A stretch of DNA of 64,000 nucleotides, taken from positions 682,001-746,000 of the forward strand of contig NC_090602.1 of assembly GCF_000497125.1 (NCBI RefSeq). The letters are read 5' to 3'. Numbering within the stretch: position 1 is the stretch's first letter; the number at the start of each line of letters is the position of its first letter. Below, in pieces: positions 1 through 64,000 of the stretch. The position numbers were made by a program, and so were the translations under genes. Source of the stretch: Spironucleus salmonicida (Eukaryota). The notes under the pieces are model-generated. The model saw only the letters and a program-made list of their open reading frames with translations, did no database searches and was not told where the DNA came from.

Positions 1-560
1 ATTTTGCCTGCCCCTAGTTTACAGTCTTCTCTGGAAATGTTTCCAAAAACCGCGCCCAACATACTTTTCCACCTTCCCCTACGTTACTATGAATGTAGTC
101 ATACAGTTTTTACTCGTCTTCTACTGGCCATAAATTGATCATGTGGAGTGGGAAGTTATAATTATAAATATAAACATACCTAATGGTAGTCAAGAAAAAC
201 CGTTTCCAACTTCCTTGACGAAAGAATTAAATATAATATAGAATGAAGGAAATAAAATGGAATGTAACTTACTTAAAATATAATTTGCGCCAAGAATTAG
301 TATCATTCGTTTTAACAGCATAATCGCGGTATAGGTTCAAGAAACTGTTTAAATTATGGTAAAACTAAGGCACAAACACATAACTACAGTTAAATATTGG
401 TATTATAATAAACTTAAATGCGGCAAAAAATTATCTCGTAGTTATAGTCATGAATATTAATACTCAATATACATATAAACTTTTTAGTTTACGTACAATA
501 TATGAAAATAATCCTTAATATTGCAATAATGCGCAATAAGTGATAACAAAAGTTAAAAGC

Positions 561-1478
561 TCATTTCGCTATGATAGTACCTACTTAGCCTTCAAGAGCT
601 TTCACAGCATCATTTAAGCTAGTAATAATGGCTTTACCACCAAAGTTAGCAAACTCAAGTGCAGCAGCTACCTTAGGGCCCATTGAACCTGCCTTAAAAT
701 GACCTTCTGCTTATAATGCTAACATTTTTTCATATGATATCTTACCGATTTAGGTTTCATTGGGTTGTTTATAATTAATACAAGCATTCGTAACATCAGT
801 GAGGATCATAAGGACATCAGCCTTAAGATCACGAGCCAGCAGAGAAGTAGCTAAGTCTTTATCAATTACAGCATCTACACCAGCAATTTAACCAGCTTTT
901 TCGATTACAGGTACACCTCCTCCATTAGTACAAATAACAAGGGCTCCTGAATCGCTTAATTACTTGATAACCGCTGTCTCTAATATTTTCTAAGGACGAG
1001 GACTAGGAACTACTACTCTGTATCCTCTACCAGCATCTTCTTTGACTTTCTTTCCCTCACTAATCAGTTTGTCCGCTTCTTCTTTTGAGTAAAAGCGACC
1101 AACTGGTTTGGTAGGATTTTCAAAAGCAGGATCATTTATATCCACAATAGTCTGTGTAAGAGTACAAACAATGTTCTTATCCAATCCCAATACATTACGC
1201 ATACATTAGGTCATCCAATAACCAATAAGACCTTAGCTCATGGCACCACAACAGAATAAAGGCATTTCAGGAGAAATTGATGCAGAATTTTAATTTTAGA
1301 GAAGAATAGCACCTACTTGAGGACCGTTACCAGAAGTAAGTATAACATCATGACCAAGTGCTATTATTTTAGCAATAGATTCGGAAGCAGTTCTGACATT
1401 TTCGTATTACACTTCATGAGTACCAACCTATCCCGGTTGCTACATCGCATTACCACCAACTGCGATTACTATCTTCAT
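561..1478 (-). CDS. arcC: Carbamate kinase (arginine dihydrolase pathway), 305 aa
   Basis: Table-6 [67 protein letters not shown]; in-frame TAA/TAG fall at Gln-compatible positions; ends in TGA. Confidence 0.95.
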
Positions 1479-2003
1479 TTGTGAATCAGTAAAAGATTTG
1501 AAGACACAATAAATATTATATGGTGAAATAAAATTATAATTTTGATTTATTGCAATATTACTTCTCTATCGGCGAAATTATTGTATAGATTATGATAAAA
1601 GCGACATATAAATCATTTACTCACCATTATGAACGGAAATAGACTCTATCTATACCCAATAAATTTTTCATTCTTAAATAATATTTTGTTCTAAGTTAGT
1701 AAAAATTTACCCAACTTTAATTATTATACTCGAAACCTCAATTTTCAGCATAACCCGAAACCTCCCAGTTTTTCATTTTTAGAACTCCCGCGCTTACACA
1801 AGCCTGCAACATCACATTCACCACCCTCCTATCCCCCTCCAAACTTTAGTTTCCAGCAAATTCCCCCACCCAAATATACATTATTATATATTTATACAAC
1901 TATTTTCTCAATATTAAAAACGCTCCAAAAACCGAATTAAAATTTGAAACTGTACATTTCATTCATTATTTCACCCGTAATTCAAACTATTCCATTTTTA
2001 AAA

Positions 2004-2207
2004 ATGTTCGCAGCCTGCCTGAAGCTCAGAAAACCCACCCAGCTCATGGACCCCTACGGAGACAACATTTCGCCGCATTTGGGCTCCCAAAAAGAGCATT
2101 CAGAGGACTCGGCGCTAGACCCAATTTTCTGCTCCTGCCTGAGCGGCCTCGAGCGCAGCGGCTCGGTCGTCAACGGCAGCTACAGCATAATCCAGCAAAT
2201 CATGTGA
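2004..2207 (+). CDS. Small hypothetical protein, 67 aa
   Basis: ATG after an A-rich tract, coding-like composition, TGA stop; no family recognised. Confidence 0.5.
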   Translation: MFAACLKLRKPTQLMDPYGDNISPHLGSQKEHSEDSALDPIFCSCLSGLERSGSVVNGSYSIIQQIM

Positions 2208-2219
2208 GCGAAGCACAAA

Positions 2220-3386
2220 TCACATCCCGGGGGGCCCGATTTCCTGCGCGGCCGACTGATTCAGTTTCTTCAGTTCTAAAATCTCGTGTACTTGAAGGTC
2301 ACATTCACACTTCAAGTTTACGAGAAATTCGGCCTGCGAACTGCATTTTTGAGCGATTTGGAGAGCGTTTTTTTGCTCGAAATCCCGCAGGCTCTGGAGC
2401 TCAAAACAGCGCGTTTTGTAGCTTTCGAGCTCCAGAATGCACGAATCGGTGAGTTCCGTGAGGCTCAAATTCTTCGTTTTTTCTGTCTAAAGGCTCTAAA
2501 TTAGGGCGGTGCGCTCCTCTAAATGGCGCTCTATCGCCGTCTGCTTCTTCGCTAGGCTCGTGAAGTACTCATCCTGCTGAAAGCTCAGCTGGTGCTATAA
2601 GTGATTCACGTGCTATTGTAGCTCTACGAGTGATTTGCGCATTTCGTGATTGTGCAGAATTTGGAGATTTATGTCGTTTTACTGCGTTGAAAATTTCGAA
2701 TTTAGAGCGTTTTTGGCGAGTTTCAGGCAGCTGTTGCGTTTTTACAGCTCGGATTTATCGCCGACAAGCTCTGTGTTGTCGCGTTTCAGCTGCTGTGAAA
2801 GGGCGACTGCGATTTTAAATTCGGCTTTTAGCTGATCGAAATCTGCTTAAATTGTGGTTAATTGCTGCGCCAGGGTATCCTGGGCGTCCAACTGCTCTAG
2901 ATTGCTCATTCGCAGCTCGGAATCGTTGATATTCTCGCATGCGGTCGTAGAATTAATTTGTTATTATTATATGATTATATTACATATATCTAAAAACCCC
3001 TTTATTTTAGCGTTGTAAAACGCTCTCTTGCTGTGGCGATTTTCGTAGGGCAGCAGGACCTCCACTACGTGTAAATGGCCGTTTTGCGCGGCTAGCTCCA
3101 GGGCGCTAATTCCGTTTCTGAGCATGTTCGACTCGTGTTTGGCAAGGCGTTCCACAGCCTCCAGACAGCCTTTTTGCGCGGCGATCATCAAGGCCGTGTT
3201 ACCGTTTTTCGTTAAAATTCTGGCGTGGAAAATGAAATTTGAAATAACATTTGACGAATTGTGGAGAGCCGCAAAATGGAGCGGGGTGAGGCCGTTAGGG
3301 AGGAGCTAGGTGAAGAGAGGGGCAAATACGTGGAAGTTTTACGGGTCGTTTTGCTCGATTTGCGACATGAACTGAGAGAGTGACAT
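2220..3386 (-). CDS. Ankyrin-repeat plus coiled-coil protein (Giardia Protein 21.1-like architecture), 388 aa
   Basis: GLTPLHFAA, GNTALMIAAQKG and GISALELAAQNGHLHVVEVLL repeats, then a Q/E/L-rich coil; one frame joins track ORFs 2967-3191 and 2220-2468. Confidence 0.85.
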
Positions 3387-3540
3387 TTATTAATTTGGAA
3401 GGAAATTATGTAATCTACTTAATAGAATATAATAATATAAAAAGTTTCTTAGTTTCTGGTAATATATAATTGAAAATTTCTGGTTGGTATCGGCACGTTA
3501 AAATTATGGGCGTAACAGGCAGAAAGTGGAGAAGAAGGGT

Positions 3541-4308
3541 ATGTTCTGCTACTTCTGCTACAGCATGGGGCAGCTACTCCAGTTCCACTTCAAGCTGCTG
3601 CAAACCGGCAGCCTAACGAAGGAAGACCTGGGGAGCCGGGAGCACAACTTCCAGTACACGGCAATGTACAACAAGTTCAGCGTAAAAGCGAACTTTTTGG
3701 AGGTCCGCAAGAATGCGAAGTGCGGAAGCCTGCTTTGGCGGATGCTCGCATTTCTGAAAGTAGTGGAAGCAAAGGCGAAAGAGCTGAAAACGATAGGAGA
3801 ATTAGAGAAATATTTTAGGGAGCAACTGCTCAAGCTCGACGGATAGTCGATTGTTGATATTGTCAGTCCGGTCCTGCCTGCTCTGGATGACGATGAGTCT
3901 TAGAACTCGAACTCTGATCGATTTGCACCATTTTTCAAGCCAGGATGGGACAAGTAGGAGGTAGAGAAAATGGTGCGCGTGATGGGGGTGCTGGCCCCCG
4001 CAGACTGCGTGGTTCCCTACCTGTGCGACCTGTACGCGCTCCGAACGGGTGCGGAGTTCGTGGTGAACAACACTAGCACGGTGGAGCAGTGGAAGAAGGA
4101 TAACACGGCGTACCTCATGCAGACGTAGAAGAAGCTGCTGCTGACCTGCGGCAGCTCGAAGGCCACCGCACCGATCCAGATGCATCCCGCGAAGCTGGAG
4201 CCGGGTGTGGATCCACTGGAGCCGCGGAATACCGGGGACGTGGATATAAAGACGGTACAGAAGGAGGCGTTCGCCCAGGTAGCACAGGTACAGGAGGCTG
4301 TGAAATGA
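3541..4308 (+). pseudogene. 5'-truncated copy of the DHHC gene (C-terminal 255 aa, no catalytic domain); may be translated from a junction ATG
   Basis: Mirrors 7379-8145; ATG at 3541 replaces the CTG of the full copy. Confidence 0.7.
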
Positions 4309-5491
4309 GTTTTACTTTTCTTGGCTGCACAGACGCTCTCACCTCCAGGGCCCACCACATGAAAACCGGGTCACCAGGGCTATCAGCTGATGTAAGTTTC
4401 GGGATGCGCTCCGATAGATTCCCTGTCTGGAGAGGCCTACGGGAAAAAGCTGTGTTAGTAGAATGCCCACGTTCCTGGGACTTCGACGCGCTATGATTCG
4501 CCGTTGGAGTGTTTTACTTCTTTCCGGTACTAGTTTAACATTTTATTGGTCCCATACTTTGCAATAGTACAGTGATTATACTACTAACCTAACCAAAATG
4601 ACTCATGTACTTAGCGGTTTTCCATCCAGTGTTTATTTTAATAATGGACGCAGAAAGAGCACGTTCTGGTTAGTTAGAAGAACATGAGATCGATGCAATG
4701 AATACCACGTCGGTTTACATTGATTTAGGATGCAGACAAGAGAAAGGGGTCAACAATGTAAAGCACTGGTCTGGTGAAATATATTATGCCGCATGAGTGA
4801 TATTTTACTATAATTATTAACTATTTATTAGCGTAATACACAGATGAGAGTTCATGTAAAAAGTAGTGTGGCTTTAAGCTAAGTTGAAAGTTATCAATAT
4901 ATCAAAATGTACTCTATCTATTAAATGAAAATATTTATTATATTTATTGTATAATAACAATGATAGTAGATATAATTATACTCAAATTAATAAGTAATAG
5001 TTTTACGCTGTATAGTGAAGAATATATCACCTGAATGCTACAACTAAAAGCTAAAAATATATATATTCAGCTTTAAGTTAAATATTCTATATTAAAATTT
5101 AAATCTACGAATTCAACACCTGTATTCTTGAGAAAGTTTACTTAAGTTTTATGCATGAAAAATGCATTAATTAAATTACTGATTATATTTAAGTGTATTT
5201 ATATTAGACTAAGATGATTAATTTGTGTAAAACTATCAATTGTGCTAATAATTATCTGGTAATTGGCGTAAAGTTTTCAAATTCTTCAATGAACGTATTA
5301 TTTTACGGGAACAGTAATACTAAAACTAATAGTATTATATTACAATATATAGTCAATTCTAAATACAGAATCTTCATATATAACACCATTATAACTGTAT
5401 CCCTGCCTTTCGGAAACCTACTAAAACCACAAAATCATATTGTTTATTATTACTATATATTTAAAATACTTGTCAACAACCTTTCTTCAAA

Positions 5492-5716
5492 ATGCAGGTA
5501 ATGAAAGCTAGATCCGCAACTAATACAAAGAGAAGGACCTTACCCCCGCTAAACCTATCAGCACCTAGGCTCTTTACTTTCGTCTCAGATCTTATAGCGA
5601 CACCTATAATGAGCCGTTCTCGATCTAAGTCACGAAGTTTAGATCTCTCAGATGACGAAGAGTGCAACTTTAGCGAGCAGGGGATACTTCTACTAAAGAA
5701 TTTTATTGTATAGTGA
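5492..5716 (+). CDS. Small protein (74 aa) of an LPP..TP..RS.S..SD.EE..F..QG family, IR1 left copy
   Basis: ORF ends TAG TGA; ungapped similarity to 25255-25464. Confidence 0.7.
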
Positions 5717-5970
5717 TTAATTTGGTTACGTTTTCGAGGTTTCAAATATTCTAGACTACAAAAAATCATTTTCCTCCAGCCAATGCTAACAGCAAATAAC
5801 TAGATTTGCCCGTAAGCTTTATTTAAATTATAATCTCAAGTATTGCAAGCAGTGTTACTATTATAATTATTTATATTTTAAAATTTGCTTTTAATTGTCA
5901 GCATTGGCTGGAGGAAAATGATTTTTTGTAGTCTAGAATATTTGAAATCTCGAAAACGTAACCAAATTAA

Positions 5971-6195
5971 TCACTATACAATAAAATTCTTTAGTAGAAG
6001 TATCCCCTGCTCGCTAAAGTTGCACTCTTCGTCATCTGAGAGATCTAAACTTCGTGACTTAGATCGAGAACGGCTCATTATAGGTGTCGCTATAAGATCT
6101 GAGACGAAAGTAAAGAGCCTAGGTGCTGATAGGTTTAGCGGGGGTAAGGTCCTTCTCTTTGTATTAGTTGCGGATCTAGCTTTCATTACCTGCAT
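5971..6195 (-). CDS. Small protein (74 aa), IR1 right copy
   Basis: Mirror of 5492-5716. Confidence 0.7.
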
Positions 6196-7378
6196 TTTGA
6201 AGAAAGGTTGTTGACAAGTATTTTAAATATATAGTAATAATAAACAATATGATTTTGTGGTTTTAGTAGGTTTCCGAAAGGCAGGGATACAGTTATAATG
6301 GTGTTATATATGAAGATTCTGTATTTAGAATTGACTATATATTGTAATATAATACTATTAGTTTTAGTATTACTGTTCCCGTAAAATAATACGTTCATTG
6401 AAGAATTTGAAAACTTTACGCCAATTACCAGATAATTATTAGCACAATTGATAGTTTTACACAAATTAATCATCTTAGTCTAATATAAATACACTTAAAT
6501 ATAATCAGTAATTTAATTAATGCATTTTTCATGCATAAAACTTAAGTAAACTTTCTCAAGAATACAGGTGTTGAATTCGTAGATTTAAATTTTAATATAG
6601 AATATTTAACTTAAAGCTGAATATATATATTTTTAGCTTTTAGTTGTAGCATTCAGGTGATATATTCTTCACTATACAGCGTAAAACTATTACTTATTAA
6701 TTTGAGTATAATTATATCTACTATCATTGTTATTATACAATAAATATAATAAATATTTTCATTTAATAGATAGAGTACATTTTGATATATTGATAACTTT
6801 CAACTTAGCTTAAAGCCACACTACTTTTTACATGAACTCTCATCTGTGTATTACGCTAATAAATAGTTAATAATTATAGTAAAATATCACTCATGCGGCA
6901 TAATATATTTCACCAGACCAGTGCTTTACATTGTTGACCCCTTTCTCTTGTCTGCATCCTAAATCAATGTAAACCGACGTGGTATTCATTGCATCGATCT
7001 CATGTTCTTCTAACTAACCAGAACGTGCTCTTTCTGCGTCCATTATTAAAATAAACACTGGATGGAAAACCGCTAAGTACATGAGTCATTTTGGTTAGGT
7101 TAGTAGTATAATCACTGTACTATTGCAAAGTATGGGACCAATAAAATGTTAAACTAGTACCGGAAAGAAGTAAAACACTCCAACGGCGAATCATAGCGCG
7201 TCGAAGTCCCAGGAACGTGGGCATTCTACTAACACAGCTTTTTCCCGTAGGCCTCTCCAGACAGGGAATCTATCGGAGCGCATCCCGAAACTTACATCAG
7301 CTGATAGCCCTGGTGACCCGGTTTTCATGTGGTGGGCCCTGGAGGTGAGAGCGTCTGTGCAGCCAAGAAAAGTAAAAC

Positions 7379-8830
7379 TCATTTCACAGCCTCCTGTACC
7401 TGTGCTACCTGGGCGAACGCCTCCTTCTGTACCGTCTTTATATCCACGTCCCCGGTATTCCGCGGCTCCAGTGGATCCACACCCGGCTCCAGCTTCGCGG
7501 GATGCATCTGGATCGGTGCGGTGGCCTTCGAGCTGCCGCAGGTCAGCAGCAGCTTCTTCTACGTCTGCATGAGGTACGCCGTGTTATCCTTCTTCCACTG
7601 CTCCACCGTGCTAGTGTTGTTCACCACGAACTCCGCACCCGTTCGGAGCGCGTACAGGTCGCACAGGTAGGGAACCACGCAGTCTGCGGGGGCCAGCACC
7701 CCCATCACGCGCACCATTTTCTCTACCTCCTACTTGTCCCATCCTGGCTTGAAAAATGGTGCAAATCGATCAGAGTTCGAGTTCTAAGACTCATCGTCAT
7801 CCAGAGCAGGCAGGACCGGACTGACAATATCAACAATCGACTATCCGTCGAGCTTGAGCAGTTGCTCCCTAAAATATTTCTCTAATTCTCCTATCGTTTT
7901 CAGCTCTTTCGCCTTTGCTTCCACTACTTTCAGAAATGCGAGCATCCGCCAAAGCAGGCTTCCGCACTTCGCATTCTTGCGGACCTCCAAAAAGTTCGCT
8001 TTTACGCTGAACTTGTTGTACATTGCCGTGTACTGGAAGTTGTGCTCCCGGCTCCCCAGGTCTTCCTTCGTTAGGCTGCCGGTTTGCAGCAGCTTGAAGT
8101 GGAACTGGAGTAGCTGCCCCATGCTGTAGCAGAAGTAGCAGAACAGGCCCATAACGACAAGCCCGCATGCGAACGCAACCCAAAGCTACCAGGTAGGTTA
8201 AGTCGTAAATATTTGTACCAGTGAAAATGCGATCTCCAAAATCGCAAAAAACGCACAAAATCCTATAAAAATAAGGATGTAGAAGTTCATTTTGTAGAAA
8301 TCCCAATGGTTCAGGAGGCCAATGTCGTGTCCAAGCCAGAAGCAATAATGATCATACCGTTGAATACAAAAATCTGAGCGGGATGAATGGGTTGAGCGCT
8401 GCGGCTTGAAAAACTTGCAGGTTTGGCAAAATCGCGAAGAGAGGCGATAAGAGAGTTTATTTATATGGAACGGTACTCTAGAAGCATGTGGCTACGTTAG
8501 AAACATATAAAATTGATTATCTGATTAGGTTTTTTCTAAATTTGGATATATATTCGCTTTAACAATTTAGGTAGAGTGAACAATAGACGGTACAATTCCA
8601 GGATCTATAATACCTGTTTTAATTGTTTGGTACACTGATAATATATATGTTAATGAAATTATGACATAAACTGGAATATTCATCGTGTATGGCACAAATG
8701 CGAACTATGCAAATGAAAAAAGTATTATGACTGGTACAGATAATAGCAGTACTGTAATCAATAGTTTTGAAGGTTATGGGCCTATAACGATTTTACCATC
8801 TCTGTAAATTGATAGTTTCCCAAGTTTCAT
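7379..8830 (-). CDS. DHHC-family protein S-acyltransferase (DHYC variant), 483 aa
   Basis: N-terminal TM segments, DPG motif, CQTCKFFKPQRSTHSSRSDFCIQRYDHYCFWLGHDIGLLNH, two further TMs, TKE motif. Confidence 0.9.
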
Positions 8831-9850
8831 ATTGAAAAGGTAAGTATGTATTTATTATTATATAATAAATTAATAAATAGATTAATCATTTTGTAGTATT
8901 CTAATTTAACTCATATATAATATATTATATATTTTTAAATAAAATTATTTATAAGATGGAAAACTAAATACAATTTGCGTGTTATACGGATGAATCGTCT
9001 GTTGATAATTTATCAAAAATTTAAATCAACATAAGATAGGTGTATACTAACTAACTCCCTTACTAAATCTAGATTATATAAATTTAATTATTGTTCGTAG
9101 ATAATATTTTTATATGTATTTGAAAGTAGGCACTCAAAATATTTTAGTATTTATTAACTAACAGATATTTGTAACAGAGAATTAATATCTAGAGTATAAA
9201 ATTTCAGTATAAAAAGTTTTGAACTCTAAGAATTACTTGGATATATACGAATGCTTTTTAAGTATAACAAATAAAATTATGTAATATTAAATAACTTATT
9301 TTTAGGATATGAAAGTTTTTACTCTTCTAAATTTTATTTATTGATATCTTCAGATTTCTTTCTCTGATTGTAGCTTATTAAAACTATCTACATAAAATAC
9401 TAATGATATCCCTTTTATTTTTAGTTTTTAATTAACTTATATCTTCACAGTACATATTGTGACGTCATTCAGAATGCTAGAAATACATTAAATATAATAC
9501 TATCAACTTATAGAAAATGTTAAATAAACCCAAGTCATTCCGATCGTAGCATTTAATAAAATTTTTATTAACTAAATTAATCAAAATATGAAGTAGATAT
9601 ATTATCACTAATGATTTACGAAGTATATGGGTTAATATCCGAAGTATCACTTTTAAAGTTACGGTAAGCCATCATGAGACGCTTTTATGACGCTTATTAC
9701 TGTTTACAAATATAGATCACTGAAAAGTAGATAAACTAGTGTCTAATTCTGAATAGAATCAGAAAAGTAAAATATTCAGTTATTTAAGTAATAACTAAAT
9801 TGTAAATTTCATCACGCAAGCGTTATCGTATAGTATAACTAGTAACACAG

Positions 9851-11497
9851 TCAAAGATCGTCGCTTAGGAGCATATTCTTGATTGCGGCTTTTGGCCTGG
9901 ATTTCAAAAGCTACTTGTGTTTCAAAATGGTGTAAATGATTAATGCAATCATTACTAAGGATACATTAAGTCCAAAGATAAAAATTTTCTTTTTTAGCCC
10001 TTAGTAATTCTCACTATAGTTTGAGGCAGAGTTCAGGGTGAAATCATTATCGTCATTTCGGAACGAAAAGCTGACGGCCGACTTCGACCTGTAGAGCTGG
10101 GCAAGTTTTGAGATGCATGCCAAATCCGAGCAGTAGACACACACCTCCTCCTGCTGGGTAGAGTAGCGCATCGCCTGCGAGAGCTGGTAGTCGTCAAAGG
10201 TGACAGTGAATGTGATTTCCGTCTCGTTCACGTACGGGCAGTGCTGGGAGCCTTCGTTCGCAGTGAATGTGCCGCAAATCGCGTCGCTGCGATACGTTCC
10301 GAAAACCCCCACCCAGCACGTGCTCCTAACGTCCGTGACCCTGACGGTAGAGTACAGCAAGAGGTTGCTGCCAGCGTCGTAAAAGTAGTAGTGCATCTAG
10401 ATTTCTAGCCGCGAGAGGTCGTATGTCTGCAGCCGCGAGAGCACCCCGGAGCACACACCGCCGTCCGCGCGGTCATCGCAAATAATGTTTCGGTTGATGA
10501 CCTAGAACGAGAAGCTCGTCTCGGAGAAGATAATGTTCTCCAGGTTTTCGCCGGTGGTCCTGTCAACGAACTCGTACCGTGCGGTGAAGCCGGTGCTGGT
10601 AGCTAGATAGGTTTCGTCCAGCTCCTTCGCGTTCGGCACGGGGTCGGCGGTAAGCGTGAACCGCTGCGCCCAGATGATGAACTGCGGGTCCTAGAACATT
10701 GTCGGCAGGGACTCGCTCTCCATGGAGTTGATGAGCACGGTTTGAACAACCGAGACACCCTCCGTCTCGAGTTTGAGGTAGAGCTTTATGTCCTCGTAGA
10801 AGTTCTGGATGTACTGCGAAAAGTCGTAGTCGAACGTTACCTCCACAAGATACCCGACGACCGTTTCTGTTATAATGGTATTCCCGTCCTCGTCGACAAG
10901 ATTTATGTCAATAACGTCCTCCGTTCCATCAATGCGGGTGAGCTTAATGGAGTACTCTGAAAAATCTACCCCAAACTCGGGGCACTCGACGGTGGCGTAG
11001 ATCTAGAGCTTCGCGCTCTTCGACGCCCAGAACATGTGCGAGCGCGTCGCATCGAAGCACTCCGCGAACTGGGCGTGCGCGATGAGGATCTTCCCGATTG
11101 GCAGCGACGTGGCCCGCGTCAGAGACTTCAACTGGACCTGCACGGCCGCTGTCTGCTAGATGAAGTCGCACTGCGTGTCGTTCCCGATAAGGGGGCAGTC
11201 GTAGCAGAGCTCCTTGGTGCGCTGGTAGTCGAAGTTCTGGAACTCGCCCCGGATCGTGTAGTCGGGCATGTTAGAGACCTGAATGTCCATGTAGACACCT
11301 GGCGGTAGCTGGGCGCAGTCTGGGTCGAATTCCATGTCGAATTCCACACAAAGCTGGCCACGGTCGATATTGGCCACCAGAACGCTGTTGCGCCTGTAGC
11401 AATTCTCCAAGACTCTAGGTGGGTACTCCCTTTGCTCGTTTGCTAGGATTTGCTCGGTCAGAATCATGAGTGCCGGCTGAAACAGTGCGACTATCAT
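9851..11497 (-). CDS. Type I membrane protein of unknown family, 548 aa, IR2 left copy
   Basis: Hydrophobic N-terminus, scattered Cys, C-terminal TM plus basic tail; TAG/TAA read-through joins the track ORFs. Confidence 0.85.
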
Positions 11498-12940
11498 TTT
11501 TTAGATAGTGCTAAACGATTGTCTGTATCCAGAGTGAATATAATACAATTATGGGGTCGCAAATTTTCTATGGCAAAATATTTTGAAAATGTAAAAAGTT
11601 GCAGGATTTCAGGCCTAAAGCAGCATCGTAAAATTAATTAAAATTATACAGCAGAAATGCACATTCCATTTAATGATGTTGGTAAAATATCTTCAATATC
11701 GCGTTAAAGTGGAAAAGCGTGATGCAGTGGCGGTTCGGTGAATATACTAATGTGGGTCAGATAAACCGAGTGCTCAAAAAGACATCATGCTGAGAATAGA
11801 TGTATAATAGTTAGGATATAATAAATAATATATCAAGATATTGGTATCGATTATTATATAATGGATAGTACATCGAACCATAAATGTATGAATGTCGTGC
11901 AATTGGAAAATATATACTGGCACTATCTCTATAAGACTCTGCATTTAGTCTTGCTATCGTATTAAAAGATTCGCAAATGCACAATGTAGCTTGTCTATAG
12001 TCTATTATCAAGCGTGCAAACTAATGAAATAGGTTATATTAATTATATAGCTAACTAATCTAAAACATTATAAGTTATATCTAAATTTGAAGTGCCATAT
12101 TTTGGATATAACTTTGTTCCTTAGCTATTAATTTTATAATAATAAATATGCGCATCGACAGATGTGGTATCATATTTATCTTGGTGCAATTTCTAGCATA
12201 TATCAAAAAATATCAAGTACAACTTATTAATAATCTAGGGTGGTGTTTCATTTTAGCTAATCGCTAACTTTTTAATTGAATGAAACTCCAAACCTTAGCG
12301 GACCAATAGAGAACCTGTTAGATAAGTTGGTTAAAATAAAATAGTATTAAGAAGTACATAATCAACTCGTTATTAATATCAAAAAATAACTCATTCTATA
12401 ATATCGAAATGTTTGCTATGATTGCACTAAAATATGTTCGCTAAGGATAAATTATATAATCGAAGCATTTACTAAGTAAGCTTTAGAATATAAGCTGTTA
12501 GTGGATATGATTTTATGAAATTGTACTTTACTGAATCATATTACTGCATAATATCACGGTAATACTTTCTTATAAACTTGCTACTCACTGAATACTTAAA
12601 ATAAACATAGAAGCAGTATTATGATAATATATTTTTGCTATTTCACTGCTTTATGTTATTTATAATATCACTATAGAGAAACTATTTTCACTGGTAGATT
12701 TTTAAAAGTTTACATTATATTAGGAAGAAATAATTAAGTTTCATGGTAATGGGCTAAGATAGCTAAATTAAGTTATATAACTATATAAGATACTAAAATT
12801 TTACTGACTATTTTTAGGGCATTGCACCTATCTCATTTGCTAATTTCTAAATATTTATTAAATACTACGAATCCGCCATGCTTTTAACTGTGTTATAACT
12901 TTACGTCAGCACCTCCATATTCATAGGTATGTAAAATACA

Positions 12941-13150
12941 TCACTACTACAATAAGCTCTGCACTACGGCAACGCCCTGGTCGGCGAAGTCGTACTCCTC
13001 GCCGTCAGAGAACTCCAGCGGCAGCACCTGCGAGAGGCTGCGCGTAACCAGGGGCGTGCTGATGGATGCCGATATGTACTCCAGCAGCTTGGCCTAGGAG
13101 CCCATCTTTGGGGGCAGCGAGGTGGAGGTCCGGTCCTGTGTCCCGCGCAT
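12941..13150 (-). CDS. Small protein (69 aa) of the same family as 5492-5716, IR2 left copy
   Basis: MRGTQDRTSTSLPPKMGSQAKLLEYISASISTPLVTRSLSQVLPLEFSDGEEYDFADQGVAVVQSLLQQ; high third-position GC. Confidence 0.7.
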
Positions 13151-13425
13151 TACTGATAGGGCGGGAACCACACTCGTATATACCCGAATATACTTATTTG
13201 TGTTTCAGACAGTTTTCCAGTTACACTATCACTCCAGTATCGTGGCAAATACTATACATACGGAAAACCGTGGCGGAAATGGTTGTCCGAGAAACCAGTT
13301 TCTGGAGGCGGAATTCAACTTAGTGGAAACTACATGTCTGGCGAGACATTGGCGCTGCGAGTTAAGAATGGTTGGCCTTTTTGCGAAATAGTTAATACTA
13401 GTGGTAACCAGCCGCCAACGGGGAC

Positions 13426-14931
13426 TCAGCGGCCCACGAACTGCATGAAAACCAGCACGGACACGGCCTGGAGTATCAGGACGACGAGGACTGGGACGTA
13501 GCTGGCCGCCAGGTACTGAGACTGGATGGTGATGGTGGTCAGGGCGCTCGTGAGCCCGGCTTGGTCTACGGAGAGGTAGAGCGCGGACACTGGGACGGCG
13601 TGGCCCCCGAAGTCCTCCACGCGGTTGCGGTTCAGCTGCCGCACGAGGTCATGGTATGTGTAGGCCCCGTAGAACTGCAGGTAGTCCTGGTGGATGTAGA
13701 AGGCGCTCTCGGAGAGCCCGTAGCGGTGGCACCCCGGCTCGAGTGTGAGCGTGGCCAGGAAGCCGACCTGGAGCGTGAACGCCGGGAGCGCGTGGAAGGT
13801 CAGGTGGAAGGCTAGGGTCTGCGGGTTCGTGTCCGTCGAGCACGCCAGGACCTCCAGGCGCCCGCCGAGCACAAGCAGCTCCCCGATGCCGTAGGCCACA
13901 ACGCGGGTGCCGGCTATGCGCAGGGCCTTCGAGACGGCGCCGAAGTCGACCCGGGCGGATGTCCTGACCGCGTGCCCGGCGCGCATCTGGGCCAGCAGGC
14001 GCTCGTACGCGGCGGTGCAGGCCCGGCGGCCCTTGGCGCTGGCAAGGTTCGCGCAGGTGGAGTAGAAGGTGAGGTTGCCCACGTACCCCTCCTGGGGCAG
14101 GATCGTGTTCGCGGTGCGGTATACCGCTCCTCCCGCGGCGGCCCTGAAGTGCAGCCGCATGGGCGAGTCCGCGCGCGGGACCTCACGCCCCACGTGCTGT
14201 ACGACGACGACCTGGTCCAGGAGGAAGGCCACGTCGACGCTCTCGAAGATGCTCGTCAGGCCCTGCTCCACGAACGCCCGGAAGCGGATGTTGAGTGCCT
14301 GCGACGCGTTGGCCACCCGGAACACCACCTCCACCGCGCCCTTGGCGTTCAGCCTCGTGACCACCTTCGCGGCCTCGAACTGCAGGCCGGCCTTGGCGGT
14401 GCAGGCCAGTCCCGCGCGGTTGAAGGGGAACTCCTGGTCGACGGCGCAGTCAAAGAAGGAGTCGGGCGTGAGGAGCACGCTGCCATCTACGTAGATCGCG
14501 GCCAGCGTGTAGTCGAACGCCCCGAAGAAGGCCGCGTTCTCCACGACGATAACCGCGGAAATATTGTACATAAGGCGGCTACAGGCCCTCACCTAGACCA
14601 GGCGCATCTGGTCCCGGAACTGGTCGCCTATCTCCAGGGCGGGGAGCAGGACCATCTCGGACTCGCCCCGGAGCTGGAAGACCAGGTACACCACGTCCAG
14701 CGGGTAGCTGCGCTCGATGCTGAAGCTGACCACGGTGCTGGCGCCGTTGATGACGTCCACGACGTCCGTGGTGAAGGAGGCGCCGGTGGCGGCGTCGAGC
14801 ATCAGCAGGGACTCCTGGTTGATGGCGAAGAAGCTGCAGGCAGGGTCGCCGCTCACGGTGTAGCTGACCTGGATGGACTTGCTGAGGTACGAGACGAAGG
14901 CGTGGTGCACGGTGACGCAGGCGAGGAGCAT
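13426..14931 (-). CDS. Hypothetical membrane-anchored protein, 501 aa, IR2 left copy
   Basis: MLLACVTVHHAF start, one in-frame TAG, very high GC3, C-terminal TM. Confidence 0.8.
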
Positions 14932-14981
14932 TCTGGAGTGGCCTGAAGGTATATTGATGGGTGCCAAAGTCCAAGATCGCG

Positions 14982-15266
14982 TCACTCCAGCAGGCCCCAG
15001 AACGCGCACGAGTCGAAGGCGGTGCTCTGGAACGGGTCTTCCTGCAGCTGCTGCGCGCTCTCCTGCTTCCCCCTGGTGGGCCGCGCCTGCGCCCGCCCGT
15101 GCTGCACCCAGTAGTCGTAGCACTGGCGCGGCGTCTTGCCCAGGGCCGCACCGACCTCGATCCAGCTCAGGCGCCTCGGCCCGCCGTCCAGCTGCCGGGC
15201 CACGAGCTGCAGCAGGTCGCGGACGTCCGCGGCGCCCCATCTCGTGTATGAGCGTATAATTGTCAT
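14982..15266 (-). CDS. Myb/SANT-like DNA-binding protein, 94 aa (N-terminus MTIIRS)
   Basis: YTRWGAADVRDLLQLV..LSWIEVGAALGKTPRQCYDYW matches Myb Trp spacing. Confidence 0.8.
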   Translation of the reverse strand: MTIIRSYTRWGAADVRDLLQLVARQLDGGPRRLSWIEVGAALGKTPRQCYDYWVQHGRAQARPTRGKQESAQQLQEDPFQSTAFDSCAFWGLLE

Positions 15267-16038
15267 TTTGAACCAATCAGAATTAAGACCAAACTGAGTA
15301 ATGCTGATAATTTGGATTATTACATTGCTAGCTTTCGCAAAACCAATTGCATACCATCTAAATATTAAACCAATTTGAAAATTTAAGTCATCGCCAATTT
15401 ATATTATAATAGTATAATATTAAAATTGGAAAAGACATTACAACCAAAACATCCGTCAATTAAGCAATCAAGTATTTGGCTAATATAGAATATTATATCA
15501 TAATATATAAAATTGATTTAAAACTAAATTTAAAAATATTTTGTCGCAATCGAAAATGCGTCTATGCAAACCCGCAAATGTGAGCGGCGCGGTGCCAAAT
15601 CGGCTGAATTATACTGAAGGGAAGGTCATATTTCTAGCAAGTTTGGTGATGCGAGTCGTTGGCGCGTGTCGAACAGCGCGTTTTGCACGGTTGCGGTGGG
15701 CGTATTTCTGTGAAAATCGCTGTCGCTTTCGCAAGTATTTTAACTTACATTATTATATCTTTATAATTATATAAATTATTTTACAGAAAAAACGTAAAGT
15801 TATTTTTGCTATATAATATATAATAATTAAATTATTTATTTTTATTTCTATTCAACGTTCCCAAGTAAGTACTTTCACAGTGCACTAGTCACCGAAACTG
15901 CTGTTTCTTTCAACAGGTTATCTCGTAAAATCCTGGTGTGCACCCAATTTTTGCCTAATCAAATAATTCGTAGTAACGGTTACCAAACTAGTATTGCTGG
16001 TTCTAGAGCGTATACTCATTCCTGCTCAACTTTCGCGG

Positions 16039-16392
16039 TCATGGCGATTTCCTCAGTTTTTTGTGTATATTAGAAGGAAGAATTTGATGTTTAGTATAAT
16101 TATATGGTAATATCCAGGTAATTAATACAGGGTTTCCAGTGTAGTTTTTTAGGTGGTGGGTTGGTGATTCATAGAAATGGAATTTGCTGTCTTTGCAGGT
16201 GGATTTTCCAAAGAGAATTGCTTCTAAAGTTTTGTGTATTTATTGATACGTTAATTTGTATAATGAAAAATTGGTTTAATGATGAGGTGGTGAAAAGGTT
16301 AATTTTCGACAATACAGGTCAATTAGAGACTGTGTAGATGTAATTTCAGCTTAGTTTTTAGTAGTTATCAGAATCATTTAAGTAAGTTTCAT
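16039..16392 (-). CDS. Possible hypothetical protein, 117 aa
   Basis: Open table-6 frame only; no motif. Confidence 0.25.
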
Positions 16393-16506
16393 ATATTGTA
16401 GATGATTCAAAGGAATTTAAGTAATAGTAAATTTTACATTTTTAAATATATAAATAGTTCAATAAATATATTTATTAAATATAATAAAAATTAATGTATA
16501 AGGCGA

Positions 16507-17379
16507 TCATTTCTTGGATTTTCTAATGAAGTAGTAGGCCAGGCCACCACCGACAGCTCCTACTACCACTAAAGTGGCGATAATTATGCCTGCAATAGCG
16601 CCTCCGCCAAGCTTGTTTCCTGACTCAGCTGATCCTGGTTTTATGCATAACCCACCAAACGCCTGGTAGCCTTGTACGCAGAGTGTGCATTTCTTGTCAG
16701 TAGTCATAGTAAAGCCGGTTAGGCACAAACCACATCCAGATTTAGCTTCATTACAGGTGGCGCATCCTTGCTGATTACTACACATACACTCCGAGGTGGC
16801 AGTAGCATTACAAGCAGTTGGTACTCCTTCAAGGCAATATTATTCGGCTTCCAAATTATCGCATTATTTAGTGCACTTTCCTTCGATAGTTAGAACTGGG
16901 TTTGTATCATCTGTACCACAAGCTCCACAGATATCAACGGAAGCACACATGGAACAGTTAGGACCGCATGGCTTGCAGAATTTCACTGATAAGTCACAGT
17001 ATCCTTTATTAGCATCAGAACAATCGCTCAGTTCAGTGCAAGCTTTCTCACAGATTCTCGTGCTAGTATCTAGAACAAATCCCGCTTTGCAAGAAGTACA
17101 TTTCTTTGCTTCAGTCTAGCAGGTAATGCAGTTTCTATCACAGACAGTGCATTTTCCTTCGGATGTGAGGTAATATCCTGCCAAGCAATTTGTACATTTC
17201 CCGTCCGCGCAAGACAGGCAGCCTGTACTTTGCGTATTGACCACACAGTTGCAGCCTTGGTCTTTGGTAATACTATCATCACATAGCTTGCAATCTACTA
17301 CGTCACTGGCAGTAGCCGGGCAAAAAGTACCAACAAGGCATTTATTATCAAAACCACCACACTTACCAGCCGCTGCCAT
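16507..17379 (-). CDS. Cysteine-rich membrane protein (CXXC-rich, VSP/CRMP-like), 290 aa
   Basis: Many CXXC motifs, TM GGGAIAGIIIATLVVVGAVGGGLAYYF, tail RKSKK; paralog of 40603-41493. Confidence 0.9.
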
Positions 17380-18594
17380 TATTGAAGTTCCATTGTTTTT
17401 AATATTAACAATATTTGGATAATATATAATTTAGAACTTTGATCAATTGTGTATTATCTTTATAATACAAATACTAAAATAAATATATTTATTATATCCA
17501 ATTGGCGACTCATTTTAGTTTTTCCAGTTCTCAGGTATCAAATTTTACTTATGCAATTATTGGTCTAGCCTTAATATAATTATTATACAACTTATCAAAA
17601 TGAGATTACCGATATTTGCTACCAATGAGCAAGTATCAATCCAAACTATATTTTGAAGCTGATTTACTAGCGAGTTAGGGTTGTATGATGGGGAGTTTAA
17701 TCGAAGTAATACTGAGGCTAATTGTACCTATGCAGCAAATTGATGTTTAGTACAGAATACTATTTATAATTTGTCGCAATTTAATGAGCTCCTTACAGAC
17801 CTACTTAATTTCCACGTCAGGAAAAGTTTAAATCACCAGTATACGCCTGAAATATTCCATCTATCTAATTTTCGGAGCTCTACACGGCTAACATGCGGAT
17901 AAAATTGATCGAAGTAGTTTTATCTGCGCCGCATTAAATTGCGCACCACCAGCCTTAAAACTACCATTTTTCCAAATCAACCTACAATGCTGTAATTTAC
18001 CAGCCAACTATTGCATACGCCCAAATTACCATACTAAGGCTCCCTAACTAGCTTCCAACCTACTAACCCCACAAATCCTCCTCGCAAGCCATACCGCCGT
18101 ATTGAACAATATATATTGCGCTATCTCAATACGGTATCTGAATATATCCGCTGATTCATTTATATGTTCTACCGATTTTTCCCTTCCACTTATCCTTTTC
18201 TTATTTTTACAATAAAATTAATATTTTATATAAACTTACCTAAATCCCTCCCTCGTTCGCTCCATCAGATTCATTTTAGAAGTTCGTTATTCCAATTCCT
18301 TTCTTCCTTCCTTCTTTTATGTATCCTTACTTACCGTATAAAATTAATAGTATTATACGATTATGTAGATAAAATTTTATTCTGACAATTTTTTGTTGAA
18401 CACCATATTTAGGTTAATAAGTTCATATGAACATAAAGTTTATGTTCATATTGTAATTAATAAATAAATATAATTTATTAAACTCACAGTCAGTAATATT
18501 ACAAGTATAGTAACCTATTCTATTTATTTACAGATTTAGATTTAATTTACTGTTATACTGTTTTAAAGAAAATAATATGATGATTTACTTTATT

Positions 18595-19890
18595 TCACTA
18601 CAATTACCTCGATGTTTACAATAATGGAGGTACTATTCCTATCTATTCGTTCTAAAACAGACTTTATATGTCTGGTTAAATTATTTTTGGCTTTTTGACT
18701 AAATAAATTGTCAAAACAATAACTAAAATAACTAAGATAATAACTAATATTCCAAAAGCAACATTCAAGGCATTCGATGAGGAAAGATTACCATTTGAAC
18801 ACAATCCATCAGAATTTAGTTAATATCCTTATGAACATTACTCACAATTTTTACCAGAGTAAGCTACATCACAAGTACATTTTTCTGCTAAACACCCTCC
18901 ATGACTGTTACATTAAAACTATCTACAGCTAATAGAACAGTTAGGTAACATAAATCCTGAGCAGTTACATAGTTAATATTAAGTATTATAAGTTTTAAAA
19001 TTAGCATAAAAAGTACTTAAGAACTAGCTTTTATAGTTTAAACAAATAGGAGTATTAAGTGTAACTTCTATAGTTTCATCTGAGAGTAAGCATAATTTGT
19101 TAGGAACGGGAATATCGGTACTGGTAAAAATATCAGTGGAAAAAGCATCTAAAAAACTTTAAGGTAAATTACTGGTTTAAACAAACTTATCGATAGTTTA
19201 CGAAATTGAATAGCCTGTATTAATTTTTGCTAGATTAACAGATATCTATGAGTTTGAATTTACTAAAATATTCATAAACGTTCCAAATAAATTAGTATTA
19301 CAAGTACTTTCTCCACTAATTATTACTTCAGAGGCTATAATGTTACTGCTTAATATATTGAAATTTTAACTACAACTGATTTAATAGTAAATAGCTAGAT
19401 CCTAAATTTATGTGTTAACGGCATTAAGAATAATGCTTATATTGTCTTTATAGAACCCAGAAAATCTAACTAGAAATTCTTTCATTTAAGTATTGAACAG
19501 TGACCCGAATAATGTATAACCTAGAGAACTAATAGTAGGATTATAATTTATATTGCTTGTGATGAACAATCCATTAAACTTACATTCAATAACTTAGCTA
19601 GATACGAGCATTACTTGTGATTACGTAGATGAACCTTAAACATAAATAGTAACATTTTCCATTGTAGTGTTAGTCATTTACTAAATTAGAGATTAGAATA
19701 AATCGTTAATTTTTAACTATATCGAGATATTCTTCAAGTTTGAATTTGTTAGCGATAAAAATATTTACATATCAGTTATAAACGTAACATTCTACAATAT
19801 AATCTTATCAGCAGTGCATGCCGCTGTGACTGTAACAACTTCATCTCTACCCATCTAGCAGGCGCTAATTTACAGTAGGATCGCAAGCAT
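18595..19890 (-). CDS. Type I membrane protein with a membrane-proximal EGF-like Cys domain, 431 aa
   Basis: MLAILLQISAC signal-like start; CNSHGGCLAEKCTCDVAYSGKNCEQC; TM VAFGILVIILVILVIVLTIYLV; missing from the track because of many TAA/TAG. Confidence 0.8.
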
Positions 19891-19992
19891 TTTTCAACCT
19901 ATATACGATTTTATATATAATCTCTATTATTTTATTTTTAGTATATCTTTTCAATATATAACTCTTCACTTGTACACTAGAACTCTACGAAC

Positions 19993-22095
19993 TCAAATAA
20001 TTTCGTTAATTCGCGTCTCCACGTACGCCTCTACCTCATTTTCATCGATTTTTCCACTAACGACACGCTCCAGAATGCGCTCACATTCCCTTAAAATTGC
20101 ATCCTGATTTTCTTCGAAGCAGCGCAGCGCGAGCTGCTTGTGACCATCGTAGCGCAGCATCAGCCCCTTATACGCCCCATCCAGCACGCGGTTGAACAGC
20201 TTTTCGCTTGAGTTCGTCTCGAAGGAAAGCTCCTCGATGCGGCTCAAATTTGGCGAATTTTGGACCTAAATTTTGATCTGCGGCGTAAATAGCTAGCTCT
20301 CAAACGAATTTACGAGGGACTTAGAGCTTACCAAATTGTCTTGCAGAGTTGAAATCTGCTTCTTTTGGGCCTTAATTTGGCTGGATATTTTGTCCATTTA
20401 GACGTAGATTTGGTCTTTCTAAAGTGTTATTTTTGACTTCAGAAGGCGCTGCTTCGATTGTATTTCAAGCGGCTTCGAGCTGCTTTTTGGACGCTTCTGA
20501 GCTGATTTCGTGGCCGGAATTTTGAAGGAATCCTCGTAGTTCATGGGTGTTTTAGCCCGCTTGCGTCCCGGTGCCGGCGTTCCGCAATATCGGTTCTTGT
20601 ACGCATGAAAATTTTCGCTTTTGGACATTTTCCTCTCCATTCCGGCAACGTTTTAGGCTTCGATTTTGCGCGATTTGAGTTGCTTTTTCTCGTCGATTTT
20701 TGACATTATCAAGTTCCCACTCTCTAAAATTTGTTACTGTATTTTCAAATTGATTTTGATTTTCCACTCCACGAAAACACGTAGAATAAAATCGATTTTT
20801 TCGTCATAAAAAACGTTTTTAAGTGTAAAATTTCGCATTAAAATGAAAATCAGCGGATGCGGCTCCCCAGATTACAAGAATTCGAGGTCCTTGACGTTTT
20901 CTGCAAAATTAACAAGAAACTGAGCCACTGTTGCGCCCTGCGGCTGGAAATAGTCCGGAGCGATGCATTCCAGAACGAGTTTTTGCGCATCGTTCAAGTA
21001 TGTCAAATTTTGATACATTTCAAAAATATACTTATTAAGTGCAATTTAAATTGGAATATGAATTCCAATTCCATTTTCCATTCCCTCAAAATCGAAATTT
21101 TCGCTATAGAAATTTTGAAATTCTGTGAGTTTCGGGAAAAATTTGCTGTCGTAACGGAAATCGTTCCCCTGAAGATCCAGATTCTGCAGGTAGAGATCGT
21201 CCGCTAGACAGCGAATTTCGCTCAAAAACTCGTTTTTGAAGCCGTTCGCACTTAAATCCACGTAAACTAGACCCCCCAACGCCCTGCGGGCTATAAATTC
21301 TGGCTCTTTTTGAGCATTTTTGTCCGTCCGCAAACTGCGCTCCCAGAGCAGTTTTTCGCGTTGGTTTTGGTGCAGTGTCAGGAGCGAACTCAGCAGTTTC
21401 CCGGCGGTCAGCGAGTCGAGGTTCGAGTCCTAGAGAGCGAAGATTTTTAGCTGAAATTGTCCGAAAACGGACTCGAAGGCCCGCGCTGCGAGATCTGCGC
21501 TGCCAAGGTTGTTGAAAACGAGCATCTGCAGCGCACCGAACCTGCGCGCGTTGATTTTGACGCCCTCGAGCAGCTTTTCGAAGATCTTCGGCGGGTGCAC
21601 GTCGTAGAACGCCAGGACCTGCAGCTTTTTCATGTTCGGCAGCTCGGTGGCGATGGTTTGCAGGAGCTTGAAAAGCGCCTTTCTGGCCAGCAGCGCATCG
21701 TTTTGGTCCGATTTCTTATTGTTTATAATGTTCTTGGCGTTGTCTTTTGGGAACATGTTCTAATTCGTCGATTTTGGCGTCAGCCGGTCGAAAATGGTCG
21801 TTTTTGACGGCCGTGGGGGCGGCAGCGGGTCGCAGTGGCCGATTTGCTCGAGGTAGGTCGTGTGAGCAGATGGGTACGTGAAATGGAGCGCATTCTCATT
21901 GTTCGCAATCGTGATCTCTGTGATGTGCTCGGCTGCTTGCGCGAGCGCCTGCGCCGCCGCCAGAATGTGGTGCGGCTTGAAAAACGGCAGCTGGATGCGA
22001 AACCGGTTAGAATGCGCATGCTGCTCCAGTGTAGCGCCGAAAGTTAGTATGTGGTGCTGATTCTGGGCGTGAATCAGCGCCTCCTGCAAGTTCAT
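19993..22095 (-). CDS. Leucine-rich repeat plus coiled-coil protein, CEP78-like (tentative), 700 aa
   Basis: One frame joins five track ORFs; LLWERSLR, YVDLSAN and DDLYLQNLDLQGN recall CEP78 LRR motifs; paralog of 33300-35279. Confidence 0.7.
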
Positions 22096-22219
22096 TTTTT
22101 AAATTTTACAAAATCATATTATATAAAATATTATATAATAATGGTTAAATTTTAGTTTTTTCACTTCAGAAAATCTGATTATTATACAATCAGATAATGG
22201 TGCGTTCTTTCCGCAATAT

Positions 22220-22858
22220 ATGGAAGTGTTTTCTGACACTCCTGCCCCAAATGCGTACCATGCAGAAGACGTAAAAATCACGATAAAAAGCGAGCCTGCG
22301 TACTCTATGAGGTCACGCCACGAACAAAAGATCAAAAATGGGGCCCCTGGCCCCGGACAGTACACCCCATCGTCAGAAATGCTAAACAAGCGCGAACCAT
22401 CTTATTCAATGTCCGGGAGGCACGCAGATCTCAAGAATAAGTAAGTTGTCCCCGGGCCTGGGGCTTACAGCTTCGATGACTCGAAAATAACAACTAACCC
22501 GCCGAATTATTCGATGAGCGGAAGGCACACAATCATCGACAAGAAAAATGTACCTGGACCTGGAACCTACAAGGCAGAGGACTATAAGGTATTTGGTGCC
22601 GGACCCAAGCAATCGCTCGCGGGAAGACACTCGATTATCGACAAGAAGAATGTTCCTGGGCCTGGAGCCTACAACCAGGAGGACAAGTTTATTTCAAAAA
22701 GATCAGCTGAGTACAGCTTTAAGTCTAGACATTCAATTTCCGATAAAAATAAAGTACCTGGGCCCGGAGCTTACAATACTGCCTTGAGTACGCTTAGCTC
22801 CAAAAGCTGCAGCATGAGCGGGAGGCAGACGTACAAGGCTGGTATTTTCAGAAAGTGA
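22220..22858 (+). CDS. SHIPPO/ODF3-like PGPGAY-repeat (axonemal) protein, 212 aa
   Basis: About six repeats of (V)PGPG(A/T/Q)Y with YS(M/F)xxRH. Confidence 0.9.
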
Positions 22859-23138
22859 GACATGTTAATTTTTTAATCTACTAAAGGGGTAGATTTTGCT
22901 AAACGTAATTGGATTTGATTATTCTAATGATTTTGTATGTGGGTCTATATTTATAAGCTCAGATGTGCAATAAATTGTGTATTAAAGATATTTTATTACT
23001 ATTATTTTGATTTTGATTGTATTTAAATTAGATTTGTAAATTTGTTCAGTAGTTTAGGTTAAATAAATAATACCTTAATTGAAATGATTATGATATTCAT
23101 TATCTTAAGTGCATTAATATTTGCTTAAAAAGATAAGA

Positions 23139-23423
23139 ATGGAATCGAAACGCTCATACACGAGATGGGGCGCCGCGGACGTCCGCGACCTGCTGCAGCT
23201 CGTGGCCCGGCAGCTGGACGGCGGGCCGAGGCGCCTGAGCTGGATCGAGGTCGGTGCGGCCCTGGGCAAGACGCCGCGCCAGTGCTACGACTACTGGGTG
23301 CAGCACGGGCGGGCGCAGGCGCGGCCCACCAGGGGGAAGCAGGAGAGCGCGCAGCAGCTGCAGGAAGACCCGTTCCAGAGCACCGCCTTCGACTCGTGCG
23401 CGTTCTGGGGCCTGCTGGAGTGA
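23139..23423 (+). CDS. Myb/SANT-like protein, 94 aa (N-terminus MESKRS), IR2 right copy
   Basis: Mirror of 14982-15266 except the first codons. Confidence 0.8.
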   Translation: MESKRSYTRWGAADVRDLLQLVARQLDGGPRRLSWIEVGAALGKTPRQCYDYWVQHGRAQARPTRGKQESAQQLQEDPFQSTAFDSCAFWGLLE

Positions 23424-23473
23424 CGCGATCTTGGACTTTGGCACCCATCAATATACCTTCAGGCCACTCCAGA

Positions 23474-24979
23474 ATGCTCCTCGCCTGCGTCACCGTGCAC
23501 CACGCCTTCGTCTCGTACCTCAGCAAGTCCATCCAGGTCAGCTACACCGTGAGCGGCGACCCTGCCTGCAGCTTCTTCGCCATCAACCAGGAGTCCCTGC
23601 TGATGCTCGACGCCGCCACCGGCGCCTCCTTCACCACGGACGTCGTGGACGTCATCAACGGCGCCAGCACCGTGGTCAGCTTCAGCATCGAGCGCAGCTA
23701 CCCGCTGGACGTGGTGTACCTGGTCTTCCAGCTCCGGGGCGAGTCCGAGATGGTCCTGCTCCCCGCCCTGGAGATAGGCGACCAGTTCCGGGACCAGATG
23801 CGCCTGGTCTAGGTGAGGGCCTGTAGCCGCCTTATGTACAATATTTCCGCGGTTATCGTCGTGGAGAACGCGGCCTTCTTCGGGGCGTTCGACTACACGC
23901 TGGCCGCGATCTACGTAGATGGCAGCGTGCTCCTCACGCCCGACTCCTTCTTTGACTGCGCCGTCGACCAGGAGTTCCCCTTCAACCGCGCGGGACTGGC
24001 CTGCACCGCCAAGGCCGGCCTGCAGTTCGAGGCCGCGAAGGTGGTCACGAGGCTGAACGCCAAGGGCGCGGTGGAGGTGGTATTCCGGGTGGCCAACGCG
24101 TCGCAGGCACTCAACATCCGCTTCCGGGCGTTCGTGGAGCAGGGCCTGACGAGCATCTTCGAGAGCGTCGACGTGGCCTTCCTCCTGGACCAGGTCGTCG
24201 TCGTACAGCACGTGGGGCGTGAGGTCCCGCGCGCGGACTCGCCCATGCGGCTGCACTTCAGGGCCGCCGCGGGAGGAGCGGTATACCGCACCGCGAACAC
24301 GATCCTGCCCCAGGAGGGGTACGTGGGCAACCTCACCTTCTACTCCACCTGCGCGAACCTTGCCAGCGCCAAGGGCCGCCGGGCCTGCACCGCCGCGTAC
24401 GAGCGCCTGCTGGCCCAGATGCGCGCCGGGCACGCGGTCAGGACATCCGCCCGGGTCGACTTCGGCGCCGTCTCGAAGGCCCTGCGCATAGCCGGCACCC
24501 GCGTTGTGGCCTACGGCATCGGGGAGCTGCTTGTGCTCGGCGGGCGCCTGGAGGTCCTGGCGTGCTCGACGGACACGAACCCGCAGACCCTAGCCTTCCA
24601 CCTGACCTTCCACGCGCTCCCGGCGTTCACGCTCCAGGTCGGCTTCCTGGCCACGCTCACACTCGAGCCGGGGTGCCACCGCTACGGGCTCTCCGAGAGC
24701 GCCTTCTACATCCACCAGGACTACCTGCAGTTCTACGGGGCCTACACCTACCATGACCTCGTGCGGCAGCTGAACCGCAACCGCGTGGAGGACTTCGGGG
24801 GCCACGCCGTCCCAGTGTCCGCGCTCTACCTCTCCGTAGACCAAGCCGGGCTCACGAGCGCCCTGACCACCATCACCATCCAGTCTCAGTACCTGGCGGC
24901 CAGCTACGTCCCAGTCCTCGTCGTCCTGATACTCCAGGCCGTGTCCGTGCTGGTTTTCATGCAGTTCGTGGGCCGCTGA
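23474..24979 (+). CDS. Hypothetical membrane-anchored protein, 501 aa, IR2 right copy
   Basis: Mirror of 13426-14931. Confidence 0.8.
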
Positions 24980-25254
24980 GTCCCCGTTGGCGGCTGGTTA
25001 CCACTAGTATTAACTATTTCGCAAAAAGGCCAACCATTCTTAACTCGCAGCGCCAATGTCTCGCCTGACATCTAGTTTCCACTAAGTTGAATTCCGCCTC
25101 CAGAAACTGGTTTCTCGCGCAATCATTTCCGCCACGGTTTTCCGTATGTATAGTATTTGCCACGATACTGGAGTGATAGTATAACTGGGAAACTGTCTGA
25201 AACACAAATAAGTATATTCTGGTATATACGATTGTGGTTCCCGCCCTATCAGTA

Positions 25255-25464
25255 ATGTGCGGGACACAGGACCGGACCTCCACCTCGCTGCCCCCAAAGA
25301 TGGGCTCCTAGGCCAAGCTGCTGGAGTACATATCGGCATCCATCAGCACGCCCCTGGTTACGCGCAGCCTCTCGCAGGTGCTGCCGCTGGAGTTCTCTGA
25401 CGGCGAGGAGTACGACTTCGCCGACCAGGGCGTTGCCGTAGTGCAGAGCTTATTGTAGTAGTGA
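25255..25464 (+). CDS. Small protein (69 aa), IR2 right copy (starts MCG)
   Basis: Mirror of 12941-13150; ends TAG TAG TGA. Confidence 0.7.
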
Positions 25465-26906
25465 TGTATTTTACATACCTATGAATATGGAGGTGCTGAC
25501 GTAAAGTTATAAAACAGTTAAAAGCATGGCGGATTCGTAGTATTTAATAAATATTTAGAAATTAGCAAATGAGATAGGTGCAATGCCCTAAAAATAGTCA
25601 GTAAAATTTTAGTATCTTATATAGTTATATAACTTAATTTAGCTATCTTAGCCCATTACCATGAAACTTAATTATTTCTTACTACTATAATGTAAACTTT
25701 TAAAAATCTACCAGTGAAAATAGGTTCTTTATAGTGATATTATAAATAACATAAAACACTGAAATAGCAAAAATATATTATTTAGTACTGCTTCTATGTT
25801 TATTTTGAGTATTCAGTGAGCAGCAAGTTTATAAGAAAGTATTACCGTGATATTATGCAGTAATATGATTCAGTAAAGTACAATTTCATAAAATCATATC
25901 CACTAACAGCTTATATTCTAAAGCTTACTTAGTAAATGCTTCGATTATATAATTTATCCTTAGCGAACATATTTTAGTGCAATCATAGCAAACATTTCGA
26001 TATTATAGAATGAGTTATTTTTTGATATTAATAACGAGTTGATTATGTACTTCTTAATACTATTTTATTTTAACCAACTTATCTAACAGGTTCTCTATTG
26101 GTCCGCTAAGGTTTGGAGTTTCATTCAATTAAAAAGTTAGCGATTAGCTAAAATGAAACACCACCCTAGATTATTAATAAGTTGTACTTGATATTTTTTG
26201 ATATATGCTAGAAATTGCACCAAGATAAATATGATACCACATCTGTCGATGCGCATATTTATTATTATAAAATTAATAGCTAAGGAACAAAGTTATATCC
26301 AAAATATGGCACTTCAAATTTAGATATAACTTATAATGTTTTAGATTAGTTAGCTATATAATTAATATAACCTATTTCATTAGTTTGCACGCTTGATAAT
26401 AGACTATAGACAAGCTACATTGTGCATTTGCGAATCTTTTAATACGATAGCAAGACTAAATGCAGAGTCTTATAGAGATAGTGCCAGTATATATTTTCCA
26501 ATTGCACGACATTCATACATTTATGGTTCGATGTACTATCCATTATATAATAATCGATACCAATATCTTGATATATTATTTATTATATCCTAACTATTAT
26601 ACATCTATTCTCAGCATGATGTCTTTTTGAGCACTCGGTTTATCTGACCCACATTAGTATATTCACCGAATCACCACTGCATCACGCTTTTCCACTTTAA
26701 CGCGATATTGAAGATATTTTACCAACATCATTAAATGGAATGTGCATTTCTGCTGTATAATTTTAATTAATTTTACGATGCTGCTTTAGGCCTGAAATCC
26801 TGCAACTTTTTACATTTTCAAAATATTTTGCCATAGAAAATTTGCGACCCCATAATTGTATTATATTCACTCTGGATACAGACAATCGTTTAGCACTATC
26901 TAAAAA

Positions 26907-28553
26907 ATGATAGTCGCACTGTTTCAGCCGGCACTCATGATTCTGACCGAGCAAATCCTAGCAAACGAGCAAAGGGAGTACCCACCTAGAGTCTTGGAGA
27001 ATTGCTACAGGCGCAACAGCGTTCTGGTGGCCAATATCGACCGTGGCCAGCTTTGTGTGGAATTCGACATGGAATTCGACCCAGACTGCGCCCAGCTACC
27101 GCCAGGTGTCTACATGGACATTCAGGTCTCTAACATGCCCGACTACACGATCCGGGGCGAGTTCCAGAACTTCGACTACCAGCGCACCAAGGAGCTCTGC
27201 TACGACTGCCCCCTTATCGGGAACGACACGCAGTGCGACTTCATCTAGCAGACAGCGGCCGTGCAGGTCCAGTTGAAGTCTCTGACGCGGGCCACGTCGC
27301 TGCCAATCGGGAAGATCCTCATCGCGCACGCCCAGTTCGCGGAGTGCTTCGATGCGACGCGCTCGCACATGTTCTGGGCGTCGAAGAGCGCGAAGCTCTA
27401 GATCTACGCCACCGTCGAGTGCCCCGAGTTTGGGGTAGATTTTTCAGAGTACTCCATTAAGCTCACCCGCATTGATGGAACGGAGGACGTTATTGACATA
27501 AATCTTGTCGACGAGGACGGGAATACCATTATAACAGAAACGGTCGTCGGGTATCTTGTGGAGGTAACGTTCGACTACGACTTTTCGCAGTACATCCAGA
27601 ACTTCTACGAGGACATAAAGCTCTACCTCAAACTCGAGACGGAGGGTGTCTCGGTTGTTCAAACCGTGCTCATCAACTCCATGGAGAGCGAGTCCCTGCC
27701 GACAATGTTCTAGGACCCGCAGTTCATCATCTGGGCGCAGCGGTTCACGCTTACCGCCGACCCCGTGCCGAACGCGAAGGAGCTGGACGAAACCTATCTA
27801 GCTACCAGCACCGGCTTCACCGCACGGTACGAGTTCGTTGACAGGACCACCGGCGAAAACCTGGAGAACATTATCTTCTCCGAGACGAGCTTCTCGTTCT
27901 AGGTCATCAACCGAAACATTATTTGCGATGACCGCGCGGACGGCGGTGTGTGCTCCGGGGTGCTCTCGCGGCTGCAGACATACGACCTCTCGCGGCTAGA
28001 AATCTAGATGCACTACTACTTTTACGACGCTGGCAGCAACCTCTTGCTGTACTCTACCGTCAGGGTCACGGACGTTAGGAGCACGTGCTGGGTGGGGGTT
28101 TTCGGAACGTATCGCAGCGACGCGATTTGCGGCACATTCACTGCGAACGAAGGCTCCCAGCACTGCCCGTACGTGAACGAGACGGAAATCACATTCACTG
28201 TCACCTTTGACGACTACCAGCTCTCGCAGGCGATGCGCTACTCTACCCAGCAGGAGGAGGTGTGCGTCTACTGCTCGGATTTGGCATGCATCTCAAAACT
28301 TGCCCAGCTCTACAGGTCGAAGTCGGCCGTCAGCTTTTCGTTCCGAAATGACGATAATGATTTCACCCTGAACTCTGCCTCAAACTATAGTGAGAATTAC
28401 TAAGGGCTAAAAAAGAAAATTTTTATTGTAGGTCTTATATCGAGTTTAGCTATGGTTGCAATCACAATATATACTATTCTAAAACACAAACAATTGCTAA
28501 GGGTAAAACCAAAGGCCGCGGTCAAGGGACTCGGCCCATATGATGATCTTTGA
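26907..28553 (+). CDS. Type I membrane protein, 548 aa, IR2 right copy with a diverged TM/tail
   Basis: Mirror of 9851-11497; last 42 or so codons diverged but colinear. Confidence 0.85.
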
Positions 28554-28695
28554 TGCTATAGTAATTTTTGTTTCTCTAGATCGTCATGAAGTGATAAAAT
28601 GTCACCTGAATCTATTGATATTATCAGGATTATTTTCACATTTTTGTTATAAATTATATTTACTAAATAAATCTATATTAACATTTAATCTCCAA

Positions 28696-30402
28696 ATGCC
28701 AAAAAATAACATTACACTATTGACGGCTTCAGAAAAGCAAGAAGCAGCTAAACTCGATAAACAAATAGAGGCATCTGTATCTAAATCATAGTAGGCTACA
28801 ATTTTAGACATCTAAATCAGCCACATGCACACATAGATGTAGAGGGCAAAGCTAAAATAGTACGAAACTCCAAATGAAGATTCTAATGAATTGAAAGAAC
28901 ACAACAACGCATAAACCAGTGATGAGTCTCCTGTTTAAAAGCGCTGGTGGTAGTGGACCAAAAATTCTCCAGGTTCTTCTACATTTTGGGCAATGTGTCC
29001 ATACATTTTCTTAGTATGTTCAGTCAATCAGTTCGACGAATCAGTGCTTCCACTGGTATTGCCGTTAATCCAGCAAGAACTCAATATCTCATTTTCACAA
29101 GCACAGTGGTTAGGTACCTCATATTACCTAGGAACTGCAGCCACATCCATTCCCTTCTCAAAGATGACATCTCTAGTTGGCGTAGTCACTCTAACACAAA
29201 TTCTGCTTGTTATCACAATGGTGCTTTATTTGATCTCATTTTTTATAACAAACTTCATAACGTTAGTCATTCTTCGTGCATTTATCGGCGCAACCTCTTC
29301 CGGATTTCTCTCTACGCGCAATATGTTCGTTTCATCATATCCATCAGATGAAAAACGTGAGCAATCTGTTGCTAATACGCTTATCTTGAGAATGGTTCAA
29401 TAAGTGATATATCCCTTTATTGGGCAGTTAATTATCGACGCTGCAGGCTGGTAATTTTTTTAAATTTGCCCTGCAATTCTTTGTGCCATTTCACTCATTT
29501 TTTCGATACCATTTTCTCAGCTTCCGCGTGTCGGAATCTGGTCTAACTTCGATTTTTTAGGGTCATTTTCGCTAGCAATTCTGCTGGTGGGCTTCACAAC
29601 GCTTTTTACCTTTCTGACGCTTTAGTAATATATAGTTTCAGGCGTACTTTTTGTGATTTTTATTCTTGGATGCGTCGCTTTTTACTATTCCGAAAAACGC
29701 GCGAAATCGCCGATTATGCCTCTTGGGCTTCTGAAGAATCCGCTAGTAGACGTCTTATTGACGAACACGCTGAATTTCACAAACACGATTTCCTTACAAT
29801 TTCTGATCCCCCAAATTATGAAATTTACCGGCTTTCCAGAGGCCGTTATTGGGGCCATTAGCTCAATCGGGTCCGCATTTGGCGTTGCCAGCACTTTTGC
29901 GAACAACTTTTTGGCCAAAAAGATAGTTTCTAGGATATTGATTCCCAGCGTTTACGCGATTCTGATCGTCAGTATGGGTGTATTTGCAGGCGTTTTCTAG
30001 TTTAAATACGGCGGTCTGGTTATGTTTTTTGTCTACATTTTCTTCTCAATTTGGGTCCAGCAGCATACTTTTGCGCTCCTTTTGACATGCGTGCCCAGGT
30101 CGCTATCTTAGTACGTCTGCGGGTTTCCCCCGCTCTCGAGAACGTTTGGGAGCTCGCTGGCAAGCAGTCTAAATTAGAGCATTTTTTAGGTCGTCAGTGG
30201 CATAATTTAAGACGCAAATAAGTAGTTTGTGGTTAGCGTCATCAGCGTAGTTTCTGTTCAGATGGGACTCGTTTTTGTGTCGTTTTTCATATCACTGTAC
30301 AGATATGGAAATTTTGATAGTGAGCGTAGCAAAATGGGTTTTAAAGAGCACAAACTGAGAAAACTTAAATACGTTGAATAATTTGAGGCAGGGTAGGGTT
30401 GA
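28696..30402 (+). CDS. MFS transporter, resembling the DHA2/EmrB-QacA drug:H+ antiporters, 568 aa
   Basis: LPLIQQELNISFSQAQWLGTSYYLG, LVILRAFIG, FDFLGS, EKRAKSPIMPLGLLKN; many TM segments. Confidence 0.85.
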
Positions 30403-30562
30403 GTGCAAATCATTGATTGTGTATATTTGGTTATTTTGGTAATTAGTGCAAAAGATAGGAATTGTGATCTTTACAGTGGTTTTATTAGGTGAAATTGTTG
30501 TTATTATATATTATATATTATATATTATATATTATATATTAATAAAAAATAAAATAAAATTA

Positions 30563-31417
30563 TCACTCTTCATCTCCATCGCCACCAACAGTTAAAGTAA
30601 TACAATTGCATTAGTCTTCGTGTTTATGAACATTCAGATAACTTTTACATTAAACTTAAAACTCTTCGATCTTAAAATCCATTATTTCCTTCTTAGGGCC
30701 ATCTGGATGACTACCAATACACTATCCAGATGCACAGTGTCTTAAAAGTACAATATCATCGTAATGAACAGTTTAACCTTATTTTTCGAGTCTTTCTGAT
30801 GCTTAAAAAGGTTCTAACATAAATTCGGCAGCAAAGCCAAGCTCTTTGTATTATCCTAAAATAAGTGGGCATTAACCACCTGTCATTGTTTTTGGACAAC
30901 CTAATACGAACTTCTAACCAGCAAATTTTCCATTTTTCAAGAAATCTATCATAGATTATTATGCTGTTAAAATGAATCTTTCGCCAAAGCGAATGCATGG
31001 ATCATCTGTTTATTGCATATCAGATCTAGTTCCGAATTTATTTTAGACTAGAGATTTAACTCTTTCAATAGTGAATACATGACGATTTCCTGCCCCAATT
31101 TCAGCTGAAAGTGAAGTAATAAAAGCTGATTCATATTCGCGTGAAGTATATCGTGGATCGACTGATATAGAAAGTGGGCGTTAGTTGTGATTAATAACTA
31201 ATAGGTTATCATTATTGCACACTAACTTTCCTTTAGTAAGAGCAACCGGGGCTGTCAGATTATGCTACTCTGCTGCCAATAATGCAGCTTTTTAGTCACT
31301 TTGTTATTTTTTAACCAAATAACCTTCTATAATAGCCTCACGTATGGCACGCTCTTCATACCAATTGTTGATAAGCGTTTCGCAACGGAATACGTTCTTT
31401 TTAGGTTCTTCTGGCAT
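30563..31417 (-). CDS. CFAP161-like flagellar protein (tentative), 284 aa
   Basis: TLINNWYEE N-terminal motif; GNRHVFTIERV..CIRFGERFIL recalls CFAP161. Confidence 0.6.
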
Positions 31418-31581
31418 TTAAATATTGCGGAAAGTAGATGAAATTAAATATATAATTATTTTATTGTACACAGTATATATTTACCTTAATTATAAACTAT
31501 ATTATATATAAATTTATATAATATGACTTTATACACAATATTATGTGTCTATTAAGTGTTTATTACCACTTCATTAATAAA

Positions 31582-32667
31582 ATGCTAACTCCTCAAATTA
31601 ATATTCCAGCATTATCTCTTTCTAACCTTCTTACTTACCTTGATTAACTAACTGCCCAACCTGCTTATTTTAATAACAAGATAGAATTTTATCACCCCAT
31701 TATCATATTCTTATAAACAAAAAATCAGAGATTTGATATCATAAAAGATACAATACATGAATAAATTATGATTATTAAATAAGCACCTATCGATCAAATT
31801 GATATTGATTCTTTTATAGGACTAAAATGGATTTCGCTAAGTGAGAATAGATCTGATATCTTCCATTATTATGCTCTGGTAGAATAAAGTTGTAATTTAA
31901 CAAAAAATATAAGAATCTCTAATGATTATACGATAATAACCAAACCGTTTAAAATATTCTGTAACCTTTTGCACCTGTCTGCTCCTAATTAAAAATTTAA
32001 TAACATTAACTCTGCCACATCGCCAGCTAGCAAGATTATTGTTAATTTTCTATATATTAAATATCTATCAAATCCTAGTAGAAATTTTCGTGGAAAAGTT
32101 CTGACGCTTCCATTTATAGATAACAAATAAAATGAATTCTTTAAAGATCATGATTTTAATAAAGCATTGAACTAGCTATCGGAGCAGCAAAATATTATGA
32201 TAGATTTGATTCGATCCTATCTTGATTCACGAATCTAGAATAATGCATTAGAACATAATCTTTTTCACGATGATGAAAATATATGGATCACACTCGATGA
32301 TTCTCGATTTAGTATTGTTTCAAATACTAAAAAAATAGTACCTGGCCAGAAAATAGAGAATGAAAAAATGATATCTGCAGTATCAGAATAGAAACTTTAG
32401 CTACTGTAAAGACAGTGCTTCCAGCACGTTGAGATCCGGCGCCTGGGAAACCAGTACCTACCTTCTGCTGGGAAGACGGAGTGCGCCTGTCTGGCGGTGA
32501 TGTTCCCTAAATAGAACTTAGAAATTATCGGCAGGTTCATCGATGGTGAGGATGGTGATACAGAGAAAGCAATAATCAAAGCGAGGCTGGGTAAGCTGTG
32601 GGGGTGCGAGTACGAGGTAGTGATCAGTAAAACTCCTGGGACGAAGAAGTGGGAGTTACAGCAGTGA
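31582..32667 (+). CDS. Hypothetical protein, 361 aa; 3' end lies in IR3
   Basis: Uninterrupted table-6 frame ending CAG TGA. Confidence 0.7.
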
Positions 32668-32841
32668 AGCAAAAGGGCTCAACGCATATCTCGGTGCCCA
32701 AATCTGATCAGAAGAATAAATACATCCCGAGTGAATTAAGGTTTGCGGCACTAACGTCGGCTGGGCGAGTGGACCGACCAAGTGCAGAAACTGGGTTTGC
32801 ATATATGGATAATATACAATTTTAAAACCATACCCTTTCAA

Positions 32842-33285
32842 ATGCAGAGGCAGCTCAATAAACTGTTCGAGAAAATCTTCGACGCGTTTGATACTTCTGG
32901 TGATGGGCGTATTAACGTGCGAGAGCTCTGGCGCTTTCTCCGAGAGTTGGGTGTGAACATGACTACTATGGATATCGTAAACATCATTACGCTGTTCGAC
33001 GAGAATAACGACGGCCTGCTCGATAAGCCGGAGTTCAACCACTTCATGTACGTGGCAATGAACTCGAACCCGGAGAACCTCCCGGCCATGCTATTCTTTG
33101 CCGCTGACACTGACCATTCTGGGACGGTGGACTCGCGCGAGTTCATTAAGATAATGATGAAGCTCGGATGTAAGCTACCAAAGGAGGAGCTCCTCCACCT
33201 TCTCCTGCAGTTCACAGACTCTCCAGATCAGTCTATTAGTTACCTGCGTTTCGTGGACCTTGTTACCGAGTTCATTAAAGACTGA
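32842..33285 (+). CDS. Calmodulin-like EF-hand protein, 147 aa
   Basis: EF loops DTSGDGRINVRE, DENNDGLLDKPE, DTDHSGTVDSRE; fourth loop degenerate. Confidence 0.9.
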   Translation: MQRQLNKLFEKIFDAFDTSGDGRINVRELWRFLRELGVNMTTMDIVNIITLFDENNDGLLDKPEFNHFMYVAMNSNPENLPAMLFFAADTDHSGTVDSREFIKIMMKLGCKLPKEELLHLLLQFTDSPDQSISYLRFVDLVTEFIKD

Positions 33286-33299
33286 GTGACCATTCCAAA

Positions 33300-35279
33300 A
33301 TGCACTTTACAAAATCCATTTAGATAGCATTCGGTCACGAGAAGATCCCTAGAGCCCTCCTTACCACCTAAACGACAGGTGTTCTTAGAATATGCCTCAC
33401 CACCCTATCATAGGAAGCTCTGTTGTCCCTGCTGCGTTGCTTGCGGCTCGGCATGTCTGGCCTTAGCGAGATCTCACTAGGGTTTGGCGATAATTAGGAC
33501 CTTTTTGATGCCGGATCACGTCACGAGCAAACTGTTAACTTTAGCTAAGGGTTCCTCAACTAGCCAGGCAGCGAACAGGACAACCTCATCGAGCTACCGC
33601 CTTGCCACATAAAACCTGTAGCCTACTCACAAAAACGTACAAGTATATATATGGAAATTATTCAGGTTATTTTAAGTCATATTAGTACCATGGATAAATT
33701 GTAGGTGATTGCTCTGTATAATATGCCGAGGCTATCGTTTGTACCAGATTTCTCTCCTAATTAAAATCTATAAGTTATCATTTTAGATTACTGTTAATAA
33801 TCTGTAGAATGCTTTTCTTTTTTACTTAATATATTTCTTAAGTCTAATAAAATCAGTACATTATCACTTCGATCGTGCTCTCTTGATGGGATTCATATAA
33901 AGAGTTTAGCAATATATATCAAGAAACAAATTGAATTAGTCAAAACTGCAACAGATTAAAAATTAGATATATTTATCTTAAAAATGCATGGAGCATAGAA
34001 AGTTTGTACTTTCCCATAACGTGTAGTTGCAAGATAGACATTACGTGGTATCTCTTGGCTGGATTTAAGCGAGAATAAGATGACTAATGGTTAAATCAAA
34101 GGCTTATTTGGAGCTCTATCTGATTCTAGTTAATTATAGGTATTAAATTTAAAAGGAAATAATTTTAGCTTGTAAAGAGATATAGTAACACCTGAATTTC
34201 AGAAATTTTTCAATTTCTCAATGGAAATAGGTGAAAATCCACAAAAATTAGTAATAAATAAATAGATATATGAAGATATATGCGATAAATATCATCTTAA
34301 TAAAAGATAACGGGATTTGATGATGCATTTAGCGCCTGAACATCAATATTTAGGCCTAGAAACCACAAATATAGTTTTAAACTATTTACACTAGATAGCA
34401 AACATAGATCGTATTATAGCTCTATTATAAAATTCTATAGTATAATTGGTTATGAAATGTTCATCGATTATGAGTTTAACTGTGGATTCTTTTATAAACG
34501 ATTTTGTAGATTATATATGTGGGCAAAGATATAAAGCCTTTATGAAATCTATTTAGCGCCTAAGTATATTTCCATAATCCTTATTAGAAAATTTGTCTCC
34601 TTTATAAATAAATTTAGAACTAATGATTGCTCACAAAGTATTAAATAAAAAATTAAAAACACAACATAAAATATAAAAATATGCCTAGTAAACAGTAAGT
34701 TTTCTTGATATTCCTACGTATTCTGGTAAAAAGAAGGCAGTCAGATACTATGGACTAAAAGAAAAAGTTAAAATGTTACGAAAAGGAAAATTTGGAATTA
34801 AACGCAAGTATATTAAAAGAATTAAGGTAACGAACACTTTAAAATAAACCAAATAATAAGAAACATAAAACCCTTCATTAGATGAACTTTTTGATCTTTA
34901 ATAAAGATATAAAGAATTATAATAACAACATAATATTCTTATTTCATCATACAAAAATAATAATGTTAAAGTTTGTGAGGATATTTAAAGCGTTGAAATT
35001 GTAAAAGGAATAGTAACTCCTCGAAATGTTGATACGTAATAATCTAGTGTTTTAAAATCAGACCCACTTGATTAATATCTATTTTAGAGGGTTTTAGATG
35101 GAGCGATTCGAGCTCTAACCATAGTTCATTAAGGAAAATAATTTGCATAATAATATTATGAAACTAACAAAAATGAGGTGTTAAATTAATGTGAACTTGT
35201 ATATTAAAAAATTCATAATGGCAGAATTCCTGAAGATGCTGTAACCGCAGTTTTGATATCTCGCTTTAGTGAGTGGTGA
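33300..35279 (+). CDS. LRR plus coiled-coil protein, paralog of 19993-22095, 659 aa
   Basis: Open table-6 frame; KLQVIALY, ARQTLRGISWLDLSEN, LQVLNLKGNNF and LFQRVLDGA align with the paralog. Confidence 0.8.
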
Positions 35280-35307
35280 AATATATATTATTTACATACA
35301 TATATTT

Positions 35308-35532
35308 GTGACGTGATCCGGCATCAAAAAGGTCCTAATTATCGCCAAACCCTAGTGAGATCTCGCTAAGGCCAGACATGCCGAGCCGCAAGCAACGCAG
35401 CAGGGACAACAGAGCTTCCTATGATAGGGTGGTGAGGCATATTCTAAGAACACCTGTCGTTTAGGTGGTAAGGAGGGCTCTAGGGATCTTCTCGTGACCG
35501 AATGCTATCTAAATGGATTTTGTAAAGTGCAT
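35308..35532 (-). pseudogene. Duplicated first 75 codons of the 33300 LRR gene
   Basis: Mirror of 33300-33524; homology stops at the arm edge. Confidence 0.7.
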
Positions 35533-35546
35533 TTTGGAATGGTCAC

Positions 35547-35990
35547 TCAGTCTTTAATGAACTCGGTAACAAGGTCCACGAAACGCAGGTAACTAATAGA
35601 CTGATCTGGAGAGTCTGTGAACTGCAGGAGAAGGTGGAGGAGCTCCTCCTTTGGTAGCTTACATCCGAGCTTCATCATTATCTTAATGAACTCGCGCGAG
35701 TCCACCGTCCCAGAATGGTCAGTGTCAGCGGCAAAGAATAGCATGGCCGGGAGGTTCTCCGGGTTCGAGTTCATTGCCACGTACATGAAGTGGTTGAACT
35801 CCGGCTTATCGAGCAGGCCGTCGTTATTCTCGTCGAACAGCGTAATGATGTTTACGATATCCATAGTAGTCATGTTCACACCCAACTCTCGGAGAAAGCG
35901 CCAGAGCTCTCGCACGTTAATACGCCCATCACCAGAAGTATCAAACGCGTCGAAGATTTTCTCGAACAGTTTATTGAGCTGCCTCTGCAT
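35547..35990 (-). CDS. Calmodulin-like EF-hand protein, IR3 right copy
   Basis: Mirror of 32842-33285. Confidence 0.9.
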   Translation of the reverse strand: MQRQLNKLFEKIFDAFDTSGDGRINVRELWRFLRELGVNMTTMDIVNIITLFDENNDGLLDKPEFNHFMYVAMNSNPENLPAMLFFAADTDHSGTVDSREFIKIMMKLGCKLPKEELLHLLLQFTDSPDQSISYLRFVDLVTEFIKD

Positions 35991-36164
35991 TTGAAAGGGT
36001 ATGGTTTTAAAATTGTATATTATCCATATATGCAAACCCAGTTTCTGCACTTGGTCGGTCCACTCGCCCAGCCGACGTTAGTGCCGCAAACCTTAATTCA
36101 CTCGGGATGTATTTATTCTTCTGATCAGATTTGGGCACCGAGATATGCGTTGAGCCCTTTTGCT

Positions 36165-36390
36165 TCACTGCTGTAACTCCCACTTCTTCGTCCCAGGAGT
36201 TTTACTGATCACTACCTCGTACTCGCACCCCCACAGCTTACCCAGCCTCGCTTTGATTATTGCTTTCTCTGTATCACCATCCTCACCATCGATGAACCTG
36301 CCGATAATTTCTAAGTTCTATTTAGGGAACATCACCGCCAGACAGGCGCACTCCGTCTTCCCAGCAGAAGGTAGGTACTGGTTTCCCAGG
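36165..36390 (-). pseudogene. Duplicated 3' fragment of the 31582 gene
   Basis: Mirror of 32442-32667. Confidence 0.65.
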
Positions 36391-36767
36391 TGTGGAACTT
36401 TAAAATTTAGCATTAGCTTCATACTTCTATTTTTATTTAATAATTATATCTTATGTTATAGTTATCATAGATTTATATAATTAATATTTGACCAGTAAAA
36501 TTATTCAAATCCATTAAATAAGTTTATAGAATATCATGATTTTATGTAATATTTAATATTTTTAACTTAATTTTACTATAACTTGCTGATATCATTATAA
36601 TACTATAAAATTGTTATAAATAAAATATTGTATTATTTTAATTTTCTATAATTTATATGTTTTCAGCATTTGCATTATAAGTATAACTTTCCCGGGGACA
36701 ATTTTCCAATCTTACAAGTTCGATAAATAATTAGAAAATGAATTTTGTTACTTTTACCACTCCCCAA

Positions 36768-38018
36768 ATGTCTTGCGCCGAAGTGCTTAACTGCAACGAG
36801 TGCTCCATCGCAGACCCGACAGAATGCGCGACCTGTTCTGCGTACCTCAACTACAACTCCAGCACCAAAAAGTGCGAGTGTGCCAAGGGCTCTGGTATCG
36901 GCTGCCCCAATGGTCAGTCGTGCGCCCAGGAAGCAGGGATCTGTGTAGATAAGCACGAGTGCTACAAAATCGATAACTGCACACACTGCACCTTCAAGGA
37001 CCACCGCAAGTGCTACAAATGCGTCACGGGCATGTTCCTCTCCGACGACGGCACCGCGTGTGCCAGCTTGGCCCCGTGCAAGGGGATCAAATACTGCAAC
37101 GCCTGCAACCCTGAGGCTCCATCCAAGTGTGCAAAGTGCCTATCTGGCCTGCACCCGTCCGCGAACGGCTCCGTCTGCGAGTGCGAGGTGGGCTCCGGCT
37201 AGAAGTGCCCCAGCAGGTTCGGGTGCTCCCCCACGAAGGGTGGCTGCATCCCCAGCGACACCTGCAAGAGCGACGTCAACTGCACCTTCTGCTCCATCCA
37301 CGACCGCGCAGTCTGCGTCACGTGCCGGCAGGGGTTCGCGCTCGACTTGAAGACCGGGCTCTGCGCCTCCAACGAGACATGCCGCGCCATCGCCGGGTGC
37401 TCGGGCTGCCATCTGGTCGACTCCGCGCTGTGCGGCAGGTGCGAGTACAACCTCGCCCCGAACACTACCGGGACCGTGTGCGAGTGCCACCCCGGGTCCG
37501 GTACGGGCTGCGACACGGGGCACTCCTGCGCCCTCTACGCGAGGGTGTGTGTGCGCAAAAACGCCTGCCTCAGCGCGCCCGAGCTGATCCCAGACTGCAG
37601 CAGCTGCACCTACCTCGACAACAGGCTCTGCTACGCCTGCGAGGCGGGCTTCACGGTGTCCCTGGACCGCAAGACCTGCATCAGGGACGACGCCTGCCTC
37701 GCCATCGCCGGGTGCACGGGCTGCACCAAGCTCCAGCCCGACCGCTGCTCGGCGTGCGCGGACGGCCACCAGGCGGACATCCACGGGGCCGCCTGCCTGT
37801 GCGGGGGGAAGACCCACTGCGGTGAGGGCGTCGTCTGCGAGCAGGGCGCGTGCCCGGCGGCGGCCGTGGTGAACAGGCTGGGTGCGGGCTCCATCGCGGG
37901 CATCGCCGTGGGGGTGGCCCTAGGCGTCTGCGTGCTCGCTGCGGCAGCGGTGATGGTGGTGCGCGCGGTGAAGAGCAGGGCCGTGGCGAAGGTCGAGAGG
38001 GACATCGCCTATATCTGA
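36768..38018 (+). CDS. Cysteine-rich membrane protein (CXXC), about 416 aa; possible upstream start at 36738
   Basis: CXXC repeats; one TAG at 37200; TM LGAGSIAGIAVGVALGVCVLAAAAVMVV. Confidence 0.9.
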
Positions 38019-38049
38019 GGTATTCGATCACTTTCCACTGCCGCTCCGA

Positions 38050-38448
38050 ATGTCATTCGCGCACAACCAGCCCGCCTGGGAGCACCACGGCCAGCACGCC
38101 CGCAACCACCAGGTGCACGCGCTCACCCGAGGTCCCCACCTGCGTGTGTGCACCGACGATGCGGCCAGCGCGCGGAGGGCCATGAACGCCACTGTGGAGC
38201 AGGAGGTCGTGCCGGAGGGCATGGAGGTGGTCGAGGCGCGGGACCACGGCGTCGCGCGCAGGCAGCTCATGTTCGACCTTACCCAGCACCACCTCCTCGC
38301 GCGGAAGCTGCTCCAGGACCGTGGCGCGCACGACGCCCTCATCCTCCAGACCCAGGAGCGGCTCGCAGCGCTCGAGGCCTTCCTCGCCGCCAACGCCCCC
38401 AAGAGGCTACTCAGGAAGGTGGACCGCCGCTTCAAGGACCGCAGGTGA
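38050..38448 (+). CDS. Hypothetical protein, 132 aa
   Basis: High GC3 frame with TGA stop; fills the gap between neighbouring genes. Confidence 0.65.
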   Translation: MSFAHNQPAWEHHGQHARNHQVHALTRGPHLRVCTDDAASARRAMNATVEQEVVPEGMEVVEARDHGVARRQLMFDLTQHHLLARKLLQDRGAHDALILQTQERLAALEAFLAANAPKRLLRKVDRRFKDRR

Positions 38449-38542
38449 GGGCGGATAGGCGCGAGTGAGCAGTTGATTCAACCGTGGCGGCAGGCCTGCA
38501 GAGCTGGGCGCTGGCAGAAAGGCGAAGTGCGGCAGCAAACTC

Positions 38543-39820
38543 TCACTCAGCACCCAAGTCGACGCCGATGTGCACCCAGCTGCGGTCCACGTAGCAGACG
38601 ACCTGGCTCGAGAGCACCGCGCCCAGCACGTTGTCCACCGAGTAGTCGTAGGGGGCGAAGCTGGCGGCGACGTGGGCCTCCAGCAAGGCGACCTCGGCCG
38701 CGGTCAGCAGCGTCGGGGACGAGACCAGGTGCGCCAGGCTGATGCCGAATACTCCGGTCCCGCCGCGCGTGCTGGTCAGCACCACGGGCTCCAGGTACAG
38801 CAGCGCCTCTGACCGCCCGTCCGCCTCGACGTCCACGCGGAGCCGCGCCCCGGTGTTGCGGAACTCCAGCAGCGTCAGGTTCGCGATGGCCACGCGCTCG
38901 CTGACCGCGCGGTTGCTGGGCCTCTGCAGGTACAGCGCGAAGCCCGCGTTGAACACGCTCCGCTCGAGCAGGTACTGCACGTCGCTGTTCGAGTAGTAGG
39001 CCGGCGGCGGCGCGATCTCGGCATCGAACCAGCCCTCACACCGGCGGGTCACGGGCTCCAGCATCGCCCGCTGGCCCGTGTAGGCGACGTGCAGGAGTCC
39101 GCCGCGCACCTCGATCCCCGCGAAGGGCCGCTGGTCGCTGATGACGTCCGCCGAGGCCACGCTGCGGGACTCCTGCGGCATGCTCGCGAGCATCCCCAGC
39201 AGCCCCTCGCTGATGCTCGTGAGCAGCGTGTCCCCGAGCTCGCCGTTCAGCTGGGCCTCGATGACGGAGGTGAGGAGGCCGCTGAGGGCGTTCAGGATCA
39301 CCTGCAGCCCGCACCGGAACTTGACGCGGAAGGTCTTCACCTGCAGCTGCGCGCGGACGGGGGCGAGCTGGTACCGGGCCCTGCACGCCGGGTCGGGGAA
39401 GCGCACCTCCACGTAGGCGCCGGCCGCGAGGTCCTCGATCGCGATCTCCAGCGTCCCCGCGTCCTGCAGGTAGGGGAAGCTGCGCTGGGTGATGGCGAGC
39501 TGGAAGAGGAAGGCGAGCGAGGTGTTTGCGATCCGCAGGTAGGCCTCATCCGCGACGAGCCGGAAGGACACGCCTCCGACGGTGATCGCGCTGAACCGGC
39601 CGCCGCTGAGCTCCACGTCGAATCCCGCGATGCGGAAGGCGAGCGTCGGGATCTGCAGGCTGGCGATCAGGTCCCGCAGGGCAGCGTTGACGTTCGCTGT
39701 TGCGTAGCGGCTCAGGCCAGCGGGCGTGAGCATGACGTGCACGCCGGCGTCCGCCTCCGCGGGAGCCTCGTTGTCGTAGGTGGCGGGGTAGCAGGCCTGG
39801 CAGAGTACGGCGAACATCAT
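38543..39820 (-). CDS. BPI/LBP (TULIP) superfamily-like lipid-binding protein, 425 aa
   Basis: AGVHVMLTPAGLSRYA..LQIP resembles the BPI N-terminus; size fits; BPI-like genes are known in Giardia. Confidence 0.65.
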   Translation of the reverse strand: MMFAVLCQACYPATYDNEAPAEADAGVHVMLTPAGLSRYATANVNAALRDLIASLQIPTLAFRIAGFDVELSGGRFSAITVGGVSFRLVADEAYLRIANTSLAFLFQLAITQRSFPYLQDAGTLEIAIEDLAAGAYVEVRFPDPACRARYQLAPVRAQLQVKTFRVKFRCGLQVILNALSGLLTSVIEAQLNGELGDTLLTSISEGLLGMLASMPQESRSVASADVISDQRPFAGIEVRGGLLHVAYTGQRAMLEPVTRRCEGWFDAEIAPPPAYYSNSDVQYLLERSVFNAGFALYLQRPSNRAVSERVAIANLTLLEFRNTGARLRVDVEADGRSEALLYLEPVVLTSTRGGTGVFGISLAHLVSSPTLLTAAEVALLEAHVAASFAPYDYSVDNVLGAVLSSQVVCYVDRSWVHIGVDLGAE

Positions 39821-39935
39821 TCTGGCTGCTACTAAGTATACGATTCGGAGCCGGACGCGAACAAACCGGCCCTCGCAGGAGCGGTAAAAGAGAGATTTGC
39901 GGTGTCCGCTCCGCGCGCTGGAAGGAACTAAAGTG

Positions 39936-40109
39936 TCACTCGGAGCCCTCGGCCGCCTCGAAGGTCTTGAAGCCGCTCACGTAGTCCCGCGAGCTGACGC
40001 GGGGCGTGGTGGCCATCCGAGGCGAGCGCAGGCTCTCGACGACCGTCCCGGGCCGGGCCGAGAAGATGAGCTGCAGGGCGTACTGGTTTTTGGCTTTGAA
40101 ACCCTCCAT
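39936..40109 (-). CDS. Small hypothetical protein, 57 aa (MEGFKAKNQYALQLIFSARPG..)
   Basis: CCAGAATG start context as at 23474 and 50115; high GC3; GAG TGA stop. Confidence 0.55.
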   Translation of the reverse strand: MEGFKAKNQYALQLIFSARPGTVVESLRSPRMATTPRVSSRDYVSGFKTFEAAEGSE

Positions 40110-40602
40110 TCTGGGCGTCCGCGGATAGTGAGTTTGCCATAGTATTACGGTACTGTAGACGGAAGCAAACCACTCCGCTCGGTGGAGTTTGAATACTAAG
40201 CGGGGACGAAAAACCGGAATAGGGAAGGGGTTTTGGAGATAATATTACCGCATGGGAGGTATAAGGGGCGGAAGCCTCTCCTATAACGCAAATGGGAGTT
40301 TTGCGAGGCAGGCGACCTTGCGGCTGCACAGCGCATCCTGGCCAGGCTGCATAAATGCCCACGCACCTCGCTGCCGACTGCTGCTGAAAGTGGCGCTTGG
40401 AGCCGCTTCGGGAAGGCGCAGTTGCGCAGCTCAAAGGCCGCAGTGCGCGCATAACAGCTAACCTGCCTTCCAGAAGGGAATGCTTGCTTAAGCTAGCCAC
40501 GCCCCAGCCTTAGCGCGGGTGCGCCACTTGCTTTACTCCCACTCCTAACGATGAGCGCAGTTATTATACTATGGTACCCACATATAAAACAAATCCAATC
40601 GA

Positions 40603-41493
40603 ATGTCCGAGGCTGGAAAGTGCACCAACACGATCGACATGTGCCTAGCTGGCACGTTCTGCCCTGCATCTGGCACCGAGGAGGTAGCCTGCAAGTCCTG
40701 CGCCTCCGGGACCATCGCCCCAGGCCAGGGCTGCAACTGCACCGCCGACATCCCAACGCCAAACTGCGCGGCCTGCGGTGGCAATAAGTGCTCGCAATGC
40801 CTCCCCGGCACCTACCTCAGCGCCGCCGGCCTGTGCCCCGCGTGCGACGCGAGCTGCAAAACGTGCCAGACCGACGCGGCGCACTGCCTGACCTGCCAGG
40901 ATGGCCTTGTGCTCGAGAACGCGACCTGCCGCATGCGCTGCACGGCGCACAAGGACTGCGCGGACATCAACCTGGGCTTCTGCGACGCCGCCTCGGGGCG
41001 CTGTGCGCCGTGCTTCGCGGGATGCCTGCGCTGCACCTCCGCCGCGTTCTGCGTTGCCTGCAGCGGCAACGGCACCAACACCGTCCTGACTGTCGACGGC
41101 CAGTGCACACCGAAGTGCGCGAATCTGGCAGAGGGCCAGTACTGCCGGAACGGCGCCCCGGCGTCCTGCGACGTCCACTCCACCTCGGCCTGCAAGTGCG
41201 GGAGCGCGAAGAACTGCGCGGTCTGTTCGGGCCAGAACGGCGGCTGCGGCGCCTGTCTGCCGCACGTTCTGCTGGATGCCGCGGGGGCGTGCGGCGCCTG
41301 CGCGGAGGGCTACGAGGCCTTCGGGGATCTGTGCGTGTCGGCCGCTGGGGAGTCGCCGTCGCCGTCGGACCGTCTGGGCGGGGGCGCGATTGCAGGCATC
41401 GTAATCGGCGTGCTGGCGGTCACGGGGGCCGTGGGGGGCGGCCTGGCGTACTATTTCACAATGCGCTCCAAGAAGTATTTGCTGCTGAAGTGA
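40603..41493 (+). CDS. Cysteine-rich membrane protein (VSP/CRMP-like), 296 aa
   Basis: CXXC-rich; TM GGGAIAGIVIGVLAVTGAVGGGLAYYF. Confidence 0.9.
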   Translation: MSEAGKCTNTIDMCLAGTFCPASGTEEVACKSCASGTIAPGQGCNCTADIPTPNCAACGGNKCSQCLPGTYLSAAGLCPACDASCKTCQTDAAHCLTCQDGLVLENATCRMRCTAHKDCADINLGFCDAASGRCAPCFAGCLRCTSAAFCVACSGNGTNTVLTVDGQCTPKCANLAEGQYCRNGAPASCDVHSTSACKCGSAKNCAVCSGQNGGCGACLPHVLLDAAGACGACAEGYEAFGDLCVSAAGESPSPSDRLGGGAIAGIVIGVLAVTGAVGGGLAYYFTMRSKKYLLLK

Positions 41494-42173
41494 GGTTTGG
41501 GTATTTGGGATGGGCGGACGGGTTCGTGCTGGGCGGTTTTGCCGGCGAAGGTGCGACTTCCGATGCGGCCTAAGGTGGTAGATAGGAGCCGTCCATTCTG
41601 CGGCTCGCAGTATGTATTACCCCCAATCGGGCGAGTGCGAGAACACTGGGGCGCGACGAGAATGCTAGTTTTGTGCTGGCTAAGGCTTGGTCTGCGCCGC
41701 ACTGGGGCTGGGGATTGAGCGTGCACGGGGTAGCCTTTGCATGCGATTTGTGCGCAAAAGGTCAGCAAAGTTGGCGTGCATTCGCGAGTAAGTCTCCGCT
41801 TAGGGTTGTAGCGCGGATCTATACTCTTGACGGCGCGCGGCTTCCAAAGAATGCGACGCCGACTACCTCGGTCTGCGAATGCGCAGAGTACGGATTCGTT
41901 GGGCCATAGCCTGAATCTGCACCGCCTGGGCACCTACGCAGGAAAGGCAGGCCATGCCCCTGAGGTGTACTGCACACGAATCTTGCGGTCCATTGCTACC
42001 CGCTAAGAAGCCGTATTGCACGTTCAGCCGCCACGTCTCCTCGAAATCAGAATTGCTGCGTGCTTGCTGCTGCATTAGACGCGCCAGTTTTGTACTAAGA
42101 TGACAGCGCCCTCCTGTGTTGCTACAGGCCCTTTTCCAAATAAGGCCCAGTGCAAAACAGCTACACAGCAAAG

Positions 42174-46718
<4,545 letters not shown>

Positions 46719-47452
46719 TTTTTTAAGGAACGGGTAATAAGATCCACAAATTAATCAGCATAAATAATCCATATAAAACGTATTTTACAACTCAAAAATA
46801 TGTAAACATGTTATATAAATATTTTTATGTATGAATACTTATCTATATTCTAAGTAATCTGTAAAAAAAATAATATTCATTTGTTTCTGTATAATATTGA
46901 TAATATATCTTAATTTAACGTAAACTTTGTTAAAAATACTAAATATTAATCTATCATACAATTTTATTTGTACAACTCCGTAAATATTGTCATATATATT
47001 TTTATTTAGATTTTATTACGCAATTGAAAACGTATAGTCATTAATAATAAGATCTAATTATATAAATTAATTTATATAAATTTTTGATTATGTAATATAA
47101 ATATTATATAATGATATATATTTAGATAATGCTTAGATAATTATTCTAGTCATTAAGGACTTTACTTATATATATTTTATTACGTATTAAATTATTAATT
47201 AGGTATGTTAGATAAATTATTATGATTTTAAATAGTTTTCTCGTATTTAAGTAATTGTACAAATTTTTTGATATCATTTACTTAAAGAAATATAAAGTTG
47301 TAAATGTATTTTACTAATAGATATCCTATAACTTTTAACATTGTCGAATGAATAATATTTAGTTACCGAAACAGTATTATTACTATTCAAACAATAATTA
47401 GCTGTTAAATAAAGATTTTTTAAATAAATATTACTTATTAATAATTTATATT

Positions 47453-47761
47453 AAAAATTGCTGCTTAGTGATATTAGACGAAGCAACGGCTCAGGTCGAC
47501 CGAGAAAACGATGCGCTGATACAGAGAACACTGCGCGACACTCTGCACGGCACGGCTATCCTGTCAATTGCCCACCGGCTAGATACCATCATAGATTTCG
47601 ATAAGGTTATCGTAGTCGACAAGGGCGAAATCGTGGAGATGGGAGGCGTATACGACCTAATTTAGCAGCGAGGCCAGTTTTATGACATGGTCATGAAGAC
47701 TGGCGATGAAATGAGCCAACGGCTAATCCAGATGGCCAAAGACTGCGTGCCCACTGAGTGA
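47453..47761 (+). pseudogene. Duplicated C-terminal fragment (about 100 codons) of the ABC transporter
   Basis: Mirror of 42174-42482, preceded by unrelated AT-rich DNA. Confidence 0.75.
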
Positions 47762-48441
47762 CTTTGCTGTGTAGCTGTTTTGCACTGGGCCTTATTTGGA
47801 AAAGGGCCTGTAGCAACACAGGAGGGCGCTGTCATCTTAGTACAAAACTGGCGCGTCTAATGCAGCAGCAAGCACGCAGCAATTCTGATTTCGAGGAGAC
47901 GTGGCGGCTGAACGTGCAATACGGCTTCTTAGCGGGTAGCAATGGACCGCAAGATTCGTGTGCAGTACACCTCAGGGGCATGGCCTGCCTTTCCTGCGTA
48001 GGTGCCCAGGCGGTGCAGATTCAGGCTATGGCCCAACGAATCCGTACTCTGCGCATTCGCAGACCGAGGTAGTCGGCGTCGCATTCTTTGGAAGCCGCGC
48101 GCCGTCAAGAGTATAGATCCGCGCTACAACCCTAAGCGGAGACTTACTCGCGAATGCACGCCAACTTTGCTGACCTTTTGCGCACAAATCGCATGCAAAG
48201 GCTACCCCGTGCACGCTCAATCCCCAGCCCCAGTGCGGCGCAGACCAAGCCTTAGCCAGCACAAAACTAGCATTCTCGTCGCGCCCCAGTGTTCTCGCAC
48301 TCGCCCGATTGGGGGTAATACATACTGCGAGCCGCAGAATGGACGGCTCCTATCTACCACCTTAGGCCGCATCGGAAGTCGCACCTTCGCCGGCAAAACC
48401 GCCCAGCACGAACCCGTCCGCCCATCCCAAATACCCAAACC

Positions 48442-49332
48442 TCACTTCAGCAGCAAATACTTCTTGGAGCGCATTGTGAAATAGTACGCCAGGCCGCCCC
48501 CCACGGCCCCCGTGACCGCCAGCACGCCGATTACGATGCCTGCAATCGCGCCCCCGCCCAGACGGTCCGACGGCGACGGCGACTCCCCAGCGGCCGACAC
48601 GCACAGATCCCCGAAGGCCTCGTAGCCCTCCGCGCAGGCGCCGCACGCCCCCGCGGCATCCAGCAGAACGTGCGGCAGACAGGCGCCGCAGCCGCCGTTC
48701 TGGCCCGAACAGACCGCGCAGTTCTTCGCGCTCCCGCACTTGCAGGCCGAGGTGGAGTGGACGTCGCAGGACGCCGGGGCGCCGTTCCGGCAGTACTGGC
48801 CCTCTGCCAGATTCGCGCACTTCGGTGTGCACTGGCCGTCGACAGTCAGGACGGTGTTGGTGCCGTTGCCGCTGCAGGCAACGCAGAACGCGGCGGAGGT
48901 GCAGCGCAGGCATCCCGCGAAGCACGGCGCACAGCGCCCCGAGGCGGCGTCGCAGAAGCCCAGGTTGATGTCCGCGCAGTCCTTGTGCGCCGTGCAGCGC
49001 ATGCGGCAGGTCGCGTTCTCGAGCACAAGGCCATCCTGGCAGGTCAGGCAGTGCGCCGCGTCGGTCTGGCACGTTTTGCAGCTCGCGTCGCACGCGGGGC
49101 ACAGGCCGGCGGCGCTGAGGTAGGTGCCGGGGAGGCATTGCGAGCACTTATTGCCACCGCAGGCCGCGCAGTTTGGCGTTGGGATGTCGGCGGTGCAGTT
49201 GCAGCCCTGGCCTGGGGCGATGGTCCCGGAGGCGCAGGACTTGCAGGCTACCTCCTCGGTGCCAGATGCAGGGCAGAACGTGCCAGCTAGGCACATGTCG
49301 ATCGTGTTGGTGCACTTTCCAGCCTCGGACAT
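48442..49332 (-). CDS. Cysteine-rich membrane protein, IR4 right copy
   Basis: Mirror of 40603-41493. Confidence 0.9.
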   Translation of the reverse strand: MSEAGKCTNTIDMCLAGTFCPASGTEEVACKSCASGTIAPGQGCNCTADIPTPNCAACGGNKCSQCLPGTYLSAAGLCPACDASCKTCQTDAAHCLTCQDGLVLENATCRMRCTAHKDCADINLGFCDAASGRCAPCFAGCLRCTSAAFCVACSGNGTNTVLTVDGQCTPKCANLAEGQYCRNGAPASCDVHSTSACKCGSAKNCAVCSGQNGGCGACLPHVLLDAAGACGACAEGYEAFGDLCVSAAGESPSPSDRLGGGAIAGIVIGVLAVTGAVGGGLAYYFTMRSKKYLLLK

Positions 49333-49825
49333 TCGATTGGATTTGTTTTATATGTGGGTACCATAGTATAATAACTGCGCTCATCGTTAGGAGTGGGAGT
49401 AAAGCAAGTGGCGCACCCGCGCTAAGGCTGGGGCGTGGCTAGCTTAAGCAAGCATTCCCTTCTGGAAGGCAGGTTAGCTGTTATGCGCGCACTGCGGCCT
49501 TTGAGCTGCGCAACTGCGCCTTCCCGAAGCGGCTCCAAGCGCCACTTTCAGCAGCAGTCGGCAGCGAGGTGCGTGGGCATTTATGCAGCCTGGCCAGGAT
49601 GCGCTGTGCAGCCGCAAGGTCGCCTGCCTCGCAAAACTCCCATTTGCGTTATAGGAGAGGCTTCCGCCCCTTATACCTCCCATGCGGTAATATTATCTCC
49701 AAAACCCCTTCCCTATTCCGGTTTTTCGTCCCCGCTTAGTATTCAAACTCCACCGAGCGGAGTGGTTTGCTTCCGTCTACAGTACCGTAATACTATGGCA
49801 AACTCACTATCCGCGGACGCCCAGA

Positions 49826-49999
49826 ATGGAGGGTTTCAAAGCCAAAAACCAGTACGCCCTGCAGCTCATCTTCTCGGCCCGGCCCGGGACGGTCGTCGAG
49901 AGCCTGCGCTCGCCTCGGATGGCCACCACGCCCCGCGTCAGCTCGCGGGACTACGTGAGCGGCTTCAAGACCTTCGAGGCGGCCGAGGGCTCCGAGTGA
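49826..49999 (+). CDS. Small hypothetical protein, 57 aa, IR4 right copy
   Basis: Mirror of 39936-40109. Confidence 0.55.
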   Translation: MEGFKAKNQYALQLIFSARPGTVVESLRSPRMATTPRVSSRDYVSGFKTFEAAEGSE

Positions 50000-50114
50000 C
50001 ACTTTAGTTCCTTCCAGCGCGCGGAGCGGACACCGCAAATCTCTCTTTTACCGCTCCTGCGAGGGCCGGTTTGTTCGCGTCCGGCTCCGAATCGTATACT
50101 TAGTAGCAGCCAGA

Positions 50115-51392
50115 ATGATGTTCGCCGTACTCTGCCAGGCCTGCTACCCCGCCACCTACGACAACGAGGCTCCCGCGGAGGCGGACGCCGGCGTGCACGT
50201 CATGCTCACGCCCGCTGGCCTGAGCCGCTACGCAACAGCGAACGTCAACGCTGCCCTGCGGGACCTGATCGCCAGCCTGCAGATCCCGACGCTCGCCTTC
50301 CGCATCGCGGGATTCGACGTGGAGCTCAGCGGCGGCCGGTTCAGCGCGATCACCGTCGGAGGCGTGTCCTTCCGGCTCGTCGCGGATGAGGCCTACCTGC
50401 GGATCGCAAACACCTCGCTCGCCTTCCTCTTCCAGCTCGCCATCACCCAGCGCAGCTTCCCCTACCTGCAGGACGCGGAGACGCTGGAGATCGCGATCGA
50501 GGACCTCGCGGCCGGCGCCTACGTGGAGGTGCGCTTCCCCGACCCGGCGTGCAGGGCCCGGTACCAGCTCGCCCCCGTCCGCGCGCAGCTGCAGGTGAAG
50601 ACCTTCCGCGTCAAGTTCCGGTGCGGGCTGCAGGTGATCCTGAACGCCCTCAGCGGCCTCCTCACCTCCGTCATCGAGGCCCAGCTGAACGGCGAGCTCG
50701 GGGACACGCTGCTCACGAGCATCAGCGAGGGGCTGCTGGGGATGCTCGCGAGCATGCCGCAGGAGTCCCGCAGCGTGGCCTCGGCGGACGTCATCAGCGA
50801 CCAGCGGCCCTTCGCGGGGATCGAGGTGCGCGGCGGACTCCTGCACGTCGCCTACACGGGCCAGCGGGCGATGCTGGAGCCCGTGACCCGCCGGTGTGAG
50901 GGCTGGTTCGATGCCGAGCTCGCGCCGCCGCCGGCCTACTACTCGAACAGCGACGTGCAGTACCTGCTCGAGCGGAGCGTGTTCAACGCGGGCTTCGCGC
51001 TGTACCTGCAGAGGCCCAGCAACCGCGCGGTCAGCGAGCGCGTGGCCATCGCGAACCTGACGCTGCTGGAGTTCCGCAACACCGGGGCGCGGCTCCGCGT
51101 GGACGTCGAGGCGGACGGGCGGTCAGAGGCGCTGCTGTACCTGGAGCCCGTGGTGCTGACCAGCACGCGCGGCGGGACCGGGGTATTCGGCATCAGCCTG
51201 GCGCACCTGGTCTCGTCCCCGACGCTGCTGACCGCGGCCGAGGTCGCCTTGCTGGAGGCCCACGTCGCCGCCAGCTTCGCCCCCTACGACTACTCGGTGG
51301 ACAACGTGCTGGGCGCGGTGCTCTCGAGCCAGGTCGTCTGCTACGTGGACCGCAGCTGGGTGCACATCGGCGTCGACTTGGGTGCTGAGTGA
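50115..51392 (+). CDS. BPI/LBP-like protein, IR4 right copy
   Basis: Mirror of 38543-39820 with G/E and I/L substitutions. Confidence 0.65.
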   Translation: MMFAVLCQACYPATYDNEAPAEADAGVHVMLTPAGLSRYATANVNAALRDLIASLQIPTLAFRIAGFDVELSGGRFSAITVGGVSFRLVADEAYLRIANTSLAFLFQLAITQRSFPYLQDAETLEIAIEDLAAGAYVEVRFPDPACRARYQLAPVRAQLQVKTFRVKFRCGLQVILNALSGLLTSVIEAQLNGELGDTLLTSISEGLLGMLASMPQESRSVASADVISDQRPFAGIEVRGGLLHVAYTGQRAMLEPVTRRCEGWFDAELAPPPAYYSNSDVQYLLERSVFNAGFALYLQRPSNRAVSERVAIANLTLLEFRNTGARLRVDVEADGRSEALLYLEPVVLTSTRGGTGVFGISLAHLVSSPTLLTAAEVALLEAHVAASFAPYDYSVDNVLGAVLSSQVVCYVDRSWVHIGVDLGAE

Positions 51393-51486
51393 GAGTTTGC
51401 TGCCGCACTTCGCCTTTCTGCCAGCGCCCAGCTCTGCAGGCCTGCCGCCACGGTTGAATCAACTGCTCACTCGCGCCTATCCGCCC

Positions 51487-51885
51487 TCACCTGCGGTCCT
51501 TGAAGCGGCGGTCCACCTTCCTGAGTAGCCTCTTGGGGGCGTTGGCGGCGAGGAAGGCCTCGAGCGCTGCGAGCCGCTCCTGGGTCTGGAGGATGAGGGC
51601 GTCGTGCGCGCCACGGTCCTGGAGCAGCTTCCGCGCGAGGAGGTGGTGCTGGGTAAGGTCGAACATGAGCTGCCTGCGCGCGACGCCGTGGTCCCGCGCC
51701 TCGACCACCTCCATGCCCTCCGGCACGACCTCCTGCTCCACAGTGGCGTTCATGGCCCTCCGCGCGCTGGCCGCATCGTCGGTGCACACACGCAGGTGGG
51801 GACCTCGGGTGAGCGCGTGCACCTGGTGGTTGCGGGCGTGCTGGCCGTGGTGCTCCCAGGCGGGCTGGTTGTGCGCGAATGACAT
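51487..51885 (-). CDS. Hypothetical protein, 132 aa, IR4 right copy
   Basis: Mirror of 38050-38448. Confidence 0.65.
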   Translation of the reverse strand: MSFAHNQPAWEHHGQHARNHQVHALTRGPHLRVCTDDAASARRAMNATVEQEVVPEGMEVVEARDHGVARRQLMFDLTQHHLLARKLLQDRGAHDALILQTQERLAALEAFLAANAPKRLLRKVDRRFKDRR

Positions 51886-51916
51886 TCGGAGCGGCAGTGG
51901 AAAGTGATCGAATACC

Positions 51917-53167
51917 TCAGATATAGGCGATGTCCCTCTCGACCTTCGCCACGGCCCTGCTCTTCACCGCGCGCACCACCATCACCGCTGCCGCAGCGAG
52001 CACGCAGACGCCTAGGGCCACCCCCACGGCGATGCCCGCGATGGAGCCCGCACCCAGCCTGTTCACCACGGCCGCCGCCGGGCACGCGCCCTGCTCGCAG
52101 ACGACGCCCTCACCGCAGTGGGTCTTCCCCCCGCACAGGCAGGCGGCCCCGTGGATGTCCGCCTGGTGGCCGTCCGCGCACGCCGAGCAGCGGTCGGGCT
52201 GGAGCTTGGTGCAGCCCGTGCACCCGGCGATGGCGAGGCAGGCGTCGTCCCTGATGCAGGTCTTGCGGTCCAGGGACACCGTGAAGCCCGCCTCGCAGGC
52301 GTAGCAGAGCCTGTTGTCGAGGTAGGTGCAGCTGCTGCAGTCTGGGATCAGCTCGGGCGCGCTGAGGCAGGCGTTTTTGCGCACACACACCCTCGCGTAG
52401 AGGGCGCAGGAGTGCCCCGTGTCGCAGCCCGTACCGGACCCGGGGTGGCACTCGCACACGGTCCCGGTAGTGTTCGGGGCGAGGTTGTACTCGCACCTGC
52501 CGCACAGCGCGGAGTCGACCAGATGGCAGCCCGAGCACCCGGCGATGGCGCGGCATGTCTCGTTGGAGGCGCAGAGCCCGGTCTTCAAGTCGAGCGCGAA
52601 CCCCTGCCGGCACGTGACGCAGACTGCGCGGTCGTGGATGGAGCAGAAGGTGCAGTTGACGTCGCTCTTGCAGGTGTCGCTGGGGATGCAGCCACCCTTC
52701 GTGGGGGAGCACCCGAACCTGCTGGGGCACTTCTAGCCGGAGCCCACCTCGCACTCGCAGACGGAGCCGTTCGCGGACGGGTGCAGGCCAGATAGGCACT
52801 TTGCACACTTGGATGGAGCCTCAGGGTTGCAGGCGTTGCAGTATTTGATCCCCTTGCACGGGGCCAAGCTGGCACACGCGGTGCCGTCGTCGGAGAGGAA
52901 CATGCCCGTGGCGCATTTGTAGCACTTGCGGTGGTCCTTGAAGGTGCAGTGTGTGCAGTTATCGATTTTGTAGCACTCGTGCTTATCTACACAGATCCCT
53001 GCTTCCTGGGCGCACGACTGACCATTGGGGCAGCCGATACCAGAGCCCTTGGCACACTCGCACTTTTTGGTGCTGGAGTTGTAGTTGAGGTACGCAGAAC
53101 AGGTCGCGCATTCTGTCGGGTCTGCGATGGAGCACTCGTAGCAGTCAAGCACTTCGGCGCAAGACAT
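51917..53167 (-). CDS. Cysteine-rich membrane protein, IR4 right copy; possible upstream start at 53185
   Basis: Mirror of 36768-38018 with N/D, N/Y and V/A changes near the N-terminus. Confidence 0.9.
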
Positions 53168-53455
53168 TTGGGGAGTGGGCACCATGATTATTATCTATTT
53201 GGTGAAGATACACACTCTAACGCGGAAATTAAAAAACTTTCCCGGCTTTTTCGACTAGCTATTATTTAGTGAAAATACAGTGAATTATGAAGTCAGATAA
53301 TGCAGCAAAAATATATTTAAATTTTATTTATACTTATTAAATTGTGGTTTATCAAATACTTTTAATAGATTATTTTACTGATACTAAAAGTATTAATAAA
53401 TAAAAATGATCATACAATACGCATACACTAAATAAATAAAAATAGGTATCAATCG

Positions 53456-55081
53456 TCACTCGACGTCCTGCTCCTATTCAGCACCACCGCTCATAGCTCT
53501 TCCTGCTCTCAAAATCTCATCAACGAGCAGCATCTAGCAACTTATTGTCGTAGCAGAGTGTATGAGCTGATATTTAACTCTATATTAATCGATAATACCA
53601 GCTTCAAAAATATCAATGACATCGCCTGTCTTTATATCCAGACCAACAAGTTATCCTGCCTTTTGGGCATCTACCACCTTGAGAACAGCATCCTGAGGAT
53701 CGAAACCAGCATTTTTAGCTAATGTTTTGGGGATTTAAAGAATAGCATCTGCATATGCAAGAACACCCAATCTAGGTTTCCCTGTAACAGTATTAGCAAA
53801 CTCGTTAAGTCTGTTGTATAAACTAACTTCGAAAGCTCCAGCACCACCAACGTACTCCATATCAACCATATGGTTCTTAACAGCACGAAGACCATCACGA
53901 ACAGCATCTTTGAGTTGAAGCACAGTATGCTTATTGGGACCACGAAGAAGAATAGTACAAGATTTTTAAATCTTTACCTCTTCAACAAAGGTGAATTTTT
54001 CTTCACCAAGCTACTTTTCGTACACCTTACCAGCAAAACCTAAATCTGCCTCGCTAAGATTGTCAAGCGTATTTAAGCAGTTTCCACCGCATGCAAGAGT
54101 GAGACGTTCAAGATTTCTTCTTTTGACTCTTCTGAGAGCCATGATATTGTGCTCAGCGAACATTTAAAGTGAAATTTGGTCAACACCCTTCATGTTTAAA
54201 ACGACGAAGCTCTGACCTTCTTTTCTGACTTATTTGCACAACTCGATAATCTGCCTAACGCGGATGTCGATGTATTCTCTTTCCTCATCAGCCTGGGCCA
54301 CTCTTTCGGCCGAATTCTTGTAATAATACTAAGAATTGACCTCGGTTTTCTCGTATTCAAGCGTGACATTCAGAGTCAAAACGTGGCAATTCTTGAACTC
54401 TGAGCACTTGAGCTCGTCGTACCGCCAGCCGTGATCGCAAACGATACCGTTGATGAAGCAGGAGTCCATGTCGCTCTGATGCTGCATTGTCATGATTTCG
54501 ATCATGTGCAAATCGATCAGTTTCTTGTCTTCTGCGCACTTGTTGGCCGTGAGCACCGCGTTGACGCAGATTTCAGCGAGCTGGGAAGCGAGCTTTGGCT
54601 TGATTTTCGTGCAGAGAACGGTGTTAGCTGCCTGCAAAAGCTGGCCAAATGAGCCATCGGAGGCGCGCTTGACAGCGTTCAGGTGGGCTAGTGCGCACTC
54701 TTTGGCTTTTTCATAGCCCTCCGTGATCACACGTGGATGTACTCCCTCCTGGAGCCACCTGCGTGCCTGCCTCAAAAGCTCTCCGATGAGGAGGACGCAG
54801 GAAGTTGTGCCGTCACCGCAGACGTCATCCATGGCGGTAGCAGTCCTCGAGATGAGGGCTGCCGATGGGTGCGCAATTGGGAGCTCTTCGAGCAGAACAG
54901 CGCCGTCTTTGGAGATTCTGAGGTCGCCAGCGCCACCCACTAGCAACTTTAATAGTCCGTTGGGGCCGAAATTGGGAGAGAGGATCTGCGCAATTGCTTC
55001 TGCAGCACCAATGTTGATTTCGAGAGCCTGACCACGGCGGGCGTGCTCAGCCTTGGGGTTCAAAGTGTGGATTGCTGACAT
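53456..55081 (-). CDS. CCT6: T-complex protein 1 subunit zeta, 541 aa
   Basis: [62 protein letters not shown]. Confidence 0.95.
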
Positions 55082-56890
55082 TTTAATACAGAGGAAAGGG
55101 AAATTTTGAAGTAAATTTGTGTTATAATATATATATAAGAGCTTATTCTTTTAGAAGGACTAAGAAAATGGGATACAATTCATTACGTTTCGTTAAATAA
55201 ATAGGATGATGTATTGATGCTAAATCATTAGATTGTAATAGAAGATATTATTGTATTTTGGAGGTTGTATATATATAAATTTTTATTACCACTAGGTTTT
55301 GACATATATTTATAGTTGTATTATAGTCTACATCAAAATTCTTATTTGGTTTAGACAAATATTAGTCATAGTTCATCAAAATAATACTACTTATTGCTTC
55401 TATCTATCTCATTATGTTTGTGATTTATTTATCATAATTATGTATATAGAGACTGTATTTACCTTTTTTGTTGATTATTGATATCGGAGTCTATAAATAA
55501 TTGCTTATAAAATAGCCTTATATATTAAATATAAAAGTATTTATTTTCTTTTACGTTACTCTGAATACATTGGTAATTTCATCTTTTAATATATAGTTTA
55601 CATTCGATACCTACTAGACCTGATATCTTATAAACACTTTGTACCTAGTTATTGAAACCATATTCCAATATCCTATTTTAAACACTAAAAGAGACATCAT
55701 ACATCTTTTAAAATTTTAATGATATTTATTCTTATTTTCTTTCAATTCATCGTTGTATTTAAAAGTTTTGAGAATATAGATATTCTAATAAGATATTTAC
55801 ATAATGGAGAATAAAAATGTTAGTTAGGTTTTAGAATCTAATTTGTTTCTACAAATACTTAAAATATAATTGATATTTTAGTATCTATATAATTATCACC
55901 CTATAATTTTAATTTATACAATTTTTATTATATATTTAATAAATAGTAGTAGAAATATAGGATATATTGCTTTTTTATAGATTCTTATGACAATTAAGTC
56001 AATATATTTTATAAAATCCATAAAGCTTAATGTAATTCACTATTAACAATCTAATGTCTAAAACTATCCTGAATCATTGCTGCATATGCTATAATCATAG
56101 CTTTATATTATTGTAATTTTGATCTTGTCTATTATTTTCATCTCACTTACTAAGTCTTCTAGTAAAGTTGGCTTAGAAATTAATTTTTATTATTATCCTT
56201 ATTTTAATGTATTGGTTGTGTTATTCAAGGTGATATTCTATTCAAAGCTATGATTATATATCTAATTGATATTTTTATCTATATTTATAACATCTGTGAT
56301 AATTGATGAGACAGCACCCATTTATTATCGAAGGTTCTTATATCTCATATGCAAATATATAATGATAACGTCTACAGGCTATAATTTTTTTTGAATTATA
56401 ATATTATTGTAAATCAGTAAAAAATTTGACGACAATAATATTTTTAAAAACAAAATTACATAGTAATTTACGAAAAAAACGGCCTTAATAATTAATTACA
56501 GTAATAGTCATAATATAAATTATTTTAAATATTAAATTGTTCGAGATAAAATGTTATTTATATGCTAAATTATCTTAATATTTTTATTACTTTCTAAGTA
56601 TTATAAATATATATCATATTCATTGCGTTTGTTTATTTCACCGTAAAATATTAGGAATTTCTGATTTGGTGAAAACTCTTATATATTAGTACTTTAACTG
56701 TAAACTATAATAAAAATTTCACCGGAATCAGTTAGTCTTAGTACCACTATTACTAATATTAACACTAGTTTCCCATTTAAACAAAATTTATCCAAACTAA
56801 ATAATTTACATCCATATTAAAATTATGATTTACTATATAATAATATTAAAATTACCTTTCGCAAAAACTAAACTTCTCACTTCCAAACGC

Positions 56891-57469
56891 TCACTAAATC
56901 CCAGCGAAGTTACCGCGCATGAGGTCGAACTCCACGCGCTCGCTAGAGTCGCATATTTAGATTTTCTGACTCTTCAGGCGAGCAAAGCGCAGAGTTTGCA
57001 CCACGTCCGTCGCGAGACGCCTCGCAGTCTCGGACGCCTTTTAGCTCGCGATTTCTCTAGCAGATACGAGTCGCATTTAATACATCTGCTCATATCCCTA
57101 GTTTTGTGCCTTTTTGTGTATTATTTTCTGCTCTTTTTCCCGTTCGAAATCAAACATCTGGCACTTTTTTGAGTGGATTCTGTCCTACAATTCCGCGCGT
57201 TTCTGGCGGAGTTGGTCCTCCAAGAGGGACTTTCGCTCAGCAAGGTGCTAACTCCGGTTATATGCGTTCACTTACCGCTCTAGTTGTTGCATTTTAACTT
57301 CCTGGAGATAGCTCTCCTTGCGCTCAGCGTTCCGTGCAAGCTTCGTATCCAAGCGGTGCTATCGCTACAGTTTTAGCTAATTTTAGTACTCTTGTACTTA
57401 TTAGAACTTCTAGAACTGCAGGGCAATACCCGTATCGTCCAGGTTGATATTGAGCTTCTGGAATGACAT
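56891..57469 (-). CDS. Hypothetical coiled-coil protein, 192 aa
   Basis: Q/E/R/K-rich table-6 frame ending TAG TGA. Confidence 0.7.
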
Positions 57470-57552
57470 TTTTACAATAAAGCGGTAAGATTATCGTAAA
57501 TATAGTAATTTATGTATAATAGTGTTAATAATTGAGTACATGTTTTGCAAAA

Positions 57553-58098
57553 ATGCTCACCGAAAACGAATTTTATACACTTACTGAACAGGAGCTTATC
57601 ACAAGGCGCGACTCTTTTATTGCCAAAACACAAAACTCACAACCTAATATCTCTACTTTGGGCATAATGTATAAACCGTAGAACATAAAACGCACCTCGT
57701 TCTTACAAGCCGGTACCAGCAAATAAGCGACTCCTGTTTTTTCCAAAAAGGGTATTGACTAGTAAAAACCGTTACAAAAGGAGTTATTTGTGACGTCTAA
57801 AAATGGTAAACTTCTAATTGCTTAAGAACCTAGGAAATAACATTTTAACCCTTCATTAACATCTAATATTCAGCCCGAAAATGAAGGGTTTAGCTCAATC
57901 TATGAGAAATAGTTGTGTTTTCGTTAAAGAAATAATTAAACGTTCAAAAGTGATACTGGAACATTCGAGCTTGAAAAAACTCTGTTTTCTAATCATAAAT
58001 AACCTCAAAACTTCTCCATAAACACTGTATTCTAGCCGGAATTTTGTGAGAAAACGATCCCAACTAAATAAGAATACATAGGAGTAAAGAAAATATGA
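57553..58098 (+). CDS. Hypothetical protein, 181 aa
   Basis: Open table-6 frame MLTENEFYTLTEQEL.., divergent from the neighbouring gene. Confidence 0.6.
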
Positions 58099-58112
58099 AA
58101 TTTGATTTTTTC

Positions 58113-58514
58113 TCATAATTATACATCATTCATATAGAACTCATCATTTTTATTGATAACAACTTTGATTTTATTTACTGGTAAAAATATAACACTAATA
58201 TTTTCAACTCTATCCATGTGTGTTACTTTACTAGGTTTTCTTGATAAGGGTAACGTATTAGGAACATGATTAGACACGATATTACTTCGCGAAGAATTTT
58301 ATTACAAATTTACGCTATTTTATTTGGGTAATGCTGGCTATTATTAAAGTATTTAGGTTACTTCTGTTTCTTACGTCTAAAATTTTGGGTTTTTTAAATG
58401 TTAGGTTGGCAAAGGAGGTAAAATAGGATTCTCTCTTCGCATTGGTTATTTTATTTATTTTGATACCAAGTGCTCCTCCATAACCTCTTTATTTTATGAA
58501 AATAATACGCCCAT
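58113..58514 (-). CDS. Hypothetical protein, 133 aa, with an MGxxxS N-terminus
   Basis: MGVLFSQ start; open table-6 frame. Confidence 0.55.
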
Positions 58515-58661
58515 TTTAATGGAAATAATAATTAGACATATAATTTTTAATATATTTTTTAATTTTTATCAAAAACTAAACTTAGATTAATTAACTTTAT
58601 GAAAAATAAAACCTATAAGAAAAAGTTACACTAAAAAATAAGGTGATTCACTTTTTAATAA

Positions 58662-59312
<651 letters not shown>

Positions 59313-59808
59313 TTATACTAATATTGTATAATTATAACAATTTAGTAAATAAAATGAATCTAGTATACCGTTATTATTAATATCTTATTTATATATGAGA
59401 TAATTTTATAATTATATAAATTATAAATATAGTATATTCATTTTATAATTTATTGTTTAAGTTAATATGTGCTTCAAAATATAAAACATGCGTTCTACTA
59501 AACAAATACCTATGTTTGAGTGCAATCTTTAAAGAACCCTAAGAAGTATTGGATTATACAAATAAGTAAAAATTTATAACAAGGCAATAGATATATTATA
59601 AATAAAAGCTGATAACCAATATTATCTTATCATATTTAACTGAATAAAATAAAAATATATTACTAATTAGTAATAGTATCATTTTGTTCACGAATTTTAT
59701 AGTTTAAATAATTTAATTATTATTAATATTGATACTGTAGTAGCTGAAACTAATAAAAGTTAATTCAAAAATAAGGTTAGTCTACAAACGGCGAACATGT
59801 AATATTCA

Positions 59809-60006
59809 TCACTTGGCGCGCTGGCTGGCCTCGAAGACGGTCCCGCCGCTGCCGCTGCCGCCGAGCCCGCCCAGGGGCATGGTGGCCACGCGCGTGACCT
59901 GGGCGGTGTAGGGCACCAGGCCGTTCTGGTTCTGGAGCTGGGCGAGGTCGCGCGCGAGGGAGTAGGTGGGCAGCTTGAGCAGCTCCTGCTGGCCTCGGGC
60001 AGACAT
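59809..60006 (-). CDS. Small hypothetical protein, 65 aa
   Basis: MSARGQQELLKLPTY..; very high GC3; AAG TGA stop. Confidence 0.6.
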   Translation of the reverse strand: MSARGQQELLKLPTYSLARDLAQLQNQNGLVPYTAQVTRVATMPLGGLGGSGSGGTVFEASQRAK

Positions 60007-60176
60007 TTGGAGGATAGCCCGCCTCTGGGTATAATAGTTATGCTTTTGTAGTGTGGCCAAAATATAACTGCGCCCTGAGTACCCCATTACCAAGTAGCTG
60101 AACCACAAATGTAGAATTCCTTCTCGTATCCATTCAGCATGCGGCGCCGGTCTTGGCCAAGAGCGGCCGTCGCGAA

Positions 60177-61364
60177 ATGCACCACGTGATGCGCGCTATC
60201 TGCCTCCTGCTGGCCGACACCGCGGGCGTGTGCGCCGTCGGGTGCCTGCTCCCGCTCTACTACTACCTCGTGCTGGGGCTCAGCGCGCGGAACCTGCTGC
60301 TGTACGCGCCGACCATCGCGACGGAGGTCTCGGTGCAGTTCGTGTACTTCGTCAACCTCTGCGCCCACCCCCCTCTCGCCGCCTTCCTCCGGCGCCGCTC
60401 CCGGACGGCCGTGTTCCTGCTGCTGCTCGCCGCGTTCCAGGCGCTCGGCTTCGCCTCCACCGGGCTGCAGCTGCTCGCGCTCCGCTACGTGTACGCCGGC
60501 TCCGGGGCGGACGTGTGCGCGATGGTCGGCTTCGGGCAGCTGGTGGTGTTCCTGGCGATGCCCCTGCACGACTTCCTGCTCGGGGGCCGCCTCACCCGGG
60601 GCATGGACGGGTTCTCGGCGAGCGTGTTCAGCATCCTGGCGACCAAGCTCGTGTGGGCCGTCTTCCTGGACCGCACCACGCGCCCCGACTCGCACCTGGT
60701 CCGGGTCGCGGGCTTCCTGCAGTTCTGGCCCATGGTCATCCTGATGCACGACGGCGTCTTCCGCAGCTACCCCGCCGGCGACCCGCTGCAGCACTTCGGC
60801 CTGCACTTCGCGGGCGTGAACTTCATGAGCGCCGTGCTCTTCGCGCTCACCTTCGCCGTGGACGCGGTGGTGAACCGCAGCCACTACGCGGGCGGCTTCC
60901 AGCCCAGCGTGCACGGGCTCTTCAGCTGGCAGTGCGCGACCGTGCTGTGGCTCGCGAGCCAGATCCTCGGCGCCCGGCTATACCCGCTCCTCCCCGTCCC
61001 GTCCCGGCGCGGCACCGCGTTCTGGGCACTCTGGGCCGCCGGCAGCGCGGTGGTGCTGGTGCTGTTCGACGTGCTGCTCGTGCTCTTCTTCAACCTCGTC
61101 GTGTTCGACCTGGTCATCATCGGGGTCCTGGGCGCCGTGGACGCTGACGGGGTGGCCTACAGGACCGGGATGGACCAGTGGGGAACCAGGCCCATGTTCT
61201 TCTTCGGCTTCGGCACTGGCATCATCTACTGCCTCTACCTCACCGCAGCCGGCCTCAGCAAGTCAGGCGCGGCTGGAGCGGACTGCGGGCCGAGCGACGT
61301 GGAGGCGGCAGAGGATCTGGAACTGGAGGAAACCGGTGGCATGGAGGCCGGCGTTGCGCACTGA
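60177..61364 (+). CDS. Multi-pass membrane protein of unknown family, about 395 aa
   Basis: Roughly nine hydrophobic segments, acidic tail, very high GC3. Confidence 0.8.
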   Translation: MHHVMRAICLLLADTAGVCAVGCLLPLYYYLVLGLSARNLLLYAPTIATEVSVQFVYFVNLCAHPPLAAFLRRRSRTAVFLLLLAAFQALGFASTGLQLLALRYVYAGSGADVCAMVGFGQLVVFLAMPLHDFLLGGRLTRGMDGFSASVFSILATKLVWAVFLDRTTRPDSHLVRVAGFLQFWPMVILMHDGVFRSYPAGDPLQHFGLHFAGVNFMSAVLFALTFAVDAVVNRSHYAGGFQPSVHGLFSWQCATVLWLASQILGARLYPLLPVPSRRGTAFWALWAAGSAVVLVLFDVLLVLFFNLVVFDLVIIGVLGAVDADGVAYRTGMDQWGTRPMFFFGFGTGIIYCLYLTAAGLSKSGAAGADCGPSDVEAAEDLELEETGGMEAGVAH

Positions 61365-62314
61365 GTGGCGCGGGTGACAGTTTGTTGAGAAAATTTCAGC
61401 ACGCAGTTATTTAATGAAATAAATTTGATAAAAGTTAAATTAAAATTATAAAATTATTATTTACAACGATTTACTTGTAAAAAGCCTACAATTAGAGACA
61501 AATATAGCAATAGTTTGATAGGGTTATTTCGTTAAATTTATATATAAATAATAAATTTTAATGTGGCTACTGATTAATTATATATTTAACGAAATAATAG
61601 GATATATTTTTGTTTTAACATACATAATAGTTGTATACAAATAATACGATTACACACAATTACATTCATTTAAAAAATGGGTGTTGTAACATCAATTCTA
61701 CATAACAATATTATTTCCGAGATGGCTGTGTATAATGATACGCAATGTTTACATACTAGCAAAAATACCTTTTTAATTAATAATAAGCTACAAACATAGT
61801 CATTAAAAACGTTAACAATAAAATCTGATCGAATATAAATATATAATCTTAGTTCAAGAATTGTTATTGCTCCAATTGGAGAATAAAAATGCAATGTATT
61901 TATTGATAGAGTAAGTAGCAATGATTCTATTAATTTTAAGACTTTAGACACATAATGAGTATATGCTTTTCTTAGATATTCATACAAATAATACGTTTAC
62001 CAGATAAAATCTAAGTGAAACATTACTTTTAATCTTATTTAATAGGTAAACAAATAGTTATTAGCACTTTTACGATGAATAAATTTTAAAAATTATTATC
62101 TGTAATCATAAATATGATTTTATTCAACCTAATAATTTATTAAATATGGTTATCTAGTTATAATAAATATTAAAATGAAATAGAGTTATTTCTACAATTT
62201 ACAAGATTCAATACTAACATTGTTTGTATTCTCATATAAAGAACCTAGAGATGCCTGAATATAATATTAGATATTGCTAAAAATGCCATATCTAATTGAA
62301 AAACTAAAGTTTAG

Positions 62315-62647
62315 TCACACATATTCTTCCTCTTCCTCAATCCCTAGTAAATTCTATAGCCTCATTGTGCTCATTTTAATATAGTTGGCATTAAGTTTTT
62401 CCTCAACAAAGCCATCCTAGAAATTATTCTCAAGAATATCTGTTAGTGAATTGTTGATACTCAAACCCCTAACCAAATCTGATTGATTGATCAATTTTGA
62501 AGATTGTACCTCTTCAAGCATTGCAATAGAACCTTGCTTTCTCATTATCAATGATTTTGTGTTATTTCTTATAATTACCCTCTCCGCTGGTTGACTGATG
62601 TTGACCACTCTCTAAGAGAGTATTTACGTTTGAGTACCGAGTCCCAT
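62315..62647 (-). CDS. Hypothetical protein, 110 aa
   Basis: MGLGTQTQ..EEEEEYV table-6 frame. Confidence 0.6.
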
Positions 62648-62891
62648 TTTTAAATTATAATTTACACAATATACTAAATAAGAATACCTGAATATCAAGT
62701 CCCTCACCTAATATTCATAAACTAATAAGCGATATCACAGTCCTAACCCCCAATTTGTACCAATACAAAAACTAATAAAAAACATCAATACTTGTGGGAG
62801 TATCATAATAACTAAAGTTAAAAATTCCAACTTCCCACTTACTTTTGATCCTATTTATATATAATATTATCAATAATCTTTCTACTAAATC

Positions 62892-63143
62892 ATGAGCCTT
62901 TTTTCCTGCTGTAAAAAGAAAACCCGGCCGATGTCGATGGTGTTCTGCCCGTCAGCACCTGAGTTCGCAGGCCGCATATCCGTAGTATCCGACGACGGAA
63001 AGGACGTTCTCATGCGACACTTCGAGTATGAGGAGAATACAGACGATTTTGACACTTTCAAAGTTCCGTGCGAGGCCGATAAGCTTTTATAAAAGGTACC
63101 AGAAAAAGTAGAAAGCCGGAGCTCGGTATTGGACGATAAATGA
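62892..63143 (+). CDS. Small protein, 83 aa, N-terminus MSLFSCCKKK
   Basis: Track ORF extended through TAA to TGA. Confidence 0.65.
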
Positions 63144-63697
63144 CCTACGGCAGCAACGAAATCCTAGATTTAATTTGGAAGTGAGCGGTGAGCTTTATGA
63201 TTTTCTTATCACAGCACCCATTACATCAGATATGCTCTACACAAGGGCGCTGTAGACGGTGGAAAGCCACATTTTGGCATTCAAAATCACATAGCTCGGC
63301 GTTCTAAATGTATAATAATCAATAAAATTAGTAAAGGAATTATATTCATTCTACGCGGTTGCGGGCAATTTTGCGACGTGCGAAACCGCGCGGAGCGGTC
63401 CCGGCAAGCCTTGCGATCTGCTGCGTGTTTTTAATTTTCCAAATTCGGGCTGTAGCGCAAAGTTTGTATTACCGGAAAATGCAGATATTGCGAGAAACCG
63501 AAAAACTTAAAAATCGCAATTAGTCCCTTAAATCAAATATAACTTATATTATGTTAAAAGCGGTTTTACTTGTTGGGTCCTTTAGACGTGCAATGTGGCC
63601 AATTGTATACTCCAGGAAGTTACATTTAAAAACATTAAAAAAGGAATCTGTGATAATACTCTAATTAGCGTATTTTACGATCCTGAAAAAATCAGAA

Positions 63698-63982
63698 ATG
63701 GGCGTCCTGACTACGGTGCTGACCACGGAGGATCCGGTCTAAAGCACGCTCCAGACTCTTCCCAGCTCCGCGAAGCTGCGCAAAATAGATGTATAGGCCC
63801 CCGGGGCCATGCAGCGCAATTAGACGTTTCTGATCAAGTCCGCATCGCCCATCAGCCCCACTGGGAGCAGTCTTATTCAGCTGTTAGATCGCTTCGAGCA
63901 TGTTGATAGCGTCTACAGCAACACGTCAACGGCGTTCAAAATTCTGGACTTGGAGGGAGTTTTTGAAGTGAAAATGGTGTGA
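63698..63982 (+). CDS. Hypothetical protein, 94 aa
   Basis: MGVLTTVLTTEDPV..; codon-like GC3 bias; TGA stop. Confidence 0.6.
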
Positions 63983-64000
63983 TATAATGGTGGAAAAGCG

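Follow-up and report, generated by a model that had tools for sequence, protein, structure and literature searches.

Four inverted segmental duplications with GC-rich arms in Spironucleus salmonicida, probably homogenised by arm-to-arm gene conversion

We analysed a 64,000-nt stretch (hereafter, the window) of duplication-rich DNA from a 1.61-Mb chromosome of the fish parasite Spironucleus salmonicida, where TAA and TAG are read as glutamine. A repeat search of the whole window (seed 14, minimum 200 nt) returned five inverted pairs and no direct families. Two of the five pairs form one arm split by a 1-nt length difference, and the window holds four consecutive arm–spacer–arm units, with arms of 2255, about 5289, 1083 and 5730 nt and spacers of 104, 7894, 1783 and 4962 nt for units 1 to 4, respectively. 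A sensitive self-blastn of the window gave six non-self pairs, five of them inverted (the four units and a 69-nt imperfect palindrome, 81% identical, at 18405–18471); the sole direct pair (53 nt, 85%) lies within the SHIPPO-repeat gene. According to both searches, each arm sequence is present in the window exactly twice. The arms total 28,713 of the 64,000 nt, which bears out an earlier note on this DNA that had described four inverted units covering about 28.7 kb. Its statement that near-identical direct duplicates are absent is true of the window, where no direct repeat of at least 200 nt was found, but is valid for the window only, since direct tandem repeats have been published elsewhere in this genome (PMC9509377), one of 64 kb and one a histone H4 array. 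The inverted orientation of all four units is in itself statistically weak (p = 0.06 under a 50:50 null).

Arms contain as many as three complete genes as well as fragments of genes, arm ends cut through genes, and the spacers of 1.8–7.9 kb carry intact genes. Unit 1 is built around a DHHC palmitoyltransferase gene:

3537–5791, left arm, 2255 nt, 4 differences from the right arm
3541–4308, plus strand, truncated DHHC gene copy, 3′ half (left arm)
5492–5716, plus strand, 74-aa ORF (left arm)
5792–5895, spacer, 104 nt, 22% GC, non-coding, itself not palindromic
5896–8150, right arm, parental copy
7379–8830, minus strand, intact DHHC palmitoyltransferase gene, with the outer edge of the right arm inside it

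The left arm also includes AT-rich non-coding DNA. The right arm is taken as the parental copy because its outer edge sits within the intact DHHC gene. A 483-aa DHHC protein is recorded as P0125. Read as 511 aa, the protein has its Pfam DHHC domain at residues 160–285, with the arm edge near residue 255 and hence inside the domain.

Unit 2 has the longest spacer:

9967–15255, left arm, about 5289 nt
9967–12621/25783–28437 and 12624–15255/23150–25781, inverted matching segments, one arm split by a 1-nt length difference
9851–11497, minus strand, 548-aa membrane protein gene, left copy (left arm)
13426–14931, minus strand, GC-rich membrane protein gene of about 500 aa, left copy (left arm)
15256–23149, spacer, 7894 nt
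16507–17379, minus strand, CRMP-like 290-aa gene (spacer)
18595–19890, minus strand, EGF/TM protein (spacer)
19993–22095, minus strand, LRR-like 700-aa gene (spacer)
22220–22858, plus strand, SHIPPO-repeat gene (spacer)
23150–28437, right arm, mirror copy
23474–24979, plus strand, gene of about 500 aa, right copy (right arm)
26907–28553, plus strand, 548-aa gene, right copy, with a diverged C-terminal tail (right arm)

An AT-rich intergenic stretch is present in the left arm, and one protein, P0142, is on record for the spacer.

Unit 3 is the smallest by arm length:

31582–32667, plus strand, 361-aa gene, last 76 codons within the left arm
32442–33524, left arm, 1083 nt, no differences from the right arm
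32842–33285, plus strand, EF-hand gene (left arm)
33300–35279, plus strand, LRR-like 659-aa gene, first 75 codons within the left arm
33525–35307, spacer, 1783 nt, 28% GC, body of the LRR-like gene
35308–36390, right arm, 1083 nt
within 35308–36390, minus strand, 5′ fragment of the LRR-like gene (right arm)
35547–35990, minus strand, second EF-hand gene (right arm)
36165–36422, minus strand, 3′ fragment of the 361-aa gene (right arm)

Unit 4 combines surface-protein genes in its arms with a transporter gene in its spacer:

36757–42486, left arm, 5730 nt, 64% GC, 7 differences from the right arm
36738–38018, plus strand, CRMP2 (cysteine-rich membrane protein 2), left copy, arm edge 7 codons past the ATG
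38543–39820, minus strand, BPI-like 425-aa gene, left copy (left arm)
40603–41493, plus strand, CRMP-like 296-aa gene, left copy (left arm)
42174–46718, minus strand, 1514-aa ABCC-type transporter gene, body in the spacer and last 104 codons in the left arm
42487–47448, spacer, 4962 nt, 30% GC
47449–53178, right arm, mirror copy
47449–47761, plus strand, 3′ fragment of the ABC gene (right arm)
48442–49332, minus strand, CRMP-like gene, right copy (right arm)
50115–51392, plus strand, BPI-like gene, right copy (right arm)
51917–53185, minus strand, CRMP2, right copy, with a start codon and upstream region of its own (right arm)

The name CRMP2 was taken from the cluster mate EST43837.1, and the label "BPI-like" is a lead from the Atlas (score 0.91). 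The transporter has ABC_tran and ABC_membrane domains and contains 61 in-frame TAA/TAG codons. The earlier description of the units as unrelated does not hold throughout: an LRR-like gene of about 700 aa has a distant paralogue in each of the unit 2 and unit 3 spacers, and a gene in the unit 2 spacer is 45% identical to one in the unit 4 arms.

Repeats of 1–6 kb at no less than 99.4% identity cannot have arisen by chance. They are also very unlikely to be artefacts of fold-back chimeric long reads or of a haplotype mis-join, even though the 104-nt spacer of unit 1 and the identical arms of unit 3 have a typical fold-back look. Exact look-ups found 18 of 30 proteins in the collection, and older gene models span 10 of the 16 copy-specific arm junctions and tie the two arms of every unit to different unique flanks; their sources include an older S. 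salmonicida data set, and one junction rests on an EST-named cluster mate. Judging by accession style and by the published description, the "eukprot"/EST models probably derive from an assembly independent of the long-read one. In unit 1, two edge differences at 3540–3541 create an ATG unique to the left copy; this is the methionine with which P0127, an older S. salmonicida model named EST43732.1, begins. In unit 3, P0144 and P0137 span the outer and inner junctions of the left arm, while the first 8 residues of P0145 (82 aa, older data set) belong to the unique right flank, after which the model enters the arm; P0147 (137 aa, older data set) likewise runs from spacer-specific residues of unit 4 into the arm. 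The arms carry substitutions clustered at their edges, the 1.8–7.9 kb spacers hold intact genes, and the published assembly is reported to have been tested against optical maps and read coverage (PMC9509377). The single-copy alternative that the earlier note had allowed for, fold-back or haplotype mis-assembly, is rejected on the evidence of the junction-spanning older models and the arm substitutions. Inverted triplication (ODIRA, DUP-TRP/INV-DUP) does not fit either, each arm being present twice in the window and the 90% protein clusters consisting of the two arm copies.

The arms clearly differ from their surroundings in base composition. Their GC content is 54.7%, compared with 33.4% for the spacers and 36.2% for the rest of the window, and the arm side was the GC-richer one in all 16 junction comparisons. 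The step is also seen within genes: third-position GC (GC3) is higher inside the arm in all five genes cut by an arm edge, the values inside vs. outside being 0.73 vs. 0.34 for DHHC, 0.60 vs. 0.24 for the ABC transporter, 0.62 vs. 0.24 for the 361-aa gene, 0.53 vs. 0.22 for the LRR-like gene of unit 3, and 0.77 vs. 0.49 for the 548-aa gene. When adjacent 75-codon windows were compared, four of the six boundary steps exceeded 0.267, the largest of 64 control steps, and two (0.09 in the LRR-like gene, 0.15 in the left 548-aa gene) lay within control variation. DHHC and ABC are single genes rather than fusions, because a Pfam domain spans the arm edge in each. The enrichment extends to intergenic arm DNA in unit 4 (55–68% GC). 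At the same time, AT-rich non-coding stretches in the arms of units 1 and 2 have only 24–32% GC, which counts against a uniform GC-biased process, since this would erase them; the stretch in unit 1 shows hardly any differences between the copies. For S. salmonicida as a whole, duplicated regions (at least 2 kb, at least 95% identity) were reported to make up 19.2% of the genome, to have a mean GC of 44.7% vs. 30.7% elsewhere and to be enriched near cysteine-rich protein genes, with gene conversion proposed by the authors as the cause (PMC9509377).

The distribution of arm-to-arm differences is also informative. There are 4 differences per 2255 nt in unit 1, 29 per 5287 in unit 2, none per 1083 in unit 3 and 7 per 5730 in unit 4, all of them substitutions save one 1-nt indel in unit 2 (12622–12623). 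The paired arm genes CRMP2, BPI-like, CRMP-like 296-aa and EF-hand encode proteins that are identical or 2–3 residues apart. Differences lie within 60 nt of the arm edges in 4/4 cases for unit 1, 4/29 for unit 2 and 3/7 for unit 4, against an expected 2–5%; in unit 2, 22 of the 29 fall within the 1928-nt AT-rich intergenic third (odds ratio 5.5, p = 2e-5). In three of the four units (1, 3 and 4), homology stops sharply at the arm edges and none remains beyond them. Past the outer edge of unit 2, homology runs for about 116 nt at about 64% identity, up to a shared stop codon, so that identity steps from about 64% outside the arm to 99.5% inside it within one continuous ORF. The two 548-aa proteins do not differ at all through residue 507, and their last 41 residues differ at 15 positions; both tail variants are present in the older data set as P0139 and P0140 (the latter named EST48348.1). 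Unit 2 alone thus provides direct evidence of a duplication that predates the identity of its arms, and unit 3, with no differences, may just be young.

Taken together, the results suggest, with a probability that we put at about 0.7, that these are four real, independent inverted segmental duplications whose arms have been homogenised by GC-biased arm-to-arm gene conversion. Each unit would have arisen by a break or copying event, most probably at arbitrary points, because the arm ends lie within genes and leave truncated fragments in the derived copy. The arms would then have been held near-identical by repeated non-reciprocal recombination on the same chromosome. The 90% protein cluster of each arm gene consists of the two arm copies and alternative models only, and therefore the partner arm is the only close donor. 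If conversion prefers G/C over A/T, the arms should drift to a higher GC content, above all at third positions, than the AT-rich neighbouring DNA; such a bias would be read from composition, the data being those of a single isolate with unpolarised substitutions. At this level of identity, the window contains inverted pairs only, probably because direct repeats lose one copy by exchange, while inverted repeats that recombine do no more than flip the spacer. Such flipping may occur here, and a spacer in either orientation gives the same short junction sequences. Of the earlier interpretation as a palindrome-forming and palindrome-maintaining architecture, it is the maintaining part that gains support, from the identity step in unit 2, the edge-clustered differences and the GC and GC3 enrichment of the arms.

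The main competitor of homogenisation by conversion is recent origin, i.e., that four young copies happen to be inverted, undergo no continuing conversion and are GC-rich simply because GC-rich families duplicate. The sharp edges of units 1, 3 and 4, the lack of differences in unit 3 and the lack of GC enrichment in the AT-rich non-coding arm parts all fit this explanation, and so does the GC-rich gene hyp395 (60177–61364, GC3 0.955), which lies outside the arms; hyp395, however, itself has a twin on the same contig beyond the window that differs by one residue. A recent partial copy of an AT-rich gene should match the remainder of that gene in AT content, so the GC3 step at an arm edge inside the single genes DHHC and ABC, with a Pfam domain spanning the edge, speaks against youth. 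So do the diverged tail of unit 2, which marks an old pair with a homogenised core, and the concentration of differences at the arm edges. We therefore regard recent origin without conversion as unlikely, though worth keeping in mind.

Purifying selection on duplicated surface and signalling genes, combined with GC-rich codon preference in highly expressed genes, would account for the fewer differences in coding than in intergenic arm DNA and for the GC enrichment that is mostly limited to coding parts in the arms of units 1 and 2. It would not account for the truncated and presumably useless fragments (the 3′ half of DHHC, the 3′ ends of the ABC and 361-aa genes and the 5′ end of the LRR-like gene), which match their parents in both conservation and GC, nor for the GC-rich intergenic DNA of unit 4, nor for synonymous sites identical between arms, which selection at the protein level leaves unexplained; selection acting alone is thus improbable. 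Still harder to sustain is the idea that the arms are terminal inverted repeats of a transposon or targets of a site-specific invertase flipping the spacer genes. The arm–spacer–arm geometry would be compatible with it, and in unit 4 such a switch would flip the ABC transporter between two identical sets of surface-protein genes. Yet the arms are kilobases long, differ in content, end inside host genes and are each present only twice. As the earlier note had stated, hallmarks of mobility are lacking: none of the 37 translated window ORFs matches a transposase, recombinase or reverse transcriptase (Pfam, E ≤ 0.01), the longest flanking direct match at all four units is 2 nt, leaving no target-site duplication, and junctions of different units share no k-mer beyond random expectation.

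A more far-reaching reading, possible in our view but rather doubtful, is that this AT-rich diplomonad, rarely or never sexual, would as a rule preserve duplicated genes durably as inverted pairs, with palindrome arms accounting for most of the GC-rich fifth of its genome. Conversion between arms could then be read directly from local GC, with GC3 steps marking the limits of conversion tracts to tens of bases. The identical cysteine-rich surface-protein genes of unit 4, with different promoters and start codons in each arm, might then serve expression switching, driven either by inversion of the spacer or by hairpin RNA that read-through transcription yields, as a means of antigenic variation that Giardia would share.

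The locus offers a compact, internally controlled case of what is probably GC-biased gene conversion in a protist, where the DHHC and ABC transporter genes lie half in and half out of an arm and third-position GC goes from about 25–35% to 60–80% at the edge. Should the pattern extend across the genome, it would account for the patchy distribution of GC in S. salmonicida, tie it to the inverted vsp pairs of Giardia and suggest that diplomonads keep duplicated genes as palindromes, much as non-recombining sex chromosomes do. It also calls for caution: the arm gene fragments, several of them annotated as hypothetical proteins, are by-products of duplication, and short-read assemblies of such genomes give rise to mosaic gene models, such as one older CRMP2 model that mixes left-arm and right-arm variants. 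In the accessible text of the reference-genome paper (PMC9509377) and of the 2014 genome paper, the words "inverted" and "palindrom" do not occur, and the portions of PMC9509377 available do not describe orientation, arm/spacer anatomy, arm edges within genes or GC3 steps within genes.

As for known systems, fold-back or template-switch inverted duplication and origin-dependent inverted-repeat amplification are candidate formation routes (PMC3907307, PMC10622511, PMC4689423). They resemble the present units in placing an inverted copy beside the parental one, across a short spacer such as that of unit 1, but origin-dependent amplification gives inverted triplications, whereas each arm here occurs exactly twice, and fold-back events are described mostly at chromosome ends or in dicentrics. 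The junction sequences of the four units contain nothing that identifies the mechanism. A likeness in arm structure is found in the palindromes of mammalian sex chromosomes, where a unique spacer likewise separates two inverted arms of more than 99% identity. These palindromes lie on chromosomes without regular crossing-over, and the identity of their arms is attributed to GC-biased arm-to-arm conversion (PMC3723533, PMC8981503), with rare spacer inversions (PMC3723533). Mammalian arms are 10–1000 times longer, and conversion and its bias were measured directly there, whereas in Spironucleus they are deduced; the GC shift is far larger here, GC3 reaching 0.96 against about 0.25 nearby.

The closest precedent is provided by the inverted vsp pairs of Giardia lamblia and G. 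muris, diplomonads like Spironucleus (PMC2996952, PMC7641422). There, too, identical genes are placed head-to-head or tail-to-tail on either side of a kilobase-scale spacer, and the identity of their flanks breaks off at a point of abrupt divergence. In G. lamblia, identical vsp genes were reported only as inverted pairs (PMC2996952), and in G. muris the spacers contain genes or pseudogene fragments (PMC7641422). Spacers here range from 104 nt to 7.9 kb vs. 2–4 kb in G. lamblia, and a GC3 step at the arm edges is not described for Giardia in the available parts of these papers. Unlike the vsp pairs, three of the four units have no cysteine-rich arm gene, carrying instead a DHHC fragment, an EF-hand gene or other membrane proteins. 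Cysteine-rich paired genes (CRMP2 and the CRMP-like 296-aa gene) are found in unit 4 only; cysteine-rich membrane protein genes are the Spironucleus counterpart of the VSPs.

The repeat search, run over the whole window for repeats of at least 200 nt, returned five inverted pairs, which make up four consecutive arm-spacer-arm units, and not a single family of direct repeats. The search split the unit 2 arms in two at 12622-12623, where they differ in length by 1 nt.

Inverted-repeat units found by the repeat search (left arm / right arm)
Unit 1: 3537-5791 / 5896-8150, arms of 2255 nt, spacer of 104 nt
Unit 2: 9967-15255 / 23150-28437, arms of about 5289 nt, spacer of 7894 nt
Unit 3: 32442-33524 / 35308-36390, arms of 1083 nt, spacer of 1783 nt
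Unit 4: 36757-42486 / 47449-53178, arms of 5730 nt, spacer of 4962 nt

The arms occupy 28,713 of the 64,000 nt. A sensitive self-blastn of the window gave only six non-self pairs: one for each of the four units, one for an imperfect palindrome of 69 nt, and a 53-nt direct match internal to a SHIPPO-repeat gene. Both searches thus agree with an earlier note, made from the sequence alone, on the coordinates and sizes of the units and on the lack of direct duplicates, the sole direct match being of 53 nt. The inverted orientation of all four units is not significant by itself (p = 0.06). The 69-nt palindrome (18405-18471), self-complementary to 81%, belongs to the unit 2 spacer, where it sits in AT-rich DNA inside two overlapping code-6 ORFs, both unsupported.

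No unit but unit 3 has identical arms: the differences amount to 4 of 2255 positions in unit 1, 29 of 5287 in unit 2 (plus one indel), and 7 of 5730 in unit 4, against none of 1083 in unit 3. The single unit 2 indel excepted, all these differences are substitutions. Imperfect arms with edge-clustered differences argue against an assembly artefact, and so do the protein models that run across the junctions, i.e., the borders between arm and unique DNA. Exact protein look-ups were matched in 18 of 30 cases, and the models having an older S. salmonicida set among their sources span 10 of the 16 junctions. Junction-spanning models tie both arms of every unit to different unique flanks: a 200-aa model in unit 1 starts at an ATG present solely in the left copy; both C-terminal variants of a 548-aa protein of unit 2 are in the collection; an 82-aa model of unit 3 has its start in the unique right flank; and a 137-aa model of unit 4 passes from the spacer into the right arm. 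The older set carries EP00702 identifiers, paired in the named rows with EST-type accessions. From this accession style, and from the description of an older, fragmented S. salmonicida assembly in the available text of PMC9509377, we infer that no long reads went into the assembly from which the set derives. The assembly of PMC9509377, according to the same text, was checked by optical maps and read coverage. The remaining 12 of the 30 look-ups were without an exact match, so that independent support is absent at 6 of the 16 junctions; the unmatched models include both longer-start right-arm versions of CRMP2 (cysteine-rich membrane protein 2), the LRR-like gene in its truncated copy, and the unit 2 membrane protein at lengths of 604 and 501 aa. 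Taken together, the results confirm that the four-unit structure is real.

The two CRMP2 genes, 36738-38018 (+) and 51917-53185 (-), encode proteins that are the same but for three residues and the first 10 vs. 6 residues. In the older model EST43837.1, the left CRMP2 N-terminus is joined with the right-arm variant Ala96. Such a mosaic of left- and right-arm variants is expected from short-read assembly of two near-identical copies, and the mix may have this origin or else reflect conversion or allelic variation.

The genes were read with TAA and TAG as glutamine, since long genes, e.g., those for the ABC transporter, CCT-zeta, the MFS transporter, and the DHHC palmitoyltransferase, open solely with this code; the 1514-aa ABC transporter alone has 61 in-frame TAA/TAG codons. 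The bacterial code (table 11) gave few long ORFs and was rejected. None of the genes examined needed introns, and the intergenic DNA is as low as 16-25% in GC. The first suspicion about the GC-rich arms, that they carry rRNA operons, was ruled out because no Rfam family of any kind was matched in the window, where ARAGORN likewise found no tRNA.

The arm ends pay no regard to gene borders. The outer edge of unit 1 falls within the Pfam domain of the DHHC palmitoyltransferase gene, so that the left arm has a truncated 3′ half of this gene. Two substitutions at the arm edge (3540-3541 vs. 8146-8147) change a DHHC leucine codon to ATG in the truncated left copy, thereby giving the fragment a start codon of its own; in the older annotation this copy is a hypothetical protein. 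The unit 2 arms bear two membrane-protein genes. Each unit 3 arm has an EF-hand gene in full, flanked by the terminal 76 codons of a 361-aa gene and by the opening 75 codons of a 659-aa LRR-like gene, the body of which forms the spacer. In unit 4, the arms begin 7 and 2 codons past the start codons of the two CRMP2 genes, which makes the upstream regions and N-termini differ between the CRMP2 copies; the arms then hold a 425-aa gene and the gene for a 296-aa cysteine-rich membrane protein, and finish with the last 104 codons of the ABC transporter gene, with the gene body as the spacer. No Pfam family was found for CRMP2 or for the 548-aa, ~500-aa, 425-aa, and 296-aa proteins; a BPI-like nature of the 425-aa protein, indicated by Atlas, is a lead only. 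The earlier note had seen no transposase, shared terminal motif, or target-site duplication, and this was upheld: no transposase, recombinase, or reverse transcriptase was matched among the 37 ORFs scanned, the longest flanking match was 2 nt in all four units with no target-site duplication, and no end motif common to different units rose above chance.

The same note had called the units unrelated, which is not entirely so. Distant LRR-like paralogues of about 700 aa with a conserved C-terminal block (22% identity, E = 2e-18), neither matching a Pfam family, are located in the spacers of unit 2 (19993-22095, -) and unit 3 (33300-35279, +). In addition, a 290-aa cysteine-rich membrane protein encoded in the unit 2 spacer (16507-17379, -) is 45% identical to the product of the 296-aa gene in the unit 4 arm (40603-41493, +); its gene has a lower GC3 (GC at codon third positions) than the arm gene and so represents a single-copy gene related to an arm gene. 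Other single-copy genes are placed between and beside the units, and the best named relatives of one of them, CCT-zeta, are those of Hexamita inflata (63%) and Trepomonas (62%). By the exact look-ups, the proteins of the window fall on a single contig of 1,610,267 bp and have 90% cluster mates named Spironucleus salmonicida, in keeping with chromosomal DNA of this diplomonad parasite of fish.

Single-copy genes: positions and products
561-1616 (-), carbamate-kinase-type amino-acid kinase
22220-22858 (+), SHIPPO (sperm-tail PG-rich) repeat protein with the internal 53-nt direct repeat
30563-31417 (-), CFAP161-like flagellar protein
53456-55081 (-), CCT-zeta

The paired 548-aa ORFs of unit 2 stay homologous for about 116 nt past the outer arm edge, up to a shared stop codon, with a nucleotide identity of ~64% vs. 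99.5% in the arm interior; of the last 41 residues of the protein pair, 15 differ. This step shows the pair to be an old one with an overwritten core. Unit 2 is the sole unit demonstrating a pair older than its identity, and unit 3, with no differences at all, may be simply young. The differences are also unevenly spread: in unit 2 the AT-rich intergenic stretch, a third of the arm, accounts for 22 of the 29 (odds ratio 5.5, p = 2e-5), and those lying no more than 60 nt from an arm edge amount to 4 of 4 in unit 1 and 3 of 7 in unit 4, the pattern expected if conversion tracts seldom reach the arm ends.

The arms have a GC content of 54.7%, as compared to 33.4% for the spacers and 36.2% for the remaining window, and the arm side was GC-richer in all 16 junction comparisons. 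The cleanest control is provided by the genes cut by an arm edge, and in 5 of 5 GC3 was higher within the arm.

GC3 of genes cut by an arm edge
DHHC: inside the arm 0.73, outside 0.34
ABC transporter: inside 0.60, outside 0.24
361-aa gene: inside 0.62, outside 0.24
LRR-like gene: inside 0.53, outside 0.22
548-aa gene: inside 0.77, outside 0.49

In the DHHC and ABC genes a Pfam domain spans the arm edge, so the GC3 step is not a join of two different genes. When adjacent 75-codon windows were compared, four of the six boundary steps (0.31-0.36) were larger than any of the 64 control steps taken in unique coding sequence (maximum 0.267), and the other two (0.09 and 0.15) fell below that maximum. 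Outside the arms, just one gene is very GC-rich (60177-61364, +; GC3 0.955; encoding a 395-aa transmembrane protein). It lies in AT-rich unique DNA, and a twin with one residue changed (Y28C) occurs on the same 1.61-Mb contig but not in the window; the gene may belong to a fifth repeat as one of its arms, with the partner past the window end. The same trend is described genome-wide in the available text of PMC9509377 (44.7% GC in duplicated regions vs. 30.7%), where gene conversion is suggested. Non-coding stretches in the unit 1 and unit 2 arms (4500-5790, 11500-13000, and their mirror copies) have 24-32% GC vs. 50-70% for the adjoining coding arm DNA. The unit 1 stretch is almost free of arm-to-arm differences and is thus explained neither by less conversion there nor by uniform GC-biased conversion.

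Most likely, the units are inverted segmental duplications later kept alike by arm-to-arm conversion favouring G and C. A segment would have been duplicated in inverted orientation with arbitrary breakpoints, and later gene conversion between the arms, with G and C favoured, would hold the copies alike. Inverted pairs would be retained, since arm-to-arm recombination has no way to remove a copy, in contrast to direct repeats, which would get lost. The 104-nt spacer of unit 1 would be in line with a fold-back event, and the larger spacers with a template switch; the junctions show neither. The human Y palindromes, to go by PMC3723533, offer an analogy that makes flipping of the spacers plausible. 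Of the architecture put forward in the earlier note, the palindrome-maintaining part is well supported by the identity step in unit 2, the clustering of differences, and the GC step at the edges. The general palindrome-forming part is unproven and partly contradicted by the direct tandem repeats that PMC9509377, in its available text, reports in the same genome.

For Spironucleus, a literature search on inverted repeats or palindromes yielded nothing relevant, and "inverted" and "palindrom" do not occur in either S. salmonicida genome paper (for the 2022 paper, in its main text). The inverted orientation with its arm/spacer anatomy, the lack of cysteine-rich genes in most arms, and the GC3 steps within genes seem undescribed in this genus. 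The nearest precedent is Giardia: in G. muris, the available text of PMC7641422 describes seven identical inverted pairs of vsp genes with genes or pseudogene fragments in between. As to the probable homogenisation, our units resemble the mammalian X and Y palindromes, where arm-to-arm conversion is GC-biased according to the accessible parts of PMC8981503 and PMC3723533.

What the first reader, a model, noticed from the sequence alone, without database searches (positions are those of the whole stretch)
28427..28553. Identity breaks off inside a gene, but diverged colinear homology continues: a gene-conversion boundary
Seen: the two 548-aa membrane protein genes are near-identical up to 9978/28426. 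They then read FGLNVSLVMIALIIYTILKHKQLLKSRPKAAIKNMLLSDDL versus VGLISSLAMVAITIYTILKHKQLLRVKPKAAVKGLGPYDDL, with equal length and many synonymous changes. Inference: the duplication is old and the arm interior is homogenised by conversion. This also argues against an assembly artefact. The result is one ectodomain with two alternative TM/cytoplasmic tails.
Basis: partly seen in the sequence, partly recalled or inferred. Interest (0 to 1): 0.8.

Follow-up and report, generated by a model that had tools for sequence, protein, structure and literature searches.

The report
Gene-conversion edge inside a duplicated membrane-protein gene
Two inverted copies of a surface-protein gene in the fish parasite Spironucleus salmonicida are kept identical up to the membrane anchor but have anciently diverged anchors and tails, a clean but ordinary example of gene conversion between duplicated genes.

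Summary
The window is Spironucleus salmonicida nuclear DNA, where TAA and TAG encode Q.

- **The two genes.** Genes at 9851-11497 (-) and 26907-28553 (+) differ by 1 synonymous base in codons 1-506. Codons 507-548 differ at 53 of 124 bases. There pS is 0.89, which is saturated, and pN is 0.28. The two tails are equal in length and need no gaps.
- **The repeat.** The genes lie at the outer ends of a 5.3-kb inverted repeat with a 7.9-kb spacer.
- **Not an assembly artefact.** Contigs built independently from public reads fork exactly at both repeat edges. They also show all 27 arm-to-arm differences.
- **More than one homogenising event.** 21 of the 27 differences sit in two patches that are 5-8% diverged, within arms otherwise about 99.9% identical.
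- **GC follows the arms.** GC3 is 0.78 in the identical part and 0.31-0.48 in the tails. GC rises at all 16 repeat edges in the window, including a step inside a DHHC gene.
- **No third donor found.** The two tails are each other's best match among 29 family proteins.

Best reading: an old paralog pair whose ectodomain is homogenised by repeated, probably GC-biased, arm-to-arm conversion. This is a new member of a known kind, of moderate to low interest.

The parts
9851..11497 (-). Gene A: 548-aa type-I membrane protein (P0002), read with TAA/TAG = Q
   Evidence: An entry from the 2014 assembly with the same tail (P0003) is named Spironucleus salmonicida SS50377_11483.
26907..28553 (+). Gene B: 548-aa paralog (P0001). 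Residues 1-506 are identical to gene A.
28427..28553 (+). Tail B: codons 507-548 plus the stop. Covers most of the transmembrane helix and a 23-aa cytoplasmic tail ending YDDL.
   Evidence: The model has a helix at residues 498-527.
9851..9977 (-). Tail A: codons 507-548 plus the stop. Colinear with tail B, 26 of 42 residues identical, ending SDDL. Q529 is TAG here and CAA in tail B.
9978..15255 (.). Arm A of the inverted repeat (5278 nt): gene A codons 1-506, AT-rich intergenic DNA, a small expressed 69-aa ORF, and gene 2.
23150..28426 (.). Arm B of the inverted repeat. It has 27 differences from arm A.
15256..23149 (.). Unique 7894-nt spacer between the arms. It holds a cysteine-rich membrane-protein ORF (16507-17379, -) and a 700-aa ORF (19993-22095, -).
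12583..12724 (.). Diverged patch 1 inside the arms: 11 differences in 142 nt (7.75%). Its partner in arm B is 25681-25821.
   Evidence: Both versions are seen as separate contigs (records 5, 6, 11, 12).
13147..13339 (.). Diverged patch 2 inside the arms: 10 differences in 193 nt (5.18%). Its partner in arm B is 25066-25258.
13426..15240 (-). Gene 2 in arm A: GC-rich ORF (GC3 0.86) with a C-terminal hydrophobic segment. No Pfam family, and not related to gene 1's family.
   Evidence: Contigs that behave as RNA cover 13225-15160.
23165..24979 (+). Gene 2 in arm B. The open frame runs upstream to 22937, outside the repeat.
28410..28426 (+). A/T-only run (A6 G A4 T5 AT) encoding KKKIFI. It is the last 17 identical bases before the edge.
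   Evidence: Read from the alignment.

Best explanation
Genes A and B are an old pair of paralogs from a diplomonad-specific family of roughly 550-aa type-I membrane proteins with tandem beta-sandwich ectodomains. They sit at the outer ends of a 5.3-kb inverted repeat.

The two arms exchange sequence by intrachromosomal (arm-to-arm) gene conversion. This happened more than once and probably with a GC bias. As a result, everything from about 95 nt upstream of gene 2's transcript to codon 506 of gene 1 is near-identical.

The converted domain stops two residues into the transmembrane helix. Beyond that point the copies have diverged to synonymous saturation while staying under purifying selection. 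Such divergence itself blocks homologous exchange, so the edge is self-locking.

The outcome is one ectodomain on two different membrane anchors and cytoplasmic tails. Both forms are present in contigs of a run that behaves as RNA.

Shown: the identity step, the saturation, the mosaic of differences, the GC step, and the reality of both junctions. Inferred: conversion as the mechanism, its GC bias, the self-locking of the edge, and any functional difference between the tails.
For: **Identity step.** Codons 1-506 have pS 0.003 and pN 0. Codons 507-548 have pS 0.887 and pN 0.278. The tail similarity has z about 11, with 0 of 500 shuffles reaching it.

**Only edge of its kind in the window.** Of 7 edge pairs tested across the four inverted repeats, only this one has residual homology. 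It gives z 12.1 at 150 nt, with 0 of 200 shuffles reaching it. The other six give z from -0.8 to 2.8.

**Mosaic of differences.** The 27 arm differences are distributed as follows:
- 3 in 2605 nt
- 11 in 142 nt
- 1 in 422 nt
- 10 in 193 nt
- 2 in 1916 nt

Under uniform placement, the probability of an identical run of 1591 nt or more is 0.002. The probability of 11 or more differences in 150 nt is 0 of 20000 simulations. Within noncoding DNA alone the values are 5e-05 and 1e-04. This gives at least two age layers inside the arms, plus the far older tails.

**GC signature.**
- GC3 is 385/494 in the gene body, against 20/42 (tail A) and 13/42 (tail B). Fisher p is 5e-05 and 7e-10.
- The GARP/FYMINK amino-acid ratio is 0.64 for the A/B ectodomain, against 0.33-0.40 for the S. 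salmonicida paralogs P0005 and P0006.
- GC is higher inside than outside at 16 of 16 repeat-edge sides. Arms are 0.55 GC and the rest of the window 0.35.
- In a DHHC gene, GC3 is 82/256 outside a neighbouring repeat and 186/256 inside it (p 2e-20). The step falls inside the Pfam DHHC stretch.

**Reality of both junctions.** In DNA-run contigs the arm sequence continues in two ways at 9978 and in two ways at 15255. All 27 arm differences appear as alternative letters (tables 3, 4, 7, 8, compared).

**No third donor.** None of the 34 hits among 1.84 billion representatives matches the tail alone. A search with tail A among proteins of 301-959 aa returned only the A/B cluster. A and B tails are reciprocal best matches among 29 family proteins.

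**Published context.** 19.2% of this genome is duplicated at 2 kb or more and 95% identity or more. Duplicated regions average 44.7% GC against 30.7% elsewhere, and gene conversion was suggested for surface-protein families (PMC9509377, passages seen).
Against: - No significant homology remains after the stop codons (z 1.6 or less; 40 of 60 mismatches). None remains at the inner edge (z 1.5-1.9). The duplication cannot be shown to have once been larger than the gene.
- The diverged patches are only 5-8% apart while the tails are saturated. A simple scheme of one old duplication plus conversion needs an intermediate homogenising event.
- The AT-rich intergenic part of the arms (about 28-37% GC) has not become GC-rich. 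A uniform GC-biased process would be expected to raise it.
- The GC3 drop begins about 12 codons before the identity edge. It falls in a membrane-anchor region whose composition could differ for other reasons.
- There is no outgroup. Neither the direction of changes nor the tree test could be done.
Confidence: 0.7

Rival explanations
1. One recent event rather than ongoing conversion. A single inverted segmental duplication, or one long conversion or break-induced replication tract, copied 5.3 kb from one locus over most of a pre-existing old paralog. One end resolved in the homologous region near the membrane anchor.
For: Young-looking inverted duplications whose edges cut genes do exist in the same window. 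The left arm of the 3542-8145 palindrome holds only a 255-aa 3' fragment of the DHHC gene, with no homology past the edge. No homology is detectable at the inner edge of the repeat studied here.
Against: A single recent event predicts few, evenly scattered differences. Instead, 21 of 27 lie in two patches that are 5-8% diverged. The GC3 excess is confined to the arms, including the step inside the DHHC gene. This implies a long-acting process after duplication.
Confidence: 0.2
2. One tail was imported recently from a third paralog by recombination, so the divergent block does not date the A/B duplication.
For: The family has further S. salmonicida members and gene fragments on other chromosomes (P0005-P0010). 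Unannotated fragments could not be searched because no whole genome is held.
Against: No protein in the representative library matches either tail alone: 34 hits, none confined to residues 500-548. Tail A finds only the A/B cluster. The other paralogs' tails score 60 or less, against 123 for A versus B.
Confidence: 0.05
3. Assembly or polishing artefact. Either the arms were made identical by consensus polishing, or the repeat is a chimeric fold-back.
For: Long-read assemblies polished with short reads can homogenise repeats. The 2014 assembly's protein differs from copy A at one residue, T315S.
Against: Contigs built from short-read runs fork at exactly 9978 and 15255 into both continuations. 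They carry all 27 arm differences as alternatives. The only other variant listed in the arm is one low-depth 1-nt deletion at 9990. The per-contig depths are 10.4 (tail A side), 13 (tail B side) and 21.5 (shared arm) in run X1 (table 8). The tool warns that depth is no copy number, so this is weak support only. The two copies have different unique neighbours: DHHC on one side and MFS on the other.
Confidence: 0.02

Closest known systems
Identical surface-protein gene pairs in inverted orientation in Giardia (G. muris: seven VSP pairs, head-to-head or tail-to-tail, with intervening genes; PMC7641422, passages seen)
   Same: A diplomonad. Paired membrane-protein genes sit in inverted orientation around a spacer that carries other genes. 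The pairs are near-identical, and recombination or gene conversion is invoked.
   Different: The protein here is not a VSP or CRMP-type cysteine-rich protein: no Pfam hit, including the VSP family. The passages I read do not describe an identity edge inside the ORF with diverged homology continuing beyond it.
Duplicated regions of the S. salmonicida reference genome (PMC9509377, passages seen)
   Same: Same organism and assembly. 19.2% of the genome lies in duplicates of 2 kb or more at 95% identity or more, with raised GC (44.7% against 30.7%). Gene conversion is suggested for the CRMP families.
   Different: The passages seen do not mention inverted or palindromic arrangement ('inverted' and 'palindrom' each occur 0 times). 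They do not describe edges inside genes or GC-biased conversion. The supplements were closed and may list these regions.
Classical partial-gene conversion between duplicated genes, for example the human fetal globin pair HBG1/HBG2, where a homogenised 5' part abuts a diverged 3' part at a simple-sequence tract (recalled, not checked here)
   Same: An identity block ends inside the gene, and older colinear divergence continues beyond it. A simple A/T run lies at the edge here (28410-28426).
   Different: That pair is a direct tandem rather than an inverted repeat, and its edge lies in an intron. Here the edge is in coding sequence, in an almost intron-free genome.
Large palindromes with arm-to-arm gene conversion (primate Y-chromosome palindromes) and plastid inverted repeats whose edges fall inside genes (both recalled, not checked here)
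   Same: Kilobase-scale arms at 99.9% identity or more around a unique spacer. Sharp arm edges, and edges that can cut genes.
   Different: At plastid repeat edges the second copy is usually a truncated fragment, like the DHHC fragment at 3541-4308 here. It is not a full-length paralog with an old, selected, colinear tail.

Membership tests
Interlocus (ectopic) gene conversion / concerted evolution of paralogs | A near-identical tract flanked by homologous but much older sequence in the same pair | tested here: met
   pS is 0.003 in codons 1-506 and 0.887 in codons 507-548. The tail homology has z about 11.
Interlocus (ectopic) gene conversion / concerted evolution of paralogs | Mosaic, non-uniform distribution of differences (several tracts) | tested here: met
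   21 of 27 differences lie in two patches totalling 335 nt of the 5278-nt arm. Permutation p is 0.002 or less.
Interlocus (ectopic) gene conversion / concerted evolution of paralogs | Phylogeny: converted parts group by genome, unconverted flanks group by orthology | not testable with these tools
   No whole genome is held. No protein above 41% identity exists outside the A/B cluster, and none from another Spironucleus species.
Interlocus (ectopic) gene conversion / concerted evolution of paralogs | GC enrichment co-extensive with the converted tract (GC-biased conversion; an accessory feature, not a defining one) | tested here: met
   GC3 is 0.78 in the body against 0.48 and 0.31 in the tails. 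16 of 16 edge sides are GC-richer inside, and there is a GC3 step inside the DHHC gene. The AT-rich intergenic part of the arm is an exception.
Large inverted repeat / palindrome with arm-to-arm exchange | Two inverted arms around a unique spacer, both real in independent data | tested here: met
   Arms 9978-15255 and 23150-28426 with a 7894-nt spacer. Read-derived contigs fork at both edges.
Giardia VSP / Spironucleus CRMP cysteine-rich surface proteins | Cysteine-rich CXXC-repeat ectodomain recognisable by the VSP-type profile | tested here: not met
   P0001 and P0002 have 0 Pfam families at E up to 1. The model is a string of beta-sandwich domains whose best fold matches are FN3/Ig-type ectodomains.
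Unnamed diplomonad family of about 550-aa single-pass membrane proteins | Full-length homology, conserved cysteine columns and a C-terminal anchor | tested here: met
   P0005 matches at 35% identity over residues 11-542, with E 1.6e-112. There are 34 hits, from S. salmonicida, Hexamita inflata and one unnamed contig. Invariant cysteines are C172, C340 and C349 in 22 sequences.

The most novel reading that the evidence does not exclude
Concerted evolution stands in for alternative splicing. In a genome with almost no introns, selection holds the conversion edge at the membrane. One continually homogenised ectodomain is therefore made with two anciently distinct anchors and cytoplasmic tails that route it differently. 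Tail B ends in YDDL, which fits the recalled YxxPhi sorting-signal pattern; tail A has SDDL.

In addition, the step-like GC rise at every repeat edge would mean that GC-biased arm-to-arm conversion, not codon selection, builds the GC-rich fifth of this parasite's genome.
Probability: 0.15. Interest if true: 0.6.

Novelty: new member of a known kind. Interest (0 to 1): 0.33.

Why it matters
This is a textbook-clean natural experiment. Inside single genes, the part lying in a repeat arm is identical between copies and GC3-rich. The part just outside is anciently diverged, or unique, and AT-rich.

That makes two things directly testable in a diplomonad: arm-to-arm gene conversion and its GC bias. 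These organisms have rare or cryptic sex, and about a fifth of this genome is duplicated. The result also warns annotators that identical paralogs here can hide much older duplications.

Functionally, it gives a matched pair of proteins that differ only in anchor and tail. Such a pair is convenient for studying membrane-protein sorting in this fish parasite. The phenomenon itself, partial gene conversion between paralogs in a palindrome, is well known.

Tried and rejected
- **Whole-genome search of the window's own assembly:** Third copies of the tails or patches at the DNA level were therefore not searched.
- **Run listing:** no RNA holder listed. X5 and X6 are only guessed to be RNA.
- **Tail A in X6:** no contig of X6 covers tail A. 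This is a part without cover and is not used as evidence.
- **Pfam:** no family for genes A or B, for gene 2, or for the 69-aa ORF.
- **Rfam:** no match in the window at gathering scores.
- **Gene 2 against gene 1's family:** hhalign probability 0.06, so unrelated.
- **Foldseek against the PDB:** only generic multi-domain FN3/Ig ectodomains with low TM-scores of 0.11-0.19. No specific family assignment was made.
- **Homology past the stop codons and at the inner edge:** looked for and not significant.
- **Same tail-focused pattern in Hexamita inflata near-duplicates of the family:** not found. In 10 pairs, 0-2 of 2-21 amino-acid differences fall in the last 45 residues. The S. salmonicida pair has 16 of 16 there.
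- **Word-index search with the whole protein:** returned only the protein's own cluster. The index-free search was needed to see the family.
- **Literature on GC-biased conversion:** 'GC-biased gene conversion' plus 'Spironucleus' gave 0 papers. 'Biased gene conversion' plus 'Giardia', 'GC content' and 'duplicated' gave 4 papers. I saw these as a listing only, and none is on diplomonads by title.
- **Paper supplements:** closed. They may hold lists of duplicated regions.

Full report
**What the window is.** Under the bacterial code the two 548-codon frames are broken by in-frame TAG and TAA codons and end in TGA. Under NCBI table 6 both read through. At codon 529 one copy has TAG where the other has CAA, which directly supports TAG = Q. 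An exact look-up places both proteins on a 1.61-Mb contig. The cluster mate P0003, which has the same tail as copy A, is named Spironucleus salmonicida SS50377_11483. Neighbouring ORFs match this source: carbamate-kinase-type amino-acid kinase, ankyrin, DHHC, MFS, ABC transporter, TCP-1 and cysteine-rich membrane proteins.

**The observation.**
- Gene B (26907-28553, +) and gene A (9851-11497, -) differ at one synonymous base in the first 1520 bases. From 28427 (opposite 9977) they differ at 53 of the next 124 bases before the shared stop.
- In codons 507-548, 12 codons are identical, 14 differ synonymously and 16 non-synonymously. pS is 0.887, which is saturated, and pN is 0.278. In codons 1-506, pS is 0.003 and pN is 0.
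- The tails need no gaps. Their similarity is far beyond chance, with 0 of 500 shuffles reaching it.
- After the stop codons no similarity remains (z 1.6 or less; 40 of 60 mismatches).

**Anatomy.** The genes are the outer ends of an inverted repeat. The arms are 9978-15255 and 23150-28426 and the spacer is 7894 nt. Each arm carries:
- gene 1 up to codon 506;
- AT-rich intergenic DNA;
- a small GC-rich 69-aa ORF;
- a second GC-rich ORF (gene 2) with a C-terminal hydrophobic segment.

Both genes in an arm are transcribed away from the spacer. The inner edge lies about 95 nt upstream of where the RNA-like contigs of gene 2 end.

The window holds three more near-perfect inverted repeats of 5730, 2250 and 1083 nt. 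Of 7 edge pairs tested, only the one in the finding has residual homology beyond the edge. It gives z 12.1, while the other six range from -0.8 to 2.8.

**Is it real?** I laid contigs that others had built from public reads on arm A plus its flanks.
- In the two DNA-type runs the arm sequence continues in two ways at 9978: into tail A, and into a loose end that is the reverse complement of tail B.
- It also continues in two ways at 15255.
- The 26 'other letter' rows plus the 1-nt deletion at 12623 coincide with the 27 differences between the arms in the window. The only extra variant is a low-depth 1-nt deletion at 9990 in one run.
- In X1 the per-contig depths are 10.4 (tail A side), 13 (tail B side) and 21.5 (shared arm). 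The tool cautions that depth is not copy number, so I treat this as weak support.

The identity of the arms, their few differences and both junctions therefore do not depend on the long-read assembly.

Two runs from a second study are guessed to be RNA, and they behave as RNA:
- they have essentially no cover over the intergenic 11644-12867 that the DNA runs do cover;
- their contigs end in adapter sequence at 11490.

In X5, separate contigs carry tail A (9691-10007) and tail B. In X6 the gene body is joined to tail B.

**How it most likely works.** The tails show that the two genes separated long ago. The arms show that almost everything else was made identical recently, and not in one step.
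- 21 of the 27 arm differences lie in two patches: 11 in 142 nt and 10 in 193 nt. The remaining 4943 nt carry 6 differences.
- Uniform placement is rejected, both across the whole arm and within noncoding DNA alone.
- That gives at least three age layers: saturated tails, patches 5-8% apart, and tracts about 0.1% apart. This is the mosaic expected from repeated arm-to-arm gene conversion.
- Once the tails had diverged this far, homologous exchange can no longer run into them, so the edge is self-locking. This step is inferred.

**A GC signature.**
- GC3 is 0.78 in codons 1-494, but 0.48 in tail A and 0.31 in tail B.
- The ectodomain's amino-acid composition is shifted toward GC-rich codons relative to its S. 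salmonicida paralogs. The GARP/FYMINK ratio is 0.64 against 0.33-0.40.
- The pattern is general in the window. GC is higher inside than outside at all 16 repeat-edge sides, and the arms are 0.55 GC against 0.35 for the rest.
- In a DHHC palmitoyltransferase gene cut by another repeat edge, GC3 steps from 0.32 (82/256) to 0.73 (186/256). The step falls at the edge, inside the Pfam DHHC stretch.
- A duplication by itself cannot change base composition. A long-acting GC-biased conversion process between arms can.
- The published genome paper reports the genome-wide correlation (44.7% against 30.7% GC) and suggests gene conversion for the surface-protein families (PMC9509377, passages).
- I found no paper pairing 'GC-biased gene conversion' with 'Spironucleus'.
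- Against this reading, the AT-rich intergenic part of the arm has stayed AT-rich. The GC3 fall also begins about 12 codons before the identity edge.

**What the protein is.**
- It has no Pfam family.
- An index-free search found 34 relatives. These are S. salmonicida paralogs on other chromosomes (P0005 at 35% identity and P0006 at 41%, plus fragments), many Hexamita inflata proteins, and one unnamed contig.
- A 22-sequence alignment has conserved cysteine columns. The AlphaFold model has mean pLDDT 79.9. It is a chain of beta-sandwich domains followed by a helix at residues 498-527.
- The best fold matches are generic FN3/Ig-type ectodomains.
- The identity edge at codon 507 is two residues into the hydrophobic segment.
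- Tails A and B are reciprocal best matches among 29 family members, scoring 123 against 60 or less.
- No other protein matches either tail alone. Unannotated DNA could not be searched.
- In Hexamita inflata near-duplicates of the family, differences are not concentrated in the tails.

**Comparison with what is known.** The closest case in diplomonads is the identical VSP pairs of Giardia muris. They are arranged head-to-head or tail-to-tail around intervening genes (PMC7641422, passages). The closest in mechanism are classical partial gene conversions between duplicated genes, and palindromes with arm-to-arm conversion; both are recalled and were not checked here. This locus is a member of that kind in a new organism and protein family. 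Two tidy features stand out: an edge in coding sequence at the membrane boundary, and a within-gene GC step.

**Verdict.** Novelty is a new member of a known kind, and interest is moderate to low. The cross-strain or cross-species tree, the genome-wide test of the GC step, and any functional difference between the tails remain open.

Noticed in passing
window 3542-5791 / 5896-8150; DHHC gene 7379-8914 (-): A near-perfect palindrome (2 differences in 2250 nt, 104-nt centre) has its outer edge inside the DHHC domain of a palmitoyltransferase gene. The other arm holds only a 255-aa 3' fragment (3541-4308, +), with no homology past the edge. GC3 of the gene steps from 0.32 outside the arm to 0.73 inside it.
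   Followed up: partly
all four inverted repeats in the window (3542-8145, 9978-28426, 32442-36390, 36757-53178): GC is higher inside than outside at all 16 arm-edge sides. Arms are 0.55 GC (28681 nt) and the rest is 0.35 (35319 nt). This looks like GC-biased conversion shaping the duplicated fraction of the genome.
   Followed up: partly
window 12877-13146 (and its partner in arm B): Contigs from the two RNA-like runs cover about 270 nt here at higher contig depth than the neighbouring genes. The stretch holds a GC-rich 69-aa ORF (12941-13150, -) with no Pfam family, and the window has no Rfam match.
   Followed up: partly
gene A codon 315 (about window 10553-10555): The 2014-assembly protein (P0003) has S where both copies in this assembly have T. 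No variant at that place is listed in the four runs laid. It is probably an error or a rare allele in the old assembly.
   Followed up: partly
window 36757-42486 / 47449-53178: A 5730-nt inverted repeat with 7 differences. Its outer edge falls at the 5' end of a cysteine-rich membrane-protein ORF, giving the two copies different N-terminal extensions. No residual homology lies beyond the edge.
   Followed up: no
window 11490 (gene A/B 5' end): The RNA-like contigs end with adapter sequence at 11490, 7 nt inside the annotated ATG at 11497. The transcript start, or the true start codon (a second ATG at codon 11), may differ from the longest ORF.
   Followed up: no
window 22937-23164 and 15241-15480: Upstream of gene 2 the open frame in arm B continues outside the repeat into a signal-peptide-like stretch. 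In arm A the frame is closed by TGA. The low-complexity first 100 or so residues of the ORF may not be coding.
   Followed up: no
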